A DNA stretch of 64,000 nt, taken from assembly GCA_039648975.1 (NCBI GenBank), contig JBBWZK010000425.1, forward strand, positions 272 to 64,271. The letters run 5' to 3'. The stretch is from Blastocatellia bacterium (GTDB taxonomy: Bacteria; Acidobacteriota; Blastocatellia; UBA7656). Both the position numbers and the translations under genes were made by a program. The notes beneath the pieces were generated by a model. It did not search any database, had not been told where the DNA came from, and was given only the letters and a program-made list of their open reading frames with translations. Positions 1-64,000 of this stretch are shown here, one piece after another; the stretch's first letter is position 1, and each line of letters begins with the position of its first letter.

Positions 1-350
1 GTGTAGCTCGCTTTGTCCCACGCCGCCTGCGCCGTCTTGTCGGCTTTTAAGGCGCGGGCGAAGTCCGTCGGCGTCTCGACCGTGCGCGGCTCGTCGTCGC
101 GTTCCATGACGACACTGACCATGTCACCCGCTTTGGCTTTTGCGCCTTCGCGTATCTGCTTGTTGACGACCATCCAGTGCTTGCCGCCCATCGGCATGAT
201 CGAGCTGCGATAGGGAAAGCCGTTGATCGTGCCGCGCACAGGCACACGCGCCCGTGTGCCATAGACTTTCTGCACGTCAAAGGGAATCTCGATAGCCGTC
301 GCCGCGCTGCCTTCATCCTTGATCAACTCAACGCGAAATCGTTTTGCCAT
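1..350 (-). CDS. DUF1905/YdeI-like protein; 3' end runs off the window start
   Basis: Manual minus-strand translation from ATG at 348-350: MAKRFRVELIKDEGSAATAIEIPFDVQKVYGTRARVPVRGTINGFPYRSSIMPMGGKHW..., open to position 1. It is absent from the ORF track because no stop lies in the window. Confidence 0.6.
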   Translation of the reverse strand, partial: MAKRFRVELIKDEGSAATAIEIPFDVQKVYGTRARVPVRGTINGFPYRSSIMPMGGKHWMVVNKQIREGAKAKAGDMVSVVMERDDEPRTVETPTDFARALKADKTAQAAWDKASY

Positions 351-585
351 GCTAATCAATCCTCCGTCGTTATGGCTAAGAACAAGTTTGGCAATGAGTG
401 CCGTAGGCACGCAATGTTTATAGAACATCCATCACATAACTGACTCAAGCTCCGTAGGCGCGCAATGTCGACATTTCGCCCCTACAGGGCTTGTCGTCAA
501 TCATTCACCATTATCTATAAACATTGTGCGCCTACGGAGATGGGAATTTCAAAAGACACTCCAAGAGACGCCAGGGCCGACCGGG

Positions 586-1836
586 TTAGCGAAGCCTGCC
601 CAACAGCCATGACTTCAGAATGCCCGGATTGGCATCGTCGGTTGCGAAGTATTCCTGAATCAGTTTCTCATACAGTTCGGCGCGCTCGGAGACTTTGAGT
701 TGGTTGCCAAAGGGCATCTGGCCGCCTTTGATGTAAGAACTGATCACCACCTGATCCATAGGCCAGTTGAGCGCCCCAAGGCTCTCATGTTGATGGCAAC
801 TGGTACAGGTCATGGCGCGTCCCACAACGGTTCCGCCAAAGCCTTCCCCGAAGCGTCGCGTGCGCGCCTCCAGGCTTGCTGAACTGAGCCCTGGGCCAAA
901 CTTACGCTCATCCAGATACTTGTCAAAGCGTGGTGATCCATAAGTCATGAATCGCTGGTTGACTGCCAAAACCGTGGGCTGCTCGCTCAGGCTGACGCTG
1001 TCTGCTTCAGGAAAAATGGGCAGGATGCCGCTCTTGTGGCAGCGCGCGCAGTTGTCATCGCCATATCCCAGTTCCCAACGCCCCTTGATGCTGATCGAGC
1101 CATCGCGGTGATACGTCCTGTAAAAATCTTTGAAGTAAGTATTGAAAGTCCCGTCAGAACCGACCATCGCCGAGATGACTGAGAGGTTGCGAATACGAGT
1201 GCGCGCCTGCGGATCAGAGACGCCGAATTGCACCCATTTTTCTGGAATCCCGTTCGCCGCGTTGCCTGGAACGACGATCAACAGCCGCCGATAACTGTCG
1301 TCGTTATCCGGCGTCCCCAGGTGCCGCGACTGGTAGCTGAAGAAGAGGAGTTGATCATCAGGCGCTCGGGTTGAGTTGAGCCGCCGCAGAAATGCCTTTG
1401 CCTGATCGAGCGTCTCATAGCGGCTTACCGCGCGCAGGAAGCTTTGCTCCATCAGGAACTCAGGGATTTGCACATACCGGCGCGTCTCTGCGAAGTACTG
1501 CTGATCGGGCACGATAAAGCCAAGCTCATGATCGGGCTGTAGATCAAGCGAGGCGGCTTGAAGGTACTCAACAAATTCCTTATAGCGGCTGGCATAGTCT
1601 TCGTTCTCGGAAAGCTTGCGCTGTCGCATGGCCGCCGCTATCGAATTAAGCACTCTCTTATAAGCCGGAATCGCTTCGTCGTTTTCGTAGGCCGCGTGCG
1701 CCGCGCGGACGAGCGCATCGACCTTTGCTTTGACCCATGCGTCTGCGGAGGGCTTCAATCGCGCGCCGGGCGCAGCGCAAGGGGTATTGCCAACCAGCAG
1801 GAGACCAATTGCGATCATGCCCAAACGCAACCTCAT
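586..1836 (-). CDS. secreted protein with two CXXCH haem-c motifs (putative c-type cytochrome)
   Basis: ORF 586..1881. The internal ATG at 1836 is preceded by aagagggg and gives signal peptide MRLRLGMIAIGLLLVG. Motifs CARCH and CTSCH. Confidence 0.6.
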   Translation of the reverse strand: MRLRLGMIAIGLLLVGNTPCAAPGARLKPSADAWVKAKVDALVRAAHAAYENDEAIPAYKRVLNSIAAAMRQRKLSENEDYASRYKEFVEYLQAASLDLQPDHELGFIVPDQQYFAETRRYVQIPEFLMEQSFLRAVSRYETLDQAKAFLRRLNSTRAPDDQLLFFSYQSRHLGTPDNDDSYRRLLIVVPGNAANGIPEKWVQFGVSDPQARTRIRNLSVISAMVGSDGTFNTYFKDFYRTYHRDGSISIKGRWELGYGDDNCARCHKSGILPIFPEADSVSLSEQPTVLAVNQRFMTYGSPRFDKYLDERKFGPGLSSASLEARTRRFGEGFGGTVVGRAMTCTSCHQHESLGALNWPMDQVVISSYIKGGQMPFGNQLKVSERAELYEKLIQEYFATDDANPGILKSWLLGRLR

Positions 1837-1983
1837 GAATACCCCTCTTCTCGCCAAACCGGATGTGGACGGCGCGGCCATGCGGCAAGTTTGCCATGGC
1901 GGATTTTATCGGTGAATTCAACTTCTCACAATGAATTTAAGCCACCTGTTTGCGCCGAGAGATTTTCTTTGTACAGTAAGGCT

Positions 1984-2643
1984 ATGAGCCATCGCGCGCC
2001 GCAAGATTCAATCGAAGTCGCCGCCGGAGAATTTATCACGGCGCTGCCATCCGCGTTATCAGAATATGGCATTGATGAATTGAGTGACGCGCAGCGGGCG
2101 CAACTCGCCAAACATTACGCGATGCTGCGGGCCTGGAACCGGCGCATCAATCTGACGCGCATCATCGATCCGGAGGAAGCGGCGCGGCTGCATTACGCCG
2201 ACTCGCTTGCCGGCGGGCGCTTCCTTGGCGCGGCACAGACGATGGTTGATATCGGCAGCGGCGCGGGCTTTCCGGCGATTCCGCTGGCCGTGCTGCGCGC
2301 CGATCTGCAAGTCACCGCGCTTGAGGCGAATCAAAAAAAATCGCTCTTCCTCGCAGAAGCCGGAGACGCGCTCAGACTTGCGAATTTCAAGGTGGCGACA
2401 GCGCGCCTGGAGAGCTTCGACCTGTCGGCCTTCGATTTGCTGACCAGCCGCGCGCTCGACCGCGCTGAAGCGGTCTTGCCTGCGGTCATGGCGCGGATGA
2501 CCGAGCGGCAACGCTTTCTGCTCTATGGCGCGACGGAACTGCTCGGCAAGCTCAGCGCGCGACTGGCCGCGGATTTCACGATTCAAACGCACGCCATTCC
2601 AGCAAGCGCGGCGCGGCTGGTGGCGATCTTCAGCAGGCGATGA
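1984..2643 (+). CDS. rsmG: 16S rRNA (guanine527-N7)-methyltransferase RsmG/GidB
   Basis: Internal ATG of ORF 1558..2643 (MSHRAPQ...). SAM motif VDIGSGAGFPAIPLA and a GidB-like length of about 219 aa. The upstream part of the ORF overlaps the opposite-strand cytochrome gene. Confidence 0.85.
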   Translation: MSHRAPQDSIEVAAGEFITALPSALSEYGIDELSDAQRAQLAKHYAMLRAWNRRINLTRIIDPEEAARLHYADSLAGGRFLGAAQTMVDIGSGAGFPAIPLAVLRADLQVTALEANQKKSLFLAEAGDALRLANFKVATARLESFDLSAFDLLTSRALDRAEAVLPAVMARMTERQRFLLYGATELLGKLSARLAADFTIQTHAIPASAARLVAIFSRR

Positions 2644-3047
2644 TGACCTGTGGTGCAGTCGCCCTTATCAATCGGTCAAAAGCACAGAAAAGCGCGGAGA
2701 GGCGTGATGCAAGAAGGTCAAACTGAATGCGCCGGATGAGTTGCACAACTTGAATCTGGGCATAAATGGCTTGAATGATTGGCGGCCCTGCAAGCGAGCC
2801 GCTCTGGCACGGCCATTGCTATTAGATCAACCGGAAGCTTGAGACGCCTGATGGTGCTCTCTTTTTGGGCCATCACACGCGATGCCGAATTGGTCTTGCG
2901 CAAGCGTCGGGCGGGCGATGATCTGGGATTTGCGCCGAGAACCTCACCTCTCTGGCGCGCGATGATCGCGCTGCCGCGTTTGCGCCCGAAAACCGAGTCA
3001 GAACCCTCTCTACGGCTTCGGCGTTGTGTGTGATGGCCCGCTTTCTT

Positions 3048-4340
3048 TCATCGCGGCGCTTCGATCCGCTCAAGCCCATCAACATAAGGACGCAAGGCTT
3101 CGGGAATCACGACGCTGCCGTCTGCCTGCTGATAATTGTCAAGTAATGCAAGCCACAAACGACCGATAGCCAGGCCCGAACCGTTGAGCGTGTGCAAGAA
3201 TTCAACTTTCGCCCTGGCTTCGCGGCGAAACCGTATCTGCGCGCGCCGCGCCTGAAAATCCGTGCAGTTCGAACACGAAGAAATCTCGCGATAGGTGTTT
3301 GGTGATGGCAGCCACACTTCGAGGTCATAGGTCTTGGCCGCCGCAAATCCCATGTCGCCCGTCGACAGCGCGATGCGCCGATAGGCGAGGCCCAACATCT
3401 CAAGCACCGTCTCGGCATCGTGCGTCAATTTCTCCAGCTCGTCAAACGAATCTTCGGGGCGCGTCAGCTTCACGAGTTCGACTTTGTCGAACTGGTGCTG
3501 GCGTATCAGGCCGCGCGTGTCTTTGCCATAGCTACCGGCTTCCGAGCGAAAACACGGCGTGTAAGCCGTCATATAGATCGGCAGCCGCGCGCCGTCCAGT
3601 ATCTCTTCGGCATAAATGCTGGTCAGCGGCACTTCGGCGGTCGGGATGAGATAAAGGCCGCGTTCGTCCGTCAGCTTGAACAGGTCGCCCTCGAACTTCG
3701 GCAACTGGCCTGTGCCGAACAACGTCTGCGCGTTGACGATGATCGGCGGCAGCACTTCGCTGTAGCCGTGCCGCTTGGTGTGCAGGTCTAAGCAAAAGTT
3801 GATCAGCGCGCGTTCGAGCCGCGCCCCCATGCCGGTCAGTATGGCAAAGCGCGCTCCCGATATTTTCGCGGCGCGTTCAAGGTCGAGCAGCCCCAGGTGT
3901 GTGGCCAAATCAACGTGATCACGCGGCGTAAAATCAAACGCCGGCGGCGTCCCCCATCGCTTGATCTCCTGATTGGCCGACTCATCGCGGCCCACAGGGA
4001 CCGACTCATCGGGCAGATTCGGAATCGTCACCAGCAGGTTATTCAATTCGCTTTCGACCGCGCCGAGTTCGGTTTCAGCGGCGGCAATCTGATCGCCTAT
4101 GTCACGCACAGCGGCGCGGCGCGATTCGGCTTCATCTTTCTGACCCGCCTTCATGAGCTTGCCGATCTCCTGGCTCTCGCGGTTGCGCAGCGCGTTGAGC
4201 TCGTCGCGCTGGCGCACCAACTGGCGGCGGCGCTCGTCGAGTTTTGTGAAGCGATCCAGCGCCTCAAGCGAAAAGCCGCGCTGTTCGAGCTTCTGTCTCA
4301 CCAGATCGAGATTGGCGCGGATAAAATTCACATCAAGCAT
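3048..4340 (-). CDS. serS: serine--tRNA ligase
   Basis: 430 aa with an N-terminal coiled-coil arm (MLDVNFIRANLDLVRQKLEQRGF) and a class II core (FRSEAGSYGKDTRGLIRQHQF, TLNGSGLA). Confidence 0.97.
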   Translation of the reverse strand: MLDVNFIRANLDLVRQKLEQRGFSLEALDRFTKLDERRRQLVRQRDELNALRNRESQEIGKLMKAGQKDEAESRRAAVRDIGDQIAAAETELGAVESELNNLLVTIPNLPDESVPVGRDESANQEIKRWGTPPAFDFTPRDHVDLATHLGLLDLERAAKISGARFAILTGMGARLERALINFCLDLHTKRHGYSEVLPPIIVNAQTLFGTGQLPKFEGDLFKLTDERGLYLIPTAEVPLTSIYAEEILDGARLPIYMTAYTPCFRSEAGSYGKDTRGLIRQHQFDKVELVKLTRPEDSFDELEKLTHDAETVLEMLGLAYRRIALSTGDMGFAAAKTYDLEVWLPSPNTYREISSCSNCTDFQARRAQIRFRREARAKVEFLHTLNGSGLAIGRLWLALLDNYQQADGSVVIPEALRPYVDGLERIEAPR

Positions 4341-4406
4341 GGTCTGTCACCTTTCCATCCCAAACGATAAAACCATAGCCTAGAGCAATTTTCAAATGCG
4401 TTTGCC

Positions 4407-4437
4407 ATGTAGCGCAAGCTGTTAGCTTGCGCTACAT
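4407..4437. repeat. perfect 14-bp stem hairpin (atgtagcgcaagct gtt agcttgcgctacat)
   Basis: Read directly. Lies in the divergent serS/pgeF intergenic region. Confidence 0.8.
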
Positions 4438-4527
4438 TCAATTGAAAACCGCTCTAAGCTGCGGGCCGCGAGAGTGTCAACTTGTCGAACTTGCGCGAGC
4501 AAGGCGATTGCCAAGTCGAAGGGAAGC

Positions 4528-4632
4528 ATGTAGGGGAGGCCCTCTGTGGCCTCCCCTGTGTGGGCTGTAATCGTTTTTGAAGCGAGCGATGGCTCCCAGT
4601 CTGGGGCGACCACAGAGGGTCGCCCCTACATG
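4528..4632. repeat. two inverted copies of a short palindromic repeat unit (catgtagggg-N-ccctctgtgg-N-cccc)
   Basis: 4532-4557 is aggggaggcc ctctgt ggcctcccct. 4603-4626 is ggggcgacc acagag ggtcgcccc. The loops are reverse complements of each other, and both copies are flanked by catgta/tacatg. Confidence 0.75.
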
Positions 4633-4722
4633 ATTTTCTTGTCAACCGACTTTGCAACCGCCCTGCTCGCGCCTATCGCCCGGCTTGCTCTGCTCGGTCG
4701 TCTCTCGTTAGCATGGCTGACT

Positions 4723-5637
4723 ATGAACCAGGAATTTGCCGACGAGACGAAGCCGGGGGCGCTGGAAGAAGAGGCGTTTGATGAAACAGCGGAGAACGCT
4801 TTTACTTTGCGCGAGCGCGACGTTGAGACGCCCGATGGCGTGGCGCGCATCGCTTATGTCGTTTGCGAGCCGCTTGCAGAAGCGGGTTTCACCAATGCCT
4901 TCAGCACGCGACTGGGCGGCACCAGTCCCTTGCCCGAAGCGGCGCTGAACCTGACGAACTTCAAAGGCGACACGCCGGACAATGTCGCCGAAAATCGCCG
5001 CCGCTTTCTCAACGCCATCGGCGCGGCAGACGCGACCATCGTCACCGCGCGGCAGACGCATTCAACCGACCGCTGCTTGATTCAGTCCATCGAACAGGCG
5101 CGCGGCTTCCGTAACGAATGCGACGCGCTGATCACACGCTTGACGGGTGTGCTGCTCGGCATTCAAACCGCCGACTGCCTGCCTATTCTGATTGCCGATA
5201 CCGAATCGAAGGTGATGGCAGCGATTCACGCCGGCTGGCGCGGCACGGCCAGTCGCATCACCGAGCGCGCGGTTGCCGATCTGATGCTGCAACATGGCCT
5301 CAGCCCGCGCCATTGCATCGCGGCGCTCGGCCCGACAGCATGTGAGCAATGTTACGAAATCGGCGGAGACGTGATCGAGCGATTTAAGACGGAGTTCCGC
5401 TACTGGCCGAGCCTGCTGGTCAATTTCAAGGAAGGCGGCAAGGCGCATCTCGACATACGTGCTGCCAACCGCCAGCAATTATTGTTTTGCGGCTTCACGG
5501 AAGACAGCATTTATGTCGCAGACTATTGCACGATGCATCAGAACGATCTGTTCTTTTCGCATCGCTCGGAAGGCCGTAAGTCGGCTAGCGGCGCGGGCCG
5601 CTTGCTTTCCGTCATCGGTAGAATCGCGCAGGATTAG
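4723..5637 (+). CDS. pgeF: peptidoglycan editing factor PgeF / YfiH (DUF152, laccase-domain) family
   Basis: Motifs AFSTRLGG, IQTADCLPILI, AAIHAGWRG and a C-terminal FSHR. The start is placed at the internal ATG (MNQEFADE), because the upstream part of the ORF covers the repeat units. Confidence 0.85.
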   Translation: MNQEFADETKPGALEEEAFDETAENAFTLRERDVETPDGVARIAYVVCEPLAEAGFTNAFSTRLGGTSPLPEAALNLTNFKGDTPDNVAENRRRFLNAIGAADATIVTARQTHSTDRCLIQSIEQARGFRNECDALITRLTGVLLGIQTADCLPILIADTESKVMAAIHAGWRGTASRITERAVADLMLQHGLSPRHCIAALGPTACEQCYEIGGDVIERFKTEFRYWPSLLVNFKEGGKAHLDIRAANRQQLLFCGFTEDSIYVADYCTMHQNDLFFSHRSEGRKSASGAGRLLSVIGRIAQD

Positions 5638-5651
5638 CGGCCTTGCGGGAA

Positions 5652-6008
5652 TCATTCGACCTCGCCGGCTTCTCTGAGCGCTCGAACGGTATCCTCATGA
5701 CTGTTTTGCAGAGCCAGCATCAAAGCGGTCTTGCTATCCAGGTTTCTGACTTTCATATCTGCGCCGGCAGCCAGCAAAGCGCGCACCACGTCATCGTGGC
5801 CATTGCGCGCCGCTTCCAGCAAGGGCGTGTTGCCATGCTCATCTTTGACGTTGACATTGGCGCCCGCCGCGAGCATATCTTTTACGGTGCCGGCGTGCCC
5901 TGTGCGCGCCGCCGCCAGTAATCCCGCATCTTCCGATTTCATCGGTTTTTCACAGCCGGACAGGACAACCCACAGTAGCAGAACGAGGGCGATTCTTGCA
6001 GATGACAT
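5652..6008 (-). CDS. ankyrin-repeat lipoprotein
   Basis: ATG at 6008 preceded by aagaggag. Lipobox LLWVVLSGC. Ankyrin repeats GNTPLLEAARNGHDDVVRALLAAGAD. Confidence 0.8.
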   Translation of the reverse strand: MSSARIALVLLLWVVLSGCEKPMKSEDAGLLAAARTGHAGTVKDMLAAGANVNVKDEHGNTPLLEAARNGHDDVVRALLAAGADMKVRNLDSKTALMLALQNSHEDTVRALREAGEVE

Positions 6009-6150
6009 AATTCTCCTCTTTGGCAAGCGACCACCTGATAACCAGCGAGCAAAGTGTACCATGATGCATGTGCCGGCGGTCACTGTCTCGCGTGACCGCC
6101 GTCATCGCTCGACAGAAAGAGAGTGACTATAGTTAGACCGTCAAGCTAGA

Positions 6151-6675
6151 ATGGACGGCGAGATGATGCGACCGAAGGCAATGAAATCGATGAGCACGTT
6201 GAGGCTCAAAACGAGTCGGGTTATCGATTCATCTCGCTTGTCTGAGCATGCGCGGCGGGTGAGCGCAACGGCGATCATCCTGTTCGCGCTGTGGAGCGGC
6301 GGGTTCGGTTGTTTGTGGTGTTGCGTAAGCAACCTGCCGGAAGGGTGCTGCGACAAGCGCAGCGCCGCCAGGATTCACAACCAGGAGCAAGCGTGTTCAG
6401 CGCATCGCCCATGCTGTGAATCAACGGAGAGCAATCAGCGCGCAGCTATCAAAGACGCTTCGCAAACGGCTGCGGCGCATTGCTGCCCAACCGGCGCGCA
6501 TTCAAGCGGGCCTGCCGTTTTTCCTGCATCTCAGCAGCGACAGGCGCTGGCCTTAACGATCAGCCATGCGCCCACGCCTGTGGCCTTCACTCTCGCCGCG
6601 CCGCCGCTCGTCTCGCATGCGCCGCCGGCCAACAAAGGCAGCACCTATCTGCGCTGCTGCGTCCTCCTGATTTAG
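6151..6675 (+). CDS. membrane-anchored Cys-Cys-rich hypothetical protein (start uncertain)
   Basis: One TM segment (TAIILFALWSGGFGCLWCC). Five CC dipeptides: WCC, GCC, PCC, HCC, RCC. Same strand as the next CC-rich gene and directly upstream of it. Confidence 0.5.
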   Translation: MDGEMMRPKAMKSMSTLRLKTSRVIDSSRLSEHARRVSATAIILFALWSGGFGCLWCCVSNLPEGCCDKRSAARIHNQEQACSAHRPCCESTESNQRAAIKDASQTAAAHCCPTGAHSSGPAVFPASQQRQALALTISHAPTPVAFTLAAPPLVSHAPPANKGSTYLRCCVLLI

Positions 6676-6762
6676 AAGCTCGCCCGTCGTGTTCGCCAAT
6701 CGACAACGCCGGCCATCATCGCCGGCAGGCTAGAGGTTTCTCACTTCATAGGAGACGCAAAA

Positions 6763-7164
6763 ATGAAAACGATCAAGACACTGGTACTGACTTTCGCCTT
6801 GCTGCTGACCGGCTACGCTTATGCGACTGCCGAGGCGCAGGCGACGAACGATCAAGCGAAGGCGACGGCTGCCTGCTGCGCCGATCAATCGATGTGCAGC
6901 AAAGCCGACAAGAGTTGCTGTGCAGAAGGCGCAGCCTGTTGCAAAGACGGAGCCGCCTGCTGCAAAGCGGAGGCTGGCAAAACAGCCAAAATTGCTGACT
7001 GCTGCAAATTCGGCTCGGCCTGCTGCAAGAACGGCGCGACTTGCTGCGCCGCGAAGCGCGCGGCGCAGCAAGCCGTGGCGAAGGCGCATAAGTCGGACGG
7101 CAAATCGGCAAAGGGCGGTTGCTGCGGCGCAGACGGCTGCAAGACGAAAACGGCGAGCAAGTAA
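6763..7164 (+). CDS. secreted Cys-Cys-repeat protein (8 CC dipeptides)
   Basis: RBS aggag precedes the ATG. Signal peptide MKTIKTLVLTFALLLTGYAYA. Repeated A-C-C-K/A motifs. A hairpin terminator follows. Confidence 0.75.
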   Translation: MKTIKTLVLTFALLLTGYAYATAEAQATNDQAKATAACCADQSMCSKADKSCCAEGAACCKDGAACCKAEAGKTAKIADCCKFGSACCKNGATCCAAKRAAQQAVAKAHKSDGKSAKGGCCGADGCKTKTASK

Positions 7165-7189
7165 TCTCGCCTCATGCTGCACAAACGAA

Positions 7190-7229
7190 AGCGCGGTTGA
7201 GTCAAGACTCAACCGCGCTTGGCTTTTTC
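7190..7229 (+). terminator. rho-independent terminator between convergent genes
   Basis: Stem agcgcggttgagtc / gactcaaccgcgct (14 bp, 2-nt loop), followed by tggcttttt. Confidence 0.7.
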
Positions 7230-7248
7230 AAAAGAGGAATGCGCCCGT

Positions 7249-8289
7249 TTAGCTGGCTTTAGCGCCGGGCGCGAAGTAGCCGCGCCGATGGCGCACGTTC
7301 AAGTCTTTCTGATTCTTGACGCGCAATTGAATCGTGCGGAACGAGCCGTCTTTCGCGCCGTTGGCCGGCGTATAGGCCAGCACATACTGTGAGCGCAAAT
7401 CCTCGTCAATCTGCGCGAAGGCTTTATCCAAATCGGCCTCGCTGCGCGGGAAGAAAGCGCGCCCGCCGGTCTCCTGTGTAATCTTCTTGAGCACGCCACT
7501 GTTGACGCCATAAGCCGGATCGCCGATGCCTATGGCATAGACAATGACTTCATTGCGCCACGTCCGTTCGATGGCATCGCGCAACTTGACCGCGCTTGAT
7601 GTATCTTCGCCGTCGGTGATCAGAATGATGACGCGGCGGCCCGCTTCGCGTTTGAGCAGATCATTGGATACTGAATAGACCGCGTCCCAGATGGCCGTCG
7701 AGCCGGCCCGCGAGCCGCCATTGATGGGCGGCGTGCCGCCAGCCCCCACGGACGCGCTCGTCACGGGAATGCGAACCTCGTCAAGCGCCCGTTGCAGCTT
7801 GGCCGAGTCGGACGTGAGGTTCTGCACCAGCTCGGCTTCGCCCTCGAAAGTAACGACCGCGCCGAGGTCTTTGCGCGGACGCAGGACACGCTGGAAGAAG
7901 CGCGCGCCGGCGGCTTTCTCCATCGGCAGCGTGTATTCTTCGCTGCCCGAAATGTCGATCAGCATGGCAATCGTGATGGCCAGATCGGTCTGCCGCTCGA
8001 ATGAAAAGATACTCTGCGGCTTGTTGTCTTCAAGCACTTCGAGGTCTTCTTTCTTGAGATCGTTGACGTAACGGTTCGTCTTATCGGTGATGTTAAAGGG
8101 CACGGTGACGAGTTGCGTGCCGATCTTGATGGTTTCGTCATCCTGTGCGCCTTCGTCTGCCGACTGCGGATCTTTCTTCTGCGGCTCGCTGGCCTTCGGC
8201 TTCTGCTGTTGAGCCAGGCCGAACGAAGGGACAAACAGTGCGGCGACAAGCGCCAGGACAAGGGTAATGGGAACAGCTTTGTATTTCAT
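7249..8289 (-). CDS. VWA domain protein (acidobacterial VWFA-related type), paralog 1
   Basis: Signal peptide followed by a low-complexity linker. MIDAS-like DISGS and ILITDGEDT. Conserved C-terminus YVLAYTP...HRRGYFA. Confidence 0.85.
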   Translation of the reverse strand: MKYKAVPITLVLALVAALFVPSFGLAQQQKPKASEPQKKDPQSADEGAQDDETIKIGTQLVTVPFNITDKTNRYVNDLKKEDLEVLEDNKPQSIFSFERQTDLAITIAMLIDISGSEEYTLPMEKAAGARFFQRVLRPRKDLGAVVTFEGEAELVQNLTSDSAKLQRALDEVRIPVTSASVGAGGTPPINGGSRAGSTAIWDAVYSVSNDLLKREAGRRVIILITDGEDTSSAVKLRDAIERTWRNEVIVYAIGIGDPAYGVNSGVLKKITQETGGRAFFPRSEADLDKAFAQIDEDLRSQYVLAYTPANGAKDGSFRTIQLRVKNQKDLNVRHRRGYFAPGAKAS

Positions 8290-9350
8290 TTTTTTACTTC
8301 TTCCGTAGCCGCGTAATAACCGCGACGATGAATGACGCGCACGTCTGGCCGTCCGGCCAGCCGCACTTCGATACGACGAAAGCGCCCGTCTTTAGCGCCA
8401 TTCGACGGCGAATAGGCGACCAGATACTGGCTGCGCAATTCGCTTTCGACCTGGCGAAAATTATCGAGCAATTCGTCCGGCCCATGTGGAAAGTAAGCCC
8501 GCCCGCCGGTCTCTTCACTCATGCGGCGCAGGATGTCTTCGCGCACGCCCTCAAAGCGAAAGCGGTCGCCGATGCCAATCGCGTAGATCACCACGCCGGC
8601 ACGCCACGCCCGATCAATGGCTTCATCAAGCTTGCGGCTGCTGGCGTTGTCGACGCCGTCTGTAAGCAAAATCACCGCGCGCCGTGTGATGTTATCGTCG
8701 GCGGCGCTGCGCCCGGCGTCGCGCGACAGCACTTCGTCTGCCGTGATGTAGATGGCGTCATAGAGCGCCGTCGCCTGCCGCCGCGTCGAGGCGGCGCTGA
8801 AGCGGCGGGCATATTGAATTTCGTCGAAGGCGCGGTTGAGCGTATCGACGCGCGAGGTCAGCCCCTGAACCAGATCGACATCGTCTTGAAAGGTCAGAAT
8901 CGCCGCCGAGTCTTTGCCCGGTCTGAGGATCGAGCGCAGGAACTCGCCCGCCGCAGACTTTTCCTGCGGAAAGGTATATTCCTGGCTGCCCGACAGATCC
9001 ATCAGGATGGCGATGTTGATGGGCAGCGTGGTTTCGCGCTTGAAGGTGAATAGCTGTTGCGGTCGCCCGTCTTCGAGAACCGTCACTTCTTCCTGGTTGA
9101 TGTTGCCGATGACGCGGTTGTTGCGATCAATGGCGCTGAAGGTCAGGTTGACGAGATCTGTGCCGAGCTTCACCGTGTCATCGCTGGTCGGAATATCGTC
9201 ATCTTTCGGCTGCTGCGGTCTGGCTTCCGGCTTTGGCTTTGGCTCGCTTGTGGCGCGCGGTGGCGCAGGCTTTGGCTTCTGCGCCGCAACCGTTACGGCA
9301 AGCAAGGCGACGATAGCGATCAACGCGACAACGATTCGTGTGGATGACAT
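8286..9350 (-). CDS. VWA domain protein, paralog 2
   Basis: Same architecture (DLSGS, ILLTDGVDN, YLVAYSP...HRRGYYA). Its end overlaps the start of paralog 1 by 4 nt. Confidence 0.85.
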   Translation of the reverse strand: MSSTRIVVALIAIVALLAVTVAAQKPKPAPPRATSEPKPKPEARPQQPKDDDIPTSDDTVKLGTDLVNLTFSAIDRNNRVIGNINQEEVTVLEDGRPQQLFTFKRETTLPINIAILMDLSGSQEYTFPQEKSAAGEFLRSILRPGKDSAAILTFQDDVDLVQGLTSRVDTLNRAFDEIQYARRFSAASTRRQATALYDAIYITADEVLSRDAGRSAADDNITRRAVILLTDGVDNASSRKLDEAIDRAWRAGVVIYAIGIGDRFRFEGVREDILRRMSEETGGRAYFPHGPDELLDNFRQVESELRSQYLVAYSPSNGAKDGRFRRIEVRLAGRPDVRVIHRRGYYAATEEVKK

Positions 9351-9360
9351 GGCTCTCCAA

Positions 9361-9449
9361 GTGATGCGTGAAACGTGATGCGTGATGCGTGACCGAAGAT
9401 TTGCGCTTTACGCGGACTCTTACGATACATGATAAATCACGCATCACGC
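9361..9449. repeat. intergenic hairpin with arms made of GTGATGC heptamer repeats
   Basis: Left arm gtgatgc gtgaaac gtgatgc gtgatgc gtgac (9361-9393). Right arm aatcacgcatcacgc (9435-9449), which abuts the stop codon of the VWA gene at 9449. Confidence 0.8.
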
Positions 9450-10417
9450 TAATATGTATACGCCTGTTTGTGCGACAGGTGGCCGTCAGCGCCGACGAGT
9501 TTGACTTTGATTTCGCGGCGCTTGCCGGTCTTCTCCTGGGTGGTCGGCCTGTAATAAATGACGTATTCCTGTCGCAGGTCCTGCGCCACCTGCGTGAAGG
9601 CTCTGAATAGCTCGATTTTTTCCGCCGGCAGAAAAATCTGCCCGCCGGTCTCTTCGCACAAGCGGCGCAACTCCTTATCATCGGCGTTTTCAGTCAGGCC
9701 GGAACTCGTGCCCTTGAAGTTCTTCGTGCTGATGCCAAAGATGGTGACATCGTAACGCTGCGCCATCTCGATGGCTTCTTTGAGCGAGTGTTCGCTGGCG
9801 GTATCTTCGCCGTCCGACAAGACAACGATGATGCGCCGCGCATCGCTGCCGGTGAGGGTCGCCATCTTCTCTTCGATGACCCGATAGACGGCATCGTAGA
9901 GCCGCGTGTAGCCGCCGGCCTTGACTTTGCGAATTGCCCTGATGAGCAGTTCCTGGCTGTCTGTGAAATCCTGATGCAGCGCCACCTCGGAATCGAAGGT
10001 GATGAACGACACCTGATCTTTGCGGCGATAAGTGGTGACGGTGGCGACGAAATCTTCGGCGGCGTCCTTTTCAAACGGCAGCTTGAGCTTGACGCTGTTG
10101 CTGGTGTCCATCAGCACGGCAATATCGAGCGGCAGTTTGCTCGGCGCGATAAAGAGCTCGATGGTTTGGCGCTTGCCGTCTTCGTAAATCTCGAAGTTGT
10201 TCTTCGTCAGGCTGGGCACGAATTTGCCCCTCTCCTTGACGGCGACCGGCAGGCGGACTTCAAAGACACCGACTTTGGTGGTCTGATCATCCTGCTGAAC
10301 CGGCTGCGGTTTCTTCTGCTGCGGCTTGTCGGATGGCTTTTGCGCAAACGCCAACGCGCTCAAAAATAGAGCGATAAGCAGAGAACAAGCGATAAATGCA
10401 GATGCACGTCTCATCAC
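9449..10417 (-). CDS. VWA domain protein, paralog 3
   Basis: Signal peptide, DTSNS, VVLSDGEDT, and C-terminus YVIYYRP...HKQAYTY. Confidence 0.85.
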   Translation of the reverse strand: MMRRASAFIACSLLIALFLSALAFAQKPSDKPQQKKPQPVQQDDQTTKVGVFEVRLPVAVKERGKFVPSLTKNNFEIYEDGKRQTIELFIAPSKLPLDIAVLMDTSNSVKLKLPFEKDAAEDFVATVTTYRRKDQVSFITFDSEVALHQDFTDSQELLIRAIRKVKAGGYTRLYDAVYRVIEEKMATLTGSDARRIIVVLSDGEDTASEHSLKEAIEMAQRYDVTIFGISTKNFKGTSSGLTENADDKELRRLCEETGGQIFLPAEKIELFRAFTQVAQDLRQEYVIYYRPTTQEKTGKRREIKVKLVGADGHLSHKQAYTY

Positions 10418-10569
10418 GAAAGGGGAACCTCCGACAACGGGTCTGATGCACGGGATGCAAAATCACGATGCCTTGCTGAAAGGAAATTATAGAGGCCGTG
10501 TGGAACGAGTGTCAATTAACTGCTCAAAACCGTTGCTTGCAAATCAAGCTTAGGGAAAGCGGCGGCAAG

Positions 10570-10957
10570 CTATACTTCCCAGTCTTCGATCTTCAGGCGA
10601 TTGATGCGGCTGAATTCCTTGACGTTATGCGTGACCAGCGTAACATCATTGGCAATCGCAATCGCAGCGATCTGCATATCGTATGGCCCTATAGGCATGC
10701 CTTTGCTGAAAAGCTCGGCGCGGATGCCACCAAAGACTTGCGCCGCTTGATCATCAAAAGGGAGCGAAGAAACTCTCCAGCGTCATGAGCGTGGTTTGCT
10801 GCTGCTGACTTTTATAGCCACCGTAATAAAGCTCTGCTTTGACGACCGCACAAAGCAATTTGTCTTGCGCGGCAATCGCCGCAAACTTTGTTGATAGCTT
10901 TGGCTCTCTGCCGCTTAAGAACTTTATGCAAACGTTCGTATCAAGCAGATACTTCAT
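10570..10957 (-). pseudogene. vapC: PIN-domain VapC toxin, frameshifted
   Basis: The N-terminal 67 aa (MKYLLDTNVCIKFL...) stop at 10754. The rest (LPFDDQAAQVFGGIRAELFSKGMPIGPYDMQIAAIAIANDVTLVTHNVKEFSRINRLKIEDWEV) continues in another frame down to 10570. The span is 388 nt, which is 3n+1. Confidence 0.7.
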
Positions 10958-11214
10958 AGCAACTCTTCCCGAATTTCATATTCGCCCTGTGCCTCTCTTT
11001 CGGGAAAATCAGGCAGGCTGCCGAAGAATTGCGTGATTAGAGGATCAGCGATTTCAGATTCGGCTTGACCGTTCGCCGCATTTGATTCTGGCACATCGGC
11101 ATCAGCTACCTCGTCCAGCGGCAGAATGATGACCTCAGCGCGACGGCTGCGCAGTTCTGGCGGAACGCTGATGGTGTCCGGCATACGCTCATAAATCCTG
11201 CGAACGGTTTTCAT
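10954..11214 (-). CDS. putative VapB-type antitoxin
   Basis: Its stop overlaps the vapC start by 4 nt (ATGA). The ATG at 11214 is preceded by ggagaggagaggtggc. No family was recognised with confidence. Confidence 0.55.
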   Translation of the reverse strand: MKTVRRIYERMPDTISVPPELRSRRAEVIILPLDEVADADVPESNAANGQAESEIADPLITQFFGSLPDFPEREAQGEYEIREELL

Positions 11215-11325
11215 GCCACCTCTCCTCTCCAAATCATTGACTAACAGTTTACAACCGACAACCTCATAGTTTACTCAAGTCGTGTGTAATTGCCATTCGC
11301 TTTCACGTACCAACCGCTCTGCCGA

Positions 11326-12276
11326 TTATCCAAGCAGCGCGAGAAAATGCCTTAGCTCATGCGGAATCGGCGATGAAAATTCCAGGCGCTCGCCGCTGCG
11401 CGGATGCACGAAAGCCAGTTGCGCCGAATGCAGAAATTGCCGGCCCAGGGCGCGAATCTCTCGCTTCATCAACGCATCGCGCACCGTGTTGTCGCGCCCG
11501 CCGCCGTAGGCTGCATCGCCGACGACCGGATGGCCGATGTGCGCCATGTGAACGCGTATCTGATGTGTGCGGCCCGTTTTGATCTGCACTTTCAATAGCG
11601 TGAACTCGGTGTAGCGTTCGGCGACTTCAAAGATCGTATGCGCCGCGCGGCCCGCGCCGCCGCGCAGCACAGCCATGCGCGTGCGATGGTGCGGGCTGCG
11701 GCCCAGTCGCGCTTCAATCTCGCCCTGCCGCTCGGACATTCGACCGTAGACCAGCGTTACGTAGAGCTTGAAGACTTCACGGTTGCGGAACTGCTCGGAC
11801 AATTTTTCATGCGTCACATCGTTTTTAGCGACGACCAGCAAGCCCGATGTCTCTTTATCGATGCGATGCACGATACCTGGGCGTATGCGCCCGGCGGTTC
11901 TCGATAGCTCATTGAAGTGATAGACCAGCGCATTTGCCAGCGTGCCCGCCTCCTGCCCCGCGCCGGGATGAATCACCAGCCCTGCGGGTTTATCCACGAC
12001 AATCAAATCATCATCTTCATAAACGATGTTGAGCGGAATCGCCTCTGGCACGAGTTCGACGGGCGGCGGTTCAGGCAGGTCAATTTCGATGCGGTCGCCG
12101 GCGCGCACGCGATAACTCGATTTCGCCGTATGCTCATTGACCAGCACATCGCCGTCTTCAATCGCGCGTTGAATGCGCGTGCGACTGATGTCGCTGAGCC
12201 CACCGGCAACAAACGCATCGAGCCGCGCTCCCGCCGCATCAGAACTGACCGTGAGCAGTTGAAGTTCGTTAGACAT
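11326..12276 (-). CDS. rluD: RluA/RluD-family 23S rRNA pseudouridine synthase
   Basis: N-terminal S4 domain and catalytic motif HRIDKETSGLLVVAK. Confidence 0.9.
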   Translation of the reverse strand: MSNELQLLTVSSDAAGARLDAFVAGGLSDISRTRIQRAIEDGDVLVNEHTAKSSYRVRAGDRIEIDLPEPPPVELVPEAIPLNIVYEDDDLIVVDKPAGLVIHPGAGQEAGTLANALVYHFNELSRTAGRIRPGIVHRIDKETSGLLVVAKNDVTHEKLSEQFRNREVFKLYVTLVYGRMSERQGEIEARLGRSPHHRTRMAVLRGGAGRAAHTIFEVAERYTEFTLLKVQIKTGRTHQIRVHMAHIGHPVVGDAAYGGGRDNTVRDALMKREIRALGRQFLHSAQLAFVHPRSGERLEFSSPIPHELRHFLALLG

Positions 12277-12282
12277 TCAGAC

Positions 12283-12356
12283 GTGACAAGTGACAAGTGA
12301 CAAGTGACAAGAAAGATGGCAACCCATCTTGTCACTTGTCACTTGTCACTTGTCAC
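12283..12356. repeat. long hairpin with arms made of 4 x GTGACAA heptamer
   Basis: gtgacaa x4 ... aagatgg caac ccatctt ... ttgtcac x4. The stem is about 33 bp with a 4-nt bulge. It starts 5 nt 3' of the lgt stop. Confidence 0.9.
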
Positions 12357-12360
12357 GATC

Positions 12361-13182
12361 TTAAGAAACTTGAGCGGCGACATCCTGACGCTGCGCCGCG
12401 TCTTTGCTGGCGTTGCGTTTGCGCGCAATCAGCGTCATCACCAATCCGAAGACGAACATTAGAATGGCGATGAACTGCGAAGTCGACAGGCCAAGCAGCG
12501 AGCCGCGCGGGTCGTCGCGCCAGAACTCTATCGTGAAGCGCACGACCGAATAAATCATCATATAGGCATAGATGATCTGGCCTGCGAACTTGCGCCGCTT
12601 GGTCAGCCACAACAGGAAGAGGAAGATCAACAGGTTCGCAAAGGCTTCGATCAACTGCGTCGGCACGAGCGCCGCATCAATCGGCACGCCGGTCAACTCG
12701 CTCGCCTTTTCGGTGAAATGCACGCCGATCCAAGAAGTCGTCGGCTTGCCCCAGCAACAACCGGCGGAAAAACAGCCCAATCGCCCGATGGCATGGCCGA
12801 GCGCGATGCCCGGCGCAAACGCATCCGAGGTTTTCGGCCAGGGCAGATGCCACAGGCGCATCAGGATGACGCTGGCCAGCACCGCCGCCAGCAAGCCGCC
12901 GTAAAAGACGCCGCCCGAACGCAAAAAATCGACCGACAACATGCGCCGCCAGTCGCCGCCATAATCGCGCCACTCGGTGATCACCATCAGCGCCTTCGAG
13001 CCGACCAGCGATGCCGCCAGCACATACAATCCGAGATCGTAAATGCGCTGCTTCGGCAAGCCGTCGCGCGCTGCCAGCCGCGCCGTCAGCCACAGCGCGA
13101 GAATGAAACCGATAGCCAGCAACACGCCATAGGTGGCCAGCGGAATGCCCAGTCCGGGAATTTTGAATAGCTCTGGAAACAT
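12361..13182 (-). CDS. lgt: prolipoprotein diacylglyceryl transferase
   Basis: 273 aa, polytopic. MFPELFKIPGLGIPLATYGVLLAIGF... and GRLGCFSAGCCWG. Confidence 0.95.
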   Translation of the reverse strand: MFPELFKIPGLGIPLATYGVLLAIGFILALWLTARLAARDGLPKQRIYDLGLYVLAASLVGSKALMVITEWRDYGGDWRRMLSVDFLRSGGVFYGGLLAAVLASVILMRLWHLPWPKTSDAFAPGIALGHAIGRLGCFSAGCCWGKPTTSWIGVHFTEKASELTGVPIDAALVPTQLIEAFANLLIFLFLLWLTKRRKFAGQIIYAYMMIYSVVRFTIEFWRDDPRGSLLGLSTSQFIAILMFVFGLVMTLIARKRNASKDAAQRQDVAAQVS

Positions 13183-13195
13183 GCGAACTGCCTTT

Positions 13196-13356
13196 AGAAG
13201 TCAGGAGTCAGGAGCCAGAAATCAGAATGAAAAGAAGCGAGGCCCGGGTAATTCTAAAAGGCCGATGCAGGATCGTGCCTTCCGACATCCTTCATTGAAG
13301 TATGATCATTCGGCATTCCCAAGATTCGGGCTCCTGACTTCTGACTCCTGACTTCT
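13196..13356. repeat. inverted repeat with arms made of (G/A)AGTCAG-type heptamers
   Basis: Left arm agaagtcaggagtcaggagcc (13196-13216). Right arm ggctcctgacttctgactcctgacttct (13329-13356). The 7-nt periodicity extends about 5 units on each side. The right arm lies in the lspA 3' end. Confidence 0.8.
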
Positions 13357-13908
13357 AACTTCCGACTTCTCTACATCCCCTATCAAAGCTTCAGCCGCCG
13401 CCGCATCGGTGGCGCGCTCGGCCTGCGGAGTGATGAATAACTCAATGGCCATCAACGCCGCGCCGATGCTGATGGCGGTATCGGCGACGTTGAAGACGGG
13501 AAACTGATTGTCTTTGTAGTGCAACAGGAAAAAATCGATGACCCGGCCAATACGCACGCGGTCAATCAGGTTGCCGCAGATGCCTGCCGCCAGCAGCGAC
13601 AGCGACCACAGCAGCAGGCGATTGGCTGCACTGGTGCGCATCATGTAGACCAGCACGACGAGCACGGCAATCACCGAGATGGCGACAAATAGCCAGCGCA
13701 GCGCGCCGCTGTTGAGCATGCCGAAGGCGATGCCGGGATTCTGCGTGTAACTGATGGCGAAGAAGTTGCGGATCACATCAATCTCGTCGCCAATCTGCAT
13801 GCGCGTCGAGACGATATACTTGGTGAATTGATCGAGCGCCATCACGAATGCCGTGATGATAAGATATTTGAGTTTCCCCGCGCTCGCGCTGCCAGCTTCT
13901 GAACTCAT
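13306..13908 (-). CDS. lspA: lipoprotein signal peptidase II
   Basis: Motifs NPGIAFG and FPVFNVADTAISIGA. ATG at 13908 follows aagaggaagg. The C-terminal tail (EKSEVRSQESEVRS) is encoded by the repeat arm. Confidence 0.9.
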   Translation of the reverse strand: MSSEAGSASAGKLKYLIITAFVMALDQFTKYIVSTRMQIGDEIDVIRNFFAISYTQNPGIAFGMLNSGALRWLFVAISVIAVLVVLVYMMRTSAANRLLLWSLSLLAAGICGNLIDRVRIGRVIDFFLLHYKDNQFPVFNVADTAISIGAALMAIELFITPQAERATDAAAAEALIGDVEKSEVRSQESEVRSPNLGNAE

Positions 13909-13923
13909 CAACCTTCCTCTTCT

Positions 13924-14388
13924 CTAAAGATGCGCATTCGGGTCGTCCACCGCAAGCCCTTCAGCCATCGCCGCCGCATTCAACACGGCATCTGCTGAAA
14001 TTAAAGTGATGGCAGACAATCCGACAGCAGCACGATCAGCATTGATTTCCAGTGCGGCGGCCAGTTGTACCGCATCATAAGCACGCAGCCCATGAGTCTG
14101 GACTAGGGATGCGGCTCGGCTCGTCAGAACAGGCAAGATTTCAACAATGCGATACTGGTGCATGAAGTCGTAGCGAAAGTTTGTCATTCCCACTCTTGCA
14201 TCGGACGAGCTCAAGCTGCCTGCGCGCAGTCGCCGAGTGATAGCAGAAGCGACTTCTACTTCTGTGATGCGAGCGATATAAATGAAATGGCTCAATGCCG
14301 GATCGGTAATCTGTTGCACCCAGGGCGAGCCGGTTTCATTCGCATAACGCTTCACCACTGCGCTCGTATCAAAGAAGTAAGCCGCCAA
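13924..14388 (-). CDS. vapC: PIN-domain toxin (VapC family), TTG start
   Basis: AAYFFDTSAVVKRY... with PIN acidic residues. Directly abuts the stop of the upstream small gene. Confidence 0.8.
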   Translation of the reverse strand: MAAYFFDTSAVVKRYANETGSPWVQQITDPALSHFIYIARITEVEVASAITRRLRAGSLSSSDARVGMTNFRYDFMHQYRIVEILPVLTSRAASLVQTHGLRAYDAVQLAAALEINADRAAVGLSAITLISADAVLNAAAMAEGLAVDDPNAHL

Positions 14389-14658
14389 TCAACGTCGCTC
14401 CTCAATCACCGTTTCAGAAAGCGGCTTGCCTTTCACTTCCATCAGTTTGCGATTCTCGAATGCCGTCAAGTCAGTAATCGGCGGTGGAATCTCGCTGATA
14501 ATGCCTTTAGTAAGTAAGTGCTGCTCGAACTCTTCTTCGCTCATCTGCGGCGTGGGCGGCGCAAGCAAATCGTCGAGCAATTCGCGCAGCTTGCGCTGAT
14601 CATCGGGCGATAGCGCCCTCACTTCTTCGATCAGTTGATCCAGATTCGACGTTGTCAT
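14389..14658 (-). CDS. putative antitoxin partner of the PIN toxin
   Basis: Internal ATG (MTTSNLDQLIEEVRALSPDDQRKLRELL), 89 aa. The longer ORF to 14784 would overlap the ileS 3' end. Confidence 0.6.
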   Translation of the reverse strand: MTTSNLDQLIEEVRALSPDDQRKLRELLDDLLAPPTPQMSEEEFEQHLLTKGIISEIPPPITDLTAFENRKLMEVKGKPLSETVIEERR

Positions 14659-14659
14659 T

Positions 14660-17600
14660 TTATAACCAGCCTTCTTCGAGTTGGCGCACGCAGCGCGCGT
14701 CAATCGTCGGGAAGCGCGCGTCCGCGCCGACCGTGTTGCTCCAGTGCCAGCAGCGTTCGCACTTCGCGCCCTCGGCATGTTCAACTTTAACCGTTATGCC
14801 TGGCGCTACCGTCTCAATCAACCTGACATGCGAGACGATAAAAATTGCCGGCAAATGTTCCTCATACTTTTTCAGCAGGCTAAATGTACTTTCGGGAACC
14901 TCCAACGTGATCTTCGCCTCCAATGAAGCGCCGATCACTTTCTCATTGCGCATTCTTTCCAGTTCTTGTTGGACTAGCCCCCGCACATACAATAAGCCGC
15001 CTTCTCGCACGTCCCACTCTTTCAATAACCGCGCATCGCCCGCGTGTGCTTCGGCGTTGGCAAACTCCGCCAGGTGTACCGAAGGCTCGCGCTTGCCCGG
15101 CAAGCTCTCCCAGATTTCATCCGCCGTGAAGGCCAGCACCGGCGCAAGCAGCCGCGCGAATGTATCGACAATCTGAGCGAGCGCCGTCTGCGCGCTGCGC
15201 CGCCCTGCGGACTTCGGCGCGAACGTGTAGAGGCGATCTTTCAGTATGTCGATGTAGACCGCCGACAACGTCACCGTCGCGTAATTGTAAAGCGTGTGAT
15301 AGACGGTTGTGTACTCGAATCGCTTATAGGCGTCGATCACTTTGCGCGCCATGTCGCGCGTCGCCGCCAGCGCCCAGCGGTCAATCTCCCACATCTCGCT
15401 TTCGGCAACCGCATCGACTTGCGTGTCGAAGTCGCTGATGTTGCCGAGCGCATAGCGCGCCGTGTTGCGTAACTTTCGATACGCATCGACCAGCCGCTTG
15501 AGAATCTCTTCCGACAACCGCACGTCTTCCTGATAATCGCTTGATGCGACCCAGAGACGCAGAATCTCGGCGCCCGATTTATCCGTGACTTCGTTCGGCG
15601 AGATGGCGTTGCCCGACGACTTGTGCATGGCCTTGCCTTCGCCGTCCACCGTCCAGCCGTGCGTGATGACCGTCTTGTAGGGCGCGCGGTTGTGCGCCGC
15701 CAGCGCCACCATCAGCGACGAGTTGAACCAGCCGCGATATTGATCTGGGCCTTCGAGTTAAACATCCGCCGGCCATGGCAGACGCCGTTCGATCTCAAGC
15801 ACCGCCAGCGACGACGAACCGCTATCGAACCAGACGTCGAGAATGTCCGTCTCTTTCTTGAAATCCGCGCCGCCGCACTCCGGACACTTGAACCCCTCGG
15901 GCAGCAGATCTTTCGCCTCGCGCGCATACCAGGCATCGGCAGTGTCTTTGTCGAAGATGTCAGCGACGTGATCGATCACTTTGGCGTCGGCAATTATTTC
16001 TTGGCAGTCGTTACAATAGAAAGCCGGGATCGGCACGCCCCATACCCTCTGGCGCGATACACACCAATCGGGCCGTCCTGAAAACATATTGCGCATGCGC
16101 TCCTCGCCCCACCCCGGAAGCCAGCGGACATCTTCAACTTCGCGCAGCGCGCCCTCGCGCAACGAGTGGCCGTCGGCGTCTTGCTTATCCATAGAGATGA
16201 ACCACTGCGGCGTGGCGCGAAAGATCACCGGCTGATGGCAACGCCAGCAATGCGGGTAGCGGTGCGCATAATCTTCCGTGAAAACCAGCGCTCCCGATTC
16301 GCGCAGGAAATCGACGATGGCGCGATTCGCTTCAAAGACCTGGCGACCGGCGAAGTGTTCGACTTCGGGCGTGAAGCGACCGGCGTTATCGACCGGGCAA
16401 TAGACTTCGGTTTCAGCCACATTGAGCTTCTCATAGATCGGCGCGAGTTGCTGGCGATACTGCTGGCCGATGACGAAGTCGTCGTGGCCGTGACCGGGCG
16501 CAGTGTGGACAGCACCTGTGCCGGATTTGCCCGTGCCTTTCTTCTGCGCGTCCGCGACATCGAGTTCGGTTTCGGCGTCGGCTTCGCCGCCGAGCGTGAC
16601 GTGTTCGCCGACCATCAGAATCGAAGGCCGGTCGAGCCACGCGTGCCGCGCTTCGAGCTTGTCGAGCAGCGCGCCGGAAAACTCGGCGACCACCGTCGGT
16701 GTGGCAAGCGCGCACTTTTCGGCGACCGCCGCGACCAGCTCGCTGGCGACGATGTAAATTTCATTACCTACGTCAATCGCCGCATAATCGAAGTTCGGGT
16801 TGACACTGATGCCGACGTTCGCAGGCAGCGTCCACGGCGTCGTCGTCCAGATCAGCACAAAGACCGGCTTCCCGGTTGTAGATAAAGGATGATACCTATC
16901 TCTCAAAATCCTTTCGGTAACGTTATGTACTTGTTTTGCTTCTTCGCTGCTGTCTTCGTCCGATAGGGGCAACCCTTTCTCTGCCGCCAACCTCCGTTCC
17001 AATTCGCGTACCTGATCTTCAAGCAGCGGAAACTTGACGTAGATCGACGGCGAGGTGTGCTCATGGTATTCGACTTCGGCTTCGGCAAGCGCCGTCTGGT
17101 CATTGATGCACCAGTAGACGGGCCGCCCGCCTTTGTAAACATATCCGCGCTCGACGAAACGCCCGAAGAGCCGCGCGGTTTGGGCTTCGTAAGCGTTCGA
17201 CATCGTCAGATAGGGATCGCCCCATTCGCCGAGGATGCCAAGTCGCTCGAAGTCGCGCGTCTGTCGCTTCAAGGCTTCGGCAGCGTGCTCGCGGCAGATG
17301 CGGCGGATGGTCAACGGGCTCATCTGCGATTTCTTCGCGCCGAGCTTCTTGTCAACGTACATCTCAATCGGCAAGCCGTGACAGTCATAGCCCGGCACGT
17401 AAGGCGCATCGTAGCCGAGCATCGAATGCGACTTGACCACCATGTCTTTGAGAATCTTGTTCATCGCCGTGCCGATGTGAATATCGGAGTTGGCATAAGG
17501 CGGGCCGTCGTGCAGCACGAATATGGGCCGGCCCTGTCGCGCCCGGCAAATCTCGTGATAGAGATCCATCTTCTGCCAGCGCGCCAATCGTTCAGGCTCG

Positions 17601-17686
17601 CGCTGCGTGAGGTTGGCTTTCTGCGCGAAGTCGGTCTTCGGCAAGTTCACGGTGGCTTTCAAATCCAAGGGTGTTTCGGTTGACAT
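14660..17686 (-). pseudogene. ileS: isoleucine--tRNA ligase, interrupted by a single in-frame TAA (15758-15760)
   Basis: ORFs 15758..17752 and 14660..15712 are in the same frame. Motifs HIGTAMNKILKD (HIGH), KAMHKSSGN (KMSKS) and a C-terminal CERCWHW. The junction reads PWPADV*LEGPDQYRGWFNSS. Confidence 0.9.
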
Positions 17687-17695
17687 AACGCTCTC

Positions 17696-17831
17696 GATTT
17701 TGGATTTTAGATTTTGGATTATAAAGCTCCGCTTCGCAATCAGGTCGGACAATCAGGAAATGGCATTCCCTGAATCCAAATTCGCGCCGCGCGAAGCGCA
17801 TCATGCGCCAAGAAAATCCAAAATCCAAAAT
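17696..17831. repeat. inverted repeat with arms made of GATTTTG heptamers
   Basis: Left arm gattttg gatttta gattttg gatt (17696-17720). Right arm aaaatcc aaaatcc aaaat (17813-17831). Lies between the DUF948-like gene stop and the ileS start. Confidence 0.8.
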
Positions 17832-17956
17832 TGCAAAAGCACCTGACTCCTGCGATGAGGAACCCAGGTGCCGCTTGAATTGAGTCACCAGTCCATTTGA
17901 GACGACGCACAGTCGGCTGGCAAAGCCACCTTCACGTCGCGCCGGCAACTCGTTGG

Positions 17957-18574
17957 TTATCCAATAAACATCTCTTCGTCCTGATAGGCTCGGTCAATCG
18001 GTTTGCGGTTGCGCCCGAACAACATCTCAATCGTCCGCCGCAGGCCGACGAGCAGGGCCGACAACTCGCGCATTGGTTGCAACACGCCGGTCTGCACTTC
18101 GATAGTCGTGCCTTCAATGCGATCCTGCGTGCGCGTCAGCAAGCCGTCAACTTCGATGATCTGTTTTTGCAGCGTCGTCGTTGCCAGTTCGACGGTCGCG
18201 CTGATCTGCTCGGCTTGATGTTGCGCCAACTGAGCAATCTCTCTTGACGACGTAGAGACGGCGGCGGCGATGGCGCGCGTCTCAAGGGTGACTTTCTCGA
18301 ACGTCTCGGTCGCCTGCGCCGTGATCTTATCGACCGCGCCGCGCACGTTCGTAATCGTGCCTTGCACTTGATCGACCAGCGGCTCGACTTTGATGAGGAT
18401 GGGTTCGGCCCTGGCAATGATCGGCTCGACCTTCTTCTGTATTCCTTCGGCGACGGCTGTCAATTTCTTCACTGCACGAGCAATGCCGATCATCATCGCC
18501 ATCTGTATGATGAAGCTCAAGGTGATGACGACGGTGGCCACCGTGACGACGATGTAGAAGGTTCGCTGATCCAC
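17957..18574 (-). CDS. membrane-anchored coiled-coil protein (DUF948-like)
   Basis: N-terminal TM segment (FYIVVTVATVVITLSFIIQMAMMIGI) followed by a long helical region. Adjacent to ytxH, a common pairing. Confidence 0.65.
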   Translation of the reverse strand: MDQRTFYIVVTVATVVITLSFIIQMAMMIGIARAVKKLTAVAEGIQKKVEPIIARAEPILIKVEPLVDQVQGTITNVRGAVDKITAQATETFEKVTLETRAIAAAVSTSSREIAQLAQHQAEQISATVELATTTLQKQIIEVDGLLTRTQDRIEGTTIEVQTGVLQPMRELSALLVGLRRTIEMLFGRNRKPIDRAYQDEEMFIG

Positions 18575-18741
18575 AAGCCCTCCTTGCTCGAAAGCAAGTT
18601 GCTCAAGACAAATTGTTCAACCAGGGAAAGGCGCGGCTTGTGAAAGCCCGCGCCCACGCCACGAAATCATCCTGCACATATCATTGCGGCTGAAAGATCC
18701 TGCGCAATGAAGCGAAACGAAAACGCGCGGCAATCAGAAAC

Positions 18742-18771
18742 GGCCAGAGAGGCCCAGAGAGGCCCAGAGAG
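18742..18771. repeat. tandem 10-mer repeat (ggcc(c)agaga x3)
   Basis: Reads ggccagaga ggcccagaga ggcccagaga g. Read directly. Lies 3' of the ytxH stop. Confidence 0.8.
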
Positions 18772-18805
18772 ACATAGATGCCGGCACGTCGGCGAACTTT
18801 GTGCG

Positions 18806-19240
18806 TTAGGCTTCGGGTTCGGCGGCGGCGCTGCTGAACTCGCCGGCCTTGCGCTTCTCTTCCCGGTAAGCCTGCTTGCCCGCTTCGATGGCCGCCTGAA
18901 TCTGATCTTTTTGACGCGAAGCAACGTCGGCGACGGCTTCCGCGCCCTGCGCCACGCGCTCGCGAGCCGTGCCGTAAACGCCCTGCGCGCGCTCGCGGGC
19001 CGTGCCATAAGCACCCTGTACGCGCTCGCTGGCCGTATCGTAAACTTCCGAGGCACGCGCCCCGATTTGCCGCGCCCCCTCACCCGCCGCGTCGACGCCG
19101 CGCCGCGTATAATCGGCGATGTCGCCGCGCAACTCGCGTCCAGACTTGGGCGCAAACAATAACGCCAGCGTCGCCCCTATGCCCGCGCCAATTAACAGAA
19201 ACGTCAATTTCTCCGATGATGAGCCTTCGTTTTCGGCCAT
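18806..19240 (-). CDS. YtxH domain protein
   Basis: RBS ggagg. LIGAGIGATLALLFAPKSGRELR motif followed by repeated helical A/R/E-rich segments. Confidence 0.8.
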   Translation of the reverse strand: MAENEGSSSEKLTFLLIGAGIGATLALLFAPKSGRELRGDIADYTRRGVDAAGEGARQIGARASEVYDTASERVQGAYGTARERAQGVYGTARERVAQGAEAVADVASRQKDQIQAAIEAGKQAYREEKRKAGEFSSAAAEPEA

Positions 19241-19320
19241 GGTTGCCTCCTGACAAATGGTGTAATCCTACATCCCTGTGCAGCTTGATGAAGACACGCT
19301 CACTATAGCACTTTGGTTTG

Positions 19321-19363
19321 ACTGTCTTCAAGACAGCGACCGCAAAGACGCGCACGTTTCGTT
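19321..19363 (+). repeat. attL candidate (43-bp direct repeat, left copy)
   Basis: actgtcttcaagacagcgaccgcaaagacgcgcacgtttcgtt, 41/43 identical to 50627-50669. Confidence 0.75.
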
Positions 19364-19452
19364 CCCACCGCAAACACCTACACTTTTACGCGGTTGCAGC
19401 GCCTGATGGAACGCTAGATTTCGCTTCAATACGTTCCTCTACGGGATAACCC

Positions 19453-19470
19453 GGTCAAGAAAATGTCACA
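19453..19470 (+). repeat. 18-bp perfect repeat (ggtcaagaaaatgtcaca), left copy
   Basis: Identical to 50528-50545 in the same orientation. Both copies lie inside the element, about 100 bp from the att cores. Confidence 0.7.
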
Positions 19471-19581
19471 GTGAAGTTTACTGAGATGGCGAAGGCGAAG
19501 ATCATTACACTGCGGCGAGATGAAGCGCGAGGCTATGAAGCGTTGCGCCAGTAGGCCGCGCGTGATGACGCGGCGCGCTTC

Positions 19582-19842
19582 GTGCTGGCCGTGCTCGCCT
19601 CGCGCCCGGTGATCATCGGCGACCCGGAGCCGCAAAAGTGGTTTGTGCCGTCGACGTCGCGCGCCGGCGAGTTCCACATCGTTGATATTGAATTGCGCGT
19701 TTGTGATTGCGCCGGCTGGAGTTTCAAGCATCACTGTTCGCATCTGGCCATCGCAGATCGCGCGGCGCGGCTGCGCTATGAACTGACGACTTCGCCGGCC
19801 TTGCCGGTTGACGATTTCGGCCCGCATCCGTCGCGTGATTAG
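19582..19842 (+). CDS. SWIM zinc-finger protein
   Basis: CDCAGWSFKHHCSHL matches the CxCx(n)CxH SWIM signature. GTG start. An in-frame upstream ATG at 19486 is separated from it by a TAG at 19552. Confidence 0.6.
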   Translation: MLAVLASRPVIIGDPEPQKWFVPSTSRAGEFHIVDIELRVCDCAGWSFKHHCSHLAIADRAARLRYELTTSPALPVDDFGPHPSRD

Positions 19843-20108
19843 TTGCGCACGTTGAAGGGTGATCGCATCAGAGCCTGATGCATGGGCTTGCCGGGCGATT
19901 CTGAAAAATGAATCGCTCGCTTTTTTCATTATGGGACGATTGCCCGCCGTGTTATAGTAACTTCACAGCCGAGCGGCAGACTCGGCAGGTTCCAAAGGCT
20001 CAAACAATCGCAACTACAATTAAGGCTCATCACCACCCTTCGCAACTACCGTGCGCGCACGATTCGGTTTTACAAGTGTGGCCTCTGCTACACACCGGAG
20101 GATAAGCT

Positions 20109-20477
20109 ATGGCTTATTGCGAATTAACCGGCTCGCCGGTCGGCTATGATGGGCAGACCGTGCAGCCCGGCATTGTAATTACTTGCTACAAGGTTTTGAG
20201 CAATGCCGGCAGCATCATGCCGACGCAGATAAAAACCTTCACTTCCATGCTCGATGGGACATGGAAGCCGCCGCTACGCTTCGAGCGTGGAAGCGTCGCT
20301 TATCTGTACATGAAAGCGCCCGGATTCGACCGCGATAAAGATCACGGCTCGCCTTTGCAAATCCCTGATGAGGCCACCGCCGAACTGAAAGCCATCTCTG
20401 CCGCCGTCAGTCTGCCGCAGCAGGTTCCGGTGGCAATCCCGCCGTCGATTGTGGGCGATTTCATCAAGCTCGAATAA
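20109..20477 (+). CDS. hypothetical protein
   Basis: 122-aa ORF with RBS ggagg 7 nt upstream. Confidence 0.55.
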   Translation: MAYCELTGSPVGYDGQTVQPGIVITCYKVLSNAGSIMPTQIKTFTSMLDGTWKPPLRFERGSVAYLYMKAPGFDRDKDHGSPLQIPDEATAELKAISAAVSLPQQVPVAIPPSIVGDFIKLE

Positions 20478-20506
20478 GCGAAGACTCTATAAAGGGAATT
20501 ACAATC

Positions 20507-20644
20507 ATGTCAAAAGACAAAGAACCCGAACCGACGAGCAAACCAGACGACCTTGAACCAGAGGCCGGAAAACCCGACAGCGAAGCGCCGCCTTGCGATG
20601 ACGAAAAGACACTGCAAGAGGCTACGGGCTTGGTGACTGAGTAA
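20507..20644 (+). CDS. small acidic/proline-rich hypothetical protein (45 aa)
   Basis: Manual ORF MSKDKEPEPTSKPDDLEPEAGKPDSEAPPCDDEKTLQEATGLVTE, which fills the gap before the next gene. Confidence 0.3.
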   Translation: MSKDKEPEPTSKPDDLEPEAGKPDSEAPPCDDEKTLQEATGLVTE

Positions 20645-20680
20645 GCATTCGCGGCCTTTAATTCAAACTGGAGATGTGTC

Positions 20681-23032
20681 ATGAAAAAGCAACTGACCAT
20701 TTTGGCAAGCATTCTCGTTGTTCTCTTAGCCGTTTGCGGCCTCGCACTGGCGCAAAGTCAATCTGTCAATCAACTGCCGGTCACTACTACCCCGGCGGCC
20801 ACTGACAAGCTCTACATCGTCACCAGCCCGGCCAGCTCGCCCGCCTCGCGCGCCGTCACGGTCGCAACCCTGCTCGGCAACAATGGCATTCAGGCAGTCA
20901 ATGTTAAAGCGTTCGGCGCGAAGGGTGATGGCTTTGTCGTGACCGACGGCGCGATGAACAGCGTCACCAACACGTCGACGCTGACCTGTTCGACCTCGCA
21001 CCCGTTCACGGCGGCAATGGTCGGCATGAGGATTGACGTGAATCAAGCCGGGGCGCTGGCAAGTTCTTATTACAACAATTTGACCGGCACGATTGTTTCT
21101 TATATCAGTGCATCTCAAGTAACCGTCTCGTTTACTTGCCTGCACACAGTAAGCGGCGCGCAAGTGGTTGTCACCTCAGACGACACAACGGCGATCAGCA
21201 ATGCGAAGACTGCGGCGGGCGCACACGGCACGGTTTATTTTCCGCGCGGCATCTACGGCATCTCTGCGCAACTCTCGCCGCTCTCAGAACAGACATGGGC
21301 CGGCGAGGGCATCGGCGTCTCTGTGCTCTATCAGATGGGCGTCGTGAGGCCGACGAGCGGCAGCGCCTACAACGGCATCAACATCGCCGACGGTGTACAG
21401 GATGTCACGCTACGCGATTTCAGCCTCAGAGGGACGAACCTCCAAGGGGCAAGCATCGCCGGCGCGGTCGCCTTCGGCATCAAGGTCGGCACCGGCGCGG
21501 GCGGCGCAATTTCCAATGTCACCATTCAAAACGTCGAGGTCGGATTCATCTATGGCCTTGGCCTTTGCTCTGACGGCGATGCAGGCGACCAGGCCGGCGC
21601 GGCGGCTACCGTCATCAATACCCGCATCCTGGCTTGTAATATCCACCACTGTAGCGATAACGGGGTCAACGTCAACACCGGCGGCGGCCTGGAGATCGGG
21701 GGGTCGTTCCTCACTGATAACGGCGCGGCGGGCATCGAGTTCTCCGGCTCGCTCGCTAATTTTCATGACAATTTCATTCTCAGGAATCGCGGCGGCGTAT
21801 CACTCGGCGGCCTCGGCAATCCGAGTTTGGGCAGGGATAATCTACTGACGCGCAACTTCATCGCGCGCAACGGCAGCGGCGGCAGCGGCGCAGGCGTGCA
21901 GATCGGCGGCAACGTAGTCCACGCGCTCGTCAGTTGGAATTTCATCAAGGAGAATGAGTATCAAGGGGTAGGGATCACAGACGGCAATCCTGACTTCGCT
22001 TCACTCTCAAGAGATATTACTGTCGCACAAAATCAGATCATCTCGAACGGCACGAGCTTCCCCGGCAGAGGCATCGTCGTCGGCATGGATGATGTCGTGA
22101 TCAGTGAAAATGACATTTTCGATGACGGCGTGCCGGGATACTCTCAAAGTTTCGGCCTGGTGATCGGCAATGATAATGTGAAGCTGTTGCACAACCGGGC
22201 GCGCAATAATCCGGGCTATGATTATGTGTTCGGCTCCTGCACCAATGCGCGGCTGGTACGCGATGATACAATCAGCACTATTCAGCAGTATGAGCCGAAT
22301 GGCTGGCAAGGTACGCTCGACACGAGTTCGACAACCGCGACGTGGAAAAGCGGCAACCTGTTTAACTCAAAATGGGTCGGTGTGCCGCTCAAGATCGGCT
22401 CGGTTTATTACGCCATCTCAGCCGTCGCCGCTGCGCCAACAGGCAACTTCACGGCGAGCGGCCTGACCATCACGCGCACATCGGGAACAAGCTTTGATAC
22501 TGCATGGGCCGGCAAGTATATCAGGCTCGGCGCGTCGCTTTACTTCCCGATTGCATCTGTAGCAGACGGCGACCATCTGACGATCAGCAACGGCATCGGC
22601 AACACCGTTCCGGCCTCTGGCGCGTGGACGCTGAACGGCTCAGTGAGCCTTACGCTTGCGGCATCTGCCGGCACGCAGACCGGCGCGGCATGGGTGATCC
22701 CGCCGCACGTCACATACTCGCCTGAGAACGCGGTTTTGCAGATCGTTCCCTTTTCGGCGACGCCGGTCTTCGATGCGAGCCAGGGCAACACGATGCGAAT
22801 TGATCTGACGGCCAACGTGACATCGAGCCAGATCATAAACGGGGTTGACGGGCAGATCATCACATTCATCATCGTGCAAGATTCTGGAGGTAGCCATACG
22901 TTTTCATGGCCAACGAATGTATTGTCACCTACAACCATCGGCTCGACGGCGAGCAAGTTTAACGTGCAGAGTTTTCGCCGGCTCATCGGGTTCTGGTTCC
23001 CGATTGCCGACGGCAAGACGAATCTTGGATAA
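20681..23032 (+). CDS. secreted right-handed beta-helix protein (pectate-lyase/tailspike-like)
   Basis: Signal peptide. VNVKAFGAKGDG...TVYFPRGIY N-terminal signature, then repeated G/N/I-rich beta-helix turns. Confidence 0.8.
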   Translation: MKKQLTILASILVVLLAVCGLALAQSQSVNQLPVTTTPAATDKLYIVTSPASSPASRAVTVATLLGNNGIQAVNVKAFGAKGDGFVVTDGAMNSVTNTSTLTCSTSHPFTAAMVGMRIDVNQAGALASSYYNNLTGTIVSYISASQVTVSFTCLHTVSGAQVVVTSDDTTAISNAKTAAGAHGTVYFPRGIYGISAQLSPLSEQTWAGEGIGVSVLYQMGVVRPTSGSAYNGINIADGVQDVTLRDFSLRGTNLQGASIAGAVAFGIKVGTGAGGAISNVTIQNVEVGFIYGLGLCSDGDAGDQAGAAATVINTRILACNIHHCSDNGVNVNTGGGLEIGGSFLTDNGAAGIEFSGSLANFHDNFILRNRGGVSLGGLGNPSLGRDNLLTRNFIARNGSGGSGAGVQIGGNVVHALVSWNFIKENEYQGVGITDGNPDFASLSRDITVAQNQIISNGTSFPGRGIVVGMDDVVISENDIFDDGVPGYSQSFGLVIGNDNVKLLHNRARNNPGYDYVFGSCTNARLVRDDTISTIQQYEPNGWQGTLDTSSTTATWKSGNLFNSKWVGVPLKIGSVYYAISAVAAAPTGNFTASGLTITRTSGTSFDTAWAGKYIRLGASLYFPIASVADGDHLTISNGIGNTVPASGAWTLNGSVSLTLAASAGTQTGAAWVIPPHVTYSPENAVLQIVPFSATPVFDASQGNTMRIDLTANVTSSQIINGVDGQIITFIIVQDSGGSHTFSWPTNVLSPTTIGSTASKFNVQSFRRLIGFWFPIADGKTNLG

Positions 23033-23074
23033 GGCGCAAGGCGGCTATACTGATGCGCGAGCAGGATTGAAACG

Positions 23075-23479
23075 ATGGATATAGCAAATCGTTTGAGCCG
23101 AATAGAGCAGGCCGTCAACACGCGGCTGTCGGCACTGATGCGGCCCGATGATCAGTTAGAGCTTGACTATGATTACTTGCGGCGCGTCGCTGAATATGCG
23201 GGCTTTCCGGTGCCATCGAAAGATCAGATGGTTAGCCAGTGGCGAGATCATGACCGGCAGTGCGCGCGGCTTATGCTGGCCACAGACTGCGGGGTTGAAG
23301 AATCCGCCGTGCAGACGCTGCTCGACGATCCCCAACATCAAGGAACCAAAGAAGAGGCATGGCGGGCGCTTGATGAGATGTCCCGGCTTCGCGAGGCTGT
23401 CAGGCTCGACATGGAATCTGGAAAGCCCGGCGATCAGTCAGAAGCAGGCAATCGGCTGCGCGTCCTGCTGATGCAATGA
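23075..23479 (+). CDS. hypothetical protein
   Basis: 134-aa ORF in a tightly packed same-strand series. Confidence 0.55.
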   Translation: MDIANRLSRIEQAVNTRLSALMRPDDQLELDYDYLRRVAEYAGFPVPSKDQMVSQWRDHDRQCARLMLATDCGVEESAVQTLLDDPQHQGTKEEAWRALDEMSRLREAVRLDMESGKPGDQSEAGNRLRVLLMQ

Positions 23480-23480
23480 A

Positions 23481-23876
23481 ATGAGAGATAATGAGAGACA
23501 AACGGCGGATTTGCTAACCGCGAAGCAGACGCGGGCGATGCTGGCGATGCTCGAGCATCCGACGATCAGAGAGGCGGCGGCGGCGGTCAAGGTCAACGAA
23601 TCAACCTTGTATCGATGGTTACAGGAGCCGCGATTCAAAGCGGCTTATATGGAGGCCCGGCGCGAAGCCGTGTCACAATCCATCGCTCATTTACAGAGCG
23701 TGACCGGTGAGGCCGTCACCTGTTTGCGCGACGTGATGAAAAGCTCATCGGCGAGCGATGCCGCGAAAGTGTCAGCCGCCCGTGCCGTGCTGGAGTTGGC
23801 GTTGAAGGCGGTTGAAGTCGAAGACTTGGCCGAACGGGTGAAGCATCTTGAAACCTTGCTGGAGCAAAAGAAATGA
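23481..23876 (+). CDS. small HTH protein (phage regulatory / terminase-small-subunit-like)
   Basis: HTH-like segment TIREAAAAVKVNESTLYRWLQEPRF. The stop overlaps the next start. Confidence 0.55.
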   Translation: MRDNERQTADLLTAKQTRAMLAMLEHPTIREAAAAVKVNESTLYRWLQEPRFKAAYMEARREAVSQSIAHLQSVTGEAVTCLRDVMKSSSASDAAKVSAARAVLELALKAVEVEDLAERVKHLETLLEQKK

Positions 23877-24190
23877 CGCTGAGATCAAGAGTTGAAAGAA
23901 TCGAATCGGGCATTGACATCGCCGCGCTTACGCCTGCACAGGTGGTGCGGCTTGATGTAACGATGCTCACAAAAGCGCAACTCCAAGCCTCGAACATATC
24001 GCACCTGACGGAAGATCAATTATGCATGCTCAATGTCCGTGATTTGAGCGACGCGCAGATCGACGCGATTCATGAGGCGTCGCCGCCTGAAGTGAGGGCA
24101 TGGCTTGAGAGTCTAACTGATGACGAATTGCGGGCGATCATCAATGGAGAGATGCCCATACCAGGCGCTTTGCTGTGTGCGGAAGCGTGA
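23873..24190 (+). CDS. hypothetical protein
   Basis: 105-aa ORF whose start overlaps the previous stop (ATGA). Confidence 0.5.
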   Translation: MTLRSRVERIESGIDIAALTPAQVVRLDVTMLTKAQLQASNISHLTEDQLCMLNVRDLSDAQIDAIHEASPPEVRAWLESLTDDELRAIINGEMPIPGALLCAEA

Positions 24191-24203
24191 CGGAGTTGAT
24201 GAA

Positions 24204-24404
24204 GTGACGATTAAAAACCGAGTCGAGAAACTTGAACAGCACGCCCGCGACATCGAACTGGACAATCGCGTTGAGTTGGTGTTGCCCTGGCCGGGACAGG
24301 AGCCAATCAGAATGATGGTTCCGCCGCGAACAATCGAGATGATCAATAAAGCCTATGGGCCGGAGGCGCAACGTCTGCGGCATGAGAGCTCCAGGCGGGA
24401 ATAA
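24204..24404 (+). CDS. hypothetical protein (GTG start, uncertain)
   Basis: VTIKNRVEKLEQHARD... shares an RVE(K/R)(L/I)E N-terminal motif with the preceding protein. Confidence 0.35.
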   Translation: MTIKNRVEKLEQHARDIELDNRVELVLPWPGQEPIRMMVPPRTIEMINKAYGPEAQRLRHESSRRE

Positions 24405-24410
24405 AAAGGC

Positions 24411-24623
24411 ATGGCAAAGATCGTCACAGCGGAAGTTGAAGACAAACGGCGCGAGTTGCTCGCCGCGCTGCGCGACGCAATGCAGGCGTCAGGCGCGACG
24501 CGCGACCAGGCCGAAGCGCAGCTATCGAGCTTCTTTGGTCGTCTGTGGAATAAGTCTGAAGCGTTCGCCCGGCAACTGCCGGCGTGCTTTGACAGTTGCG
24601 CCAGATCAAATGCGCGAAGTTGA
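24411..24623 (+). CDS. hypothetical protein
   Basis: 70-aa ORF, last in the same-strand series. Confidence 0.4.
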   Translation: MAKIVTAEVEDKRRELLAALRDAMQASGATRDQAEAQLSSFFGRLWNKSEAFARQLPACFDSCARSNARS

Positions 24624-25250
24624 TACTCTGCACGATGTTAAAAGACGGGATTGATGGTGTACACTGGAATCTTGCAGGCCCCAGCTCCGCCGCGTCACCT
24701 TGCGGGACAAGATAAGGCGAAGGTCATCTGTCCCACCTCTGCATGGGCCTCCTGTCCTTGTTATAAGCTCAAGCAAAATAATCGTTTAATAATCAGCTTC
24801 GTAAAGGTTCCACGCGGGACATTGCGGGACAAGCAGAGGGGGGAGAGACTATCCTACTCATGCGGGCGGGCGATGCTGAACCGACGCATAGCGACGCACC
24901 AAAATAGCCCGCCGTCGCGTTTACTTGACCTGTAAGCATTCCGGGGTCGTGGCCCGTTCGGCAAAGCAATCGCCTCAGACAGCTAAGGCAACTCGCACGG
25001 CGATGGGCTGTAGAGATGTTCCTAGCGTGGGTTATTTGTCCCCAAGCGCCCCATTCAGCGACATTGAATAGAATTTTGCCAGCCGGCAACATAGCCCTAA
25101 GTGGGACAAGTAAATGACCAATTTCCTGCTTCCAGGAGCGGGCTGATGGAATACTCCTTGCAGTTGTGTGGGGGCCCTCGTCGTGTAGATACCCTTGCAG
25201 AAATTTCTGGGGCAGCCGAAGCCTGGCCAACTCAGGGAGCAAACAGTCCA

Positions 25251-28200
25251 ATGAAATCAATAAAATCAAGTGGTGGAGAAATGACTGCGGTGAAGAAAGC
25301 GTTTTTGCCTAAGTGGCACTATATCTATTACCTGCTGGCGGCTTTCGATGTGCTCATCGTCTTGATGAGCCTGTTTCTCACTCATCATATCGTTGGCAGT
25401 TACACAAAATCGCTCTCCGTCAATCAGGGATGGTCTGAACGAGTTCACAGGTTTGCAGAACTCGATCCGCTGGCTAGTGCGGTAGACCGACCAGGCAACG
25501 ACATCTTTGAATCGCAGGACGTAGAGGCTGAATTTGCGAAGACGCGTAGCGCGGTGGAGGCTTTCAACGAGCGCATCGATGATCTAAGTACGGAGGTCAG
25601 ACGTGACATAGCCCAGGAGCAGGCAGGTATATTGATAGAAAACTTGCATGCGGCCAAGGCCAAAGTAGCCGAGATGGCTGACGAGGCGGGCTTGATCTTT
25701 GCCTATTTCAAACTGAATCAGCGCGACATGGCTGCCAAGCAGATGGTGGCGCTTGATCACAAGTACGACGAGTTCAGCCAGGTATCGGACCGCTTACGCG
25801 AAGACGTCGCGGCAATTCAGAAGGAACTCTTCTCCAAACAAGAACTATCAGCCGCTTCTCAGCAGAAGTTCGAGTACATCATTGCCGTATGTGTTCTCCT
25901 GATGGTTAGCGCAGCGACCCTCTATGGCCACAAAATCGCCAAGCAGATGCAGGCAGATGCGCAGGAAAAAGAGCGGCACATTGAAAGTTTGCGAGATGCA
26001 AAAGAGGCACTGCGTGGGGCGCACGACGGCTTAGAGAAACGCGCCGCAGAGTTGGCAAACGTCAATGATGCATTGCAGCTTGAAATCACCGAGCGTGAGC
26101 ATGTGGAAAAGGCACTCAGGCAAAGCGAAGAGCGCTACAGATCGATCATTGAAAATATGCACGACGGCTACTTCGAAATGGACATCAGAGGCAATTTAAC
26201 CTTCTTCAACGATGCTCTATGCAAAGTACACAAACGGTCGAGGGAGGAGTTGCTCGGCAGGAATAATCGAGACTACATGGACGCGGAGACCGCCAAAAGG
26301 TTTTATGCCATCTTCAAGCAAGTCTATGATACCGGTGAAACCGTTAGGGATCTTGTCTGGAAGCGCACACGGCCAGATGATGGCGAGCGCTGGTTTGAAT
26401 ATTCCGTCTCCCTGATGAAAGATATCGAAAGTAAGGCCATCGGCTACCGGGGAATCTCGCGCGACATTACCCAGCGCATCCTGTACGAGGAAGCCCTGCA
26501 GAAGTCCAAAGAATCAGCCGAAAGTGCCAGCCGCGCCAAGAGCGAGTTTCTCGCCAATATGAGCCACGAGATTCGCACCCCCATGAATGGCATCATCGGC
26601 ATGACGGAGCTTGCGCTAGATACTGACCTTACAGCCGAGCAACGCGACTACCTCGGTATGGTTAAGGCTTCAGCCAATTCTCTAATGACCGTGATCAACG
26701 ATATTCTCGACTTTTCCAAAATTGAAGCCGGCAAGCTTGATCTTGACGCCACTGACTTCAGCCTGCGCCAGAGCCTCGGTGAAACCTTGAAGACACTAGC
26801 AATCAGGGCGCATGAGAAAGGCCTTGAGTTGGCCTTCCAGATTTCTCCTGATGTGCCGGACCTGTTGGTGGGCGACGCGGGCCGCCTGCGGCAGATCATT
26901 GTTAACCTGGTCGGCAATGCTATCAAATTCACTGATGAAGGCGAGGTCATCGTCCGCGCCGAAACCCAATGGCGGAACGATGACGAGATCGGCCTGCATT
27001 TGGCGGTCGCAGACACCGGCATTGGCATCCCGGCTGAAAAACAGAGGCTGATCTTCGATGCCTTCACTCAGGCGGACGGCTCGACTACACGCCAGTATGG
27101 CGGCACCGGGCTGGGGCTGGCGATCTCCTCCCAACTGGTTCAATTGATGGGCGGTCAGATTTTGGTCGAAAGCAAACCCGGGCGCGGCAGTAACTTTCAC
27201 TTCACACTGCCTCTCGCGCTTGGTAAGGGAGTGGCCAAAATACCGGTTCCGGCTGAACCAGTCGAGCTGCGCAACTTGCGTGTCCTGGTGGTTGATGACA
27301 ATGCCACCAATCGGCGCATTCTCGAAGAGATGCTGATCAACTGGCATATGCGAGCGACGGCAGTTGATGGGGGAAGGGCCGCGATTGACACTCTGAAGCA
27401 GGCTCAGGCTGCCGGAGAGCCGTTTACCCTCGTGCTGCTCGATGCTCAGATGCCGGAGGTGGATGGCTTTATGGTGGCTGAACAGATCAAGCAAAGCAGT
27501 GAACTCGCCAGGACGACTATCATGATGCTGACCTCCAATAATCAGCGCGGCGATGCGGCCCGCTGCCGGGAGTTGGGCGTCGCTTTATACATTACTAAGC
27601 CCATTATGCAGGCAAACCTTATTGACGCCATAATGACTGTTCTAGGCACGGCATCACCTGTCGAGGTGTTGTCGGCTGGAACCCTCCAGCGCTCGCCCTG
27701 CGAAAGCCGAGGCCACGTTCTTCTAGCGGAGGATAACGCGATTAACCAAAGGTTAGCGGTTCATCTGCTGGAGAAGCAGGGTTACACGGTCGTGGTCGCG
27801 GTAAATGGCAAGCAGGCGCTTGCCGCCCTGGAAAAAGAGCGCTTCGATCTTGTCCTGATGGATGTTCAAATGCCTGAGATGAATGGCTTCGACGCCACCG
27901 CTTTGATCCGCCAGAGGGAGCGAACAACCGGCGCGCACGTCCCGGTTATCGCCATGACTGCCCATGCTATGAAGGGAGACCGCGAGCGCTGTCTCGAAGC
28001 TGGAATGGATGAGTATATATCGAAACCCTTACAGGTTAATGAACTCTTGCGGGTGATCCAAGGTCTGCTCCCTGTATCTACCACGCCCGACCAGGTGCCA
28101 GTTGAGAAGGCGTTCAACGCTGAGGCAGTTGTCGCCCAAGTTGATGGCGATATGGATCTGCTGCAACACCTCATTAAATTGTTTCTCGCAGAACTGCCAA

Positions 28201-28451
28201 GTTATCTGTCGGAAATGCGGGAAGCTGCCGCACGCGGCGATAGCGAAAGGTTAGAGCGTACCGCCCACACCCTGAAAGGTTCGGTCAGCATTTTCCACGC
28301 CAGCTCTGTTGTCGAAGCGGCCCATCGGCTGGAAATGGTGGGACGTCAAGACAACTTGGCCACCGCAGAGGAGGCATTAGCCGCGTTGGAACACGAACTC
28401 GCCTGGCTTAAGCCGGCGCTGATCACATTTGAAATGGAGTATGCACAGTGA
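25251..28451 (+). CDS. hybrid sensor histidine kinase (TM, coiled coil, PAS, HisKA, HATPase, 2 receivers, HPt)
   Basis: H-box [16 protein letters not shown] and G2 box GTGLGLAIS. Receivers VLVVDDN...[11 protein letters not shown] and VLLAEDN...[11 protein letters not shown]. HPt AHTLKGS. Start chosen at MKSIK; alternatives are 25101 and 25281. Confidence 0.9.
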
Positions 28452-29168
28452 GCGGCCTTATTGCCGTGGACGACGCGCGCTATCACACTGTTTGCTTGAG
28501 GCCAAGCTGAGACATTGGGCCGTGGCAAAGCTTACGATAGCTTCTGCCGGCGCCTAATGCTACAGATCACCGGATCGCCGCGCAGCATATTCCCACTCAC
28601 CTCACTTTGCAAGCAAGCGGTTGCTCGCATTACGGCCCGGCTGTGGAGGTAGCCGCCGCCATGGTGCGCCAAGTTTGAGATATGAGCGTTCAGAGGCTCT
28701 ATGCCTCACCTGGCCAGAACCTCGCCTCAGATGGCCTAAGCAGCGCACACAAGAATAGCCTCTAAGCCGATACTTCAACGAACGCTCGCTGGATCCTCCG
28801 TTCTGTTGTAGGACAAAGCTCGACAGGTGGGGCTCAAAACGTCTTACCCAATAATAGGGTTCATCCTGATACCCATCTATGACTCGGTTTTTTATACTCT
28901 GGGGAAGAAGTGCGGCAACATTACTGCCGGGCTTTTTTCGATGATCGACGTGCCCTCTCCTTGCTAGTTGGAACTACCGATTGAACAGCACATGAGGCGG
29001 ATTGGTTACAACCTCCTCTGCGGCTATAAAAAACATTGTGCTGTAACTTACAAAAGGACTATCATCGCGACGCGGGCGATTAATCGCGCCGCTCGTATCT
29101 GATGCAACGGGCATCGAAAGCACTGCGCGACAGCCGGCTACCATCGCCATACTATTGGAGTAACTAAG

Positions 29169-30665
29169 ATGCGGTATCTCTCACGCCCCAGGGTTCTGCG
29201 CTATAGTGTTGCCTTATTGACGGTCGCCCTGGCGCTGTTCGTCACACTGCACGTCGAGCTACTCGCAAGCCGGACGCCCTTCGCCCTCTTTTTCGCTGCC
29301 GTCATGATCAGTTCCTGGTATGGCGGCTGGCAGCCCGGCCTGTTGGCTATCGCTTTGTCCGCCCTGACCAGTGAGTACTTCATCATCCCGCCGCTTTATT
29401 CGCTGATGAAGGAATGGAGCGGCATGGTGCAGGTGAGCACCTTCGTCCTGGTGGCGCTGCTCATCAACTGGCTCACGGCAGCACGGCAGCAGGGCGAAAA
29501 GTCGTTGCGTGAGAGCGAAGCCCGGTTGCAAACGATTGTCGAGAATCTCGCCGAGGGCTTGGCCGTTTCCGACCTCAATGGTCAGTTGCTGCATTTTAAC
29601 CGCGCCGCGCTGGGGATGCATGGCTTTGCCAACCTCGATGAAATCCGCCGCCACCTGACCGAGTTCGCTGAGATATTTGAACTATCGGCCCTGGACGGGG
29701 CGGTCTGGCCTGTGGCGCAATGGCCGCTGGCCCGCATTATGCGCGGCGAGACCCTGCGCGATCTGGAGGTACTCATCCGCCGCAGGCAATCCGACTGGCA
29801 ACGAGTTTTCAGTTACGGCGGCAGCCTCGTCTACGATGCCGCCGGTCAGCCGATGATGGCAATCGTCACCATGATCGATATCACCGAACGCAAGCACGCC
29901 GAGGACAAAGTCCAGCAACTCAATGAAAGACTTGAACAGCGTGTGCTTGAGCGAACGGCGCAACTCGAAGTCGCGAACCGTGAGCTTGACGCTTTCTCTT
30001 ATTCGGTCTCGCACGACCTGCGCGCACCACTGCGGCATCTTGACGGATTCAGTCAGGCGCTACTTGAGGATTACGCCGACAAGCTGGACGCCGAAGGCCA
30101 GGGCTATCTCCAACAGGTGCGCGGCGCCAGCCAGGAGATGGCGCAATTGATTGACGACCTGTTGCAGTTGGCGCGCGTGACGCGCAGTGAGATGCGCCGC
30201 GAGGCGGTCAACCTGAGCGAGATCGCGCGCGCGGCTGTGAATGCACTGCAAAAAACCAATACCGGGCGGCGCGTCGCCGTCCATATCGCCGAAGGGCTGG
30301 TGACCTACGGCGATAAGCGCCTGTTACAAGTCGTGCTCAACAACCTGCTGGGCAACGCATGGAAGTTTACCTCCGAGCGACAACCGGCAGAGATCACCTT
30401 CGGTCAAGAACCGCTGGATGGCGAGGCGGTTTATTTCGTCCGCGACAATGGCGCGGGATTCGATATGGCTTACGCCAATAAGCTATTCGGTGCCTTTCAG
30501 CGACTTCATACGGCTAACGAGTTCGAGGGCACCGGCATCGGGCTGGCGACCGTGCAGCGCATCGTTCATCGTCATGGTGGCCGCGTCTGGGCGGAAAGCA
30601 AGGTGAACCAGGGGGCCACCTTCTACTTCACGCTGGGCTCGACTGAGATCCAGGCTCTTCCATAG
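29169..30665 (+). CDS. sensor histidine kinase (DUF4118-like TM region, PAS, HisKA, HATPase)
   Basis: H-box FSYSVSHDLRAPLRH. NLLGNAWKF. GTGIGLATVQRIV. Confidence 0.9.
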   Translation: MRYLSRPRVLRYSVALLTVALALFVTLHVELLASRTPFALFFAAVMISSWYGGWQPGLLAIALSALTSEYFIIPPLYSLMKEWSGMVQVSTFVLVALLINWLTAARQQGEKSLRESEARLQTIVENLAEGLAVSDLNGQLLHFNRAALGMHGFANLDEIRRHLTEFAEIFELSALDGAVWPVAQWPLARIMRGETLRDLEVLIRRRQSDWQRVFSYGGSLVYDAAGQPMMAIVTMIDITERKHAEDKVQQLNERLEQRVLERTAQLEVANRELDAFSYSVSHDLRAPLRHLDGFSQALLEDYADKLDAEGQGYLQQVRGASQEMAQLIDDLLQLARVTRSEMRREAVNLSEIARAAVNALQKTNTGRRVAVHIAEGLVTYGDKRLLQVVLNNLLGNAWKFTSERQPAEITFGQEPLDGEAVYFVRDNGAGFDMAYANKLFGAFQRLHTANEFEGTGIGLATVQRIVHRHGGRVWAESKVNQGATFYFTLGSTEIQALP

Positions 30666-30922
30666 GAAGGCTATGACGATAGGTGGACGCGCAGGATTGA
30701 CCTATTAAGGGCGCTTCTCCCTCGCCGGCTACACGATCCCTCACAACGAAATCGCCTTAGACGGGCAAAGCAGCGCGCACGGGGATGGTATGCAAGTGAG
30801 ATTTCAACTCTGGCAGCGCCCGCTCCTTATAATAGCCTTACCTATTTGACATGCATATTACTTTTGCATAGAACTATCCGGGGAGCCACACGCGGCGAGA
30901 TTACAGCTTGCCCAAGGGTTGA

Positions 30923-32830
30923 ATGACACCAACTCAGATTGACCAAAAACGTTTACGAAATAAACTATCCCGCGCCGCCCTTTGGCCATGGGTTTGGCGT
31001 TACGGGCTTGGACTGCTGGCATTTGCCCTGCTCCTATTACTAGCCATCGCCTTTCGCTATTTTTCAATCCAATTTGATTTCACCCTTCTGGTCATCGCCA
31101 TGCTACTGGGGGTCGCCTGGTATGGCGGTACAGGCCCAGGATTACTGCTGGCTATCTTGCTTGAGATCGCCACCCTAGCCTTGTCCAACCCGCAGCCAAT
31201 CTCCTGGCCGAAGTTTATATTCGCTGAGTTCAACCGAACGGTTCTGCTGATGTTCCTGGTTCTGCTCGTCAGTTCCCGCAAAAAGGCAGAGCATCGCTTG
31301 CGCGAGCAGCATGAGCATTTGCAAGCCTCCGAAGAGCGATTCTCCAAAGCCTTCAACGCCAGCCCGGTGCCCATGAGTATCGTTACCTACAAAGAGGGGC
31401 GCTACCTTGAGGTGAATGAGAGCTTCTTGCGCAACAGCGGTTATACACGCGCAGAGCTCATCGGTCGCACAACTACCGAGATTGGCATTTATGCAGAACC
31501 GGGAGAGCGTGACCGGCTCAGGCAGATTCTTCAGCAGCAAGGAAACATCAACAACGTGGAAGTCCGTCGCCGTGTCAAGAGCGGTGAAGTGCGCGCCGCC
31601 CTTACCTCATCAGAGTTGATCACCCTCGACGGCGAGCAATGCATCCTCACGACGACCAATGACATCACCGAACGCAAGCAACTCGAAGAACAGCTCATTC
31701 AAGCACAAAAGATGGAAGCCGTAGGCAGGCTCGCCGGCGGCATCGCCCATGATTTCAATAACCTGCTTACTGCCATTATCGGCTACAGCCAGATCGTCAT
31801 GAGCAGGCTTAATGAGGGCGACCCGATGCGGCGGCAAATCGAAGAGATTGAGAAGGCCGGCAACCGTGCTGCGGCCCTCACCCACCAGCTTCTGGCCTTC
31901 AGCCGCAAACAGGTGCTGCAACCCAGGATACTGAATCTCAATGCGGTGATCGCCGACATCGGCAAGATGCTACAGCGGCTGATCGGCGAAGACATCGAAC
32001 TCAGAACCAATTTAAATTTGCTGATCGGCTCCGTGCAGGCCGACCCCGGACAGATCGAGCAGGTGATCATGAACCTGGCGGTCAACGCCCGCGACGCCAT
32101 GCCGGCGGGCGGCAAGCTCACTATTGAGACGCAAGACGTCTTTTTGGATGAATCCTACACCAGACTGCATGCGGAGGTTCAGCCGGGCGCATACGTGATG
32201 CTGGCGATGAGTGATACAGGGACGGGGATGGACAAGCAGACGCAAGCGCGCATCTTCGAGCCTTTCTTTACGACCAAAGAGAAGGAGAGAGGGACAGGTC
32301 TGGGGTTATCCACGGTCTACGGAATCGTCAAACAGAGCGGCGGTCACGTCTGGGTTTACAGCGAGCCGGGCAAAGGCACGACATTCAAAATCTATCTGCC
32401 GCAGATTGAGGAACCGCCTGACGCACAGGAGATTCGCCCGCAAGTTCCTGAGTTGCTGGCGGGGACGGAAACCATCCTGCTGGTGGAAGACGAGGAGGTG
32501 GTGCGGAACTTAACCCGTCAGGTTCTTGAAATGAATGGCTATACCGTCCTGGAATCCGGCAATCCCGACGAAGCCCTACGAATCGCCGAACGGTGTCGAG
32601 AGACAATCCACCTGATGATCACCGACGTGGTGATGCCGGGCATGAGCGGGCGGATGCTGGCGCTGCGCCTGGCGTCATCACGCCCGGCAACCAAAGTGTT
32701 ATACATATCCGGGTACACGGACGACGCCATCGTGCACCATGGGATATTGGATTCGGACATCCCTTTTCTGCAAAAACCGTTTACGCCTGACGGCTTATTG
32801 CGCAAGGTGCGTGAACTGCTGGGTGCTTGA
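30923..32830 (+). CDS. hybrid sensor histidine kinase with C-terminal receiver
   Basis: H-box AGGIAHDFNNLLTAI. GTGLGLSTVYGIV. Receiver ILLVEDEEVV...ITDVVMPGMSG. Confidence 0.9.
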   Translation: MTPTQIDQKRLRNKLSRAALWPWVWRYGLGLLAFALLLLLAIAFRYFSIQFDFTLLVIAMLLGVAWYGGTGPGLLLAILLEIATLALSNPQPISWPKFIFAEFNRTVLLMFLVLLVSSRKKAEHRLREQHEHLQASEERFSKAFNASPVPMSIVTYKEGRYLEVNESFLRNSGYTRAELIGRTTTEIGIYAEPGERDRLRQILQQQGNINNVEVRRRVKSGEVRAALTSSELITLDGEQCILTTTNDITERKQLEEQLIQAQKMEAVGRLAGGIAHDFNNLLTAIIGYSQIVMSRLNEGDPMRRQIEEIEKAGNRAAALTHQLLAFSRKQVLQPRILNLNAVIADIGKMLQRLIGEDIELRTNLNLLIGSVQADPGQIEQVIMNLAVNARDAMPAGGKLTIETQDVFLDESYTRLHAEVQPGAYVMLAMSDTGTGMDKQTQARIFEPFFTTKEKERGTGLGLSTVYGIVKQSGGHVWVYSEPGKGTTFKIYLPQIEEPPDAQEIRPQVPELLAGTETILLVEDEEVVRNLTRQVLEMNGYTVLESGNPDEALRIAERCRETIHLMITDVVMPGMSGRMLALRLASSRPATKVLYISGYTDDAIVHHGILDSDIPFLQKPFTPDGLLRKVRELLGA

Positions 32831-32879
32831 TGGGTAGGGCAATTGTCCGACGCTGGAACCTCGCTCATAGCGCCTACCT

Positions 32880-33167
32880 TCAGCCGTTGAAACTGATGCC
32901 GATCTCGAAGCCGTCTGGTGCCGCTCCCGCCCATTTAACCTCGGCGGCGGAACTTCCACGTTGACCTTCTATATCTAGGGTTACGTTGATGCGCTTTCCT
33001 ACAGGCGGTTTACGGTTGGTCAACAGGCTTGCGCCGCTGTTGCTGATGGAAGTGGTAAATGTTGCTTCGGTAATTTCCTTGCCGTCCTCACTGAGCCAGT
33101 GCAGCAGGGCCGAGAAGCGGACGTTGACTCTTGGCTCCTTGCGCCTTTCCCATATATTGGAAGCCAT
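32880..33167 (-). CDS. PilZ domain protein
   Basis: ERRKEPRVNV (RxxxR) and ISNSGASLL (D/NxSxxG) c-di-GMP-binding signatures. RBS agaggga. Confidence 0.8.
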   Translation of the reverse strand: MASNIWERRKEPRVNVRFSALLHWLSEDGKEITEATFTTSISNSGASLLTNRKPPVGKRINVTLDIEGQRGSSAAEVKWAGAAPDGFEIGISFNG

Positions 33168-33466
33168 TAGTTCCCTCTACCGATTGAATGTTCATCCTGC
33201 ACAAGAACGCTGTCTCTAATAAGGGGGGTATCGACAACGTGAGCTTGCTGAAACCTAATGGTAACAAACCTCTGCATTGCTGCGCCACAAGCGCCTGACA
33301 GCCACGGGCGTGAGGTGCAAAACTGACCGATAAGCGCGTTTCTCCAGCGCCGGCCTTGCCGTGAAGCGTCCGGCAGCAAGATCGCTGCGCCTTGCCCGCT
33401 TTCCTGCGCGCAGGGATAGCCCGCAATCGAGAATCCGCCCGTCAATTCGCAGTCAGGCGGCCAGTC

Positions 33467-33889
33467 TCACCGCTGCCTTTTGAAGAGCAGCACGGCGCGC
33501 TGCGGCCTGATGTTCGGCTGGAGCCCGGTCACATACTCTTCTTTGCCGAAGTTGGGATATGCGGTTTCCATCTCCAGCCAACTACTGACCATCTCCCATC
33601 CTTCATCGCTCATCGCCGCGATCCGGCTTTCGTCAATCTGGATCGTCGCGAACTTCATCGCGCCGGTGCCGGTGCGGTCGTTCGACTCGGAGCCGTATTG
33701 CAGGAATGTATATTCAAACTTCGGCCTTGGCTTGAAGGCGGTCCAGCCCAACAACAGCACGCAGAGGCAAACCAGGCCGATCAACGCCGGGCCGTAGGCT
33801 GCGGGAAAAGAGCGCGGCGCGCTGGCCGGCGTCGCGGCGGGCTGTTCGTTCGGATGATCATCGGGCGGTGAGCTTGTCGTCATGGGCAT
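33467..33889 (-). CDS. single-pass membrane protein, hypothetical
   Basis: ATG at 33889 follows aggag (MPMTTSSPPDD...). TM segment ALIGLVCLCVLLLGW. The longer ORF to 34003 lacks an RBS. Confidence 0.55.
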   Translation of the reverse strand: MPMTTSSPPDDHPNEQPAATPASAPRSFPAAYGPALIGLVCLCVLLLGWTAFKPRPKFEYTFLQYGSESNDRTGTGAMKFATIQIDESRIAAMSDEGWEMVSSWLEMETAYPNFGKEEYVTGLQPNIRPQRAVLLFKRQR

Positions 33890-34049
33890 CTCCTGTTCGT
33901 GAGTGATTCGAGGTGGCGGGAAATAAATACACCTGACAGCGGCTATGGTCAACATTACTGAAAACAAAAAAAAGCGGCGCAGCCCGCGAAGGCCACGCCG
34001 CATTAGTCACGATGATAAAGTCTCTCTACCCTATAAGCCTGGCGCACGA

Positions 34050-34799
34050 TCATCCGGCCAGCGTCTCGCCGTAAGTCAGATGACCAGCGCCGGCGATCAC
34101 GGCATCAAGAGAAACGACGCTGAAATCAGTGACCCGCAGCTTGCTCATCTGTCGCTGATAGTATGGCACCATGCGCGCCAGGTCGCTCAGATCGAAGTCG
34201 CCGGCCAGCGCCGCCAGCGCCATCTCTTGCGCGACGTCTTCGCGCAGATCGGCGGGCAGGTTGCGCGGCAAGGCACCAGCAACTACGTCGAGCAGCGCCG
34301 CGCCGTGCGACCGAGCGGCGCTCTGCCGCGCCCGCCTGATGTTCGCCGGTGCCGGCACCGGCGCGATGAATCGTGGCCGGTTCGCAGTGTAATAGCATCC
34401 GCACGGGTTGCAGCGGTAGCGCATCTTGCCGTGTTGATCTTTGCTGGCCTTGCGCATCCGCTTGCGACAGGCGACGTGCCAGGGGTTGCTTTGCGGCGAC
34501 GGCTTATCGTTGCGGATCCGCGTCACCGGATAATAGTGGCCACAAGATTTGCAATAGTAGCGCTGCCGGCCTTTGGTGTCTTTGCCGAGCTTGCGCATCA
34601 GACTGCGGCAAGCGGTGCAGTGTGGGTTGAGCGGCGCGGTGTGCATCGGATGATTGGCCGTGTATGACGCCATGAAATGTCGCCGGCAACTTTCGAGACA
34701 TCCGTACACCTGGCCGCCTCTCGATCTTCCTCGTTTGCTGCTGCGCCCGCCGCATCGAGGGCAGCGCGGGTTGGCTGCGGTCTTCGGCTTATAGTTCAT
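34050..34799 (-). CDS. protein with three IS1-InsA-like zinc ribbons and a helical C-terminal domain
   Basis: CPRCGG...YGCLESC, CTACRS...QRYYCKSCGHYY and CRKRMR...MRYRCNPCGCYY. Confidence 0.65.
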   Translation of the reverse strand: MNYKPKTAANPRCPRCGGRSSKRGRSRGGQVYGCLESCRRHFMASYTANHPMHTAPLNPHCTACRSLMRKLGKDTKGRQRYYCKSCGHYYPVTRIRNDKPSPQSNPWHVACRKRMRKASKDQHGKMRYRCNPCGCYYTANRPRFIAPVPAPANIRRARQSAARSHGAALLDVVAGALPRNLPADLREDVAQEMALAALAGDFDLSDLARMVPYYQRQMSKLRVTDFSVVSLDAVIAGAGHLTYGETLAG

Positions 34800-34802
34800 A
34801 GT

Positions 34803-35447
34803 TCAGACTCCAGGTGCAGGCCGGGCCGCACCGCTGCGACAAAGCAAGACAGCGGCTTGTCTTCTCTCGCCCAAGCTCGCCCGGCAAGGGTCGCCGTCGC
34901 CAATCTCGCCGCTGGTGCTTTTCGGCAGCCCGCGCTTGATGACCATCAAGGCATTGCCGAACTCCCATCCCAGGGTGTCGACCGCGTTGACGATCCAGCC
35001 CTTGCTTTTGATATAGGCCCACGATGTAACCCGGATGCGCTTTGCCGAAGTGTCCACCGTTCCCCAGATCGTCGAAAGCTCTGGGTATTGCGGCAGCGTG
35101 AAGGTGTCGCTTTCGATGGTGATATAGAAGCGGCGCGGATCAACGTCGCCGACGTAGACGCAAGGCGACCAGGCCGCGATGCGCTCGCCCCATTTCAGAT
35201 CGATCCACGCGCCGAAGTCGCGCTGGCGCTCGATCTGAAAACGGAAGTCGGCAGCGGCAGCCGCGCCATACTTGCGCTCGATCTTCGCGGCGCGCTTTTC
35301 GATGTAGCGCCCGCTTGCTGCATCGAAGCCCTGCGCATCGTAGGCGATGCCATAGCGCGGGCTGAATTTGGTTTGTGAATGAGCGTACCCTGACAAGAGC
35401 ACGCCGAGACAGATTGCCGCCAGCAAGCGGCTGTTGTAAGTTTTCAT
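34803..35447 (-). CDS. secreted hypothetical protein
   Basis: Internal ATG gives signal peptide MKTYNSRLLAAICLGVLLSGYAHSQ. The stop lies 3 nt before the next gene's start. Confidence 0.6.
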   Translation of the reverse strand: MKTYNSRLLAAICLGVLLSGYAHSQTKFSPRYGIAYDAQGFDAASGRYIEKRAAKIERKYGAAAAADFRFQIERQRDFGAWIDLKWGERIAAWSPCVYVGDVDPRRFYITIESDTFTLPQYPELSTIWGTVDTSAKRIRVTSWAYIKSKGWIVNAVDTLGWEFGNALMVIKRGLPKSTSGEIGDGDPCRASLGERRQAAVLLCRSGAARPAPGV

Positions 35448-35665
35448 TGTTGGATAGGCTTTCTGGGCTTCGGCCCGGTGAGTCGGCCCGGCGAGTGGTG
35501 ACACACCCGCCGGGCTTACCTGTTTGTGACGATGAGCCGCGTACGACGCACGGCCCGGTTGATGGTTATGGCTTCGGCGTCTGCTGCCATTGCTGTTGCT
35601 TGCGCTGATTGCGACCGGCGAGCGCCGCTTCGATCATGTGGTCGAGCGCTGGCGCGTCGCCGGCT

Positions 35666-36340
35666 TCATTCGTCATCCTTTTTGATTTTGGTGACGACGA
35701 GCGGCGGATTTTCGGTCTGAAACCGTCTCAGGCCGCCGCGGGTTTGCATCGATATTAATTCACCATGTCCGGCAACGAAGTAGCCGATGTAAAACCTCTT
35801 ATTCGTGCTGGGCAGAACGATCAAATCGCCCGGCTCCGGCGTCTTGTATTTAAGGTGCATAATGTCGTCTTCTGCGATGCCGAACTCTGGCTTGCCGCCG
35901 CACACGCCAAAGGCATAGCAGCCGTCTTCGTCTGACCAGTCGTCAGCAAACGGGTCGTTTTGCTTCGACAGCTTGGCGATGAAGTCAGCGACCGCCTTCT
36001 GGTCGGGTTCCGGTAGCGGGTCAGGCTCAGGACGTTGCTGCGGCGCGGCCTCCGGCTCTTCGCCTTTGAGAATTACCAAAGCGCGGTCTAGCCTCTTCCT
36101 GTTGACGATAGACGTATGCAGGTGCAGACACGCCATCATGCAATCGATCACTGCGTTGTCAGCTTTAAGCGCCAACAGAAAATCAATAAGCCTGAGCCGT
36201 TCGGCGTGTTTGAGATACTTACTTGCTTTTGGGTTTGCAGCGCGGCGCTGAAACTTATCGAGGCGCGATTGCCGTTCCTTATGTTGAACCTCAGTGACAA
36301 GGCTATCGGGAAGCGTCAGATCATAGTGCGGTTTGTTCAT
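35666..36340 (-). CDS. hypothetical protein of the leftward operon (possible repressor-like)
   Basis: 224-aa ORF. Proline-rich linker (PEPDPLPEPD) between two domains. No catalytic motif recognised. Confidence 0.55.
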   Translation of the reverse strand: MNKPHYDLTLPDSLVTEVQHKERQSRLDKFQRRAANPKASKYLKHAERLRLIDFLLALKADNAVIDCMMACLHLHTSIVNRKRLDRALVILKGEEPEAAPQQRPEPDPLPEPDQKAVADFIAKLSKQNDPFADDWSDEDGCYAFGVCGGKPEFGIAEDDIMHLKYKTPEPGDLIVLPSTNKRFYIGYFVAGHGELISMQTRGGLRRFQTENPPLVVTKIKKDDE

Positions 36341-36342
36341 GC

Positions 36343-36678
36343 CTACGCCTCCCCGTCATTACGCTGTGAAGAGAAGAACCCGCGCGCGGACATGATGGTT
36401 GTGTCCGCAAAGATCGCATCGCGCATGACGATCTCAGGCTCACCGCCATCAACTAGAAGACTGAAAGAGCTTTCCATCTTGCCATCACCGTCTTCATGCA
36501 AGGCTGATATCGTCACAGCGCCATCGGGGGTTACAGCTAAGAGCAAGCGGCCTTTCTCTTTCGCATCGAAAAACGCAAGCATCGCCATGTCATCTTCAAG
36601 AAAAAGTGATGCGCGCTGTTTGCCGTTGCTATCGGTTAGGATGAATTTGTTTGCGGTGACTACGACTTCATCAGTCAC
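36343..36678 (-). CDS. hypothetical protein
   Basis: 111-aa ORF, 2 nt upstream of the next gene in the operon. Confidence 0.55.
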   Translation of the reverse strand: MTDEVVVTANKFILTDSNGKQRASLFLEDDMAMLAFFDAKEKGRLLLAVTPDGAVTISALHEDGDGKMESSFSLLVDGGEPEIVMRDAIFADTTIMSARGFFSSQRNDGEA

Positions 36679-36800
36679 TTCAGGTTCCGGGAATGGCAGA
36701 ACCTTTTTCGTGCTACACTCATGTTGACCTCGTTTCTTGGAAAAAGGTTTGGGTTGGAAGGCTGGTGGCGTCCACTAAGATTTCCACCAGCCCTTGTTTT

Positions 36801-36890
36801 CTACTCGTCTTCGTCGCTGCCCTGTTCGGCCCAATAGTCAGCGCCACGTTCATCGTATTGGTACTGCTGGCCTGCCAGGTCTTCGTACAT
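36801..36890 (-). CDS. small acidic protein (29 aa)
   Basis: Manual ORF MYEDLAGQQYQYDERGADYWAEQGSDEDE with RBS gaggag 8 nt upstream. First gene leftward of the switch region. Confidence 0.35.
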   Translation of the reverse strand: MYEDLAGQQYQYDERGADYWAEQGSDEDE

Positions 36891-36922
36891 TGTTGTTACT
36901 CCTCTCGTTAAAATTCAATACT

Positions 36923-36948
36923 TAAATATAGCGTTATAACGCTATATT
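36923..36948. promoter_or_regulatory. 26-bp perfect palindrome (candidate operator) in a divergent promoter region
   Basis: aaatatagcgtta|taacgctatattt. A related half-site, acgctattttt, overlaps the putative -35 at 36970. Confidence 0.6.
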
Positions 36949-36969
36949 TGTCAATCGTAAAACAGCGCC

Positions 36970-36996
36970 TTGACGCTATTTTTCTTCCGATATAAA
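36970..36996 (+). promoter_or_regulatory. candidate sigma70-type promoter for the rightward operon
   Basis: ttgacg (36970-36975), a 15-nt spacer, then tataaa (36991-36996). The ATG is at 37006. Confidence 0.4.
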
Positions 36997-37005
36997 ATGC
37001 ACAAT

Positions 37006-37212
37006 ATGAAAATCATCAGTACGAAAGATGCCGCTGAGAGGCTGGGAATAAGTCTTAGGCAGATACAAACCCTGATCGGGCAAGGCAAACTTCCTGCTTC
37101 AAAAATCGGGCGCGATTATGCGATTGACGAAAAAGATTTGAAGCTTGTCGAGACCCGCAGAAAGGGAAGGCCACCGAAAGCTTCGTCGGCAAAGAGAGGC
37201 AAAGCGAAATGA
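37006..37212 (+). CDS. excisionase-family (MerR-like HTH_17) DNA-binding protein
   Basis: MKIISTKDAAERLGISLRQIQTLIGQGKLPASKIGRDYAIDEKDL with a basic tail. Confidence 0.7.
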   Translation: MKIISTKDAAERLGISLRQIQTLIGQGKLPASKIGRDYAIDEKDLKLVETRRKGRPPKASSAKRGKAK

Positions 37213-37550
37213 GAATCATATTGAACAGAATATGGATTAGCCATGCGCCTTTGGTAACACAGGAGAAAGGTTCCGTCAGTGGGCAGATCGCGTTTGATAC
37301 AGGGCTGAAGATTGAGTTCGACGAAGATTTGTTACCAGAAGAATTGGAGTATATCCGCGACGGTCTTGGGGACTTAACGCAGAGAGTTAGAGAGCGAGTT
37401 CTTAATGCGATCCAAGCACTGGATGAACAGGAAACACCCACCGGGCATTTGGGGTCAAGATCAGAAGGAATCAAGCCGCCGGAATTAAAGCCCGGCCTGA
37501 AGCCTGACGCGAAGAAAGCCGTGAAAGCCACGCGCCGGCGCAAGGAGTGA
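37209..37550 (+). CDS. hypothetical protein
   Basis: 113-aa ORF whose start overlaps the previous stop (ATGA). Confidence 0.55.
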   Translation: MRIILNRIWISHAPLVTQEKGSVSGQIAFDTGLKIEFDEDLLPEELEYIRDGLGDLTQRVRERVLNAIQALDEQETPTGHLGSRSEGIKPPELKPGLKPDAKKAVKATRRRKE

Positions 37551-37939
37551 CCAGGTTGCCCGCCAATAATCCGCTCATCGCTATGATCGACGGCCTGATT
37601 GCGCAACTTCAACTGGTGCGCGCCGAAGTCGAGCGCCAAGACGCCGCCCGGCTGCGTGACCAGTCCGAGATGATCGAAGCGGCCCGCCGCGTGGCACGTA
37701 GCGACGACATGAGCAGCCGCGAGGTTGCTGAATTTCTCGGCATCAGTCAGCGATCCGTCGAGAAAGGCATCGCCGGCACGGAAAAGGCATTCCGTGCCCG
37801 CATCAGGAACGGCAAGCGTGCCGCGCATCTGCGGCTGAGAGTCGAACTGCACAGGCGCAATCTGATGGATCACGGCGACTGCGGCGACTGCGACCGCGTT
37901 AGTTTTACTGGCCCGCAGATGAAAACAAAGGCAAGATGA
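37547..37939 (+). CDS. hypothetical protein with a possible HTH
   Basis: 130-aa ORF with overlapping start. SSREVAEFLGISQRSVEKGI. Confidence 0.55.
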   Translation: MTRLPANNPLIAMIDGLIAQLQLVRAEVERQDAARLRDQSEMIEAARRVARSDDMSSREVAEFLGISQRSVEKGIAGTEKAFRARIRNGKRAAHLRLRVELHRRNLMDHGDCGDCDRVSFTGPQMKTKAR

Positions 37940-38205
37940 TGCTCAAAGGCAAGAATCCATTGCATCTGCCGCCGCACAGTGACCGTGTGCCAGTCGAATA
38001 CAGCGCGCGTTGCTTCTGTGGCGCACGTTACTTGATATTCAATCCGGGTGTGCAGTCCATCGGCGACGCTGAAGGCAGAGCGCGCGAGCGCGCCGGGCAG
38101 ATGCATGCACGCTTTGTCAATTCATCGCTTGAGCCGTTCGTGATGTGCGTATGTGGCTCGGCGCTCGACTTCGGTGAGGGCGAAGCGTCTGAGCTGATGA
38201 CGTGA
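37936..38205 (+). CDS. hypothetical protein
   Basis: 89-aa ORF with overlapping start. Confidence 0.5.
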   Translation: MMLKGKNPLHLPPHSDRVPVEYSARCFCGARYLIFNPGVQSIGDAEGRARERAGQMHARFVNSSLEPFVMCVCGSALDFGEGEASELMT

Positions 38206-38236
38206 TCGAAGCAAACCGAAGCAGTGAGGATCTACT

Positions 38237-38431
38237 ATGAGGACCCTTCGTTCAATATCAGCGGTGTTGGGGATCGCGCTTTTGGTTGGCGGTTTGGCGG
38301 CTGTGCTAAATGGAGGCGGTAGAATCGATCAGGTCGCCGCCTTGGGGCACACCATGATAACAGCAGGCGCCATCATCATTGCGGGGGTTGTTATTGGCTC
38401 GGCGATAACGGACAAGGGCAGAAGTGAATGA
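38237..38431 (+). CDS. small membrane protein
   Basis: 64 aa with two hydrophobic segments (AVLGIALLVGGLAAVL, ITAGAIIIAGVVIGSAI). Confidence 0.5.
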   Translation: MRTLRSISAVLGIALLVGGLAAVLNGGGRIDQVAALGHTMITAGAIIIAGVVIGSAITDKGRSE

Positions 38432-38526
38432 CCCTTCCCTTGCTGATCCGCTACGAGCCGTTCGTACTCTGCCCGTGCGACGAGTGCCTGGACTTCACGC
38501 CGGGCGAATCGTACGAGATGGTGATG
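38428..38526 (+). CDS. possible translationally coupled 32-aa Cys-containing peptide
   Basis: Its ATG overlaps the previous TGA (ATGA). MTLPLLIRYEPFVLCPCDECLDFTPGESYEMVM. There is no other support. Confidence 0.25.
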
Positions 38527-38646
38527 TGATTCGGCATGGCTGCACCGCGTTGCGCCGGTGTACACTTGGGTGTACGTTAATGTGGACAAATTCAAGCTGA
38601 CCGTAGCAAGTGGCAAACCGTACTTTGACCTTGTTGGAGCAAACCG

Positions 38647-38916
38647 ATGCAAGCGACGAAAGAACTGACGATATCGGAGGCACGCAAACAGTTGACCTCC
38701 TTGCCGGAAGAACTCGACCGCCATCCGAGGGCGGTGGCAGTCACCCGGCGCGGCAAGCCCGTGCTTGCGGTGTTGCCCTGGGATGTTTACGAGGCGATTG
38801 TCGAGACGCTGGAGATCATGGGAGACAATGAGTTGATGATTGATCTCCGGCAGGCGATACAAGAGGTTTCAGCCGGCCAGGCGATTGACTGGGAGCTTGC
38901 CTTAAAGGAGCTATGA
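38647..38916 (+). CDS. Phd/YefM-family antitoxin
   Basis: ISEARKQLTSLPEEL...VAVTRRGKPVLAVLPWDVYEAIVETLEIM. Overlaps the toxin start by 4 nt. Confidence 0.8.
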   Translation: MQATKELTISEARKQLTSLPEELDRHPRAVAVTRRGKPVLAVLPWDVYEAIVETLEIMGDNELMIDLRQAIQEVSAGQAIDWELALKEL

Positions 38917-39326
38917 CTTTGAGGCACCGGATTACGATTGCGCCGACTGCGTTGCGGCAGTTGAAGGGCATCACTGATCAGCGGGTCAGAGCGAAGATCA
39001 TCGAGACCATTAACCGGCTTGTGGATGAGCCTGAAAAGCAGGGCAAGCCGCTCGTCGGCGAACTGGCAGGCTACCGGAGCCTGCGCGCCGTCGGCCAGCG
39101 CTATCGCATCATCTACACGGTGAATCAGAATGAGATCACGGTGATTGTGGTTGCCGTGGGACTGCGGCGAGCCGGTAGCCATAGCGACATCTACGAACTG
39201 GCGCGCAAGCTCGTCGGGGTTGCTCTGAAGGGTGCGCCGACTGTTCCCACTTCACCTACAGCGGCGAAAAAGAAACCTGCTCAGGGTAAGCGTTCGGCAA
39301 AGAAAAAGCGCACGAATAAACGCTAA
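38913..39326 (+). CDS. RelE/ParE-family toxin with a Lys-rich C-terminal extension
   Basis: YRSLRAVGQRYRIIYTVNQNEITVIVVAVGLRR. Confidence 0.8.
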   Translation: MTLRHRITIAPTALRQLKGITDQRVRAKIIETINRLVDEPEKQGKPLVGELAGYRSLRAVGQRYRIIYTVNQNEITVIVVAVGLRRAGSHSDIYELARKLVGVALKGAPTVPTSPTAAKKKPAQGKRSAKKKRTNKR

Positions 39327-39403
39327 TCCAACGGCAGGCGACGCGGGCGAACCGGTGATGTAAATTCGGATGTAAATTCGTCGGCATCAATTCAAGAACT
39401 CCA

Positions 39404-40375
39404 ATGCCTTTGATACGCCGAAAACGTGGGCGCTGGTTGAGTGGCGAGCGGGCGTGTGAGCTTCTTGGAATCGAGGGTACTGAAAAGACACCGGCGGCGC
39501 GCCGGCTGGCTGCCAACGCCGAACGATGGGGCATTCGCAAAATCCGCCTTGGCAATGGCGCGCGCGGCACAGTGGCCCACCCTGAACTTGATCTGTATGA
39601 GTATATGGAGCGCAAAGAGCGAGAAGCCGCCGGCAGGGTCAAGCCATCTCGTCGTGCAAAGATTTCTATCGATCCATCGTTTCTCAAGATGCGGGCGCAA
39701 AAGAAGTGGCTGAGTGCTCGCACAGTGATTTATCTACTTGGGATGGTGGCCATACGAATCGATGATACGCCAGCCCAGATCAAGGCCGCAGAACGCAACG
39801 CCATTCGACTCCTGAACAAACACGCCGAGCGCTGGGGGATCAGGAGAATTGATGAGCGCGGCGCAGTCAAAAGAAGCCTTGCTGCTTACCCCGAAGAGGA
39901 CGTGCTTGAGTATATGCGGCGCAAGGAGATGGAAGCGCGAGAACGGACCGATTATCTTAGCCGTTATCCCACTTACTTCAAGCCCGTCAAAGGGCCGGGA
40001 GTGAGTAGATGGTGGGGAGATAAGAAGCTTGAGCTATCAATGCAACTCGGCCCGCAAGCAAAGAGCGCAGGCGAGCCTAGCTCATACTTTATCAAGATCG
40101 AAGTGCGGCCTGATGATTCCGTGCCGGCGTTGAGCGGATACGTCGAAGCTGCGGAAGTTGCGCGAAGATTCAATATCAAGCCTGGCAAAGTGTACAGCTC
40201 TAGGTTCTGGCAGCGATTTGCTTTTTATTTGGGAGAGCCGTTTCGCTCGGCCAAAAGGTTTAATGGTGATTTGATTGAGCTTTATTTCAAGGAAAAGGCA
40301 GAGGCCGGGGAGAAAGTGTATTTACTGGCAACGCGAAAGCGTCAAGGTGGCTGGAAGAAACACCCTGAAGAATAA
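39404..40375 (+). CDS. hypothetical protein with three internally repeated HTH_17-like modules
   Basis: The repeats ERWGIRKIRLG...HPELDLYEYMERKEREAAGR and ERWGIRRIDERG...YPEEDVLEYMRRKEMEARER are each preceded by W-L-S...LLG. Confidence 0.65.
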   Translation: MPLIRRKRGRWLSGERACELLGIEGTEKTPAARRLAANAERWGIRKIRLGNGARGTVAHPELDLYEYMERKEREAAGRVKPSRRAKISIDPSFLKMRAQKKWLSARTVIYLLGMVAIRIDDTPAQIKAAERNAIRLLNKHAERWGIRRIDERGAVKRSLAAYPEEDVLEYMRRKEMEARERTDYLSRYPTYFKPVKGPGVSRWWGDKKLELSMQLGPQAKSAGEPSSYFIKIEVRPDDSVPALSGYVEAAEVARRFNIKPGKVYSSRFWQRFAFYLGEPFRSAKRFNGDLIELYFKEKAEAGEKVYLLATRKRQGGWKKHPEE

Positions 40376-40515
40376 TTGGCAGTAGCCGACGAGTTGAGTG
40401 TTGAAAATTCGGCCCGGTCTTATGGTGGGCTTGCAATCCACCAGACAGCCGCGAACCTCTTGCGCGGTTGGCCGGGCTGATTCAAGCAAGAGGAACGCCA
40501 GCAAGAGGGGCGCGG

Positions 40516-41430
40516 ATGCGGAGAGAGAAAAACGGCAAGCCGGGGCGCAAGCGTAAAGCCGTTACGCTTGCGGATACGATAAAAGCGACTGTCAAAATCT
40601 CTGCTGAGATCGAATCAAAAAACGGTGTCCATGTTTGCCTAGTCACGCTTCAGTGTGGAACCGACGAGCCGCGGGAGTTTCGCATCGGCCCGGCTTATAT
40701 AGGTAAGCGGACAGGCAGGCAATGGCGTGAGGTGCAGACAATCTGGACTCGCGCATATCGCTATCTCTCCGAGTATATCGGCGGTGCGATGCTGCACACG
40801 GCTCATCAGTTGACCGATGAAGGCAGCTTCGCGGCCTGGCCGGATTTCAACGCCGATGAGTTTTGCGCAGCATCTGGCGATTTGCGCCGCTATGACGAGG
40901 CCGCCGGGAGTAGGTTCACGGCGGGCAAGCCCTACGAAGACGGTGAATACTTTCTTTATGTGATGGGTGACGTTGCCGCCAGAGCCCGCAACCGGCTAAG
41001 AGGATGGGAACCGTTAAACATTGGAAGTCCAGCGGTGATTCGCTACAGCATGGACAAAATGAAACGAATGATAGAAGTCCATTCAGAATATGCGGAACTA
41101 TGGGCAAAGGCTCGCGAGCTTCAGATAAAGAGCGAGCGACGAGGGGAAACCGACTGGCGCGACCAAGCGAAGCGGCATTATGGAAAGCTCAACAAGCCTA
41201 GCCTCGACAAGTTCTTTGACCTCTTGGCCGAAAAGCATGAAGGGAAAACCAAGTGGACGCCGGGTGATGTTGTCATTATCCATGCTGCGGGGGGAGCCTA
41301 TATGAACAATAGGGGCAGTTGGGGATTCGGCCCTATGATTGAGATCACAACAACGGCGCAAGTCAAAGCGCTCGACCGTGAGATGAAGGCATTCAAAGCG
41401 CGCGAGATGATGACTCAGGACAAAAATTGA
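40516..41430 (+). CDS. hypothetical protein
   Basis: ATG at 40516 follows aagagggg (MRREKNGKPGRKRK...). 304 aa. Confidence 0.6.
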   Translation: MRREKNGKPGRKRKAVTLADTIKATVKISAEIESKNGVHVCLVTLQCGTDEPREFRIGPAYIGKRTGRQWREVQTIWTRAYRYLSEYIGGAMLHTAHQLTDEGSFAAWPDFNADEFCAASGDLRRYDEAAGSRFTAGKPYEDGEYFLYVMGDVAARARNRLRGWEPLNIGSPAVIRYSMDKMKRMIEVHSEYAELWAKARELQIKSERRGETDWRDQAKRHYGKLNKPSLDKFFDLLAEKHEGKTKWTPGDVVIIHAAGGAYMNNRGSWGFGPMIEITTTAQVKALDREMKAFKAREMMTQDKN

Positions 41431-42555
41431 CTATTTTTGTCTCGTGCCGTCTGTTTGCACGTATCCGAGGGATTGAAGGAAAAGTAAGCGTGCTGTATCG
41501 TAGCGCTGTTTGATCTTTGCAGCCCGCAGCAGAAACCACAAACAGCTTGGTTCATGATACGGGCGAGTTGTAGAGGCTTCAAAAAGACGAAGGGCCGGTG
41601 CGATGTCAACTTGCCGGAAGAGATCGCATCCAGCCCCTGAAACGCTCGACCGAAGCCGCGCGATTGATGAGCAAAGGGTTTGCCTTTCGCTCATCGCGGA
41701 GAATAGTGCAAAAAACAGATCGCGTCAACGAAGTTTAGGGCTTGACCTATTATGCGGAGCGGGTACCGCGCTACTTGGCCCGCAAGCGATCTTGTAGAGT
41801 CTGTTTCTTCGCTATCATCGCGCCGGCATTCATAAGCCAGCGACAGCAGAATCATCATCCGTCGCCAGCTTCGACTTGAGCATTTCAGGTTTGAAGCTGG
41901 CGATTTTCTGTTTTTACGGGCTTTTGACAATTCGCTTCTGACCACCGTGGCAAGCGTCACGGACGAAGTGATTTCTGGGCTTCCTGAACCCGCGCCGCTG
42001 CCCGTCGCGTGGGATTGCATCAAGCCGCTCGTCTTACCTTTGGTCGGGTAGAGGCGGGCGGCTTGAAGTGTTTTGGCGATGATCGAACGAATCGCACAGC
42101 AAGGACAAACGAAAGCCGCCGAGCGGCAAACTCAGCGGCCTTCTAAATCCTCTGTCGCGGGTGAAGCGACGGGCAATGTTAGGGCGATTGACTATCAGGT
42201 GTTCAACCTGCTGACTGGCGGCGAACCATTCAGCAAGCAGCGGAGCATATTAGATGGACTTACCACGACGGCAGTATATCATCCAGCAGTCTTATAACCA
42301 AAGATTTTCCGATTCCCGCCAAAAGCAGGCGCGTGCGGTCTGTGCCCGGCTGCGCGTGCCTGTCTCTCCACTTACAAGACGACAAGCACAGTTCGCCAAT
42401 TACTCGCGTGCTGTCTTGCCTACTTCAACTTACCTACTGCACTTTGCCCTTTGGTCACGGCGACCACTCCCCGCTAGCGTCGTGACTATTTGTCGAAGCA
42501 TTCAACCACTACACGCGCCGCTCGTCAATCTTTGCGGTGAAAGGGGCGCTACGCA

Positions 42556-42963
42556 ATGAATGCCACACAGCCCGCTCTGCCCTTCGACTCATCGCCGCCA
42601 CTGGCTTCGCGCCGGCGCAAGCGCAACGCCAGCACGGAGGCGACAGCACAGGCGCGCGCCGACGCATTCGACAAGATCAAGGGCAAGCGCGGCAAGCGCC
42701 ATCTGCTGATTCTTCATGCGATCGCCCAGCACGGCCCGATGACGACGCGGCAGGTGTTGCGATGTCTGGTTGCGCAAGGCCATTTGCCACCAACTGCCGA
42801 GCGCAATCAAGTCAGCCCGCGTCTCTCAGAGATGGCAGAGGCTGGCTGCGTCGAGGCCCTCGACGAACTGCGCGTTGTCGGTGATGATACGCCGGCGACC
42901 GCCTGGAAGATTACACCGCGCGGGCAGTTGCTGATTGAAGATTCGGAGCCTGAGAGGAACTGA
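42556..42963 (+). CDS. winged-helix DNA-binding protein (MarR-like fold), hypothetical
   Basis: LILHAIAQHGPMTTRQVLRCLV...VSPRLSEMAEAGCVEAL. The stop overlaps the start of the Toprim protein gene. Confidence 0.6.
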   Translation: MNATQPALPFDSSPPLASRRRKRNASTEATAQARADAFDKIKGKRGKRHLLILHAIAQHGPMTTRQVLRCLVAQGHLPPTAERNQVSPRLSEMAEAGCVEALDELRVVGDDTPATAWKITPRGQLLIEDSEPERN

Positions 42964-44180
42964 TGGCTGCGGCTACGGCATCACTATACGCGCTCACTGA
43001 GCGCGACTATGAACGGCTTGCACGGTCGACGATCCCGCGCCCCATCGCTGATCAATTCTGCTTTCGAGTTGACGACATCGAAGGTGCCACGCAGGTCGGC
43101 CAGAGGCTGACCGCTGAACGCCTGATGCGCGGCATCATCTTCCGTTATTTCTCGCCCTGGGGCGGCCACGAGCGCGAGCGCCGGTTGCGCCGTGATGTGC
43201 CGGATGCGAGTGGCGATGGCAAATACATTGGCCCGCCTGACCGCCCGCCGCTGTTGTTCTTTCCCTTGCTTGTCAATGATGAACAATTCCGCGCCTGGCT
43301 TGAAGATTCAGCGATTCCGATTGTGTTTGTCGAAGGCGAGAAGAAGGCGCTCGCTCTGATGCGCATCGCTCTCGCCAATGCCGTTGGTGGCCGCCCGCCG
43401 TTCATCGTCATTGGGCTGGCCGGCGTCTGGTGTTGGAAGCGCAAAAACGGCCCGCTGCCTGACTTCGATCTGATTCCGTGGCGAAGCCGCCAGGTCTCCA
43501 TCTTCTTCGATTCCAATGTCCACACAAACGCCAAAGTCCGCAGCGCGCGACAGGCGCTTGCTGATGAACTACATCACAATCGCAGTGCAAAGGTCTTCTT
43601 TGTAGAGATGCCGCACGACTGTGAGCTGAACGGGCCGGATGATCTTGCTTACGCTCACGGTGATGAGGCCGTACTCGATTGCATTGAACAGGCAAAGCCG
43701 GCCATCAAGCCGACCGCGCAGCCGCAAAAAGAAACGATAGAAGAGCGCATCAGGCGCGGTGTTTTCCTTCGCGCCGCCGTCGCCAATGCACAGGCCGCGC
43801 CGGATGCGAGCGAACTGGCAAAGCAGACGCTCGGCGCGAAGGTGTGGCGGCGGCTGGCCGTGCTGTGGGCGCAGGCCGGCAAGCTCGAAGCCGAAGAGCG
43901 CGACCTGTTGTTCACCCTGCACGCGATGAGTGATGGCGAAGACGAGTTTGATTTTTATTACCTTGATCTTTACAGGCTGTTATTCCCATGCGACAGCAGC
44001 GAACTCGACGCCGATGGCCGGCTCACGAGCAGCGCCCGGCAAAGGATTCGCCGACGCTTCGACAATCTCGAAAGGGCCGAGCAGCAAGGCGGCATCCAAT
44101 TCGCAATAGTACGCAAAGGATCGAGAGACGATGACGGGCATCATTATCCCTCGCATATTCGTCTCTTGTCTCTTGGCTAG
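42963..44180 (+). CDS. Toprim-domain replication/primase-like protein (DUF3854-like)
   Basis: IPIVFVEGEKKALAL, VIGLAGVWCWK and QVSIFFDSNVHTN, a pattern typical of plasmid/ICE DUF3854 proteins. Confidence 0.7.
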   Translation: MAAATASLYALTERDYERLARSTIPRPIADQFCFRVDDIEGATQVGQRLTAERLMRGIIFRYFSPWGGHERERRLRRDVPDASGDGKYIGPPDRPPLLFFPLLVNDEQFRAWLEDSAIPIVFVEGEKKALALMRIALANAVGGRPPFIVIGLAGVWCWKRKNGPLPDFDLIPWRSRQVSIFFDSNVHTNAKVRSARQALADELHHNRSAKVFFVEMPHDCELNGPDDLAYAHGDEAVLDCIEQAKPAIKPTAQPQKETIEERIRRGVFLRAAVANAQAAPDASELAKQTLGAKVWRRLAVLWAQAGKLEAEERDLLFTLHAMSDGEDEFDFYYLDLYRLLFPCDSSELDADGRLTSSARQRIRRRFDNLERAEQQGGIQFAIVRKGSRDDDGHHYPSHIRLLSLG

Positions 44181-44204
44181 ACAGAACAAATCGAAAGCCT
44201 CGCC

Positions 44205-44663
44205 GTGACGGATCCACAATACAGCCGGAGCAAGCAAGCCGCCTTTGAGCGTGCGGTGGGAAAATTTGTTGAACTCAAAACTGGAAGCCCGGTCAAGCGC
44301 CGTCACAAGCCGCCGCGAAACCCCTTCAAAGAAATCAAAGACGGTTGGAGCCGAGTCGAGGGCGCTCTGCGTGCGACTGTCGAGCGGATGCGCGCCGAAG
44401 GGTACGAAGACTGGGCGATCTGGCAAGATTTGGAAAAGCACCTTCCGGCAGAGTTCATCGCTTTCCTACGGTCTGAATGCAGTGCAGCGCCGGTCGCCAA
44501 CGAGCCGGAAATTTGCGCCGCCGAGGTGAAACCTAATCATGAAGAGATAAAGGTTTCACCTGACCCGCCGGAGTCGTCTGCCGACCCCTCTGACGAGGCC
44601 CTAAAATCAGCCGAAAACAGGCCGGTTTCGGGGCAAATGCCAGGTTTCAATTTTGGGCATTAA
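44205..44663 (+). CDS. hypothetical protein (GTG start)
   Basis: 152-aa ORF downstream of the Toprim gene. Confidence 0.5.
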   Translation: MTDPQYSRSKQAAFERAVGKFVELKTGSPVKRRHKPPRNPFKEIKDGWSRVEGALRATVERMRAEGYEDWAIWQDLEKHLPAEFIAFLRSECSAAPVANEPEICAAEVKPNHEEIKVSPDPPESSADPSDEALKSAENRPVSGQMPGFNFGH

Positions 44664-44668
44664 TATAC

Positions 44669-44697
44669 TTGACTCATACGGGATTCTATAGTAGAAT
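44669..44697 (+). promoter_or_regulatory. strong sigma70-like promoter upstream of the transposase
   Basis: ttgact, exactly 17 nt, then tagaat. The -10 ends 7 nt before the ATG at 44705, which implies a leaderless or near-leaderless mRNA. Confidence 0.5.
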
Positions 44698-44704
44698 TTG
44701 AGGT

Positions 44705-45694
44705 ATGGAAAGCCAAGAGCGAAATTTCCCGCAGACCTTGTTAGAGGCGATTCGATATTTCAGCGATGCTGACAACTGCCTCAGCTTCATGATCAAGATT
44801 CGTTGGGCTGACGGCCCGACCTGCCCGCGCTGCGAATCCAAGCAAGCCAACTTCATCAAGACTCGCCGCCTGTGGATATGCAAGGACTGCAAAAAGAATT
44901 TCACGGTTAAGCAAGGGACTATCATGGAAGATAGTCCGATTGGTTTAGACAAGTGGCTCAGTGCGATATGGATGATTGCCAACGATAAGAATGGGATAAG
45001 CTCTTATGAAATCCATCGTGGTCTTGGCATCACTCAGAAGTCGGCATGGTTCCTGCTGCATAGAATCAGACTGGCAATGCAGAATGGCAGTCTTGAGAAA
45101 TTCTCTGGCCCAGTGGAAGCGGACGAAACCTATATCGGCGGTCTTGCGCGCAATATGCACAAGAGCAAGCGCGCAGCGAAGATCAAAGGGACTGGCGGCA
45201 GCGGTAAAGCCATCGTCATGGGCATTCTTGAGCGCAGCGGCGACGTTCGCACTAAAGTTATAGAGAATACCAGCCGTGAAACCTTGCATGGCGAGATACG
45301 GGCGCATGTCGCACTCGGTGCGGAAGTCCACACCGATGCGTGGCCAGCTTATCAAGGGCTTTCTCCTGATTATGTTCATCAGGTCATCAACCATGCTATT
45401 GAATACGTCAGAGGCCATGTTCATACCAATGGAATAGAGAACTTTTGGAGTTTGGTTTCGCGCTGTCTCAAAGGAACCTATGTTTCTGTGATGCCCTTTC
45501 ATCTGTTCCGCTACTTGGATGAGCAAGGCTTTCGATTTAATAACCGCAAGTTTAACGATTCTCAACGATTCCTGATGGTCTGTAATCAGATGTCAGGCCG
45601 TCGCCTCACCTACAAGCAACTCACAGGTAAAACGTTGATGCGGGATAGCAATAATCCGCGATTTGGATTCGTGGATACGCTATTTCCGCTATAG
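44705..45694 (+). CDS. IS1595-family (ISXO2-like) transposase
   Basis: N-terminal zinc ribbon CPRC...CKDC, an HTH region, and DETYIGG in the DDE domain. No terminal inverted repeats were found around it. Confidence 0.85.
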   Translation: MESQERNFPQTLLEAIRYFSDADNCLSFMIKIRWADGPTCPRCESKQANFIKTRRLWICKDCKKNFTVKQGTIMEDSPIGLDKWLSAIWMIANDKNGISSYEIHRGLGITQKSAWFLLHRIRLAMQNGSLEKFSGPVEADETYIGGLARNMHKSKRAAKIKGTGGSGKAIVMGILERSGDVRTKVIENTSRETLHGEIRAHVALGAEVHTDAWPAYQGLSPDYVHQVINHAIEYVRGHVHTNGIENFWSLVSRCLKGTYVSVMPFHLFRYLDEQGFRFNNRKFNDSQRFLMVCNQMSGRRLTYKQLTGKTLMRDSNNPRFGFVDTLFPL

Positions 45695-45703
45695 AGAGGA
45701 TTG

Positions 45704-45856
45704 ATGAAACCAATCATTCGACCACAGCCCGAAGACACGCGAACGCCTTACCAACGGTTTGAAGACCTCGCAAGGCAGGTGCTGACAGTGCCGAAGAAAG
45801 AAATAGATAAGAGGCAAGAAGAGTACGAACGAAAGAAGAAAAAGAAAAGGAAGTAA
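45704..45856 (+). CDS. small basic-tailed hypothetical protein (50 aa)
   Basis: Manual ORF MKPIIRPQPEDTRTPYQRFEDLARQVLTVPKKEIDKRQEEYERKKKKKRK with RBS agagagga. Confidence 0.3.
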   Translation: MKPIIRPQPEDTRTPYQRFEDLARQVLTVPKKEIDKRQEEYERKKKKKRK

Positions 45857-46303
45857 CTATTCACCTCGACCTTGTATTTTAATGATTAGTGGGTAATCTG
45901 CTATCTCTTGCCAATCATTGCCTTCAGCAACTTCCCTTAGAGACAGCTTCAACGACGCGTTTCCTAGAGGCATTACAGGAAATCCACCAATTTGCATCGT
46001 GGTTCGCATATTGGGTTTATCAGGTTGAAATTGAAACGGCAACGAGACATCAAGATAGGTTCGATCTTCCTTATTTAATTGGACACGCCCCTCAAACTGT
46101 TTATTTTCATCTCCATCTTCCATGCGATAAACCGCCAAAATATACCATCTAAAAGGTACAGCCCGATCAGAGTCCTCTTTGATTTCTAGCTCTGGGGGCA
46201 CTGCAAGATTTATAACCTCTAGAACAGAAATCAGAGAAACAGTATTCTCCTCCTGACTTATAATCACCCTTTCGCAAGGCAAGAAAACAAGAAGTCTTGG
46301 CAT
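45857..46303 (-). CDS. hypothetical protein (AT-rich cassette, gene 4)
   Basis: 148-aa ORF, MPRLLVFLPCERVIISQEENTVSLISVLEVI.... Lies in a visibly lower-GC segment. Confidence 0.6.
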   Translation of the reverse strand: MPRLLVFLPCERVIISQEENTVSLISVLEVINLAVPPELEIKEDSDRAVPFRWYILAVYRMEDGDENKQFEGRVQLNKEDRTYLDVSLPFQFQPDKPNMRTTMQIGGFPVMPLGNASLKLSLREVAEGNDWQEIADYPLIIKIQGRGE

Positions 46304-46315
46304 GATCTTTATTCT

Positions 46316-46714
46316 TTAGGCTGCTGTTTCCAGAGTTGCAGGCCCTCTCTGCAAAGGCGAATAGTTAAGGCGTATAGAACCCATTCTTTGGCCTACAGAA
46401 GCACTATTAGCAATAGATATGGTGATTCTATGGCTTACCTGAACTGGCAATACTTTTTGCGCAGATGGTACGTATGATTCAGACCACAGGCCAGCGCGCT
46501 TTAACTGGTCAACAGGATTCCAGTCTGCGGGCGGTCGAGTCGCATCGCTAAACCACACCATACCAGACTCTATCCATTTTTGTCGTAACTCAGCGTGGCT
46601 CACCTCATAATCGTCTAATTCAAATTCAACCCCACAGCTAGGGCAAATATAAAACCCCTGCGGAGGTCGAGCCATCTTATCGAATCCACAAACCGGACAA
46701 TTGTAATAAGGCAT
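46316..46714 (-). CDS. zinc-ribbon protein (CPxCG...CPxC), hypothetical (cassette gene 3)
   Basis: MPYYNCPVCGFDKMARPPQGFYICPSCGVEFELDDYE. Confidence 0.6.
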   Translation of the reverse strand: MPYYNCPVCGFDKMARPPQGFYICPSCGVEFELDDYEVSHAELRQKWIESGMVWFSDATRPPADWNPVDQLKRAGLWSESYVPSAQKVLPVQVSHRITISIANSASVGQRMGSIRLNYSPLQRGPATLETAA

Positions 46715-46723
46715 TGTTTCCTC

Positions 46724-47020
46724 CTATAGACAAGTATCAACGAAGTACTTACGCGGATTGCTTCTAGTAAGTCTAAAATACGTTCCTATAAATCCATCCG
46801 CGTGAAGAACTCCAATCTCACAAGTAACGTTATTGAATCGCACAGTAGCGCCATCTCTGGCTCTCACTCTTTCCTCTGTATTAGCATCTAATGGGCAATT
46901 CATAAATTCTATTGCAGCGGACTCATATTCGGCCTCGGTATCAAATGCAAATTCACGCCTCTCTATAATATGCCTTTTAAAATGGTTGGCCAAATCCATA
47001 AAGCCGTGTATAGGCGGCAC
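46724..47020 (-). CDS. small hypothetical protein (cassette gene 2)
   Basis: 98-aa ORF, HFKRHIIERREF...GATVRFNNVTCEIGVLHADGFIGTYF. 9 nt upstream of gene 3. Confidence 0.6.
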   Translation of the reverse strand: MPPIHGFMDLANHFKRHIIERREFAFDTEAEYESAAIEFMNCPLDANTEERVRARDGATVRFNNVTCEIGVLHADGFIGTYFRLTRSNPRKYFVDTCL

Positions 47021-47151
47021 TCCATTAGTCCTCCCTTATATTGTACTACCCTGGTATAGACATATAAAGCGGCGGCTATCATACTACGACGAGCGGGCGA
47101 AGTCTAGCGTAAGGTGAGTCACGGCAAAAAGCATGGGGACTAAATGCAAGC

Positions 47152-47901
47152 CTAGCCATGCAGTCTCAAATATGAGCCGTAGCTTATTGTTTTGACTCCG
47201 ATGATTAAATGTACGTCATGTATATTTTCTCCATCTGTCAATGGAGTTAACAAGTGATCCGTTTCAATGGTAAGTTTTGTAATCAGACTATCATCTTTTA
47301 GCAGGCAGTAAAAAGGGTCTTCGTCGCTTGTAGGAGTCTGACCAGCAACTTCCTGACACTCCTGCGGCATACGCAAGGCGTCAAGTAAAACCTTTATCCG
47401 ATTGTCAATGTCGCCACCGCCACTAACCAAATTACCCGGCTGGTCGCGTCTGAGAAACAGAACGTCAAGGGCGCATGCGTCCTCATCCCCGCGACCGCCG
47501 ATCAATGGCACAAATCGATAACCACAACGTGCATAATCATCGGCGAATATATCTATGAATAGCCGCGCATCGGGTCTATCACTTTCTCGATCTCGCAAAT
47601 ATCGGCGTAAACGCGGATCAGCCTTCCATAGCTCTCTCAGTTGCGGATGTAGGGTTTTTCTGATGCGATGCTTGTCTTCGTTCCGAGTTAGTGATCGACC
47701 AGCGGCTGGCAGTCTCCCCTGATAAACGAGGCGAAATTCCATATCAGTAGCGCCCTCAATTCCCGGCCACGAATCATAAACAAACTCCTGACGCTGCGGC
47801 CATTGGGATACTGGCACATCTACAGAATATGAGTCAAGTATATCATTGCCCAATTTTGATACCTGGGAAATGCCTGCATCCTCTGTAGATGCAACAGACA
47901 A
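47152..47901 (-). CDS. RusA-like endonuclease-fold protein (cassette gene 1; start uncertain, TTG 47901 or ATG 47742)
   Basis: GGGDIDNRIKVLLDALR...LLKDDSLITKLTIE matches the RusA DxDNxxKxxxDAL...DD signature. Confidence 0.6.
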   Translation of the reverse strand: MSVASTEDAGISQVSKLGNDILDSYSVDVPVSQWPQRQEFVYDSWPGIEGATDMEFRLVYQGRLPAAGRSLTRNEDKHRIRKTLHPQLRELWKADPRLRRYLRDRESDRPDARLFIDIFADDYARCGYRFVPLIGGRGDEDACALDVLFLRRDQPGNLVSGGGDIDNRIKVLLDALRMPQECQEVAGQTPTSDEDPFYCLLKDDSLITKLTIETDHLLTPLTDGENIHDVHLIIGVKTISYGSYLRLHG

Positions 47902-47931
47902 TTTTGCGGATTTTCAGAAATCCGCAAAAAT
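47901..47931. promoter_or_regulatory. 12-bp perfect hairpin/palindrome in a divergent intergenic region
   Basis: ttttgcggattt tcag aaatccgcaaaa. There is no U-tract on either strand, so an operator is more likely than a terminator. Confidence 0.5.
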
Positions 47932-48031
47932 CAGCTACCAATCGCGCGCGCCCTGAAATGCCCGGCGGATCGCCGCCAATCCGGTGTCCATCAGCGAATC
48001 GTCGAGTGAAGCTTGATTATGCGGGGTGGTG

Positions 48032-48943
48032 ATGACAGCAGCAGTTTATGAGTCTAGTCCTATAAAGCGAAAGCGGCGCGGCTTCGATGCCATTGCGACG
48101 GTGCGCGACGCGCTTTATGACGTGCTGTCGGCAGAGCACCCGATGACCGTGCGCCAGGTCTTCTACCGGCTGGTGAGCGCCGGCGCCATTGAAAAGACGG
48201 AGGCCGAATATAAATCAACCGTCTGCCGCTTGCTTGGCCGCATGCGGCGCGAGGGCGTCGTTCCGTTTGGCTGGATCGCTGACAGCACGCGATGGATGCG
48301 CAAGCCGTGCACCTTTTCAACCCTCGAATCAGCGCTCGAACTGACGGCGCAAACCTACCGCCGGGCGATGTGGGACAATCAGCCGGTCTACGTCGAAGTG
48401 TGGCTCGAGAAAGATGCGCTGGCCGGCGTGCTGATGGATGAAACCGAGAAGTGGGACGTGCCGCTGATGGTGACGCGCGGCTATCCGAGCCTGTCTTATC
48501 TCTACTCGGCAGCCGAGCAGATCACGGCGATTGAAAAGCCGGCTTACCTGTATTACTTCGGCGATTACGACCCGTCGGGCGTAGACATCACGCGCGCCGT
48601 CGAGAGCGGCATCCGAGAATTTGCCCCTGACGCGGAGATTTATTTCGAGCGCGTCGCGGTGACGCCGGCGCAGATCAGGCAGTATGGATTGCTCACGCGA
48701 CCGACGAAGAAAACCGACTCGCGCAGTAAGAACTTTGAGGGCGAGAGCGTTGAAGTCGATGCGATCCCGCCAGCGATGCTTCGCCAGATGGCCAGAGAAT
48801 GTATTGAGCAACACATTGACGAAGACGCGCTGGAACGCCTGCACCTTGCCGAGCAGTCCGAGCGCGAGAGTATGCAGATCATCGCCGATGCGTGGCGCGA
48901 CGGCAGGCTGCGCTACGTGCCAGAAGAAATCGGTGAATCGTGA
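48032..48943 (+). CDS. stand-alone Spo11/topoisomerase VI subunit A-like protein (winged helix + Toprim)
   Basis: MTVRQVFYRLV resembles the R-x-(I/V)-(F/Y)-Y catalytic-Tyr motif. VEVWLEKDALAGVL supplies the Toprim Glu. TRGYPS and YYFGDYDPSGVDI match DxDPxG. Confidence 0.7.
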   Translation: MTAAVYESSPIKRKRRGFDAIATVRDALYDVLSAEHPMTVRQVFYRLVSAGAIEKTEAEYKSTVCRLLGRMRREGVVPFGWIADSTRWMRKPCTFSTLESALELTAQTYRRAMWDNQPVYVEVWLEKDALAGVLMDETEKWDVPLMVTRGYPSLSYLYSAAEQITAIEKPAYLYYFGDYDPSGVDITRAVESGIREFAPDAEIYFERVAVTPAQIRQYGLLTRPTKKTDSRSKNFEGESVEVDAIPPAMLRQMARECIEQHIDEDALERLHLAEQSERESMQIIADAWRDGRLRYVPEEIGES

Positions 48944-49100
48944 TGGAAGCAAGTATGAAAACTGTTTTGACAACGCCACAGCCGGTCGCCGTGCAATGCC
49001 GCAACTGCCGGCGCGCGCTTTCGCTGGGCGCGAGTGGCCGCGCCTGGTGCTATCGCTGCTGTCTATGGACTGAGCTTCAAAGTGTGAATGAGGTTTGAAG

Positions 49101-49460
49101 ATGAATGAACCATCAGCGTCAGATCGAATCCGTCTGCTCGAAAAGGAACTGGCAGAGATGCGCGTGCTGCTCACCGAAGTGGCGCGCAAGCAAGCCTGGC
49201 CTCAGTATCTCACTCGCAACGAGCTTGCCGAGTTGTTGCAGATCAGCCCACGCACGATTGACGATTGGGTGAGCGAGGATCGTATTCCATACCACAAAGC
49301 CGGAAACTCGACGCGCTTCCTCATCAGCGAGATCGTGCAGTGGACAGCCGGGCGATGGAGTCCGGCGAAGCAAGCCGCGCCGGCGAAGCCAAAGAGCAGA
49401 CCTGCAAGAAAGCGCCGTGCGCGTACCGGGGATGACAAACAGCAACTGCGGGCCTTATGA
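49101..49460 (+). CDS. xis: excisionase-family HTH protein
   Basis: LTRNELAELLQISPRTIDDWVSEDRIPYHKAGNSTRFLISEIVQW. Directly upstream of the integrase gene, which overlaps it. Confidence 0.75.
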   Translation: MNEPSASDRIRLLEKELAEMRVLLTEVARKQAWPQYLTRNELAELLQISPRTIDDWVSEDRIPYHKAGNSTRFLISEIVQWTAGRWSPAKQAAPAKPKSRPARKRRARTGDDKQQLRAL

Positions 49461-49507
49461 TGTCGCCGCTTCCAAACAGGCGGCTGCAACCGAGATGGAG
49501 GCAATCC

Positions 49508-50581
49508 ATGTCAGTCAGAAAACGCAAGCACCGATGGCACTACGATTTTCAGATTTGCAGCGTCCGCCATCGCGGTGCGATTCCAGAGGCACGCAACAAA
49601 GCCCAGGCCGAGCGCGCCGAAGCCAGGATCAAGCTCGATCTTTTCGAGCAGAGATTTGGTGACGGCATCAGCAAGAACTTCGCCGAGTTCATCGCCGAAG
49701 TATATGAGCCGGCGGCAAAGTCAAAACGGAGCTATCACACGGCGGAAAATCTTCACATTCGCACGGTGACGGCTCACTTCAAAACTTACGCGCTCGCCGA
49801 CATCAGCCTGATGGCCGTCGAGCGGTTCAAAAGAGAGCGGCTTGCCACGCCAGTGCAGAGTAGTGGCAAGCCGCGCACACCGGCGACGGTCAATCGCGAG
49901 TTGGGGGTTCTATCGCAGATCCTTGCCATGGCCTGTGATAACGGGTTGCTGCAATCGAACCCGTGCAGCAAGGTCAGGCGGCTGCGCGAAGACAACACCC
50001 GGACGCGCTATTTGACCGAAGCCGAAGAAGAGCAATTGATGACCGCAATCACCAAACCCTATGAGCGATTGCGGCCGCTGATCATTCTCGCGTTCGGCAC
50101 CGGCATGCGGCAAGGCGAGATTGCCGGCCTGACCTGGCCGCAGGTCGACTGGCGGCGCAATCTCATCATTGTGACGAACACCAAGAGTGGCGATGATCGC
50201 ACGATCCCGATGAATGAAACCGTCAAGGATTTGCTCGTCAGGCTCTGGCGCGAGTCCGACCAGTTGAACGCGAAGGTCTTCCAGATAAGCGCCGACGTGG
50301 TCTGTACCACATTCCACAGGCTTGCCCAGCGCGCAAAGCTTATAGACTTCCGCTTTCACGACCTGCGGCACACGTTCGCAACAAGGCTCGCGCCGCACAC
50401 TGACGTCTTTACGCTGGCCGCGCTATTAGGCCATAAGACGCTGGCCATGACGGCGCGTTACACGCACCCGACAGACGATGGCAAGCGCCGGGCAATCGCT
50501 GTTTTGAATACCCTGGCGCGCAAAGCTGGTCAAGAAAATGTCACAATTGACTTTCCGGCACAGGTAAGTAAGGCCGGCTAG
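49508..50581 (+). CDS. int: tyrosine-type site-specific integrase
   Basis: ATG at 49508 follows ggagg. C-terminal catalytic signature FHDLRHTFATRLA...LLGHKTLAMTARYTH. The ORF also opens earlier, at 49457. Confidence 0.9.
   Translation: MSVRKRKHRWHYDFQICSVRHRGAIPEARNKAQAERAEARIKLDLFEQRFGDGISKNFAEFIAEVYEPAAKSKRSYHTAENLHIRTVTAHFKTYALADISLMAVERFKRERLATPVQSSGKPRTPATVNRELGVLSQILAMACDNGLLQSNPCSKVRRLREDNTRTRYLTEAEEEQLMTAITKPYERLRPLIILAFGTGMRQGEIAGLTWPQVDWRRNLIIVTNTKSGDDRTIPMNETVKDLLVRLWRESDQLNAKVFQISADVVCTTFHRLAQRAKLIDFRFHDLRHTFATRLAPHTDVFTLAALLGHKTLAMTARYTHPTDDGKRRAIAVLNTLARKAGQENVTIDFPAQVSKAG
50528..50545 (+). repeat. 18-bp perfect repeat (ggtcaagaaaatgtcaca), right copy, inside the int 3' end
   Basis: Identical to 19453-19470. 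Confidence 0.7.
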
Positions 50582-50626
50582 CTCTTTGACTTGAGCAGTT
50601 AGAAGGTGGTGGGAGAAAAAGCGTGT

Positions 50627-50669
50627 ACTGTCTTCAAGACAGCGACCACAAAGACGCGCGCGTTTCGTT
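50627..50669 (+). repeat. attR candidate (43-bp direct repeat, right copy)
   Basis: actgtcttcaagacagcgaccacaaagacgcgcgcgtttcgtt. Lies 46 nt after the int stop. Confidence 0.75.
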
Positions 50670-50847
50670 TGCCTCACAGCAATATGGACTTCGGGCACGA
50701 GCATTGCGACAGAAGGAATTGAGCAGGCATTTTGCCTTAGAGTCGGCGCGTTTTCATACGCTCGCTGTAGCAACATTGAGCGAAGTCATACGCAAACGCC
50801 GTCAACGACGGCTTGCTCATCATTTCGATTTGAAGAGGAGAAATATC

Positions 50848-51450
50848 ATGGCAGAAATCCGCGAAACGCATACCGTAGTTGATGAAGTCCCGGTTGAGCG
50901 CCGGACGGGGATTGAAGATGATTACCCGCCGGTTGTCTATGAGCGGCGCGGCTTGTCTGGCGGAGCAATAGCCGCTCTGGTGATTGCCGGGATTGCCGCT
51001 GCCATACTCATCACGTTTTTGATACTGAATAATCAACAGCGGGATCATGACCAGGAGATGGCGCTGGAACGGGCGCGCGCCGATGCGGCTCAAAGGGCTG
51101 CTGCGCAATCGCCAACCCCAACGCAACCGCCACAGCAGCCGCCCGTGGTTGTTATGCAGCCATCGCAGCCTACAGTGGTTCCCGTGCCTGTGCCTTCACA
51201 ATCCGCGCCGGCTGCTGCGCCGTCGACGAGTGCGCCTTCGAGCGTCAGCGTCGAAGTTGACGTGACGACGAAACTGCTCGATGACGCGGACCTGCGCACT
51301 CACCCTATAGATGTGAAGGTGAACAACGGCACGGCAACCTTGAGCGGTGAACTGCCGAGCGAAGAGATGAAGGCGAAGGCTGAACGGGTCGCCATGTCGG
51401 TCAAAGGAGTTCGCCGCGTCAAGAACAATATCACCGTGAAATCCGACTAA
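50848..51450 (+). CDS. BON-domain membrane protein
   Basis: ATG at 50848 follows aagaggag. TM segment, P/Q-rich linker, and a C-terminal BON domain (IDVKVNNGTATLSGELPSEEMKAKAERVAMSVKGVRRVKNNITV). Confidence 0.8.
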   Translation: MAEIRETHTVVDEVPVERRTGIEDDYPPVVYERRGLSGGAIAALVIAGIAAAILITFLILNNQQRDHDQEMALERARADAAQRAAAQSPTPTQPPQQPPVVVMQPSQPTVVPVPVPSQSAPAAAPSTSAPSSVSVEVDVTTKLLDDADLRTHPIDVKVNNGTATLSGELPSEEMKAKAERVAMSVKGVRRVKNNITVKSD

Positions 51451-51740
51451 GGCGGCGATCCGGCGATTGAAATCATCGCCTGCGATTTGCACCTTGAATC
51501 ATGTTGAAGGGCAGGCCGCCTATTGCGACAACGGCGCGAACCTACGGCCTGCCCTTTATCCTGCTTCACAGTCAAGTCTCTGCTTAATCTGCGACCGCAG
51601 CTTCCTATCGAGGCGGGCCCGGGTTAATCATAAACCCACCGTCTCATTCAAATAAAAAAACTCTTCTGTCACTGTGTATCAAACGCCCGATTGGCGGTTC
51701 TATTGGAGTGTCTGGAATAATTCAGAAAGGAGTAAAGGCC

Positions 51741-51809
51741 ATGTTAGTTTATGGACTCATCTTCGGTGTGGCTGCCTGGATCATTTCCGTCACTTCGGTC
51801 AAGGGATAA
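51741..51809 (+). CDS. possible 22-aa hydrophobic peptide
   Basis: RBS aaaggag 7 nt upstream. MLVYGLIFGVAAWIISVTSVKG. A hairpin follows. Confidence 0.3.
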   Translation: MLVYGLIFGVAAWIISVTSVKG

Positions 51810-51824
51810 GGTCATTGGGCATGT

Positions 51825-51856
51825 GCGACGAGGCACCTTTGCCTCGTCGCCTTTCT
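51825..51856 (+). terminator. hairpin terminator candidate
   Basis: gcgacgaggca cctt tgcctcgtcgc, followed by ctttct (a weak U-tract). Confidence 0.45.
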
Positions 51857-51889
51857 ACAAGATTTCTGCCCTTTCTACATGATTTCTGC
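51850..51889. repeat. tandem 20-bp direct repeat x2
   Basis: cctttctacaagatttctgc followed by cctttctacatgatttctgc, with one mismatch. Confidence 0.8.
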
Positions 51890-51934
51890 ATGGATGTTGG
51901 CTAGCGTTAAACTTGCAGCCTGAAGAGTCGGCGA

Positions 51935-53314
51935 TCAAGCGACAGGGAGAGAGAGAATCTTCAACTCTCGCCTGGCAAGCGCCGGCTCCTGGCTTTCCAG
52001 ATTCGCCATCGGCGCTTCGCAATATAGACGATTGGGCGTCGCCTGCATCACGCGCGCGCGATGGATGCCCGGCGCGAGATTGCCTTTGATGATCGTCACG
52101 TGATTGCCGCGCGTGTGGCCCTGCACGAAGCCTGCTTCATCTGTCGCGCCTTTGACCAACACTTCGACTTCACGCCCGACCCATTGTTTGTTCTGCTCGA
52201 AGGAGATCTCTTTCTGCAATTCAACCAGACGGCCCAGCCGTTCGGTCTTTACGGCGCGCGGCACGTCTTCAAAGTGAATCTGTGCGGGCGTGCCTTCGCG
52301 CTCCGAATAGATGAACGTATAAGCCGCATCATAGCGAACCTCACGGTAAAGCTGGAGGGTCTGCTCGAAATCTGCTTCGGTCTCGCCCGGAAAGCCGACG
52401 ATGAGGTCGGTGGAAATCGTCGCGTCGGGCAAAAGCTCGCGCAGCCGACGGACGCGGTCTAGATAAAATTCGCGCGTGTATTCGCGCGCCATGCGCTTGA
52501 GTATGCGATTCGAGCCGGACTGCACAGGCAGATGGATGTAGCGGCAGACCGCCGGCGTATCGGCTATCGCCTCGATGATCTGGTCGTCGAAGTTTACCGG
52601 ATGCGATGTAACGAATCGTACACGCGGAATGCCGACGCGCCCGACCATGCTGAGCAGTTCGGCGAAGGACGGATAGCCGGCCAGCCGCGCGCGCCGCGTG
52701 CCTGTGCCTTCGGCCAGCCCGTAAGAGTTAACGTTCTGACCGAGCAATGTAACTTCCGCCACGCCGGCATCAATGAGCGCCCGTGCTTCATTGAGGATGT
52801 CAATTGCCGGGCGCGACACTTCCGCGCCGCGCGTCTGCGGCACGATGCAATAGGTGCAGCGATGATTGCAGCCACGCATGATCGTCAGGTGGGCGCTGAC
52901 GGCGTCAAGCGGCGGCGGCGGCGTATAGAATTGCAAGTCGTTTTTGAAGTCGAACGATTGAAACTTGCCGCGCTCGATGGCCGGGACGATTTCGGTGATT
53001 GCGCCGGGGCCGAGCATGATATCGACGGCGAACTTCTCGCCCATGCGGCGGCCTTCGGGCAGTTGCGCGAGACAGCCCATCAAGCCGATAGTCATCGCGC
53101 CGCGCCGTCGCTGTTTTTCTTTGCGCAACTCGCCGAGCAAGGTCTGCGCCTTCTCAACAGGCTTGCCGCGCACGGCGCACGTATTGACCAGCACGAGATC
53201 GGCTTCGCGGTAATCGTCAACGAACGAATAGCCGATGCCCGCCAGTTCCGATTGAATGGCGTGCGTGTCGTACTCGTTCATCTGACAGCCGAATGTAACA
53301 ACGTGCGCTCGCAT
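51935..53314 (-). CDS. miaB: tRNA-2-methylthio-N6-dimethylallyladenosine synthase
   Basis: Start at MRAHVVTFGCQMNEYDT. Radical-SAM motif CNHRCTYCIVP. C-terminal TRAM domain. Confidence 0.93.
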   Translation of the reverse strand: MRAHVVTFGCQMNEYDTHAIQSELAGIGYSFVDDYREADLVLVNTCAVRGKPVEKAQTLLGELRKEKQRRRGAMTIGLMGCLAQLPEGRRMGEKFAVDIMLGPGAITEIVPAIERGKFQSFDFKNDLQFYTPPPPLDAVSAHLTIMRGCNHRCTYCIVPQTRGAEVSRPAIDILNEARALIDAGVAEVTLLGQNVNSYGLAEGTGTRRARLAGYPSFAELLSMVGRVGIPRVRFVTSHPVNFDDQIIEAIADTPAVCRYIHLPVQSGSNRILKRMAREYTREFYLDRVRRLRELLPDATISTDLIVGFPGETEADFEQTLQLYREVRYDAAYTFIYSEREGTPAQIHFEDVPRAVKTERLGRLVELQKEISFEQNKQWVGREVEVLVKGATDEAGFVQGHTRGNHVTIIKGNLAPGIHRARVMQATPNRLYCEAPMANLESQEPALARRELKILSLPVA

Positions 53315-53485
53315 AAGGTGCTTGTGCGACTCCTGTGATAAAAGTCCGGGCCTGATGGCAGCGGCCCGCTGGCTGAAGTAATTTTGAATCTTAGCATCCT
53401 GCGCCGAAGGCGTGCCAGCGCACCGGCGATGCTCTATGTGTCGAGCGTTGTGGTAGAATGATGCCGCTTCACGGAGGATCAACGC

Positions 53486-53767
53486 ATGAGCATCGAATTA
53501 CGCGGCGTGCCCATTGTCTTTTTTGAAGAGGGCGACATCATCATTGCGCATTGTGTTCCGCTCGACGTGTCTTCGTGCGGCCATGACCTGGAAGAAGCCC
53601 GGCGCAATGTGCGTGAAGCCATTGAATTGTTTCTCGAAACCTGCGACGACATCGGCACACTGAATGAAGTCCTGGAAGAATCAGGCTTCGTCAGGGATGG
53701 AGAGAACTGGATACCGCCCGCCGTGCTACAAGTTGATAGCCTGGACATTGCTTCGCAAGCAACCTGA
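53486..53767 (+). CDS. hicB: HicB-like (UPF0150) antitoxin
   Basis: 93 aa, FFEEGDIIIAHCVPLDVSSCGHDLEEARRNVREAIELFLE. Followed by a HicA-like gene. Confidence 0.7.
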   Translation: MSIELRGVPIVFFEEGDIIIAHCVPLDVSSCGHDLEEARRNVREAIELFLETCDDIGTLNEVLEESGFVRDGENWIPPAVLQVDSLDIASQAT

Positions 53768-53791
53768 TTCCTGCAAACTGAAGTAAAAGAG

Positions 53792-54022
53792 ATGGCCGCA
53801 ATCAAGCCGATACATTACTCAAGGCTTGTTCGTGTTTTTGAACTGGATGGATGGGTTCATAGCCGCACGAAAGGCGACCATCTCAGTTTGACCAAGCCAG
53901 CCTACAAGCGGCCTGTGGTGATTCCTAAGTAGGATTTAGTTCCTGTCTTCATCATTCAAAACAATATGCGCACTGCCCGGATGAGCCGCGAGCGTTACTT
54001 CGAGCTACTCGCGCAAGTCTGA
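53792..54022 (+). pseudogene. hicA: HicA/YcfA-like toxin with an in-frame TAG at codon 47
   Basis: Manual translation: MAAIKPIHYSRLVRVFELDGWVHSRTKGDHLSLTKPAYKRPVVIPK*DLVPVFIIQNNMRTARMSRERYFELLAQV. Both halves are in one frame and together give a normal HicA length. Confidence 0.65.
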
Positions 54023-54126
54023 ATCTTCTTCATCCATTTTCGTGCTTCGATCAAAAACCAATCCTTTGACAAATCACTGGGAGCAAAGCGACAATCCATC
54101 TAGCATTATTTAGAAAGGTCTGCAAG

Positions 54127-55452
54127 ATGTTCAAACAATTTACCGCCAGCCTCGCGCTCGTGCTGGCTCTGGCATTACTGACCAATACGGGCGTCGTGGC
54201 GTGGCAGGGTGCTGCGGCAATCAAACAGCCGGATACGGCGGCGACGCTCAACGCCACCGATGATGTGCTCAAAACCGTCAGCCGCATGCGCGAACTGGAA
54301 GTCAAAGAGCCGGTCAAGAGCGCCTTCAAAACGCGCGACGAGATCGAGCAGTCGGTGATTCGCGACCTCGACGAGAGCACGCCGCTCGCCGAGTTCGACG
54401 CTTCACAGAAGACGCTCTTCAAGCTCGGCCTGGTGCCGAAGGGCTTTCAATTGCGCGACTACGTCGTCAAGTTGCTGCGCGAACAGGTGGCCGGTTTTTA
54501 TGAGCCGAAGACGAAGGAATTTTATCTGGCGGCGTGGCTGCCGCTCGGCGAACAGAAGAAAGTCATGGCGCACGAGCTGGTCCACGCGCTACAGGATCAG
54601 CATTTCAACCTGCGGCGTTTCGAGAAGTGGCCGAAGGGCGATTCCGATGCCGAACTGGCGGCGCACGCGCTCGTCGAAGGCGAAGCGACGCTGGTGATGA
54701 TCCTCTATGATTTGGAGCAGCAGGGGCTTCGTGGAATTGACATTACAAAACTAGGCTCGCTGACCGAGCGCTTGCTAGACAACGATGCGGAGACCAGCGA
54801 TCCGAATTACCCTGTGCTGTCGGAAGCGCCGCGCGTGCTGCGCGAGAACCTGCAATTCCCTTATGTGTACGGTGCGGGCTTCACGCAGGCGGTGTTGAAA
54901 AACGGCGCGTGGCGCGGACTCAACGACGTTTACACGACGCTGCCGGCATCTACCGAACAGATCATGCACCCGCAGAAGTACCTGGCGCACGAGATGCCTG
55001 TGAAGATCGCCATGCCCGACTTCGCGGCCACGCTCGGCAAAGATTGGAAGCGCGCCGATGAGGACGTGAACGGTGAGTTCGGTTACTTTGTCATCCTCAG
55101 CGAATTTCTGCCGAAGTTTGCGGCGCGCGTCGCCGCACAGGGGTGGGGCGGCGACCGTTATGGGTTTTACGAGAACAAGGCGAGCGGCGCATCTCTGCTC
55201 GTGCAGTACACGACGTGGGACACACCAGGCGATGCGCGAGAATTCTTCGCCGCCTATTCAGAGCGCACCGAGCAGCGCTACAAGCTCAAACACGACACGG
55301 ACAACAAAGTGACACGCCGCGTCTATGAAACGAGCGAGGGACTGGCGAGCCTCGAGTTGCGCGACCAGGATGTCGTCATGGTCGAGGGCGCGGAAAGCCG
55401 CGAGCAACTCGCACGCCTTTCAGAGCGCATCTGGCAGAGCAAGAAGAAGTAG
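54127..55452 (+). CDS. secreted putative zinc metalloprotease (HExxH)
   Basis: Signal peptide. HELVHALQDQHF. Confidence 0.7.
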   Translation: MFKQFTASLALVLALALLTNTGVVAWQGAAAIKQPDTAATLNATDDVLKTVSRMRELEVKEPVKSAFKTRDEIEQSVIRDLDESTPLAEFDASQKTLFKLGLVPKGFQLRDYVVKLLREQVAGFYEPKTKEFYLAAWLPLGEQKKVMAHELVHALQDQHFNLRRFEKWPKGDSDAELAAHALVEGEATLVMILYDLEQQGLRGIDITKLGSLTERLLDNDAETSDPNYPVLSEAPRVLRENLQFPYVYGAGFTQAVLKNGAWRGLNDVYTTLPASTEQIMHPQKYLAHEMPVKIAMPDFAATLGKDWKRADEDVNGEFGYFVILSEFLPKFAARVAAQGWGGDRYGFYENKASGASLLVQYTTWDTPGDAREFFAAYSERTEQRYKLKHDTDNKVTRRVYETSEGLASLELRDQDVVMVEGAESREQLARLSERIWQSKKK

Positions 55453-55585
55453 TTTTGGTAGTTGATCCTGGTAGTTGATCAATCAAGAGCGAGGCAGGGC
55501 TCGCCGCTTCCGATTGCGCCACTACCGTGACTTTTATAATCCGCCAATCCACCGGTCAGTTCATTCGGCTCTTTTGGGAATCCGC

Positions 55586-56638
55586 ATGAATCAATCCCGT
55601 CTGTCTCGCTTGACGCTCGCAGCGTTGCTTGCGGCTCTGCTATTCGTTCATCCGCACGCATCGGCGCAATCATCCGCATCGCCAGCGCGCCCGGCCTTCG
55701 CGCCGTCCGAGCGTCTTCAGGCGCTTGTAAGCAATGTGGTCAAAGCTACGGTTGAGCGCTTCGGCAAGGGCGGGCTTACCGCCGACAAGCTCGCCGTCAC
55801 GTTAATCGATCTCAACGACCACGAGCGCCCTGCGTGGGCCAGCCATCGCGGCCAGGAACCGACTTACCCGGCAAGCGTCGTCAAGTTGTTTTATCTGGTT
55901 GCCGCGCATCATCAGATGGAAACCGGCGAGTTGAAAGCGACGCCGGAGCTTGAGCGCGCCCTGCACGACATGATCGTCGATTCGTCGAACGACGCCACGC
56001 ATTATGTGTTCAATTCGCTCACCCGCACGACGGACGGGCCGGAACTGGACGATGCCGTGCTGAAGGAATGGCTGGCCAGGCGCAACGTCGTGAACCGTTA
56101 TTTTGCGAGTCTCGGCTTCGACAAAATCAATACCAATCAGAAGACCTGGTGCGAAGGCCCCTACGGGCGCGAGCGCCAGAGCCTGGGGCCGAATTTCGAG
56201 AACCGTAACAAGCTCACGACCGAAGCCGCCGCGCGCTTGCTGTTTGAGATCGTCACCGGGCGCGCGGTGACGCCGGCGCGTTGCCAGGCCATGATGAACT
56301 TGCTGCATCGTGATGCATCTCACAAATCCACTGACCCTGACGATCAGGCGACGCAGTTTGCCGGCAAGTCCCTGCCGCCGGGCGCGCAATTTTACTCGAA
56401 AGCCGGCTGGACTTCTGCGACGCGCCACGACGCCGCTTATATACGCCTGCCGAACGGCGCGCAGTATATCCTCACCGTCTTCACGGTTGACAACAGTTCG
56501 CAAGTCGATATCATTCCGTTCGTGTCACAACTGGTTGCCGACGCATTTTCGCGCAGGCCTGTGCAGGCCGATCTCGTCTTGACGAATGGCCGCATTCGGC
56601 GGGCGCATTGTTTTTACAAAGTAGCAAACAGAGTTTAG
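55586..56638 (+). CDS. class A beta-lactamase-like serine hydrolase
   Basis: Internal ATG gives signal peptide MNQSRLSRLTLAALLAALLFV. SxxK motif ASVVKLF. Confidence 0.7.
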   Translation: MNQSRLSRLTLAALLAALLFVHPHASAQSSASPARPAFAPSERLQALVSNVVKATVERFGKGGLTADKLAVTLIDLNDHERPAWASHRGQEPTYPASVVKLFYLVAAHHQMETGELKATPELERALHDMIVDSSNDATHYVFNSLTRTTDGPELDDAVLKEWLARRNVVNRYFASLGFDKINTNQKTWCEGPYGRERQSLGPNFENRNKLTTEAAARLLFEIVTGRAVTPARCQAMMNLLHRDASHKSTDPDDQATQFAGKSLPPGAQFYSKAGWTSATRHDAAYIRLPNGAQYILTVFTVDNSSQVDIIPFVSQLVADAFSRRPVQADLVLTNGRIRRAHCFYKVANRV

Positions 56639-56714
56639 CCACAGAGTCACCGAGACACAGAGAAATGGATTTCGAAAAAGAGACTGAGACTCTGTGTCTC
56701 GGTGACTCTGTGGC
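56638..56714. repeat. 25-bp perfect inverted repeat with 8-nt periodic arms
   Basis: gccacagagtcaccgagacacagag (56638-56662) pairs with ctctgtgtctcggtgactctgtggc (56690-56714). It starts on the last base of the upstream stop codon. Confidence 0.9.
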
Positions 56715-56742
56715 CATCACTTCTTCCAGGAGGCTGGCGGCT

Positions 56743-58104
56743 ATGACACAACTGGCGCGTGTTCTCAATCTGAAGGATCTGACGTTATTGATCGTCGGCT
56801 CGGTCATCGGTTCGGGCATCTTTCTGGTTCCCGGCGGCGTCTTGACCGGCGTCGGCGGCAGCGTCGCGGTGGCGCTGCTGGTCTGGCTGGTTGGCGGTCT
56901 GCTGTCGTTGCTTGGCGCGCTGACTTACGGCGAACTGAGCGCGGCCAGGCCACAGGCGGGCGGCTTGTATGTTTACATCCGCGACGCCTTCGGCCCGATG
57001 CCCGCTTTTCTGTTCGGCTGGACGATGTTCTTTGCCATCAGCAGCGGCGCAATTGCCACGCTGGCGGTTGCCTTCAGCACGACGCTGGCACAGATCATCC
57101 CCATGCCGCAGGCCATCGAGAAAATCATCTCCGTCGCCGTGATTCTCTTGCTGATGACGATCAATATCATCGGCACGCGCACAAGCGCCGATGTGCAGAA
57201 CTGGACGACCGCCATCAAAGTCATCGGCATCCTGTTGATGAGCGGCGCGCTGCTGCTGTTTGGCCGCGAGTACACCAGCACCGGCGCAAGCCTGTGGCCG
57301 GCTGAAGTCAACGGCTCGCTCGCCTCCGGCTTCGGACTTGCCATGATCAGCGTGCTCTGGGCTTATGAAGGCTGGCAATATTGCACGTTCAGCGCCGGCG
57401 AAATCATCAACCCACAGCGCAATTTTCCGCGCGCCCTGTTTGCCGGCACGGCGGCGCTGATTGTGATTTACCTGCTGGTCAACGTCGCTTATCTGGCGGC
57501 GCTCGGCCCGGCGGGGGTCGCGCAATCCAGTAGCGTTGCGGCGGCCTCGCTGGCGGCGGTCATCAACCCGCGTGTAGCGCAGTTGATCGCCATTGTAATC
57601 TGCATCTCAGTTTTCAGCGCCGCCAACAGTAACGTGCTTACCGCGCCGCGCGTCTATTACGCGATGGCGTCGGACGGCTTGTTCTTCAAGCGGCTCGCCA
57701 ACGTGCATCCGCGATTCGGCACTCCGGCAACGGCGATCATTGCCGGTTCGCTCTGGGCAGCGTTGCTGGCAGTCGCTGGCACCTTCACACAGTTGCTGAC
57801 CTTCGTGGTTTTTTCCGGCTGGATTTTTTACGCGCTCGCCGCCGCCAGTCTCTTCGTTTACCGCAAGCAGCCGCCCGACGCGACGCGTTCGTACAGCGTG
57901 CCGGGCTATCCCTATACGCCTTTGTTGTTCATCATCGCGGCGGCGGTGCTGGTCATCAACACGCTCATCGATCAGATGACCAAGGATCCGCTGCGCACCA
58001 CCTATGCGCTCGGCATCATCGTGCTCGGCGTGCCGGCTTACTTCATCTGGCGCGTGCGCAGCAAAGTCGCGATTGAACCAATCAAGACGCCTGAAGCCAG
58101 TTAA
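56743..58104 (+). CDS. APC-family amino acid permease
   Basis: ATG at 56743 follows ccaggagg. LIVGSVIGSGIFLVPG. About 12 hydrophobic segments. Confidence 0.9.
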   Translation: MTQLARVLNLKDLTLLIVGSVIGSGIFLVPGGVLTGVGGSVAVALLVWLVGGLLSLLGALTYGELSAARPQAGGLYVYIRDAFGPMPAFLFGWTMFFAISSGAIATLAVAFSTTLAQIIPMPQAIEKIISVAVILLLMTINIIGTRTSADVQNWTTAIKVIGILLMSGALLLFGREYTSTGASLWPAEVNGSLASGFGLAMISVLWAYEGWQYCTFSAGEIINPQRNFPRALFAGTAALIVIYLLVNVAYLAALGPAGVAQSSSVAAASLAAVINPRVAQLIAIVICISVFSAANSNVLTAPRVYYAMASDGLFFKRLANVHPRFGTPATAIIAGSLWAALLAVAGTFTQLLTFVVFSGWIFYALAAASLFVYRKQPPDATRSYSVPGYPYTPLLFIIAAAVLVINTLIDQMTKDPLRTTYALGIIVLGVPAYFIWRVRSKVAIEPIKTPEAS

Positions 58105-58353
58105 ACGCGCGATGCTTTCAAGCGCCCGGCTGCCCTTCTATATCAGCACCGCTGACACCATATAGTGTAAAAAACCTTGCGCCGCGCGCGTTTCGTAAGC
58201 ATACACGCGTCCACTCTCGGCGCTACAAATTCATATCAGAACAAACGTATTTGTTGTCCGGCGCATCCCCTTGAATGAGGACAGCGTCAGGCATCAGGCT
58301 TGCACTAATAATCCTGCAACCACATCGAGCCAGCAAGGCCAGGGGAGGGCATC

Positions 58354-60855
58354 ATGATGAAACGATTCATTAAGCGATTATCAGGCGTCCCGCCGCAGGT
58401 GGCGATCATCCTCGTGCTGATCGGCATTATCGGCGCAGCGGGCGCGATTTTATTGTTCAAACATACAGAACCAAAAACCGATGCTCAGGTGCTGCCGCGC
58501 GCCGCGCGCCTTGAGCGCATGGACGGCAATGTTGATGTCGCGCAGGCGCTCAATCAAGCAAGCAACGAGCAACTCAGTTGGCAAGACGCGACCGTGAATG
58601 CGCCGCTCACGGTCGGCCAACGCGTCTTTGCGCGCGATAATTCGCATGCAGAGATTGCTTTCAGCGGGCGCAACTATGCGCGGCTGAATCCGGGCACAGC
58701 CCTCGACGTGCTGTCGCTTGCCGACCAGCGAACCCAACTTGCCTTGCGTAGTGGCTCGGCTATCTTCGATGTAGGTGATCTTACAAATGGCGAATTGTAT
58801 GAAGTCGCCACGCCCTGCGGCGCGGTGGACTTCACTGAGCCGGGACTTTATCAACTCGGCATCGGCGATGACGGCAACACCACCATCAGTGTCTTGAGCG
58901 GCCTGGCGCAGGTCGTCGGCCTCGCCGGCTCAGGCGAGATCAGCAAGGGCGAAGTGCTGACGCTTGCCAGTCAGGTTGCCGCGCAGGCGGTGATGGCCAA
59001 GCTTGCGCCGGATACGGCAGGCAATATCCTTGATGATTATTACGGCTATCGCTATCCGCACAAGTATGACGGGCGCTACCGCAATTACGACACCTATCTC
59101 GACAACCCTGACTATTATGACGCCTATAGTCAGTCAACCAGTTATCAGTATGTAGCCGAAGATGTGCCGGGCCTATATGACCTCGACGAATACGGCGACT
59201 GGCAGGACGTTAATGGGTACGGTCGCTGCTGGGCTCCGCGCGTCGAGGCCGATTGGTCGCCGTACCGGCAGGGTTATTGGGATGTCAATGACGTGTGGGG
59301 GCCGACCTGGATATCGAGCGAACCGTGGGGCTATGCGCCGTACCACTATGGCCGCTGGGCTTATGCGAATCAGCAACGCTGGGTGTGGGTGCCTGAAGAT
59401 TGCCGGACGAACCCTGTCTATGCGCCGGCCTTAGTCGCTTTCGTTCCCATACAGCAATCGCAGATTGCCTGGGTGCCGCTCGCGCCGGGCGAACGCTACG
59501 TGCCGCGTTACTACGATGCGAGCTTTGAGCCGCGCTATCTGGCGTCGCCGCAGATCGTCGAAGAGTACGTCAACGTGCAGCGCACTTATGTGAACATGAA
59601 TTACACGACAGGCGTGACGGTCGTGCCTGTGCAGGCGTTCACCCGGCGGATCGACCGGAATGTCATCGTGCCTACCAATCCGCAATGGATGCAGCAGGCG
59701 CAGGCGGTGAGCGATCCGTATGCGGTCGCCGGCGTGCGTCAGGTGGCCATGCAGGAAGAACGCGCGCAGCGCAAACAGGCGCGCCGCGAGATGCAGGCGG
59801 CGATGTTCAACAGGCCTGTAGTCACGAGCGTTGCGCCGGTCGTGCCTGGGCAGGCGAATCCTGCGCAGGCCTTGCAGTACCAATCGGTGACGGAAAAGCA
59901 GAAGCGAAACAAGCTACAAGTTGAACAGAGCGGCCAGGTCGTCGCCGCGCAACGCGCCGATGGCGTGCCGCTTGCCGGCCAGCAGGCGGCGCAACAGGCG
60001 ATGGCTCAACAACGCGATCAGCGCATCGCTGAGTTGAGAACTCGCCTGCAACAGGGCGACAGATCGGCTAAACAGGAATTGCGCCAGTTGAAGCGCGAAC
60101 GCCAGGAGCAGCCGGCAGCCGTTCAAGCGCCGCAGCAAGCCATGACGCCGAAACAACAGCGGCGCTTCGAAAGACAGCAGCAACCCGCCGCACAGCAGGC
60201 TGCGACACAGCAGCAGGCCGTGACGCAGAAACAACAGCGCCGTCTCGAGCGGCAACAGCAGGCCGCCGCGCAGCAGACGCAAGTCAATCAGCAGCGCGAG
60301 CAACGCCGCACGCAAAAGCAGGCCGAGCGCCAGCAGGTAATGCAACAGCAACAGGCGCAACGTGCCACGCAGCAACAGCAGGTGGAATCGCGCCGCCAGC
60401 AAAAACAACAGCCTCGCCAGCAACAGGCCGTGCAGCATCAGGCGGCACAGCAGTCGCAAGTCAAGGCGCAACGCCGCGCCGAGCGCCAGCAGCAATCCAT
60501 GCAACAGCAACAGCGACAGGCGGCGGCTCAGGCGCAAATGAATCAACAGCGCCAGCAGATGCGTGCGCAGCGTCAGCAGCAAGCCATGCAGCAACAGCAA
60601 GCCGCGCAATCGCAGATCAAGGCGCAACGCCGCGCCGAACGCCAGCAGCAACAGCAGCAAGTGATGGTGCAGCAACAGCGCCAGCAGCGTCAGCAGCAGG
60701 GCATGCAACAGCAACAACAGATGCGCCAGCAAGAGAAACAGCAGCGCCGTGTCGAACGACAACAGCAAGCCGCGCCACGCCCGCCGGCTATGATGGGCCC
60801 ACCCGTGCCTCAACAGAGCAAAGCTGAACGCAAAGCGGCCCGGCGCAATCCGTAA
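58354..60855 (+). CDS. membrane-anchored protein with a FecR-like region, a Trp/Tyr-rich segment and a long Gln-rich C-terminus
   Basis: N-terminal TM segment. WAPRVEADWSPYRQGYWDVNDVWGPTWISSEPWGYAPYHYGRW. About 300 aa of Q/R/A-rich repeats (KQQRR[FL]ERQQQ, AQRRAERQQQ). Confidence 0.75.
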   Translation: MMKRFIKRLSGVPPQVAIILVLIGIIGAAGAILLFKHTEPKTDAQVLPRAARLERMDGNVDVAQALNQASNEQLSWQDATVNAPLTVGQRVFARDNSHAEIAFSGRNYARLNPGTALDVLSLADQRTQLALRSGSAIFDVGDLTNGELYEVATPCGAVDFTEPGLYQLGIGDDGNTTISVLSGLAQVVGLAGSGEISKGEVLTLASQVAAQAVMAKLAPDTAGNILDDYYGYRYPHKYDGRYRNYDTYLDNPDYYDAYSQSTSYQYVAEDVPGLYDLDEYGDWQDVNGYGRCWAPRVEADWSPYRQGYWDVNDVWGPTWISSEPWGYAPYHYGRWAYANQQRWVWVPEDCRTNPVYAPALVAFVPIQQSQIAWVPLAPGERYVPRYYDASFEPRYLASPQIVEEYVNVQRTYVNMNYTTGVTVVPVQAFTRRIDRNVIVPTNPQWMQQAQAVSDPYAVAGVRQVAMQEERAQRKQARREMQAAMFNRPVVTSVAPVVPGQANPAQALQYQSVTEKQKRNKLQVEQSGQVVAAQRADGVPLAGQQAAQQAMAQQRDQRIAELRTRLQQGDRSAKQELRQLKRERQEQPAAVQAPQQAMTPKQQRRFERQQQPAAQQAATQQQAVTQKQQRRLERQQQAAAQQTQVNQQREQRRTQKQAERQQVMQQQQAQRATQQQQVESRRQQKQQPRQQQAVQHQAAQQSQVKAQRRAERQQQSMQQQQRQAAAQAQMNQQRQQMRAQRQQQAMQQQQAAQSQIKAQRRAERQQQQQQVMVQQQRQQRQQQGMQQQQQMRQQEKQQRRVERQQQAAPRPPAMMGPPVPQQSKAERKAARRNP

Positions 60856-60887
60856 TGATTTGACCTGAGATGACCCATAAAAACGCT

Positions 60888-60930
60888 AGGCGAAGCGGAA
60901 AGCCTTCCGCTTCGCCTGGCGACTTTTTTT
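60888..60930 (+). terminator. rho-independent terminator
   Basis: aggcgaagcggaa agcc ttccgcttcgcct, followed by ggcgac ttttttt. Confidence 0.8.
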
Positions 60931-60984
60931 GTGAGTCGCAGACCACAGCTAAATCAGAGGGCAAGGGAATGGCAGACTCGCTTA

Positions 60985-61050
60985 TATGGAGTGCGGCGGC
61001 GCGGCATTCGGAGAGACTACCAAAGTGGCGACCGGTCGCCGCACTCCATA
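60985..61050. repeat. 14-bp inverted repeat element (tatggagtgcggcg / cgccgcactccata)
   Basis: Read directly, with a 38-nt spacer. It contains the gcgaccggtcgccgcactcc core, which resembles short repeats common in soil-bacterial genomes (from memory, not searched). Confidence 0.6.
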
Positions 61051-61106
61051 ACCGCACGAAGTGAAAACCGGCCTAAACGCAACTCATTGGGTTTGGCAAT
61101 TCGTTA

Positions 61107-61544
61107 TTACTTCTTCGCCTGTGCGGCCAGCGATTCGTAATCCGCGCCGTCTGCCGCTTCAGTCGCAATCGGCAGGTTGATCATCGCCCATCCCGGCTCG
61201 ACGACGCGCCCGAACGCATCCGCAGCACCGCCGAAGCCGCCGCGCATGTTGGTGACATCCCGATAGCCGATCTGACTCATGATCTGACAGGCATTGGCCG
61301 AGCGGCCTCCCGATTTGCAGCCGACGATGATCTTTGCCTCTTTCGGCAGATTCGCTTCGACGACTGCCGGAAAATCTTCGTTGGGTGTCATGCCGAGTCC
61401 CGGCGCGAAGTGCAGAAGCGGAATATTAATCGCGCCCTGCGGATGGCCGGCCTCGTATTCCGGCACCGAGCGCACATCGAGATAGATGATTTGCGGATCG
61501 CTCTGCATCAACTCATGAGCTTCCTGCGGGCTGACTTCTTTCAT
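61107..61544 (-). CDS. rhodanese-domain sulfurtransferase
   Basis: RBS aaaggagag. Active-site loop CKSGGRS. Confidence 0.85.
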   Translation of the reverse strand: MKEVSPQEAHELMQSDPQIIYLDVRSVPEYEAGHPQGAINIPLLHFAPGLGMTPNEDFPAVVEANLPKEAKIIVGCKSGGRSANACQIMSQIGYRDVTNMRGGFGGAADAFGRVVEPGWAMINLPIATEAADGADYESLAAQAKK

Positions 61545-61720
61545 GGTCTCTCCTTTATGTCTGTCTTAAAGCGAAATTATAGCCAGCCGCCTGCGGCTTT
61601 GTGCAAGCTGATAAATCGCCGGACATCGCTCTCAGTGATTGATATAACATTCACTTGAGAGGCGGCGCCGGACTGCCGATTCGCCCTGCGGCGCGACCTG
61701 CGACACAAAGGCTCTTTGAG

Positions 61721-62269
61721 CTAGCCGCTCGCAGAGATAAGCGCTTTGCTCATTCGCACACATCTGAGCGTGTAGCCATCGCCGAGATCGATGTTCACCG
61801 GCTCGATGGGTTGATAGCCGAAGGCGGCGTACAATGGCTCGCCCGGCAACGTGGCGACAAGTTCCGCACGCGTGAAGCCATGCTGTCGCGCCGCCGCTTC
61901 ACAAGCTTCAAGAATGCGCCGGCCAATTCCCTGCCGGGCATGCGCCGGGTCAACGAAGAAGGCGCGAATCCGCGCCGCCGCTTCAGTCGGGCGCAATTCC
62001 ACCTCGGCGCGACCCTTCGCCTGGTCGCCGCCGTAGAGCGTCGAGCGTTTACTCCAACCGCCACAGCCCGCCAGCCTGCCATCCTGCTCGGCAACACAGT
62101 ACGTGCCGTCTTCAATGAGCTGTGTATCGACGCCGAAGACACGGACGAGGGCGCGCTCGATCTCTTCGTTAGAATAGTATCCGGTGCTCAATTGGCGAAC
62201 CGAGTCGCCAATCAGTCGCTTGAGATGTGCGACATCGCTCAGTGTGGCGTTGCGTATCAGGATGCTCAT
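61721..62269 (-). CDS. GNAT-family N-acetyltransferase
   Basis: Acetyl-CoA motif ARQGIGRRILEA. 182 aa. Confidence 0.85.
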   Translation of the reverse strand: MSILIRNATLSDVAHLKRLIGDSVRQLSTGYYSNEEIERALVRVFGVDTQLIEDGTYCVAEQDGRLAGCGGWSKRSTLYGGDQAKGRAEVELRPTEAAARIRAFFVDPAHARQGIGRRILEACEAAARQHGFTRAELVATLPGEPLYAAFGYQPIEPVNIDLGDGYTLRCVRMSKALISASG

Positions 62270-62292
62270 ATCTATCGGGATTCAGAAAAAGC

Positions 62293-62907
62293 TCACGGCT
62301 TGAAGGCTCGCCGCCGCCGCTCCTCTTCCCCCCTGGTTTGCTCTTGCGCTCCCATTGACTCTGTATTTCTTACTCGAATTGATGCGCCTCCCCCCTGTAC
62401 CGCCGCCTCAATCTCAATCCCGCCGCACTTCAGAATCCGGTTGGGATTTTCATTTGACCCGGCCATCCACTCTTGCGGGTTCGGCAGGTTGAAGATCTCT
62501 GAAAGCTTCGTCACCCACTCATCGATAGATCTCCACGTCGGGCCGACATAGATCACATAAAAATCCGCTACTCGCCCCTTATAAATGCCTGCCGAGACGT
62601 AATCAATTCCAGCAAACCGGTCTCCACCGGCATCCGTGGCCGGGTCGAAGGCGAGTTGCACGACCTCGCCGCTGCCAGCCGTTTTCGCTCGTTCAATGGC
62701 GTCCTTCATCTCTCGCCTTTTACTGCTGCCGGGAAACGCGGCAAGCAACTGCTCCAGGCTCATGCCTAATCGGAGACCACGAATACCCGGAGAGTTGGTC
62801 TCCATCAGACTGCACTTGGATTGAGCAGGCAGTGGGTCTATGGCCAAACCATAGTTCGGGATCGTAAGCAGTGAAAGCGTAAAGAAGGCGATAGCAATCT
62901 TTTTCAT
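62293..62907 (-). CDS. secreted hypothetical protein
   Basis: ATG at 62907 follows acaggagg. Signal peptide MKKIAIAFFTLSLLTIPNYGLA. The longer ORF to 63063 has no RBS. Confidence 0.6.
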   Translation of the reverse strand: MKKIAIAFFTLSLLTIPNYGLAIDPLPAQSKCSLMETNSPGIRGLRLGMSLEQLLAAFPGSSKRREMKDAIERAKTAGSGEVVQLAFDPATDAGGDRFAGIDYVSAGIYKGRVADFYVIYVGPTWRSIDEWVTKLSEIFNLPNPQEWMAGSNENPNRILKCGGIEIEAAVQGGGASIRVRNTESMGAQEQTRGEEERRRRAFKP

Positions 62908-63442
62908 GTTTTCCTCCTGTTTTGTTAGGGCATTGCACCATACAATGCGATTTACTGCCGCCCGAAGTCCGTATTGGCCGGGCCGTGCGCCGAGCCCTGT
63001 CAGAGCCATAGCCCTGCGCCTGGCGCGCTCGGCCAACCGCTTAAACACTCTTGAGAGTTCCAACTTCTATCCCTAAAGGCCCGATGGCCCGCCATTGTAT
63101 CCCAAACAACCGAGCAATGAAATAGCGGGATCAGGCTGGTCGTAGTTATCTTCACTCTGCCTTTCAACGCCCGGCGGCGGCGGTGTAAGGCGCAAACGTC
63201 GCCATCATTTGAAGCGTAGTTGAAGCGGCTTGCGTCGCGTCGAATTCGCGCCGGTCGCTGGCGGCGCAATTTCTGCAACAAATTTACAAGGAATTTTCGC
63301 GCCGGTTTTGCGCCCACAATCGTTGACATCCACGGCCCGGCTAAATAGAATGCGGCCTCCGACAGCAGTACCCCTACTTCAGGCTTTGAATCATTCAGAC
63401 AAGCAGTAACTGACTTCCGACCAGCGTAGGAAAGGAGAGCTT

Positions 63443-64000
63443 TTGACGATCACACGCAAGCAGTTAGTTGTTGCCCTTATATCCGCCTCATTCATATCCA
63501 CCGGCACGGCATCGGCGCAGCAAGCCACGAATCAACCGAAAGCGGTTAATCCGCAAAGCATCAATCAAGTGGTCGGCGCTGCCGAACCGAAGCCCGCCGA
63601 AGCGGCGAGCGAACGGCCCAGAGTCGTTCATGCCGTCACCCCGTCGCCAAATGCCGCCGCTGACGCACCCGCCAAACCGGCCACGGCGGCGGCCTTCGAG
63701 CTTGCCGCAATCATTCCGTCCGCGCCCAGTGTCATCAAGCGCAGCCTCACCGCGATTGAACTTCCCGCCGATTTGAAAGCCGAACCGAAGAGCGAAACCA
63801 AAGCCGAGGCGAAGAAGATTGAATCGAAGTACGAATCTCGCCCGGTGATTTCGACCGCCCAGGTCGGCAGCAACTTCGGTTATCGCAGCGATCCGTTCAC
63901 GGGCCGCGCGCGCTTTCACTCAGGTTGCGACATCAAGGCGCGCTGGGGCGATTCGGTCGGCGCAAGCCTCAGCGGCATCGTGCAGTACGTCGGCTGGTAT
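63443..64000 (+). CDS. M23-family peptidoglycan metalloendopeptidase; 3' end beyond the window
   Basis: TTG start 4 nt after aaaggagag. Signal peptide, then SNFGYRSDPFTGRARFHSGCDI (HxxxD). Open to position 64000. Confidence 0.75.
   Translation, partial: MTITRKQLVVALISASFISTGTASAQQATNQPKAVNPQSINQVVGAAEPKPAEAASERPRVVHAVTPSPNAAADAPAKPATAAAFELAAIIPSAPSVIKRSLTAIELPADLKAEPKSETKAEAKKIESKYESRPVISTAQVGSNFGYRSDPFTGRARFHSGCDIKARWGDSVGASLSGIVQYVGWY

Follow-up and report, generated by a model that had tools for sequence, protein, structure and literature searches.

A heptamer-repeat hairpin behind lgt in a Blastocatellia genome, probably a gene-less copy of an intervening-sequence-type cassette

The gene cluster ileS-lspA-lgt-rluD lies within the window (the whole stretch of DNA analysed, 64,000 nucleotides), and two minus-strand genes of this cluster, lgt and the rluD-like gene, are separated by a spacer of 84 nt that is occupied by a long hairpin (Table 1). 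The arms, of 31 nt each, are 100% complementary to each other and contain 4.1 unit copies per arm with 100% matches, by which the four GTGACAA units, the four TTGTCAC units and the inner stem-loop described in an initial annotation of this DNA were confirmed. Each arm is a direct tandem array, and pairing takes place between the two arms only, the unit itself not being a palindrome. The hairpin had been placed correctly right after the lgt stop and between same-strand genes; its stem starts 3 nt, not 5 nt, from the lgt TAA, and since 5 nt remain to the rluD-like ATG, only 8 nt of the spacer lie outside it. The RNA fold gave -62.2 kcal/mol (-24.0 ± 3.7 kcal/mol for 200 dinucleotide shuffles, z = -10.4). 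The stem is followed by gtctgaATG, without the U-tract that an intrinsic terminator needs. No Shine-Dalgarno sequence was present for the rluD-like gene outside the repeat, and an Rfam search of the window matched no family.

Table 1. Genes and inverted-repeat elements of the window (array or arm coordinates in parentheses)
Feature	Coordinates	Strand	Remarks
GTGATGC-family element between two VWA genes	9361-9449 (9361-9392 / 9436-9449)	genes minus	left array 4.6 units, right arm about 2
rluD-like pseudouridine synthase, downstream gene	11326-12276	minus	PF00849 + S4; ATG 12274-12276
left arm of lgt/rluD hairpin, c + 4 x GTGACAA + ga	12282-12312		in minus-strand mRNA the 3' (TTGTCAC) arm; ends 5 nt before the rluD-like ATG
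core of lgt/rluD hairpin, inner 7-bp stem AAGATGG/CCATCTT, loop caac	12313-12326		CCATCTT half extends into the right arm
right arm of lgt/rluD hairpin, tc + 4 x TTGTCAC + g	12327-12357		in minus-strand mRNA the 5' (GTGACAA) arm; starts 3 nt past the lgt stop
lgt, prolipoprotein diacylglyceryl transferase, upstream gene	12361-13182	minus	PF01790, E 1.3e-53; stop TAA 12361-12363
AGTCAGG/CTGACTT-family element between lspA and lgt	13194-13370 (13194-13228 / 13324-13370)		83% complementary, 95-nt core
GATTTTG/CAAAATC-family element upstream of ileS, about 10 nt from its start	17696-17831 (17696-17720 / 17813-17831)		core of about 95 nt
25-bp perfect inverted repeat, CACAGAGT CACCGAGA CACAGAG	56638-56714 (56638-56662 / 56690-56714)		loose 8-nt period

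The four further sites to which the same architecture had been attributed are all real inverted repeats, and only at 56638 is the periodicity reduced to a loose 8-nt quasi-period; this repeat begins with the final base of the TAG that ends an ORF at 55475-56638 on the plus strand. The right arm of the element at 9361 overlaps the upstream VWA stop, and the right array of the lspA/lgt element lies inside the end of the lspA ORF. The element at 17696 is about 125 nt away from the nearest called upstream stop, so the claim that each site directly follows a stop codon does not hold, although the association with stops stands for the genome as a whole (see below).

Tandem arrays were catalogued in the source assembly (genome G000; 6.9 Mb, 486 contigs, 85% complete). 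The source is a soil acidobacterium, and Lgt relatives place the genome in the Blastocatellia (Acidobacteriota). Arrays of period 7 with at least three copies numbered 595, compared with about 150 for period 6 or 8, and a laxer cut gave 814 period-7 arrays with 95 canonical units, a dozen of which account for most of the arrays (GTGATGC, 132 arrays; GATGAAT, 91; GTGACAA, 60; GATTTTG, 58; AGGATTC, 46). The catalogue contains 453 inverted pairs and 140 solo arrays, with 76% of the arrays in inverted pairs; the pairs built from tandem 7-9-nt arrays thus amount to about 450, and octamer (GACGCGGC) and 9-mer (AGAGTCCAG) versions are present besides the heptamers. Searches with reversed patterns as controls gave 0-1 matches, compared with 130-460 for the real unit patterns. 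A typical element spans 97 nt with a median gap of about 50 nt between the arrays, and its outer helix has a median length of 26 bp (at least 20 bp in 86% of elements) and a median MFE of -53 kcal/mol. Twenty or more unit families, in addition to the 8- and 9-mers, were distinguished, and the same unit was found at 30-140 unlinked junctions. The shared design with many unit sequences noticed in the window is therefore a genome-wide class, and the units are mutually unrelated only among the five window sites, since each is multi-copy in the genome. The initial view that no repeat family was spreading was not borne out; each unit is dispersed through the genome as a family whose arrays number from tens to hundreds. 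Some cores also have paralogues elsewhere in this genome.

The positions of the inverted pairs relative to genes were determined with a simple custom gene caller (5301 genes in G000). Of the 453 pairs, 342 were located at co-directional junctions (9.7% of such junctions), 38 at convergent junctions (5.9%), 36 at divergent junctions (5.5%) and 7 inside genes. At co-directional junctions the first paired base was located a median of 2 nt past the upstream stop, the stop codon itself often being part of the first, decayed unit, and the distance from stop to stem was independent of the distance to the next start. Where at least 40 nt of the spacer was left over (126 junctions), the element lay within 12 nt of the stop in 75 cases, compared with 16.7 expected for uniform placement, and within 12 nt of the next start in only 3. 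The anchoring is therefore not a by-product of short spacers, and the association with stop codons suggested from a handful of sites was found to be strong genome-wide.

It is very improbable that these hairpins are unusual factor-independent or bidirectional terminators working without a U-tract. Their strong GC-containing stems lie directly past stops, are palindromic and would act both ways, and are rare within genes; nevertheless, TTTT within 12 nt was found for only 5% of 342 elements, in agreement with the lack of a U-tract reported initially, and convergent junctions are less often occupied than co-directional ones. Moreover, in 39% of cases fewer than 15 nt separate the stem from the next ATG, within evident operons such as the ileS-lspA-lgt-rluD cluster, and full-length copies, described below, need transcription through the 5' arm for expression of their gene. 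An identity as intrinsic terminators was rejected on the scarcity of U-tracts and on the junction types.

A fixed polarity was found in all families, the 5' arm being G-rich and C-poor and the 3' arm its complement (G exceeding C in 443 elements and the reverse in 7). On both strands, the G-rich array runs 5' to 3' towards the centre of the element; purely as a hypothesis, such polarity would be compatible with a central break at whose two 3' ends sequence is added or copied. Outward of the arms, decayed units continue into the flanks, in which purines predominate on the left and pyrimidines on the right, and some arrays contain gradients of variant units (e.g. loci L013 and L030). The mirror symmetry of variant units between the two arms was small when a fair control was used (0.77 compared with 0.85 mismatches per unit, p = 1e-4).

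The distribution of the elements was examined in relatives of the source organism. In 20 genomes of other Acidobacteriota classes (394 kb), 3 period-7 arrays and no inverted pairs were detected, and in other Blastocatellia genera (361 kb) 23 arrays and 6 pairs were found in a patchy distribution. At the lgt/rluD junction, the GTGACAA element recurs in the congener G003, where 3 of 76 nt differ; one of these differences is a loop change and two are uncompensated arm substitutions, and the inner stem is kept. The same junction carries GGAGGCA arms in G004 and AGTAGGC arms in G001, and in other genera either REPIN-like GTAGGGGCGGCC doublets or only a 20-30-nt spacer. At the lspA/lgt junction, related 'AGTC' units occur across the class. 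Among 221 orthologous junctions compared between G003 and G000, both genomes were occupied at 27, only G003 at 7, only G000 at 31 and neither at 156 (odds ratio 19, p = 1e-12). The same or a near family was present at 8 of the junctions occupied in both genomes, and different families at 19. Truly empty sites of 12-44 nt were also found, for example in G003 at the junction corresponding to 9361 in the window. No target-site duplication or conserved target motif was seen at the flanks or in comparisons of filled and empty sites. The junction upstream of ileS contains a GATTTTG element in G000 and G004 and a GTGACAA element in G003, whose core (ATGGGACGCCATC) matches that of the lgt/rluD copy; whole elements, core included, have therefore been copied into occupied junctions.

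These comparisons bear on the proposal that the hairpins were generated on the spot, as the initial annotation had allowed; this did not hold, whole elements being gained, lost and replaced among congeners and full-length members carrying a gene of the PF05635 family. In its specific form the proposal would be polymerase slippage in place, with both arms expanding together around a pre-existing hairpin and no mobile element involved, and a slippage hypothesis for heptameric repeat excess is cited by Rehm et al. 2015 (PMC4692102, their reference 33). Unit number does vary between orthologous copies of the same family, as do the length and sequence of the core. The gradients of variant units, the decay of outer units into the flanks, and cores that consist of other repeats (REP doublets), as if the arms had grown around them, point in the same direction. 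Slippage is nonetheless quite improbable as the explanation, because the same unit recurs at many unlinked junctions while some congeners may lack the family altogether, whole elements with their cores are copied to new junctions, and there are clean pairs of filled and empty sites; slippage alone predicts neither the fixed polarity nor an enclosed gene family.

Genes of the PF05635 family ('23S rRNA intervening-sequence protein', an Avd-like four-helix bundle of about 120 aa) were found between arrays of this type. All four PF05635 genes of G000 lie between inverted periodic arrays of the same polarity, each directly after a host stop and each with arms of another family (AGGGGCT, GACGCGGC, GATGAAT and GTGGTGC/GTGATGC). 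In 17 genomes, an inverted repeat enclosed 52 of 64 PF05635 loci, compared with 3 of 200 control small genes; at 47 of the loci the arms of the repeat had a period of 7-9. Co-orientation with the host gene was found for 49 of 55 loci, the host gene ending a median of 51 nt upstream, in keeping with a cassette that has no promoter and depends on read-through for its expression. Protein identity tracked the arm unit: for proteins at least 75% identical the units differed by a mean of 1.0 nt, and for those below 60% by 3.0-3.4 nt. This covariation may stem from physical linkage alone. For the GTGACAA family, a full-length element is present in G003, 5 nt after the TAG of the host gene, with the order (GTGACAA)4-G-AGGAGG...ATG, an ORF of 120 aa, and TAA-CATC-(TTGTCAC)4. 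The window hairpin shares the inner ends of this element (GTGACAAGA... and ...CATCTT), and has a 14-nt core only, without a PF05635 ORF between the arms; for this reason it was classified as a gene-less derivative and not as a full member of the intervening-sequence (IVS) type. No PF05635 gene with GTGACAA arms was found in G000, an assembly that is 85% complete.

Whole-genome counts of unit matches were compared with the presence of a cognate gene. In G000, G001, G002, G003 and G004, respectively, GTGATGC gave 280, 5, 6, 0 and 5 matches, GTGACAA gave 130, 62, 28, 460 and 297, and GATGAAT gave 166, 290, 110, 16 and 97. GTGATGC is thus abundant only in G000 and GTGACAA most abundant in G003, each of which has the matching PF05635 gene, but a strict rule that a family is expanded where its cognate gene is present fails for GTGACAA in G004 (297) and GATGAAT in G001 (290), large families without such a gene. 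The gene is therefore not needed for persistence of a family, and a role of PF05635 in family spread is unproven. No transposase, target-site duplication or other mobility enzyme was found for the hairpin elements.

Because PF05635 genes sit in such arrays and a congener contains a full-length GTGACAA element, the hairpins are best read as gene-less IVS-type cassettes, and the lgt/rluD hairpin is probably a gene-less (miniature) GTGACAA-family copy of cassettes that occur throughout the lineage. Given the gene-bearing full-length members and the turnover of whole elements, the hairpins behave like several MITE-like families of a gene-bearing cassette; inverted ends are present, no direct repeat was seen at the flanks or at filled and empty sites, and the gene-bearing partner encodes PF05635, which is not a known transposase. 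In the reading proposed here, a full-length cassette consists, in this order, of a G-rich heptamer array, a Shine-Dalgarno sequence, a PF05635 gene of about 120 aa and an inverted C-rich array, lacks a promoter, and is placed directly behind the stop of a co-oriented host gene. Short copies would have arisen when gene-bearing ones lost their core, and would be copied between junctions, most likely by recombination or repair at fragile palindromes. In the polycistronic mRNA, the arms would pair into a stem of about 26 bp tolerated by the host, which may either be cut out by RNase III, as for rRNA IVSs, or serve as a REP-like 3' barrier or coupling element; alternatively, the terminating ribosome might unmask the next start. 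RNase III processing or a REP-like barrier would be the role of the hairpins at the RNA level, and an RNase III gene is present in G000. The roles suggested initially, those of stabiliser, attenuator or protein-binding site, may also apply. The elements would be mainly selfish or near-neutral, any effect on host expression being secondary. A purely selfish model does not explain the tight anchoring to stops and the G-rich-first polarity.

The hairpins might instead be post-transcriptional devices selected by the host, in which a stem behind the stop stabilises the upstream cistron, sets the ratio between cistrons in the manner of REP elements or of selective RNA processing and stabilisation, or couples translation of the next gene through exposure of its start, the repeats being incidental. 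In support of this, stop anchoring is far above the placement null, occupancy of junctions is conserved between congeners, related 'AGTC' units occur at lspA/lgt across the class, and the starts that follow within 15 nt of a stem have a Shine-Dalgarno sequence in 15% of cases, compared with 52% genome-wide. There are also precedents, REP sequences acting as a stabiliser and partial terminator in E. coli (10.64898/2026.03.23.713779) and intercistronic stem-loops setting stoichiometry in Clostridium (PMC4423207). This account is nevertheless considered unlikely. Mismatched positions in the stems are not biased towards G.U on the sense strand (247 G.U compared with 317 A.C), and selection on the RNA stem is therefore not evident; the two arm substitutions in the G003 copy at lgt/rluD are uncompensated, and many junctions are empty in sister species with no visible consequence. 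The 7-nt units, the dispersed families and the PF05635 genes within the same arms are also left unexplained. Only 4 pairs of same-family orthologs were usable for a comparison of arm and core conservation, and arm identity was not counted as selection because it is expected for any two members of one family. A ribosome-binding site split around the stem was rejected, Shine-Dalgarno-like motifs being present to the left of the stem in 22-25% at any start distance and in 15% of controls.

Among published systems, the inverted GGGAATC arrays of Xanthomonas are the closest description, followed by the ORF-bearing 23S IVSs; TAACTGA repeats, STRR-type repeats of Nostoc and REP/REPIN sequences are more distant. 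Inverted GGGAATC arrays in Xanthomonas campestris and X. axonopodis, and GGGGAYT arrays in Nostoc, were described by Rehm et al. 2015 (PMC4692102). The Xanthomonas arrays contain tandem 7-nt units, mostly in about 4 copies, and form 70-75 'convergent' pairs per genome with the G-rich array first; about 90% are intergenic, mostly between co-directional genes, 28 nt from the 5' ORF and 160 nt from the next ORF. The same junctions are filled in sister species with variation in length and sequence, and no function was assigned (PMC4692102). The elements described here resemble these pairs in G-rich-first polarity, proximity to the 5' ORF, co-directional junctions and conserved junctions. They differ in belonging to the phylum Acidobacteriota (Blastocatellia), in tighter stop anchoring (median 2 nt), and in having at least 20 unit families plus 8- and 9-mers, 96% of the elements not being capable of forming a G-quadruplex, in place of a single G-quadruplex-capable unit. 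An enclosed gene family, here PF05635, is not named in the Xanthomonas paper (PMC4692102).

RNase III removes the IVS in helix 45 of the 23S rRNA of Coxiella burnetii, an element with an S23p ORF, GACAGAT heptamers in tandem and a terminal stem of 28 bp (Warrier et al. 2016, PMC4990558). The heptamers are located in the 5' arm and their copy number differs between strains, and the IVSs with S23p/PF05635 in C. burnetii, Leptospira and others are regarded as selfish (PMC4990558). A stem of about 20-30 bp formed by terminal inverted repeats, heptamers in an arm and, in full-length members, an ORF for a four-helix bundle of the same Pfam family are common to the 23S IVSs and the Blastocatellia elements. 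The 23S IVSs are, however, single-copy insertions in rRNA helices, whereas the Blastocatellia elements occupy mRNA junctions after stops in hundreds of copies, mostly without an ORF and in many families; the window hairpin, between lgt and the rluD-like gene, is not in 23S rRNA helix 25 or 45. Excision by RNase III has been shown for rRNA IVSs and is only presumed for the Blastocatellia hairpins.

The heptamer repeats of Calothrix PCC 7601 are known as STRR sequences, whose original description dates from about 1990, and a genome-wide survey of heptamer excess was reportedly made in 2007. The window hairpin shares the features of the STRR type, consisting of head-to-tail 7-nt units that are dispersed intergenically in a genome with an excess of period 7. 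Dispersed heptamers in Calothrix PCC 7601 are referred to by Rehm et al. 2015 (PMC4692102), STRR-type heptamers have been reported in Nostoc (10.1101/2022.06.06.494920), and TAACTGA direct repeats are known from Beggiatoaceae, cyanobacteria and Bacteroidetes (MacGregor 2015, PMC4679880). As in the present genome, STRR and TAACTGA repeats are dispersed intergenic tandem heptamers of several unit families, with units that contain stop codons and with arrays that are in many cases followed within a few nt by a start codon without a Shine-Dalgarno sequence. They are mainly direct arrays, with one inverted pair in a Beggiatoa genome, whereas 76% of the arrays here are in long-stem inverted pairs, and their proximity is to the start whereas the elements here are anchored to the upstream stop.

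REP, BIME and REPIN sequences are associated with RAYT transposases (Bertels & Rainey 2011, PMC3116915; 10.64898/2026.03.23.713779). It is extremely improbable that the present elements are REP/REPIN sequences moved by a Y1 transposase of the RAYT type, or that they are G-quadruplex elements, an identity proposed for the Xanthomonas GGGAATC repeats. REP/REPIN sequences are likewise extragenic palindromes co-transcribed with the upstream gene, with species-specific families and conserved junctions, and REPINs, as inverted doublets, come close to the present elements in total length; both classes occur at the same junctions in this class of bacteria, REPIN-like doublets occupying the lgt/rluD junction in other genera, and PF01797 genes are present in G000. 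The RAYT-type gene looked for after the initial annotation is thus present, but the best-scoring Y1 gene of G000 (C5:5599-6075, the sole Y1 gene with flanks examined) has another repeat at its borders, a hairpin plus GMAATGT, which forms about 228 clusters of its own. As this flanking repeat does not consist of the heptamers, membership in a RAYT/REP system was rejected, and the initial statement that the hairpins do not reflect the spread of one REP family was upheld. REP units are short palindromes with a conserved tetranucleotide, mobilised by the Y1 transposase that they flank, whereas the heptamer arrays are not individually palindromic, form the arms as tandem repeats and have PF05635 as the associated gene; REPs are, moreover, enriched at convergent junctions (about 60% in E. 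coli), where only 8% of the present elements lie. The G-richness of the 5' arm would suit G-quadruplexes, but four G3 runs were found in only 16 of the 453 5' arms and GTGACAA is without a G tract, so that G-quadruplex formation was rejected as a general explanation.

Cyanobacteria, Xanthomonas and Beggiatoaceae have all been described as having an excess of tandem heptamers between their genes (PMC4692102, PMC4679880), an old descriptive puzzle with no established mechanism or function. The Blastocatellia genome is an extreme, multi-family form of it, with about 450 hairpins, one in ten co-directional junctions occupied, a strict polarity rule and stop anchoring. The hairpin type is already known from Xanthomonas, cyanobacteria and Coxiella; the literature searched contained neither an account of such elements from Acidobacteria nor a publication that connects heptamer hairpins across a genome with PF05635. 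This tie to PF05635 in the Blastocatellia lineage makes the heptamer puzzle experimentally testable. PF05635 proteins resemble the DGR accessory protein Avd (PMC10053308). As a bolder and tentative proposal, in which we place low confidence, the Avd-like, pentameric PF05635 proteins might be the sequence-reading factor of hairpin cassettes that lack a transposase. The protein of each lineage would recognise its own 7-9-nt unit and drive copying, repair or re-synthesis of the arrays, G-rich strand 5' to 3' towards the centre, at breaks behind stops. The heptamer excess of Blastocatellia, Xanthomonas, cyanobacteria (STRR) and Beggiatoaceae would then be its footprint, and the rRNA IVSs merely the members noticed first.

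In the annotation of Blastocatellia genomes, the elements account for unusual C-terminal tails, for stop codons that a repeat provides, and for genes that lack a Shine-Dalgarno sequence directly behind long stems; at the lgt/rluD junction of G001, for instance, the stop of lgt is supplied by the AGTAGGC array.

The exact lgt/rluD junction that carries the heptamer hairpin (inverted tandem arrays of 7-nt units) in the window is occupied in other Blastocatellia genera by REPIN-like doublets, GTAGGGGCGGCC...GGCCGCCCCTAC (loci L002-L005, L012 and L013, around 4820-4960); one niche is used by different palindromic repeat classes. An unusually long array of ACCAGAA units with variants (159 nt, L012:7015-7173) was also observed in one of these loci, opposite a short GTTTCTG array.

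The same design as in the heptamer hairpins was found in the source assembly, G000, in octamer-armed hairpins (unit GACGCGGC) and 9-mer-armed hairpins (unit AGAGTCCAG), at sites that include C329:2165-2642 and C409:2910-3177, and period-8 and period-9 arrays numbered 245 and 91 genome-wide, respectively. A distinct REP/RAYT system (~228 clusters genome-wide) is also present in G000, where a Y1-transposase gene at G000:C5:5599-6075 is bordered by a repeat of the form hairpin-plus-GMAATGT...TATAG. In 12 heptamer hairpins and in several 9-mer hairpins, the cores contain doublets of this REP.

Heptamer units are either translated or a source of stop codons: the lspA ORF extends ~40 codons beyond its own Pfam domain into the CTGACTT array (window 13306-13370), and the AGTAGGC array of the close relative L001 contains the lgt stop, TAG (L001:4790-4833).

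In the same minus-strand cluster, a frameshift or an assembly error divides ileS into two neighbouring ORFs.

Coordinates of ileS and its parts in the window
Feature	Length	Position	Strand
ileS, two adjacent ORFs		14660-17752	minus
ileS N-terminal part	664 aa	15758-17752	minus
ileS anticodon-binding part	350 aa	14660-15712	minus

Upstream of ileS, no gene call falls in the interval that separates the GATTTTG element from the preceding gene's stop codon (window 17832-17956). The DNA of this interval is conserved in the congeners G003 and G004 all the way to the GATTTTG element, and may represent a small ORF or an ileS leader. Elsewhere, positions 60132-60716 of the window contain 39- and 78-nt tandem repeats that are rich in CAG/CAA and probably encode a Q-rich protein segment.

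Follow-up and report, generated by a model that had tools for sequence, protein, structure and literature searches.

A 31.3-kb mobile island with phage-type modules, integrated at a 43-bp att site between divergent ytxH and BON-domain genes in a soil acidobacterium

Satellites of the PICI, cfPICI and P4-like types carry an integrase, an AlpA/xis regulator, a divergent switch, a primase-type gene and a terS-like gene, and have no capsid or tail genes. The cryptic prophages of E. coli K-12 keep int/xis and att sites, together with orphan tail-fibre and regulatory genes, IS elements, a nonsense mutation, toxin-antitoxin genes and cargo of benefit to the host. Here, we show that positions 19321-50669 of a window of 64,000 nt (the whole stretch of DNA analysed) are a mobile island of 31.3 kb, integrated at a 43-bp att site in a soil member of the Acidobacteria, probably of the Blastocatellia. 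The element resembles both groups, and we read it, with a probability of about 0.6, as a phage-derived island that is non-autonomous and decaying (cryptic), not as a working phage; a satellite is the main rival to this reading.

The island is bounded by direct repeats of 43 bp in the same orientation, attL at 19321-19363 and attR at 50627-50669 (both plus strand), which are identical at 41 of 43 positions and differ at position 22 (G/A) and position 34 (A/G). A first-pass annotation of this DNA had proposed these repeats, and they proved to be a unique pair in the window and beyond chance, with two matches at no more than three mismatches against none in 100 shuffles. Its further claim of a 15-nt palindrome in the repeat core holds for both copies: CTGTCTTCAAGACAG lies at 19322-19336 and 50628-50642, its two perfect copies in the window. 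The possibility of a dispersed repeat, raised by the same annotation, found no support, given that no further copy of the 43-mer was detected in the window or the public collections searched, that a core-derived 20-mer gave one chance-like match among 185,579 species genomes and that this 20-mer was absent from the JGI metagenome contigs searched. The two mismatches do not place the crossover, because the attB of relatives, A22/A34, fits neither copy fully. Strand exchange would occur at or near the palindrome, which occupies the left end of the 43-bp block.

The host site is intergenic and is flanked by two divergently oriented genes, ytxH (18806-19240, minus strand; YtxH, E 2e-14) and a BON-domain gene (50848-51450, plus strand; BON, E 7e-17), whose start was inferred at an internal ATG and whose true start is probably this ATG at 50848. 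Both were correctly named beforehand, while the adjoining DUF948-like gene (17957-18574, minus strand) gave only a weak match (E 0.005, below the cut-off). No tRNA, tmRNA or Rfam match was found anywhere in the window, in agreement with the proposed non-tRNA insertion site. A promoter-like -35/-10 pair for ytxH lies at 19331-19302, with its -35 box inside the att palindrome. That the two flanks would be neighbours without the insert was borne out by a contig of 2,939 bp (depth 6.28) from another soil metagenome, X2, which carries ytxH, one copy of the 43-mer and the BON gene in a relative with about 96% identity; the empty site is known from one assembled contig per run, not from raw reads. 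This contig aligns to window positions 17813-19372 and 50627-51970, and its positions 1511-1553, common to both alignments, are the single att copy. The remaining element is absent from X2 except for histidine kinase domain noise, a 640-bp kinase match and a separate toxin-antitoxin pair. In two further samples (X21 and X4), contigs cross the attL junction with the same ytxH flank and enter related but different elements. The contigs of the source sample, X1, which drop rare forms, contain attL and attR only, and neither attP or attB contigs nor a circle were found among them.

Next to the right repeat, the first-pass annotation had placed xis and a tyrosine integrase, and profile matches confirmed both. 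The integrase (49508-50581, plus strand; Phage_integrase E 1e-31, phrog_1 E 5e-65) has 357 aa, in agreement with the length of its relatives, and, aligned to the XerC-like structure 4a8e, a complete R/K/HxxR/H/Y catalytic set (motifs GMR, TKSG, HDLRH, LLGH and RYTH). The HTH_17 gene directly upstream (49095-49460, not from 49101 as first given; plus strand; E 4e-11) is xis-like and a candidate recombination directionality factor, with homologues 64-73% identical directly upstream of int in three loci, L002-L004. Inward of attL, positions 19364-19480 (plus strand) form the P' arm, a conserved non-core attP sequence colinear with what follows int in both L002 and L003; it ends in the arm-type-like 18-mer GGTCAAGAAAATGTCACA at 19453-19470. 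The P arm (50520-50626, plus strand) comprises the 3' end of int and the downstream spacer, and contains the conserved block TTCTTTGACTTGAGCAGTTAGAAGG and a second copy of the 18-mer (50528-50545) that falls within the coding sequence. These are the two perfect copies of the 18-mer in the window, one per arm, and both are kept in the arms of L002 and L003. Located about 85-130 bp either side, they are putative arm-type integrase binding sites.

L002 and L003 are phage-like contigs of 45.7 and 72.5 kb from JGI soil metagenomes, whose integrases are 70% and 68% identical to that of the window. In both, the sequence following int is colinear with window positions 50520-50669 followed directly by 19364-19480; two conserved anchors stand exactly 66 nt apart in the window and in both contigs, with variation confined to the repeat-forming stretch, and the palindrome centre of L003 lies at the same offset as in the window. 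Contiguity of the element's inner ends with identical spacing, downstream of related integrases, shows a conserved attP. Together with the empty site of X2 and the attL junctions of X21 and X4, it provides three lines of support for integration that are independent of one another. The xis-int-attP module is alike in the element and these contigs (protein identity 64-72% for Xis and 68-70% for Int; arm sequences and spacing the same), whereas the core sequences differ, so that the chromosomal target is presumably different, and no other gene is held in common.

In its architecture, the module resembles the lambda-type systems of temperate phages, with heterobivalent, arm-binding Int and with Xis: it has the R-K-HxxR-H-Y residues, a xis-type gene directly upstream, an attP adjoining int, an N-terminal extension of about 80 residues ahead of the core-binding domain, a block of identity with attB and putative arm motifs repeated to the left and right of the core; an intergenic attB is common to the element and lambda. 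It departs from them in the 43-bp identity block, which is asymmetric around the palindrome, in a core palindrome of the form 7-1-7 instead of a pair of sites with a clear 7-bp spacer between them, and in the single motif found per arm, binding and crossover positions being inferred. We propose that the element entered the chromosome through site-specific recombination, its own lambda-type integrase joining attP to the matching 43-bp attB between ytxH and the BON gene, and that Xis and Int could still excise it.

The element has a mosaic make-up, with phage modules that comprise xis-int-attP, a DUF3854/Toprim replication module, the tailspike, a terS-like gene, a divergent switch and a toxin-antitoxin pair. 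Everything that the first-pass annotation had listed as element content was recovered, including a Toprim gene, a toxin-antitoxin pair, three sensor kinases and a tailspike-like protein. The last is a right-handed beta-helix protein of 783 aa with a signal-peptide-like N-terminus (20681-23032, plus strand), which over residues 70-783 shares 56% identity with proteins encoded after the tape-measure gene in phage contigs of 58-69 kb. It is followed by a small-terminase-like HTH protein of 131 aa (23481-23876, plus strand), matched over residues 5-107 by phrog_7344 (E 4e-9) and phrog_2538 (E 1e-8). The cargo includes three PAS histidine kinases (25101-32830, plus strand), two of them hybrid and one with Hpt; 640 bp of the C-terminal half of the second (29997-30636) are 90% identical to a contig of X2/X3 at host-strain depth. 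Leftward genes (32880-36678, minus strand) encode unassigned proteins of 111, 224, 233, 249 (zinc ribbons) and 178 aa and a PilZ protein (32880-33167), which we likewise count as cargo. Then follow a divergent regulatory region with the first rightward gene (36679-37212; HTH_17 at 36970-37212), recognised by gene layout, and a Phd/YefM-ParE toxin-antitoxin pair (38647-39326, plus strand), of which X2 holds an independent 90% copy.

The replication gene of the DUF3854/Toprim type (42963-44663, plus strand) is disrupted: an in-frame TAG (44178-44180) interrupts it, and at the 3' end it passes into the left repeat of an IS; both the TAG and the truncation were confirmed in independent contigs. 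Readthrough of the TAG or a recent change is possible. The gene is translationally coupled to that of a winged-helix protein of 135 aa (42556-42963, plus strand; phrog_1123). The nested IS1595-family unit (44632-47874), with both junctions confirmed in independent contigs, has terminal inverted repeats of 47 nt that are 83% complementary, a transposase (44705-45694; DDE_Tnp_IS1595, E 7e-40) and four passenger genes, AT-rich and encoded on the minus strand; a target-site duplication is absent, the flanking 8-mers being GGTTTCGG and TGCATCCT. To its right lies a second Toprim protein of 305 aa (48026-48943, plus strand), matched by phrog_6247 ('DNA topoisomerase') and weakly by DUF2399/JetD-like.

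Apart from the tailspike-like protein, no capsid, portal, large terminase or tail match was obtained in Pfam, PHROGs or NCBIfam, and the profile searches of the element detected no lysis gene (lysozyme, amidase or peptidase; endolysin or holin), genes that the relatives L007 and L008 carry. An intact temperate virus with structural genes too divergent for recognition might be suspected, considering that about half of the ORFs are without detectable homologues or family match and that viruses of soil Acidobacteria are poorly sampled. However, once the kinases and the tailspike are set aside, unassigned proteins reach no more than 320-323 aa, no ORF of 400-600 aa qualifies as a portal or large terminase, and an unassigned protein of 304 aa is confidently predicted to have a mainly helical fold with no capsid-like or other PDB match. 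With about 11 kb taken up by cargo or IS and the replication gene broken as well, we consider such a virus highly improbable. Movement by conjugation after excision, as an integrative mobilisable or conjugative element, is very improbable too. It could draw on a weak, sub-threshold Replic_Relax match of the 135-aa winged-helix protein, on a weak ArdC-N match in the neighbourhood of a relative and on the DUF3854 domains of proven plasmid Rep proteins (PMC10079941), but Pfam and NCBIfam gave no relaxase, coupling protein (T4CP), VirB4 or other T4SS match. Moreover, the Toprim replication protein had no match among 72,556 plasmids, whereas its relatives occur beside a Phage_capsid gene, in phage records and in 22 IMG/VR contigs, and the relatives of xis-int-attP and of the tailspike sit in phage-like contigs. 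The earlier statement, which set the element apart from obvious prophages and from conjugative elements, stands for its gene content, with the qualification that its modules are clearly of phage origin. Least credible of all, and barely conceivable, is a local promoter duplication or chance repeat around ordinary chromosomal genes: the repeat does overlap the promoter-like ytxH site and the cargo kinases look host-like, but no such repeats are expected by chance and an integrase and xis stand at one end. The one-copy empty site in a relative and the exact spacing of contiguous inner ends in related attP regions contradict it.

A working satellite is unlikely in our view. Induction of a helper phage would derepress the element, Xis and Int would excise it, its own module would replicate it, the terS-like protein would divert the helper's packaging to the DNA of the element and the tailspike would retarget the hijacked particles. 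Candidates for four gene classes of PICI-like satellites are present (int, AlpA/xis-type, primase-type replication and packaging hijack), as is a divergent switch, likewise without capsid or tail genes. A Toprim gene 51% identical to that of the element occurs in an integrase-bearing element with similar genes for 318-aa and 331-aa proteins at matching positions, and no structural gene was recognised among the genes called up to 10 kb upstream of it. In addition, the tailspike gene comes ahead of the terS-like one, and the two sit immediately within attL instead of in a late operon, an order that favours a helper-dependent element over a remnant. On the other side, the replication gene is interrupted by a nonsense codon and truncated by the IS, and the terS assignment is a modest match at E about 1e-8 to HTH-rich profiles. 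The 31.3 kb of the element, about twice the usual size, lie outside the range of about 10-18 kb for satellites, even less the about 11 kb of kinase cargo and IS, which leaves about 20 kb. The element also differs from PICI-like satellites in its additional tailspike, three sensor kinases and toxin-antitoxin pair and in the placing of int last in the rightward operon, away from the repressor. Its depth in the source run (8.7-10.4, against 8.4-8.5 for the flanks) reveals no excess, and we know of no described satellite family with a tailspike.

Absence of recognisable virion, lysis and conjugation genes together with a broken replication gene is what leads us to the non-autonomous, decaying island, and the near-equal depth of element and flanks agrees with it. 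In its remnant features it is like the cryptic prophages of E. coli K-12, from which it differs in an order not derivable by deletion alone and in the integrity of most of its genes. Simple deletions in a standard late operon are not expected to yield this gene order. Int, xis, the tailspike and most other genes are intact, which speaks against decay, and 'decaying' is a judgement.

It is tempting, and quite doubtful, to speculate that the island represents the first instance of an acidobacteriotal satellite family with its own receptor-binding tailspike and terS-like gene, borrowing the capsids and tails of a helper while choosing the target cells; if so, the sensor kinases would serve as cargo for lysogenic conversion. 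The integration mechanism itself is textbook, and the case is well documented and ordinary in kind. Nevertheless, with few strains of soil Acidobacteria in culture, their mobile elements have received almost no study, and this locus supplies a recombination system that is complete and defined by sequence, from attB, attL and attR to the conserved layout of attP, Int and Xis. The site is represented in public metagenomes in three states: empty, occupied by this element and, on the same flank, as the left junction of related elements. One xis-int-arm module is common to soil phage-like elements with differing cores and presumably differing targets, and the system could find use as an integration tool in Blastocatellia.

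The element occupies window positions 19321-50669 (31.3 kb) and is bounded by a 43-bp repeat, ACTGTCTTCAAGACAGCGACC(G/A)CAAAGACGCGC(A/G)CGTTTCGTT. As the first-pass annotation had reported, its copies at 19321-19363 (attL) and 50627-50669 (attR) lie in the same orientation and are identical at 41 of 43 positions; no further copy was found within the window at up to three mismatches, and shuffled sequences contained none. On the left, the flanking gene is ytxH (18806-19240, minus strand; Pfam, 2e-14), with a weakly matching DUF948-like gene before it; on the right, it is a BON-domain gene (7e-17), translation of which probably begins at the ATG at 50848. With ytxH and the BON gene diverging, the repeat sits within an intergenic region of ~300 bp. 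No tRNA, tmRNA, or Rfam family was detected over the whole window, the att site included, which indicates that this site is not an RNA gene and bears out the earlier view that insertion did not occur at a tRNA. A promoter-like site of ytxH, a consensus match only, has its -35 element (TTGAAG, 19331-19326) inside the att palindrome and a TG-extended -10 element at 19307-19302. Since attP, the element form of the site, carries the same 43 bp, this sequence is unchanged at attL upon integration. The YtxH and BON proteins have no exact match on record. A scan of 185,579 species genomes with the 20-mer core returned one match in total, in an Acidobacteriaceae MAG, which we dismissed as chance because it lies inside an ORF and similarity stops after the 20-mer; JGI metagenome contigs contained none.

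The window originates from a soil metagenome, and run X1, containing 80-93% of its sampled words, is probably its source. In X2, a metagenome run from a different study, we found one 2,939-bp contig (depth 6.28), with positions 10-1562 matching window 17813-19372, positions 1511-1567 matching 50627-50683, and positions 1669-2938 matching 50684-51970. Contig positions 1511-1553 are the att site in both flank alignments, and this single shared stretch reveals a ~96%-identical relative in which ytxH lies beside the BON gene with one copy of the 43-mer, precisely the empty site for which a search had been recommended. Two substitutions, A>G at 19339 and G>A at 19342, distinguish its att from attL. 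An additional 101 bases lie between att and the BON gene in this relative (window 50683/50684). The element interior was absent from X2 save for three exceptions, namely, short matches from many organisms to conserved kinase domains, a 640-bp stretch, at the depth of the host strain, with 90% identity to the second kinase, and a separate Phd/ParE pair. We also attempted to place the crossover from the two attL/attR mismatches; the relatives' attB reads A22/A34, and positions left of 22 and right of 34 are equally parsimonious.

Related integrase loci provided a second view of the boundaries. Metagenomes, as well as MAGs of Blastocatellia and Pyrinomonadaceae, contain close integrase relatives, and two of them, 70% and 68% identical, lie in JGI soil contigs of 45.7 and 72.5 kb (L002 and L003), which are rich in small ORFs and in which int is flanked on either side by matches to HNH, N6_N4 methylase, Phage_P22_Y8K6, and Phage_ABA_S. 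Downstream of int, both contigs are colinear with window 50520-50669 joined to 19364-19480. A conserved P arm, the int-side inner end (GGTCAAGAAAATGTCACAAT; TTCTTTGACTTGAGCAGTTAGAAGG), is followed by a variable stretch exactly at the position of the window's repeat and by a conserved P' arm, the attL-side inner end (TTTCGTTCCYACCGCAAA..ACACTTTTAYRCGGTTGCAGC ... TACGGGA ... and the second arm 18-mer with 1-3 substitutions). The anchors AGCAGTTAGAAGG and ACCGCAAA are 66 nt apart in the window, L002, and L003 (3/3), and the window palindrome and a 5-3-5 palindrome of L003 are both centered at offset 28. Thus, the two inner ends of the element adjoin in nonintegrated relatives, which, without recourse to the empty site, places its boundaries at the repeats. 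From its conserved register, we infer that the att palindrome is the recombination core. The same P' arm was joined to other sequences in contigs of X1 and of the metagenome runs X2, X3, and X5, implying an arm module that is common in soils and combined with different cores.

The integrase, with its true start at 49508, comprises 357 amino acids and retains the complete catalytic set (GMR, TKSG, HDLRH, LLGH, and RYTH). Approximately 80 N-terminal residues precede its core-binding domain and would correspond in position to the arm-binding domain of lambda-type enzymes. An 18-mer that occurs twice, and only twice, without mismatch in the window (19453-19470 and 50528-50545) and is kept in both arms of the relatives provides candidate arm-type integrase sites. 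The HTH_17 gene directly 5' of int likely encodes the directionality factor; its counterparts at this position in L002, L003, and a further xis-int relative (L004) are 64-73% identical to it. In X1, only attL and attR forms were found among the att contigs; an apparent link from 50545 to 19471, considered as a circle junction, turned out to be an attL contig matching the 18-mer repeat. The depth of the element in X1 (8.7-10.4) matches that of the flanks (8.4-8.5) and hence gives no sign of replication or induction.

Further contigs show that related elements occupy the same ytxH flank in other strains. A 254-bp contig of run X21 comprises the ytxH-side flank, att, and a diverged left arm, and a 160-bp contig of run X4 spans attL at 86% identity. 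X1 also contains an ~16-fold more abundant relative over 17820-19400 (depth of ~140 versus 8.5; 92-95% identity), whose contigs are interrupted within att, at 19341; no BON-side flank of this relative was recovered at ≥90% identity.

Read as a circle from the regulatory region (~36.7-37.0 kb), the rightward genes begin with an HTH_17 regulator and small unknowns, followed by Phd/ParE, 323- and 320-aa unknowns, a 135-aa winged-helix protein coupled to the DUF3854/Toprim protein, a 305-aa Toprim protein (phrog_6247, 2e-61), and then xis, int, and attP. Beyond attP lie small ORFs, a 783-aa beta-helix protein, a 131-aa protein matching small terminase profiles over residues 5-107 (4e-9 and 1e-8), and three PAS histidine kinases. 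Six unknowns and a PilZ protein are encoded leftward. The tailspike, the 305-aa Toprim protein, and the 320-aa unknown had no PDB sequence match, and PADLOC applied to ten unknowns gave sub-threshold JetD-like Toprim matches only. For a 304-aa protein (40516-41430), 1.84 billion representatives yielded only 15 relatives. The confident model of this protein (pLDDT of 82) combines a three-stranded sheet with long helices and had no PDB match in Foldseek at an E value of ≤0.001; as modeled, the protein does not have a capsid fold and is otherwise uninformative on lifestyle. An 86-aa ORF just inside attL (19582-19842) shows a SWIM-type zinc-finger pattern (CDCAGWSFKHHCSH). Contigs ~90% identical to the C-terminal half of the second kinase (29997-30636) were present in X2 and X3. 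Since the X2 contig has the depth of the host strain (6.28) although X2 lacks the island, this cargo kinase may have originated as a copy of a host-lineage chromosomal gene.

Residues 70-783 of the tailspike-like beta-helix protein are 56% identical to proteins of 58- and 69-kb phage contigs, and the genes for these homologs lie directly 3' of those for a 1,746- to 1,762-aa tape measure and a 694- to 701-aa protein. The N termini differ in length and have the motif LYIV.SP.S.PASR in common. That of the island protein (20681-20760) is Sec-signal-like (MKKQLTILASILVVLLAVCGLALA), as is that of the homolog in phage contig L008 (10001-10070), which is odd for a virion protein; the L008 gene comes after the tape measure. 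A few genes 3' of the spike, phage contigs L007 (13269-13847) and L008 (13873-14262) encode a response-regulator receiver or PAS protein, corresponding to where the three PAS kinases lie in the island.

The DUF3854 domain is present in proven cyanobacterial plasmid Rep proteins (PMC10079941); no DUF3854/Toprim relatives were found among 72,556 plasmids. One Toprim relative, in locus L006, adjoins a Phage_capsid gene, and another belongs to an integrase-bearing element with no recognized structural gene among the called genes up to 10 kb upstream. Neither the integrase nor the Toprim protein, each used as a single-protein query, matched anything in IMG/VR; only an alignment of Toprim relatives did, retrieving 22 viral contigs, mostly of 38-66 kb. 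The fetched loci share xis-int, the Toprim gene, or the tailspike with the element and no other gene; the element is a mosaic.

Signs of decay were found in the replication gene. Toprim relatives have 502-702 amino acids, and the window copy ends after 405 at an in-frame TAG (44178-44180), past which 161 more codons continue in frame and correspond, in alignment with a 603-aa relative, to its residues 437-563. The gene's last codons and its stop are already part of an IS1595 unit (44632-47874), lying within its left inverted repeat. This AT-rich island within the island, with 47-nt terminal inverted repeats (83% complementary), a transposase, and four AT-rich passenger genes on the minus strand, looks like one transposable unit; no flanking target duplication was seen. 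The TAG and both IS junctions are also present in independent X1 contigs. Parts of the transposase reach a depth of 120-180 in X1, pointing to copies in a much more abundant genome.

Taken together, the empty-site contig, the attP layout in relatives, and the intact int with its xis-type gene uphold the interpretation as an integrative element, a mechanism for which sequence data could hardly offer better support. The kind of element is less certain. No recognizable virion, lysis, or conjugation genes were found in it, and the model of the 304-aa protein is not that of a capsid, arguing against both an intact prophage and an ICE or IME, in line with the first-pass annotation, which saw neither an obvious prophage nor a conjugative element. 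We favor a nonautonomous, decaying phage-derived island. Its main rival is a helper-dependent satellite, which the gene set fits and to which the location of the tailspike and terS-like genes together just inside attL lends weight, as this order is not expected from late-operon deletions. Indeed, we rejected an origin by two simple deletions from a standard late operon, since the tailspike gene precedes the terS-like gene. The broken replication gene and the size nevertheless speak against a satellite, for which there is also no helper evidence. Whichever its kind, the mechanism of integration itself is not new, and the value of this element lies in att documentation that is unusually complete for an uncultured lineage.

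Follow-up and report, generated by a model that had tools for sequence, protein, structure and literature searches.

An apparent IS1595-family transporter insertion sequence carrying a RusA-like gene and a toxin/immunity-like operon in a Blastocatellia bacterium

Results

An AT-rich stretch in contig JBBWZK010000425.1 of a Blastocatellia bacterium, analysed here within a window of 64,000 nucleotides to which all positions refer, is a single, apparently recently inserted transporter insertion sequence of the IS1595 family. Very probably it represents one such element loaded with two independent cargo modules, namely gene 1, which encodes a RusA-fold protein, and a toxin/immunity operon formed by genes 2, 3 and 4 (henceforth referred to as the trio). 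The features of the element are listed in Table 1. The preliminary description had interpreted the region as a horizontally acquired conflict module of unknown type, consisting of four tightly spaced minus-strand genes of 249, 98, 132 and 148 aa beside an IS1595 transposase. All four open reading frames are indeed present where it placed them, as is the plus-strand 329-aa frame of the transposase, and the horizontal acquisition of a compositionally foreign unit is supported. The transposase is not merely adjacent to the cassette, however, but is enclosed together with all four genes in one transposon bounded by terminal inverted repeats (IRs) and a target-site duplication (TSD). Nor is the type altogether unknown, as the container is a familiar kind of element, an IS1595-family transporter IS, and genes 2 and 3 resemble a familiar kind of pair, the C-terminal toxin domain and immunity protein of polymorphic toxins.

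Table 1 Features of the element and its insertion site, with positions in the 64-kb window
Feature	Position	Strand	Basis
Whole transposable unit, IS1595-family transporter IS, 3195 bp	44656..47850	.	IRs, TSD, intact transposase and GC
TSD left copy, 8 bp, CAATTTTG	44648..44655	.	Same 8-mer directly outside both IS ends
TSD right copy, CAATTTTG	47851..47858	.	Identical to left copy
Left terminal IR, GGCATTAATATACTTGACTCATA	44656..44678	+	21/23 match to reverse complement of 47828-47850
Right terminal IR, reverse complement GGCAATGATATACTTGACTCATA	47828..47850	-	IR comparison
Host-element ORF, 5' part	44205..44655	+	3' part at 47859-~47956; in-silico excision
IS1595-family DDE transposase, 329 aa, apparently intact	44705..45694	+	Pfam domains
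Small basic ORF, 51 aa, ...YQRFEDLARQVLTVPKKEIDKRQEEYERKKKKKRK	45701..45856	+	tblastn matches, ~25 related loci
Gene 4, 148-aa all-beta sandwich, third operon gene	45857..46303	-	AF2, profile search
Gene 3, CxxC...CxxC zinc ribbon, CPCC-like, 132 aa	46316..46714	-	Sub-threshold PF14206, toxin-adjacent homologues
Gene 2, stand-alone toxin domain, 98 aa, without delivery region	46724..47020	-	12-sequence profile
Gene 1, RusA-fold nuclease-like, 221 aa from GTG 47817	47152..47817	-	AF2, Foldseek, motif conservation

Composition, ends and insertion site

A windowed comparison gave a GC content of 0.464 for the element against 0.562 and 0.575 in the flanking 5 kb. All other 3195-bp stretches within the 64 kb have a minimum of 0.533 and a mean of 0.572 (sd 0.017), which places the element more than 6 sd low. 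The AT-rich patch reported earlier is thus real, but its true limits are the two IS ends, and bases 47851-47930, previously counted as part of it, belong to the interrupted host ORF.

The 23-nt IRs (GGCATTAAT.../GGCAATGAT...) begin with 5'-GG, match at 21 of 23 positions and are flanked by a perfect 8-bp TSD. Terminal IRs starting with 5'-GG are a feature of the IS1595 family, for which an 8-bp TSD is the norm (PMC8101967). The transposase contains both family domains at near full length, DDE_Tnp_IS1595 (E 7e-40, positions 2-153 of 153) and Zn_ribbon_IS1595 (E 2.7e-13, positions 4-45 of 46) in Pfam. A promoter-like site with 10 of 12 matches (44669-44697) lies upstream of its gene, with the -35-like TTGACT inside the left IR. 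Many related elements keep an equivalent of the small basic ORF beside the 3' end of the transposase gene; these equivalents are usually convergent with the transposase gene and are co-directional with it in the window element and in one related locus (L083). By analogy with the family, the DDE transposase would bind the 23-nt terminal repeats and insert the entire 3.2-kb unit through a cut staggered by 8 bp.

In-silico excision of the IS together with one TSD copy restored a 182-aa host ORF, the 3' part of which had received the insertion, within an integrative element. The target occupies the middle of an imperfect palindrome, GGCAAATGCCAGGTTT[CAATTTTG]ATACCTGGGAAATGCC. A 47-nt inverted repeat was also considered as the IS end and rejected: only its inner 23 nt fit both the consensus of the clade and a perfect 8-bp TSD, while its outer 16 nt and the duplicated 8-mer constitute the palindromic target. 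A search for a tRNA as the attachment site of the island found none within the 64-kb window, and Pfam gave no match for eight ORFs to the left of the island.

Related elements

The IR consensus GGTAATTATATACTTGAC... terminates the window element and 22 related elements of 1.86-4.27 kb (1859-4274 bp), all of which have perfect 8-bp TSDs, gene 1, a transposase and variable extra cargo; genes 2-4 occur in none of these 22. One cargo-laden 4.27-kb element was found in two MAGs as copies (L024 and L034) that are 92.5% identical but differ in both site and TSD, which indicates that passenger genes are mobilised with the IRs. In the window element, the four genes and the small ORF lie between the IRs and within the TSD, as in a transporter IS. 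The clade end consensus resembles that of ISNwi1-type ends, and 3195 bp falls within the size range of cargo-bearing IS1595 subgroups.

Gene 1 and its association with the transposase

Gene 1 was described earlier as a RusA-like protein of 249 aa. A frame of that length exists, but its TTG start (47901) lies outside the element; the first start within the element gives 221 aa, and many homologues begin at the equivalent of M53. Pfam, NCBIfam and PHROG returned no match at E<=0.1-1, the RusA model PF05866 included. The sequence profile of gene 1 missed RusA among PDB sequences and hhalign against E. coli RusA covered only the motif (18 columns, a probability of 6%), so that a fold comparison was needed. 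The AF2 model (pLDDT 82.5) found RusA 2h8c_D as its top PDB match in Foldseek (prob 0.92, TM 0.59 on the RusA length), and its named BFVD matches were almost all RusA. Residues D164, D166 and N167 are invariant across homologues and K170 and D204 nearly so; the first four of these (D164/D166/N167/K170) align with RusA D70/D72/N73/K76, and D204 corresponds to D91 by motif comparison. The RusA fold and the catalytic Asp/Asp/Lys/Asp constellation are thus both present, in agreement with the earlier description, and the modelled structure suggests that gene 1 probably encodes a RusA-fold, Mg-dependent, structure-specific DNA nuclease. It shares the fold and the D-x-D-N-x-x-K...DD constellation with the RusA Holliday-junction resolvases of lambdoid prophages (PDB 2H8C; PF05866), although it is about 100 residues longer, with insertions, and escapes the Pfam RusA model. 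Whereas lambdoid RusA belongs to phage recombination/replication modules, gene 1 resides in insertion sequences and plasmid islands. The family is an uncharacterised RusA-fold group of more than 400 members.

Gene 1 is a frequent companion of this IS1595 clade but is not required for the mobility of the clade. A role as an accessory to transposition, performing the second-strand cut or resolving branched or cointegrate intermediates in the manner of TnsA (Tn7) or TnpR (Tn3), would fit several observations: it is the sole conserved neighbour of the transposase across 23 IR/TSD-bounded elements, the minimal 1.86-kb elements that contain it, such as the 1859-bp one of Acidicapsa dinghuensis (L063), hold little else, and its catalytic residues are conserved. 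RusA itself acts on branched DNA. Such a role is nevertheless unlikely, given that related elements with transposases 51-73% identical transpose without gene 1. One of these, L094, is complete at 2299 bp, consisting of the transposase and genes 2-3-4 with a TSD matching at 7 of 8 positions; at two further loci without gene 1 (L084 and L097) the IR lies directly upstream of gene 2. Additionally, a nearby transposase is lacking at about 50 of the 80 loci where a gene-1 homologue was found in genomes, about 35-40 of these also lack an IS end, and co-divergence of gene 1 with the transposase is weak (Mantel r 0.29). Because of these solitary loci, and of further occurrences on plasmids among restriction/HNH genes, the link between gene 1 and the IS is regarded as frequent rather than obligatory. 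Decayed elements were considered as the origin of the solitary loci and rejected; an IR-like site lies just upstream in about 10 of them, but an IR pair together with a TSD was seen nowhere among them.

Independence of the two modules

The four genes do not travel together as had been proposed. Genes 2-4 were absent from all 80 gene-1 loci, and no match to gene 1 turned up in any of the 18 further loci with the trio. Tight spacing was likewise true only in part: genes 2, 3 and 4 are 9-12 nt apart, but 131 nt with promoter-like sites separate gene 1 from gene 2. The two modules are independent of each other. That all four minus-strand genes are co-oriented, AT-rich and adjacent would agree with one four-component conflict system next to an independent IS1595 insertion sequence; this is extremely improbable, since the IRs and TSD enclose the transposase with all four genes, the trio and gene 1 are found apart in both sets of loci, and the promoter-bearing gap divides them.

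Order and tight spacing of genes 2-3-4 were constant in every evaluable locus of the 18 others. An IS1595 transposase or IR adjoins the trio in about half of the loci. The trio also occurs at chromosomal sites without an IS (L085, L114) and in two provirus-classified contigs. Relatives of gene 2 were gathered from the contexts of gene-4 homologues, the word-indexed protein search having returned gene 2 alone.

Genes 2 and 3

The motif HFKRH...RFN...GFIGTYF pointed out previously is present in gene 2, and its suspected toxin character is supported by homology. A 12-sequence profile matched PDB 8ey4_A, the toxin domain of a PT-VENN protein (E 2.5e-11, 47 bits), as well as the C-terminal ~95 residues of two further proteins, a hemagglutinin-repeat protein from Rhizobium binae (108 bits) and a DNRLRE protein from B. 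thuringiensis (46 bits). Gene 2 therefore shares homology with the domain at the C-terminus of large secreted toxins, as in polymorphic toxins. The 12 trio proteins, gene 2 and 11 homologues, range from 90 to 125 aa in length and consist of the toxin domain alone, with neither secretion/delivery nor pre-toxin regions; gene 2 is therefore classed as a stand-alone derivative and not as a polymorphic toxin. In giant secreted toxins, CdiA-like and other polymorphic ones, this domain forms the C-terminal warhead, of which gene 2 is judged to be a stand-alone copy.

Gene 3 begins 9 nt after gene 2, in the downstream position typical of immunity genes, and contains the zinc-ribbon motif CPVCG...ICPSCG...DDYE noted before. 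Its conserved core (~residues 1-75) is followed by a variable tail. All 12 homologues matched Cys_rich_CPCC (PF14206) at E<=1, below the cutoff (best E 2e-4), and the window protein itself scored 16.0 bits against a gathering cutoff of 24.5; in the five homologues for which the matched stretch is given, the match covers profile positions 1-37 of 75. Matches to CPCC chains in the PDB were weak (E ~0.5) and confined to the zinc ribbon. The CPCC-type immunity-like character proposed earlier is strengthened by context: homologues of gene 3 directly follow three plasmid toxins and form the next ORF after the R. binae and B. thuringiensis giant toxins whose C-termini match gene 2, and the partner chain of the toxin domain in the 8EY4 complex is a Cys_rich_CPCC protein. 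On this homology and context, gene 3 is the putative cognate CPCC-type zinc-ribbon immunity/antitoxin protein of gene 2.

The pair differs from CdiA-CT/CdiI systems such as PDB 8EY4 in several respects. Gene 2 is homologous to the 8EY4 toxin domain but is free-standing at 98 aa and lacks a VENN pre-toxin, repeats and any region for secretion or delivery. Gene 3 has a CPCC-like zinc ribbon and, as immunity genes are, is directly downstream of the toxin; compared with the 8EY4 partner it has an extra variable C-terminal tail of ~50 residues. Moreover, a third gene is always attached and the whole is carried on an IS.

These homologies, together with a truncated orphan copy in a Leptospira polymorphic-toxin locus, might suggest an 'orphan' polymorphic-toxin cassette, in which gene 3 would guard against incoming CdiA/Rhs-type toxins and gene 2 would be a silent reservoir for recombination. 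We consider this quite unlikely. In its stand-alone form, gene 2 begins with a start codon of its own and an N-terminus (MP..T.GF) conserved in 12 homologues; purifying selection is evident on it and on gene 4, the latter being absent from true polymorphic-toxin loci; and a full-length toxin gene was adjacent in no trio locus.

Gene 4 and the function of the trio

Gene 4 was modelled by AF2 as a nine-stranded protein (pLDDT 94.4), for which Foldseek returned only generic sandwiches. A profile search gave 1485 representative relatives; it follows the gene-3 homologue in all evaluable loci and accompanies only the stand-alone version of the toxin, and no match was found on plasmids. Thirteen of 40 relatives matched DUF6941 (PF22091; best E 5.6e-7), whereas the window protein and its closest relatives did not. 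Length and all-beta structure are similar, and gene 4 is provisionally placed as a distant, DUF6941-like beta-sandwich protein, which may act as a modulator or adaptor of the gene 2/3 complex.

Genes 1, 2 and 4 went unmatched in Pfam, NCBIfam, PHROGs and PADLOC, where gene 3 drew nothing but generic zinc ribbons; in the PADLOC-DB 2.0 check no defence model matched any of genes 1-4 at E<=0.1. Single-sequence PDB searches returned only noise, and look-ups of the exact sequence led to no sample other than the source.

Since gene 2 lacks a delivery domain, the likeliest place of action of the toxin is the producing cell itself, where it would be held in check by gene 3. Quite possibly, the trio constitutes a toxin-antitoxin addiction module or a stress-triggered one, with a penalty for cells that lose the element. 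Its gene order, with the toxin first, and the absence of a DNA-binding antitoxin set it apart from classical type II toxin-antitoxin (TA) modules, in which the antitoxin comes first and binds DNA and the toxin belongs to a recognised family; gene 3 showed no HTH, RHH or AbrB domain, and no TA-family match was obtained.

The same departure in order and composition from classical TA modules would also suit a host-benefiting anti-phage cargo of the abortive-infection type, in which gene 4 would sense infection and free the gene-2 toxin while the IS spreads the trio. The three-gene architecture with an unexplained beta-sandwich partner and the presence on mobile elements and provirus-classified contigs point in this direction. 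This reading is rather doubtful, as none of the three proteins matched a PADLOC model and the few long contexts (L085, L114) displayed no enrichment beside known defence genes; the addiction or stress-triggered module is preferred.

Discussion

Transporter ISs (tIS) of the IS1595 family are attributed to Siguier, Gagnevin & Chandler 2009 (cited in PMC11891212; family features in PMC8101967), and the passengers named in the accessible literature are transcription regulators, methyltransferases and resistance genes. The window element shares with them a transposase with zinc ribbon and DDE_Tnp_IS1595 domain, 5'-GG IRs, an 8-bp TSD and passengers inside the IRs, and differs in that its cargo is a RusA-like nuclease and a toxin/immunity/DUF6941 operon. 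The accessible literature gave no account of either as recurrent IS1595 cargo, and these two recurring cargo types, the RusA-fold nuclease family and the stand-alone toxin/CPCC-immunity/DUF6941 operon, appear undescribed. Nothing relevant was found in the literature on the 8EY4 complex, Cys_rich_CPCC/CPCC immunity, DUF6941 or RusA-like genes in IS1595 or insertion sequences, and a CDI review did not mention the CPCC complex.

Toxin-antitoxin pairs are integrated in Tn3-family transposons (PMC7157771), and the window element has in common with these a toxin and its neutraliser within a transposon, plausibly stabilising the element or replicon. It belongs to a different transposon family, however, and its toxin is of polymorphic-toxin origin rather than classical type II; the trio is toxin-first, has no DNA-binding antitoxin domain and contains a third gene beyond the usual two.

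Insertion sequences are commonly regarded as carrying nothing but a transposase. The well-delimited example presented here, together with ~40 relatives, reveals an IS1595 clade that shuttles small functional modules, and it places a warhead of polymorphic toxins, contact-dependent ones among them, in an intracellular context on an IS. It is a long shot that the clade combines a RusA-type nuclease as partner of the transposase, which would perform second-strand cleavage or resolution of intermediates, with an addiction module made up of a CDI warhead, CPCC immunity and a DUF6941 adaptor; if true, this would give DUF6941 its first function and would mean that toxins of inter-bacterial warfare have been domesticated by insertion sequences. 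The trio offers a genetic handle on DUF6941 through the 1485 representative clusters of the gene-4 clade, and the natural pairs of elements with and without gene 1 allow one to ask if DDE transposition is helped by a junction nuclease. In terms of annotation, such 'hypothetical proteins' in Acidobacteriota MAGs can be read as mobile-element cargo.

An IS1595-family transposon inserted in a palindromic target

The 1-kb composition profile of the window gave a GC content of 0.43–0.49 at 45–48 kb against ~0.57 elsewhere. Measured exactly, the unit described below has a GC content of 0.464, compared with a minimum of 0.533 and a mean of 0.572 (s.d. 0.017) for all other 3195-bp windows of the 64 kb. 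The stretch contains minus-strand ORFs of 249, 98, 132 and 148 aa (genes 1–4) and a plus-strand ORF of 329 aa, an intact transposase matching DDE_Tnp_IS1595 (E 7e-40) and Zn_ribbon_IS1595 (E 2.7e-13), both near full length. The AT-rich patch of four ORFs with an IS1595 transposase reported in the preliminary description was thereby confirmed, and all motifs quoted there were found in the sequence.

An inverted-repeat search returned a pair of longer arms, and the true IS ends were set by comparing these with related elements. The terminal inverted repeats (IRs) and target-site duplication (TSD) enclose the transposase, a small basic ORF and genes 1–4, which therefore form one 3195-bp unit; 5'-GG ends and an 8-bp TSD are the IS1595-family norm (PMC8101967). 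The transposase would bind the IRs and insert the whole unit with an 8-bp stagger.

Features of the element and its surroundings (window positions)
Feature	Position	Strand	Description
Apparent integrative-element genes, left of IS	42556–44180		Replic_Relax-like ORF, DUF3854 protein
Interrupted host-element ORF	44205–44663; 47859–~47956	+	uninterrupted form 182 aa
Longer inverted-repeat arms	44632–44678; 47828–47874		
Target palindrome	44632–44655; 47851–47874		GGCAAATGCCAGGTTT[CAATTTTG]ATACCTGGGAAATGCC
TSD	44648–44655; 47851–47858		perfect 8-bp direct repeat CAATTTTG flanking both IRs
Element	44656–47850		IS1595-family transposon
Left IR	44656–44678		GGCATTAATATACTTGACTCATA, inner 23 nt of longer arm
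Transposase	44705–45694	+	
51-aa basic ORF	45701–45856	+	right after transposase gene
Gene 4	45857–46303	-	
Gene 3	46316–46714	-	
Gene 2	46724–47020	-	
Gene 1	47152–47817	-	
Right IR	47828–47850		partner of GGCATTAATATACTTGACTCATA, 21/23 positions matching
Terminator-like palindromic hairpin	47902–47929		in restored 3' part of interrupted host ORF
305-aa protein, right of IS	48026–48943	+	PHROG 6247 'DNA topoisomerase', E 2e-61
Apparent integrative-element genes, right of IS	49095–50581		HTH_17 excisionase-like ORF overlapping tyrosine integrase (Phage_integrase E 1e-31)
833-aa ORF	58354–60855	+	Gln/Arg-rich C-terminal tail

The 16 outermost nt of the longer arms and the duplicated 8-mer make up an imperfect palindrome in the target; the IS lies at its exact centre, within a coding region. 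In-silico excision of the element with one TSD copy turned the interrupted 152-aa host ORF into a restored 182-aa ORF. TSDs of related elements are AT-rich, several with a YTAnTTAG-like pattern (CTACTTAG, CTTATTAG, CTAGTTAG, TACTTTAG, CTACTTAA), and together with the palindrome centre they suggest a target preference. Read as 249 aa, gene 1 would begin at a TTG (47901) outside the element; the first start inside it is a GTG at 47817, giving 221 aa. The transposase gene appears to be preceded by a promoter-like site with its -35 within the left IR, and two more candidate sites lie in the 131-nt gap upstream of gene 2.

Judging from the flanking genes, the element looks to be inserted in an integrative element. 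No tRNA gene was found in the 64-kb window. The 305-aa protein is also weakly similar to DUF2399 and to the C-terminal, Toprim-like part of JetD from the Wadjet defence system. Further right, the long low-complexity tail of the 833-aa ORF is encoded by imperfect tandem repeats of 78 nt and 39 nt and accounts for an AT-skew spike of 0.51, especially at 60000–60860.

Gene 1 and the IS clade

An AlphaFold2 model of gene 1 built from 27 sequences (pLDDT 82.5) found its best PDB match in DNA-bound RusA (2h8c_D; probability 0.92, TM 0.59 normalised to RusA length, E 0.036), and the named top matches in a viral structure library were nearly all RusA resolvases (E down to 9e-4). G-G-D164-x-D166-N167 is invariant in the family alignment and K170 and D204 are near-invariant; hhalign placed D164/D166/N167/K170 on RusA D70/D72/N73/K76, and direct comparison of the DD motifs paired D204 with D91. 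Gene 1 is ~100 residues longer than RusA and did not match the Pfam RusA model. The earlier RusA-like call was thus right, and gene 1 is taken as a RusA-fold protein outside PF05866, probably an active structure-specific nuclease.

More than 400 homologues of gene 1 were found, none with a Pfam annotation. Context was sampled at 80 genome loci, mostly Acidobacteriota MAGs, plus Nitrospira, Bradyrhizobium and Tardiphaga. An IS1595 transposase match was present in 32 of these, in 30 of them at least 150 aa long and within ~2.4 kb of gene 1. Requiring an 8-bp direct repeat abutting an inverted repeat of ≥17/24 yielded 22 further complete elements of 1859–4274 bp (end consensus GGTAATTATATACTTGACTAACCA), each containing gene 1 and the transposase, with varying additional cargo. 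The 1859-bp element (L063; TSD CAAACTAT) is from the cultured Acidicapsa dinghuensis. GC content was below that of the flanks in each of these elements. Two MAGs share one cargo-laden element of 4.27 kb (L024, L034; 92.5% identical); homology ends at the IS ends while TSDs and flanks differ, and such elements therefore move together with their cargo. The container is a 'transporter IS' of the IS1595 family, a known kind (concept of Siguier et al. 2009, as cited in PMC11891212), and shows every defining feature that could be tested.

Clustering of all neighbouring ORFs left the transposase as the sole conserved neighbour of gene 1, and pairwise divergences of the two correlate weakly (Mantel r 0.29). 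Since related elements move without gene 1, it is more probably cargo than a transposition factor, and an accessory function in transposition is unlikely. A nearby transposase is lacking in about 50 of the 80 loci; an IR-like site lies just upstream of gene 1 in ~10 of these ~50, and none of them has a TSD-bounded IR pair. Homologues on annotated plasmids are 'hypothetical proteins' amid restriction, HNH and ATP-binding genes. Two IS-less examples, on Nitrosococcus halophilus pNHAL01 (L110, 41506–42078) and a Nostoc sp. CENA543 plasmid (L111), are surrounded by restriction endonuclease, nucleotide-binding, HNH and large ATP-binding genes. The family may also be active in defence-island contexts.

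The 51-aa basic ORF carries the motif F..L...L.VP.SE... followed by a Lys/Arg-rich tail. Relatives adjoin the transposase 3' end in ~25 related elements, usually convergent with it and co-directional in the window element and in L083, a trio locus. It is a candidate third conserved component of the IS clade.

Genes 2, 3 and 4

A word-indexed search returned no relatives of gene 2 and three of gene 4, on contigs with gene 3 directly upstream and likewise gene 2 where the contig reaches; one (L083) has a convergent IS1595 transposase downstream of the trio. Further trio loci came from a metagenome scan (11), a viral-contig scan (2) and look-ups of distant representatives (3). By family HMMs the order is 2, 3, 4 in every locus with enough sequence, with gaps of 0–12 nt or a 4-nt overlap. 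An IS1595 transposase (51–73% identical to that of the window) or an IS end adjoins the trio in about half of the loci. One locus (L094) is a complete 2299-bp element of transposase and trio with TSD AACCAATA/AACCGATA, and in two others (L084, L097) an IR immediately precedes gene 2. IS-less trios occur between a peptidase gene and an ArsR-methyltransferase gene (L085) and between a hydrolase gene and mutS (L114). At 1268–3113 of L093 an IR-like pair surrounds the trio alone, lacking a transposase and a matching TSD, possibly a non-autonomous derivative.

Homologues of genes 2, 3 and 4 were absent from all 80 gene-1 loci, and gene 1 from the other trio loci. The four genes thus do not travel together in any of these loci, and the single four-gene system beside an unrelated transposase has to be replaced by a single transposon with two cargo modules that are unrelated to each other.

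A gene-2 profile of three homologues matched 8ey4_A in the PDB (E 1e-4), and one of 12 homologues matched it over residues 10–80 (E 2.5e-11). This chain is the toxin domain (88 residues) of a 'PT-VENN domain-containing protein', and its partner 8ey4_I, for which 8ey3_A gives a structure without the toxin, is a 'Cys_rich_CPCC domain-containing protein'. Pfam Cys_rich_CPCC was matched by 12/12 gene-3 homologues and was the sole family common to all. Every score shown falls below the cutoff, and gene 3 fails the Pfam threshold; the matches whose extent is given are limited to the zinc-ribbon half. Against PDB CPCC chains gene 3 gave E about 0.5. Annotated plasmids gave independent and stronger support. 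In Rhizobium binae a gene-3 homologue directly follows a CdiA/FhaB-like 'hemagglutinin repeat-containing protein', in Bacillus thuringiensis one follows a 'DNRLRE domain-containing protein' in the same way, and in Leptospira weilii one lies within a polymorphic-toxin locus. The last ~95 residues of the giant proteins matched the gene-2 profile (R. binae 108 bits, B. thuringiensis 46 bits), as did a Leptospira fragment (35 bits), and the ORFs that follow these plasmid toxins matched the gene-3 profile (E 4e-33 to 5e-23). By this homology gene 2 is a stand-alone copy of the warhead of polymorphic toxins, with gene 3 the corresponding immunity-type protein, which bears out the earlier toxin/CPCC-immunity guess. 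H17 and R61 are invariant and T80 near-invariant in the gene-2 family, a pattern that would fit a metal-independent nuclease; R61 is not conserved in 8ey4_A.

Gene 4 belongs to a family of 1485 representative clusters (exhaustive profile search). DUF6941, on which nothing was found in the accessible literature, was matched by 13 of 40 sampled members (best E 5.6e-7) and not by gene 4 of the window. The AlphaFold2 model (pLDDT 94.4) is a nine-stranded beta sandwich, for which Foldseek returned generic Ig-like or lipid-/carbohydrate-binding sandwiches only (TM ≤0.54, either normalisation). Gene 4 is absent from the R. binae, B. thuringiensis and Leptospira toxin loci and is specific to the stand-alone trio. 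In the alignment of trio gene-3 proteins (A6) a variable, low-conservation C-terminal tail of ~40–60 residues is seen; the homologues behind giant plasmid toxins are ~76–85 aa long and have no such tail. The tail might be a contact for gene 4.

Proposed role of the trio

Neither RusA-like genes nor the toxin/immunity/gene-4 trio was found described as IS1595 cargo in the accessible literature. Gene 2 would be toxic in the cytoplasm and neutralised by gene 3, putatively working like a CdiA-CT/CdiI pair, but it lacks the fused delivery region that defines a polymorphic toxin. Phage-defence cargo is a somewhat improbable reading of the trio, and an orphan reservoir of immunity and toxin genes a decidedly unlikely one. 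Because gene 2 has no delivery domain, a toxin-antitoxin-like addiction or stress module is tentatively favoured. Tn3 transposons offer a precedent for transposon-borne toxin-antitoxin pairs (PMC7157771), and such a module would stabilise the element.

Follow-up and report, generated by a model that had tools for sequence, protein, structure and literature searches.

A stand-alone Mini-A gene beside a RusA-like passenger of an IS1595-family insertion sequence

Gene content of the locus

The window, a stretch of 64,000 nucleotides from a Blastocatellia bacterium (contig JBBWZK010000425.1), contains an integrative element and, within it, an insertion sequence. The genes of the host element form a co-directional string: a weak Replic_Relax-like ORF, a DUF3854 protein (42963-44180, + strand), an ORF of 182 aa cut by the insertion sequence, a Mini-A-type stand-alone Topo VI-A-like gene (48032-48943, +), an excisionase-like HTH_17 gene directly downstream of it (49095-49460, +), and a tyrosine integrase (49457-50581, +). 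The last two (49095-50581) agree with the adjacent xis and int genes that an earlier, sequence-only reading of this DNA had reported. The genes of the host element include the integrase, the excisionase-like gene, a ParE-type toxin (toxin-antitoxin), a Toprim protein, and the DUF3854 protein; none of the host-element ORFs tested matched virion genes. No tRNA was found at the boundaries of the element and no convincing direct repeats bound it; its left boundary was not located.

The insertion sequence occupies positions 44656-47850 (3,195 bp) and encodes a transposase and four passenger ORFs. It is delimited by 23-bp terminal inverted repeats, GGCATTAATATACTTGACTCATA on the left (44656-44678, +) and, on the right (IRR, 47828-47850, -), a repeat whose reverse complement, GGCAATGATATACTTGACTCATA, shares 21 of 23 bases with the left one. 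Both begin with GGC. Directly abutting their outer ends lies a perfect 8-bp target-site duplication, CAATTTTG (44648-44655 and 47851-47858; boundaries checked by script). The GC content falls to 43-51% within the insertion sequence, compared with 58-60% in the flanks, and this drop coincides exactly with the delimited block. About 30 further loci share the architecture of the element. A repeat search had also offered a 47-nt inverted repeat as the end of the element. We rejected this candidate, as comparison with related copies restricts the ends to the inner 23 bp; the 16 bp farther out on either side constitute an imperfect palindrome of the target.

The transposase (44705-45694, +, 329 aa) is intact and carries both diagnostic domains, a zinc ribbon and a DDE domain (Pfam Zn_ribbon_IS1595, E 2.7e-13; DDE_Tnp_IS1595, E 7e-40). 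Its ATG is preceded by an inward promoter-like site, TTGACT-17-TAGAAT (44669-44697), the -35 box of which lies within the left inverted repeat. On the opposite strand, a gene resembling the RusA superfamily (47152-47817, -) is located just inside the right inverted repeat, followed by three more passenger ORFs (45857-47020, -) of 98 aa (46724-47020), 132 aa with a zinc ribbon (46316-46714), and 148 aa (45857-46303). These three were absent from the other copies of the insertion sequence that we compared and matched no PADLOC model. The IS1595 family (Siguier et al. 2009, as summarised in PMC8101967 and PMC12561309) is characterised by 8-bp duplications, GG termini, and a transposase combining a zinc finger with a DDE domain, and its members usually consist of a single transposase gene (PMC8101967). 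The element in the window shares the transposase domains, the GG-starting inverted repeats, and the 8-bp duplication, but is 3.2 kb long with four passenger ORFs; it is thus a passenger-carrying variant of the family.

Its insertion split a co-directional gene of the host element. The 5' part of the interrupted ORF spans 44205-44655 (+); with the insertion sequence removed, the reading frame resumes at 47859 and stops at 47956, restoring an ORF of 182 aa across the junction ...GCCAGGTTTCAATTTTGATACCTGGGAAATGCC... As our searches found no uninterrupted (empty-site) copy of the host element, the sequence before insertion is reconstructed. Neither homologues nor family matches were detected for the restored ORF, which may therefore not be a real gene.

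A Mini-A protein on the host element

The protein encoded at 48032-48943 combines a 5Y-CAP domain with the motif R41-Q-V-F-Y45, a Toprim domain with E126 and D178-Y-D180-P-S-G183, and a C-terminal T2BI-like box, S239-V-E-V-D-A-I245. The RQVFY, EKDA, and YFGDYDPSG motifs from which the sequence-only reading had recognised a Topo VI-A/Spo11-type protein are all present, although its length is 303 aa and not 304, and the assignment itself was confirmed by several lines of evidence. The PHROG 6247 profile, annotated "DNA topoisomerase" (303 positions), matches the protein over its full length (E 2.3e-61). Homologues are found in 79 phage records at 31-36% identity, and those of 293-301 aa align with it end to end. 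Across 13 sequences, including three phage proteins, and a further 40 close homologues, R41 and Y45 are invariant, as are the Toprim residues E126, D178, D180, and G183. An AF2 model (mean pLDDT 86) retrieved the Top6A proteins of M. mazei and M. jannaschii as its top Foldseek matches in the PDB (9o7o_A, 9o0g_A, 1d3y).

Proteins of this type had already been named: Takahashi et al. 2019 (PMC7671362) described Mini-A as a subfamily of type IIB topoisomerase A subunits. Judged by its sequence, the 303-aa protein is a member of this published family of stand-alone Topo VI-A-like proteins. Like the described members, it measures about 300 aa, combines a Toprim domain with a 5Y-CAP domain that lacks the B-binding part at the N-terminus, carries the RxxFY motif of the catalytic tyrosine together with the E and DxDxxG motifs, resides on a mobile element with no B subunit gene nearby among the element ORFs, and is homologous over its full length to phage proteins annotated "DNA topoisomerase". 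It differs from them in the T2BI box, which reads SVEVDAI instead of xWELDAL (SWELDAL in the phage members). While S239, E241, D243, and A244 are invariant, the signature tryptophan is replaced by valine throughout the window clade, and only 31-36% of residues are shared with the phage members. Furthermore, Mini-A genes are described from viruses and proviruses, whereas the ORFs tested in this host element include no virion genes.

Compared with topoisomerase VI A and Spo11, the protein has the same two-domain fold and catalytic residues, but is approximately 100 residues shorter and gave no match to Pfam TP6A_N at E <= 0.1. In contrast to topoisomerase VI A, it has no Top6B/GHKL partner in its element: the sequence-only reading had claimed that no such partner was encoded anywhere in the window, and this holds for the host-element ORFs, the scope that we scanned for GHKL ATPases and B subunits. 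Nor did any conserved neighbour that could serve as a B subunit emerge across 81 Mini-A loci. We also considered a defense function by way of the nuclease JetD/MksG of Wadjet, which the protein resembles weakly and in the Toprim domain alone (DUF2399 at E 3e-4; E from 2e-4 to 1e-2 with JetD models). We rejected this reading: PADLOC returned sub-threshold Toprim matches only, the scores fall under the family thresholds, the N-terminal domain is different, and the host element encodes no JetABC or SMC-type genes.

The clade is abundant in soil metagenomes, with more than 6,000 relatives among 8,000 candidates scored. Across the 81 loci, Mini-A relatives adjoin primase, prim-pol, and integrase genes; at the locus of the closest relative (L081, 84% identical), the start of Mini-A is overlapped by a gene running in the same direction, and a serine recombinase follows. 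Because its relatives sit among such genes, Mini-A probably serves the replication or recombination of its host element, a role suggested here by genomic context. The conserved Tyr, Glu, and DxD residues suggest that the protein would bind DNA as a dimer and cleave it in a Mg2+-dependent manner through a 5'-phosphotyrosyl link. The literature that we searched contains no report of a Mini-A function, and the location of this clade beside integrases and primases, not virion genes, narrows the search for one.

A RusA-like family carried by IS1595-type elements

Read from position 47901, the RusA-like ORF spans 47152-47901 (-) and encodes 249 aa, containing GGGDIDNRIKVLLDAL...LLKDD. This reading is a chimera, the first 17 codons of which (47901-47851) lie outside the insertion sequence. 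The true start has to fall within the element, probably at GTG 47817 (221 aa) or ATG 47742 (196 aa).

The RusA-like identity proposed for this gene by the sequence-only reading was upheld by fold and catalytic motif, with a Pfam score below threshold (RusA, 12.8 bits; cutoff 22.8). An AF2 model (mean pLDDT 85) matched RusA (1q8r_B) as its top Foldseek hit in the PDB, with a probability of 0.85 and a TM score of 0.55 normalised to RusA. In BFVD the best match reached E 9e-4 at a probability of 1.0, and RusA resolvases dominate the top 50, making up nearly all hits that carry a name, the Foldseek E-values for this fold being modest overall. At the sequence level, a weak Pfam RusA match was obtained for 27 of 37 family members (best E 0.021), and RusA was missed among PDB sequences both by phmmer with the protein and by hmmsearch with the family profile. 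With hhalign, both the single E. coli RusA sequence and an alignment of 19 sequences gave probabilities of 6-14%, with only the catalytic motif of 17-18 residues aligned; the RusA alignment stayed narrow, as a scan of IMG/VR yielded only copies 98-99% identical and a protein search nothing below 69%.

Within that motif, GGDIDNRIKVLLDAL of the passenger protein aligns with RRDLDNLQKAAFDAL of RusA, placing D164, D166, and K170 opposite D70, D72, and K76 of the E. coli enzyme. The catalytic residues of E. coli RusA we take to be D70, D72, K76, and D91, the first of these also from the titles of PDB entries. By inspection, D203 and D204 close the next beta-strand, as do D90 and D91 of RusA (WLDD). 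Across the family, these residues form the pattern DxDNxxK...DD, in which D164, D166, and N167 are invariant and K170, D203, and D204 occur in 90% or more of the members. On the strength of the predicted model, we consider the passenger a distant RusA-fold protein, with nuclease activity predicted from its conserved residues and fold. It shares both fold and catalytic motif with RusA, a homodimeric and Mg2+-dependent Holliday-junction resolvase (PF05866; PDB 1q8r, 2h8c), but exceeds it in length (196-249 aa versus 120 aa), is extended at the N-terminus, contains two insertions, and is found in an insertion sequence, not in a phage recombination module.

The RusA-like family is large and unannotated, comprising 3,034 clusters at 50% identity, and is named by no profile library. 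Its sole recurrent neighbour is an IS1595-type transposase, present at 30 of 80 loci at a distance of 42-2,400 bp. Many of these pairs lie between inverted repeats that conform to the same pattern, GG..AT.AT.TACTTGAC, and seven of them (L017, L045, L055, L061, L064, L069, and L078) have perfect 8-bp duplications; the family is carried repeatedly in IS1595-family elements. No paper on this link was found in the searchable literature, ISfinder entries and Siguier et al. 2009 aside.

Such recurrence raises the possibility, in our view a rather doubtful one, that the protein serves an IS1595 subgroup as a functional accessory nuclease, processing branched or four-way transposition intermediates or resolving cointegrates. 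The transposon Tn7, which uses a DDE transposase, provides an analogy in TnsA, its second nuclease. Consistent with such a role, apart from the transposase, the RusA-like gene alone recurs in these elements; it is invariably enclosed by the inverted repeats, its start usually within about 10-100 bp of one end; it accompanies transposases that differ by up to 74%; and its catalytic Asp and Lys residues are invariant or nearly so family-wide. However, the single-gene organisation usual in the family (PMC8101967) argues that the gene is not generally required, and 31 of 53 fully flanked RusA-like members have no transposase nearby. Moreover, the two proteins show no significant co-divergence (Mantel r 0.14, p 0.10), and in the closest pairs the passenger has diverged far more rapidly than its transposase.

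The same rapid and uncoupled divergence, together with the many solitary copies and the extra, variable cargo found between the RusA-like gene and the transposase in different copies, is in line with another explanation: that the gene is ordinary cargo, dispensable for transposition but of advantage to the host or the element (for example a repair, anti-phage, or anti-defense nuclease) and repeatedly captured by or swapped between insertion sequences. We regard this as a realistic prospect, if somewhat short of an even chance. Against it, the RusA-like protein matched none of the PADLOC defense models, and for casual cargo it is unusual to keep a fixed place beside one inverted repeat among such deeply diverged transposases. 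Were the RusA-like protein indeed to take part in transposition, it would represent a new kind of accessory enzyme for DDE transposons, with a DDE insertion sequence having recruited a Holliday-junction-resolvase-type enzyme as its second catalytic component. With slightly less confidence than in the accessory role as first put above, we conjecture that the RusA-fold family might be a dedicated accessory nuclease of an IS1595 subgroup, cutting or resolving a branched intermediate, and, separately, that the SVEVDAI clade of Mini-A might mark plasmid-like integrative elements and not viruses.

Mini-A and the RusA-like gene as neighbours

The sequence-only reading had joined the two genes into one system: a double-strand-break enzyme and a junction resolvase, the latter heading an oppositely oriented operon, diverging across 125 bp from a shared hairpin operator and acting as a recombination or excision helper or as a defense or addiction module. 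The two genes are indeed adjacent and divergent in the window, nuclease-type catalytic residues are conserved in both proteins, and the palindrome between them is not random. Nevertheless, we consider such a break-and-resolve module very improbable. The RusA-like gene and its operon belong to the IS1595-family element, enclosed by its inverted repeats and target duplication, and the GC content on this side is discordant with the flanks. Since the start of the RusA-like gene lies within the insertion sequence, there is no shared divergent intergenic region of 125 bp; the interval between the two genes takes in the right inverted repeat (47828-47850), then the target duplication (47851-47858), then 173 bp that belong to the host element. 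The neighbourhood survey gave the same picture, as the two genes never co-localised in 161 independent loci, an outcome that the sequence-only reading had itself named as refuting its proposal: Mini-A was not found within 10 kb of the RusA-like gene at any of 80 RusA-like loci, and no RusA-like gene was found at any of 81 Mini-A loci; there is none at the locus of the closest relative.

The hairpin itself was correctly described: it is a perfect palindrome of two 12-nt arms around a 4-nt loop, TTTTGCGGATTT-TCAG-AAATCCGCAAAA (47902-47929), of which we estimate that about 0.02 would be expected by chance per 64 kb. Its role as a shared operator did not hold. The palindrome lies outside the insertion sequence: it is part of the host element, 44 bp past the right copy of the target duplication and within the 3' end of the interrupted host ORF. 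It is not conserved at other Mini-A loci: no related hairpin was found upstream of 65 other Mini-A genes, only four of which are preceded by any perfect hairpin of at least 9 bp, with unrelated sequences. As a candidate repeated operator it was likewise rejected, its half-site having 10 matches in the window versus 6.7 expected, which is no enrichment. The predicted RNA stability of the 157-nt region upstream of Mini-A was not unusual (z = -1.5).

Because the RusA-like gene lies inside the insertion sequence, we conclude with high confidence that its head-to-head arrangement with Mini-A is accidental, produced by the insertion, and that the locus juxtaposes two mobile-DNA entities with no relation to each other. 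On this reading, a 3,195-bp member of the IS1595 family entered the 182-aa host ORF in its 3' portion by transposition, duplicating CAATTTTG and importing its own transposase, a gene for a putative RusA-fold nuclease inside the opposite inverted repeat, and three unrelated passenger ORFs. The head-to-head orientation and the seemingly shared intergenic region are by-products of this event, and the palindrome is that of the host element. The apparent system of a double-strand-break enzyme and a junction resolvase is accordingly an insertion-sequence artefact, which shows that transposon ends and breaks in composition should be looked for before a divergent gene pair in a mobile element is called a module. 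The insertion could also alter the expression of Mini-A, either through outward transcription from the end of the insertion sequence or through the loss of read-through from the upstream genes.

Mini-A in the host element

The stand-alone gene that a sequence-only reading had likened to Spo11 and topoisomerase VI-A lies at 48032-48943 (forward strand) and encodes 303 amino acids with the RQVFY, EKDA and YFGDYDPSG motifs; the excision and integration genes reported beside it are an HTH_17 excisionase-like gene and a tyrosine integrase, both downstream. The source record is a metagenome-assembled genome of Blastocatellia (Acidobacteriota). Pfam and NCBIfam returned only sub-threshold Toprim matches (DUF2399, TIGR02679), and PADLOC gave weak matches to the JetD Toprim. 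PHROG 6247 ("DNA topoisomerase") matched the protein over its full length (E = 2.3e-61), and full-length homologues with 31-36% identity were found in 79 phage genomes, including Xylella phages Salvo and Sano, Listeria phage LWP01, Pseudomonas phage JG054, and phages of Salmonella and Flavobacterium. The family is large, with 6,286 matches among 8,000 candidates scored.

This is the type of protein termed Mini-A by Takahashi et al. (PMC7671362), defined by a length of ~300 amino acids, a 5Y-CAP domain without the B-binding part followed by Toprim, the motifs Rxx[F/Y]Y, E and DxDxxG, a C-terminal T2BI box (xWELDAL), and a viral or proviral location with no B subunit. R41, Y45, E126, D178, D180 and G183 were invariant when the protein was aligned with phage members and 39 close relatives, and these include the tyrosine and Toprim acidic residues singled out by the earlier reading (Y45, E126, D178 and D180). 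The AlphaFold2 (AF2) model (mean pLDDT 86) had M. mazei Top6A (probability 1.0) and M. jannaschii Top6A as its best PDB matches. The T2BI box reads SVEVDAI in the window's clade, whereas phage members carry SWELDAL. The protein is a new, somewhat divergent Mini-A of an already known family.

Across the 82 sequences surveyed, the commonest Mini-A neighbour was a tyrosine integrase (13 loci), and a Toprim primase-like protein (9), prim-pol (5), an OB-fold protein (5) and serine recombinases (3) also recurred; no fixed partner or candidate "Mini-B" was seen in the metagenome loci surveyed. Phage Mini-A genes were located in modules for replication and recombination. L081, the closest relative (84% identity), has a co-directional upstream gene that overlaps Mini-A and a serine recombinase downstream. 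In three unrelated elements, Mini-A directly adjoins genes for excision or integration: Listeria phage LWP01 (L163, 3720-4852), where it lies directly 3' of the excisionase gene, the window (48032-50581), where it precedes the excisionase-like and integrase genes, and L081 (7478-10131), where it precedes the recombinase.

The host integrative element also encodes a PhD/ParE-type toxin-antitoxin pair, made up of a PhD-like antitoxin ORF at 38647-38916 and an overlapping ParE/RelE-type toxin gene at 38913-39326 that matches Pfam ParE_toxin (E = 1e-9), together with a weak Replic_Relax-like ORF and a DUF3854 protein. None of the host-element ORFs tested was a virion gene, and a search for element ends (tRNA, direct repeats) found none.

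An IS1595-family insertion beside Mini-A

GC content is 43-51% between ~44.5 and 48.0 kb versus 58-60% outside, with Mini-A on the high-GC side. The first gene of the low-GC block encodes an IS1595-family transposase (DDE_Tnp_IS1595, E = 7e-40; zinc ribbon, E = 2.7e-13). Comparison with related elements and a direct check placed the insertion sequence (IS) at 44656-47850, with 23-bp terminal repeats GGCATTAATATACTTGACTCATA and GGCAATGATATACTTGACTCATA and a perfect 8-bp duplication, CAATTTTG, on both flanks. Such duplications, GG termini and a Zn-finger and DDE transposase are hallmarks of IS1595 (PMC8101967, PMC12561309), and the element is an IS1595-family member with passenger genes. A repeat search had bracketed the low-GC block with a 47-nt inverted repeat, because the IS target is itself an imperfect palindrome (GGCAAATGCCAGGTTT, CAATTTTG and ATACCTGGGAAATGCC in succession; window 44632-44647 and 47859-47874); this repeat was rejected as the IS end, its outer 16 bp being that palindrome.

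Removing the IS in silico fused a 152-aa ORF at 44205 to downstream sequence, giving a 182-aa ORF that stops at 47956, 75 bp upstream of Mini-A, and hence a co-directional original arrangement. In the 249-aa RusA-like reading, codons 1-17 fall outside the IS, and so does the start given in the public record; the true start is predicted to lie inside it, at GTG 47817 or ATG 47742. The ACTTGAC conserved in the terminal repeats supplies the -35 element of what looks like a good inward-facing promoter (TTGACT-17-TAGAAT, 44669-44697), whose end is 8 bp from the transposase ATG; no comparable -10 box is present at the right IS end. Three other passenger ORFs (45857-47020) encode 98, 132 and 148 aa, the second with a zinc ribbon.

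Mini-A was absent from all 80 genome loci in a survey of RusA-like neighbourhoods (flanks up to 10 kb), and neither the RusA-like gene nor an IS1595 transposase occurred in any of 81 metagenome loci with Mini-A. The ORFs, motifs and palindrome of the proposed divergent module are real, but the two genes did not co-localise in any of these loci and a two-gene system is not supported: their pairing is an insertion artefact.

The proposed shared operator fared no better. The hairpin is a perfect palindrome (47902-47929) with 12-bp arms and a 4-nt loop, situated in host DNA outside the IS, within the 3' end of the restored 182-aa ORF. It is non-random, yet unique in the window, where its half-site is not enriched, and it is not conserved 5' of other Mini-A genes (65 loci), only four of which have a perfect hairpin of at least 9 bp upstream, all unrelated in sequence. 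With a T-run before the stem and an A-run after it on both strands, it is not a canonical terminator; a simple scan flagged it weakly on the reverse strand. Its right arm recurs at 14 of 15 positions at 50852-50866, within the start of a BON-domain gene downstream of the integrase, a match no better than expected by chance in the region searched.

The RusA-like passenger

The ORF with the RusA signature is present as claimed (47152-47901, reverse strand; 249 aa, with GGGDIDNRIKVLLDAL...LLKDD). None of the profile libraries searched (Pfam, NCBIfam, PADLOC, PHROG) names its product, and no Pfam domain was found on 416 word-indexed relatives. An exhaustive profile search yielded a family of 3,034 clusters at 50% identity, in which G162-G-D164-x-D166-N167-R168 is invariant and K170, D203 and D204 are kept in at least 90% of members. 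The top PDB match of the AF2 model (mean pLDDT 85) was E. coli RusA (1q8r_B; probability 0.85, TM 0.55 relative to RusA), and named matches in a viral structure library were nearly all RusA resolvases (best E = 9e-4, probability 1.0). Pfam RusA was a recurrent weak match (27 of 37 family members), and hhalign aligned GGDIDNRIKVLLDAL with RRDLDNLQKAAFDAL of RusA, using an E. coli sequence confirmed against 1q8r. Since sequence-based statistics stay under family thresholds, the product is a distant RusA-fold protein, RusA-like in fold and motif, with PF05866 membership not demonstrated. Both of the original family guesses are borne out.

An IS1595-type transposase lies 42-2,400 bp from the RusA-like gene in 30 of the 80 loci, in either convergent or upstream tandem orientation; any other neighbour is shared by four loci at most. 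Same-type inverted repeats enclose many of these pairs, seven of which (L017, L045, L055, L061, L064, L069, L078) have perfect 8-bp duplications of different targets. The repeated association of an unannotated RusA-like family with IS1595-type elements, which we did not find in the literature searched, is the modest novelty that remains.

The passenger might act as an accessory nuclease in transposition. It is the sole recurrent passenger of these elements (window 44656-47850; loci L002-L078), always sits just inside one inverted repeat, and accompanies transposases up to 74% different from each other. The 98-, 132- and 148-aa ORFs have no counterparts in the 80 loci, and the cargo separating the RusA-like gene from the transposase differs between copies. 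However, PMC8101967 describes the IS1595 family as usually carrying a single transposase gene. Many RusA-like genes also stand alone: a transposase is present in 22 and absent from 31 of the 53 loci with flanks of at least 3 kb on each side. Moreover, transposase and passenger do not co-diverge (Mantel r 0.14, p 0.10; 30 copies), and in the closest pairs the passenger diverges much faster (15% versus 1% for the transposase in L022/L032; 51% versus 16% in L047/L069). We regard an accessory role as unlikely, and tentatively lean towards the passenger being cargo.

Two loci of one metagenome-assembled genome (L023 and L080) share 663 bp at 100% identity, from the exact IS end to the L080 contig end, which points to a RusA-like-bearing IS present twice, the assembly having broken at the repeat. 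In L012, L031, L041, L076 and L080, which have no transposase nearby, an IS-type terminal repeat lies at or just upstream of the RusA-like start; these loci may be what remains of an IS, or the assemblies may be truncated.
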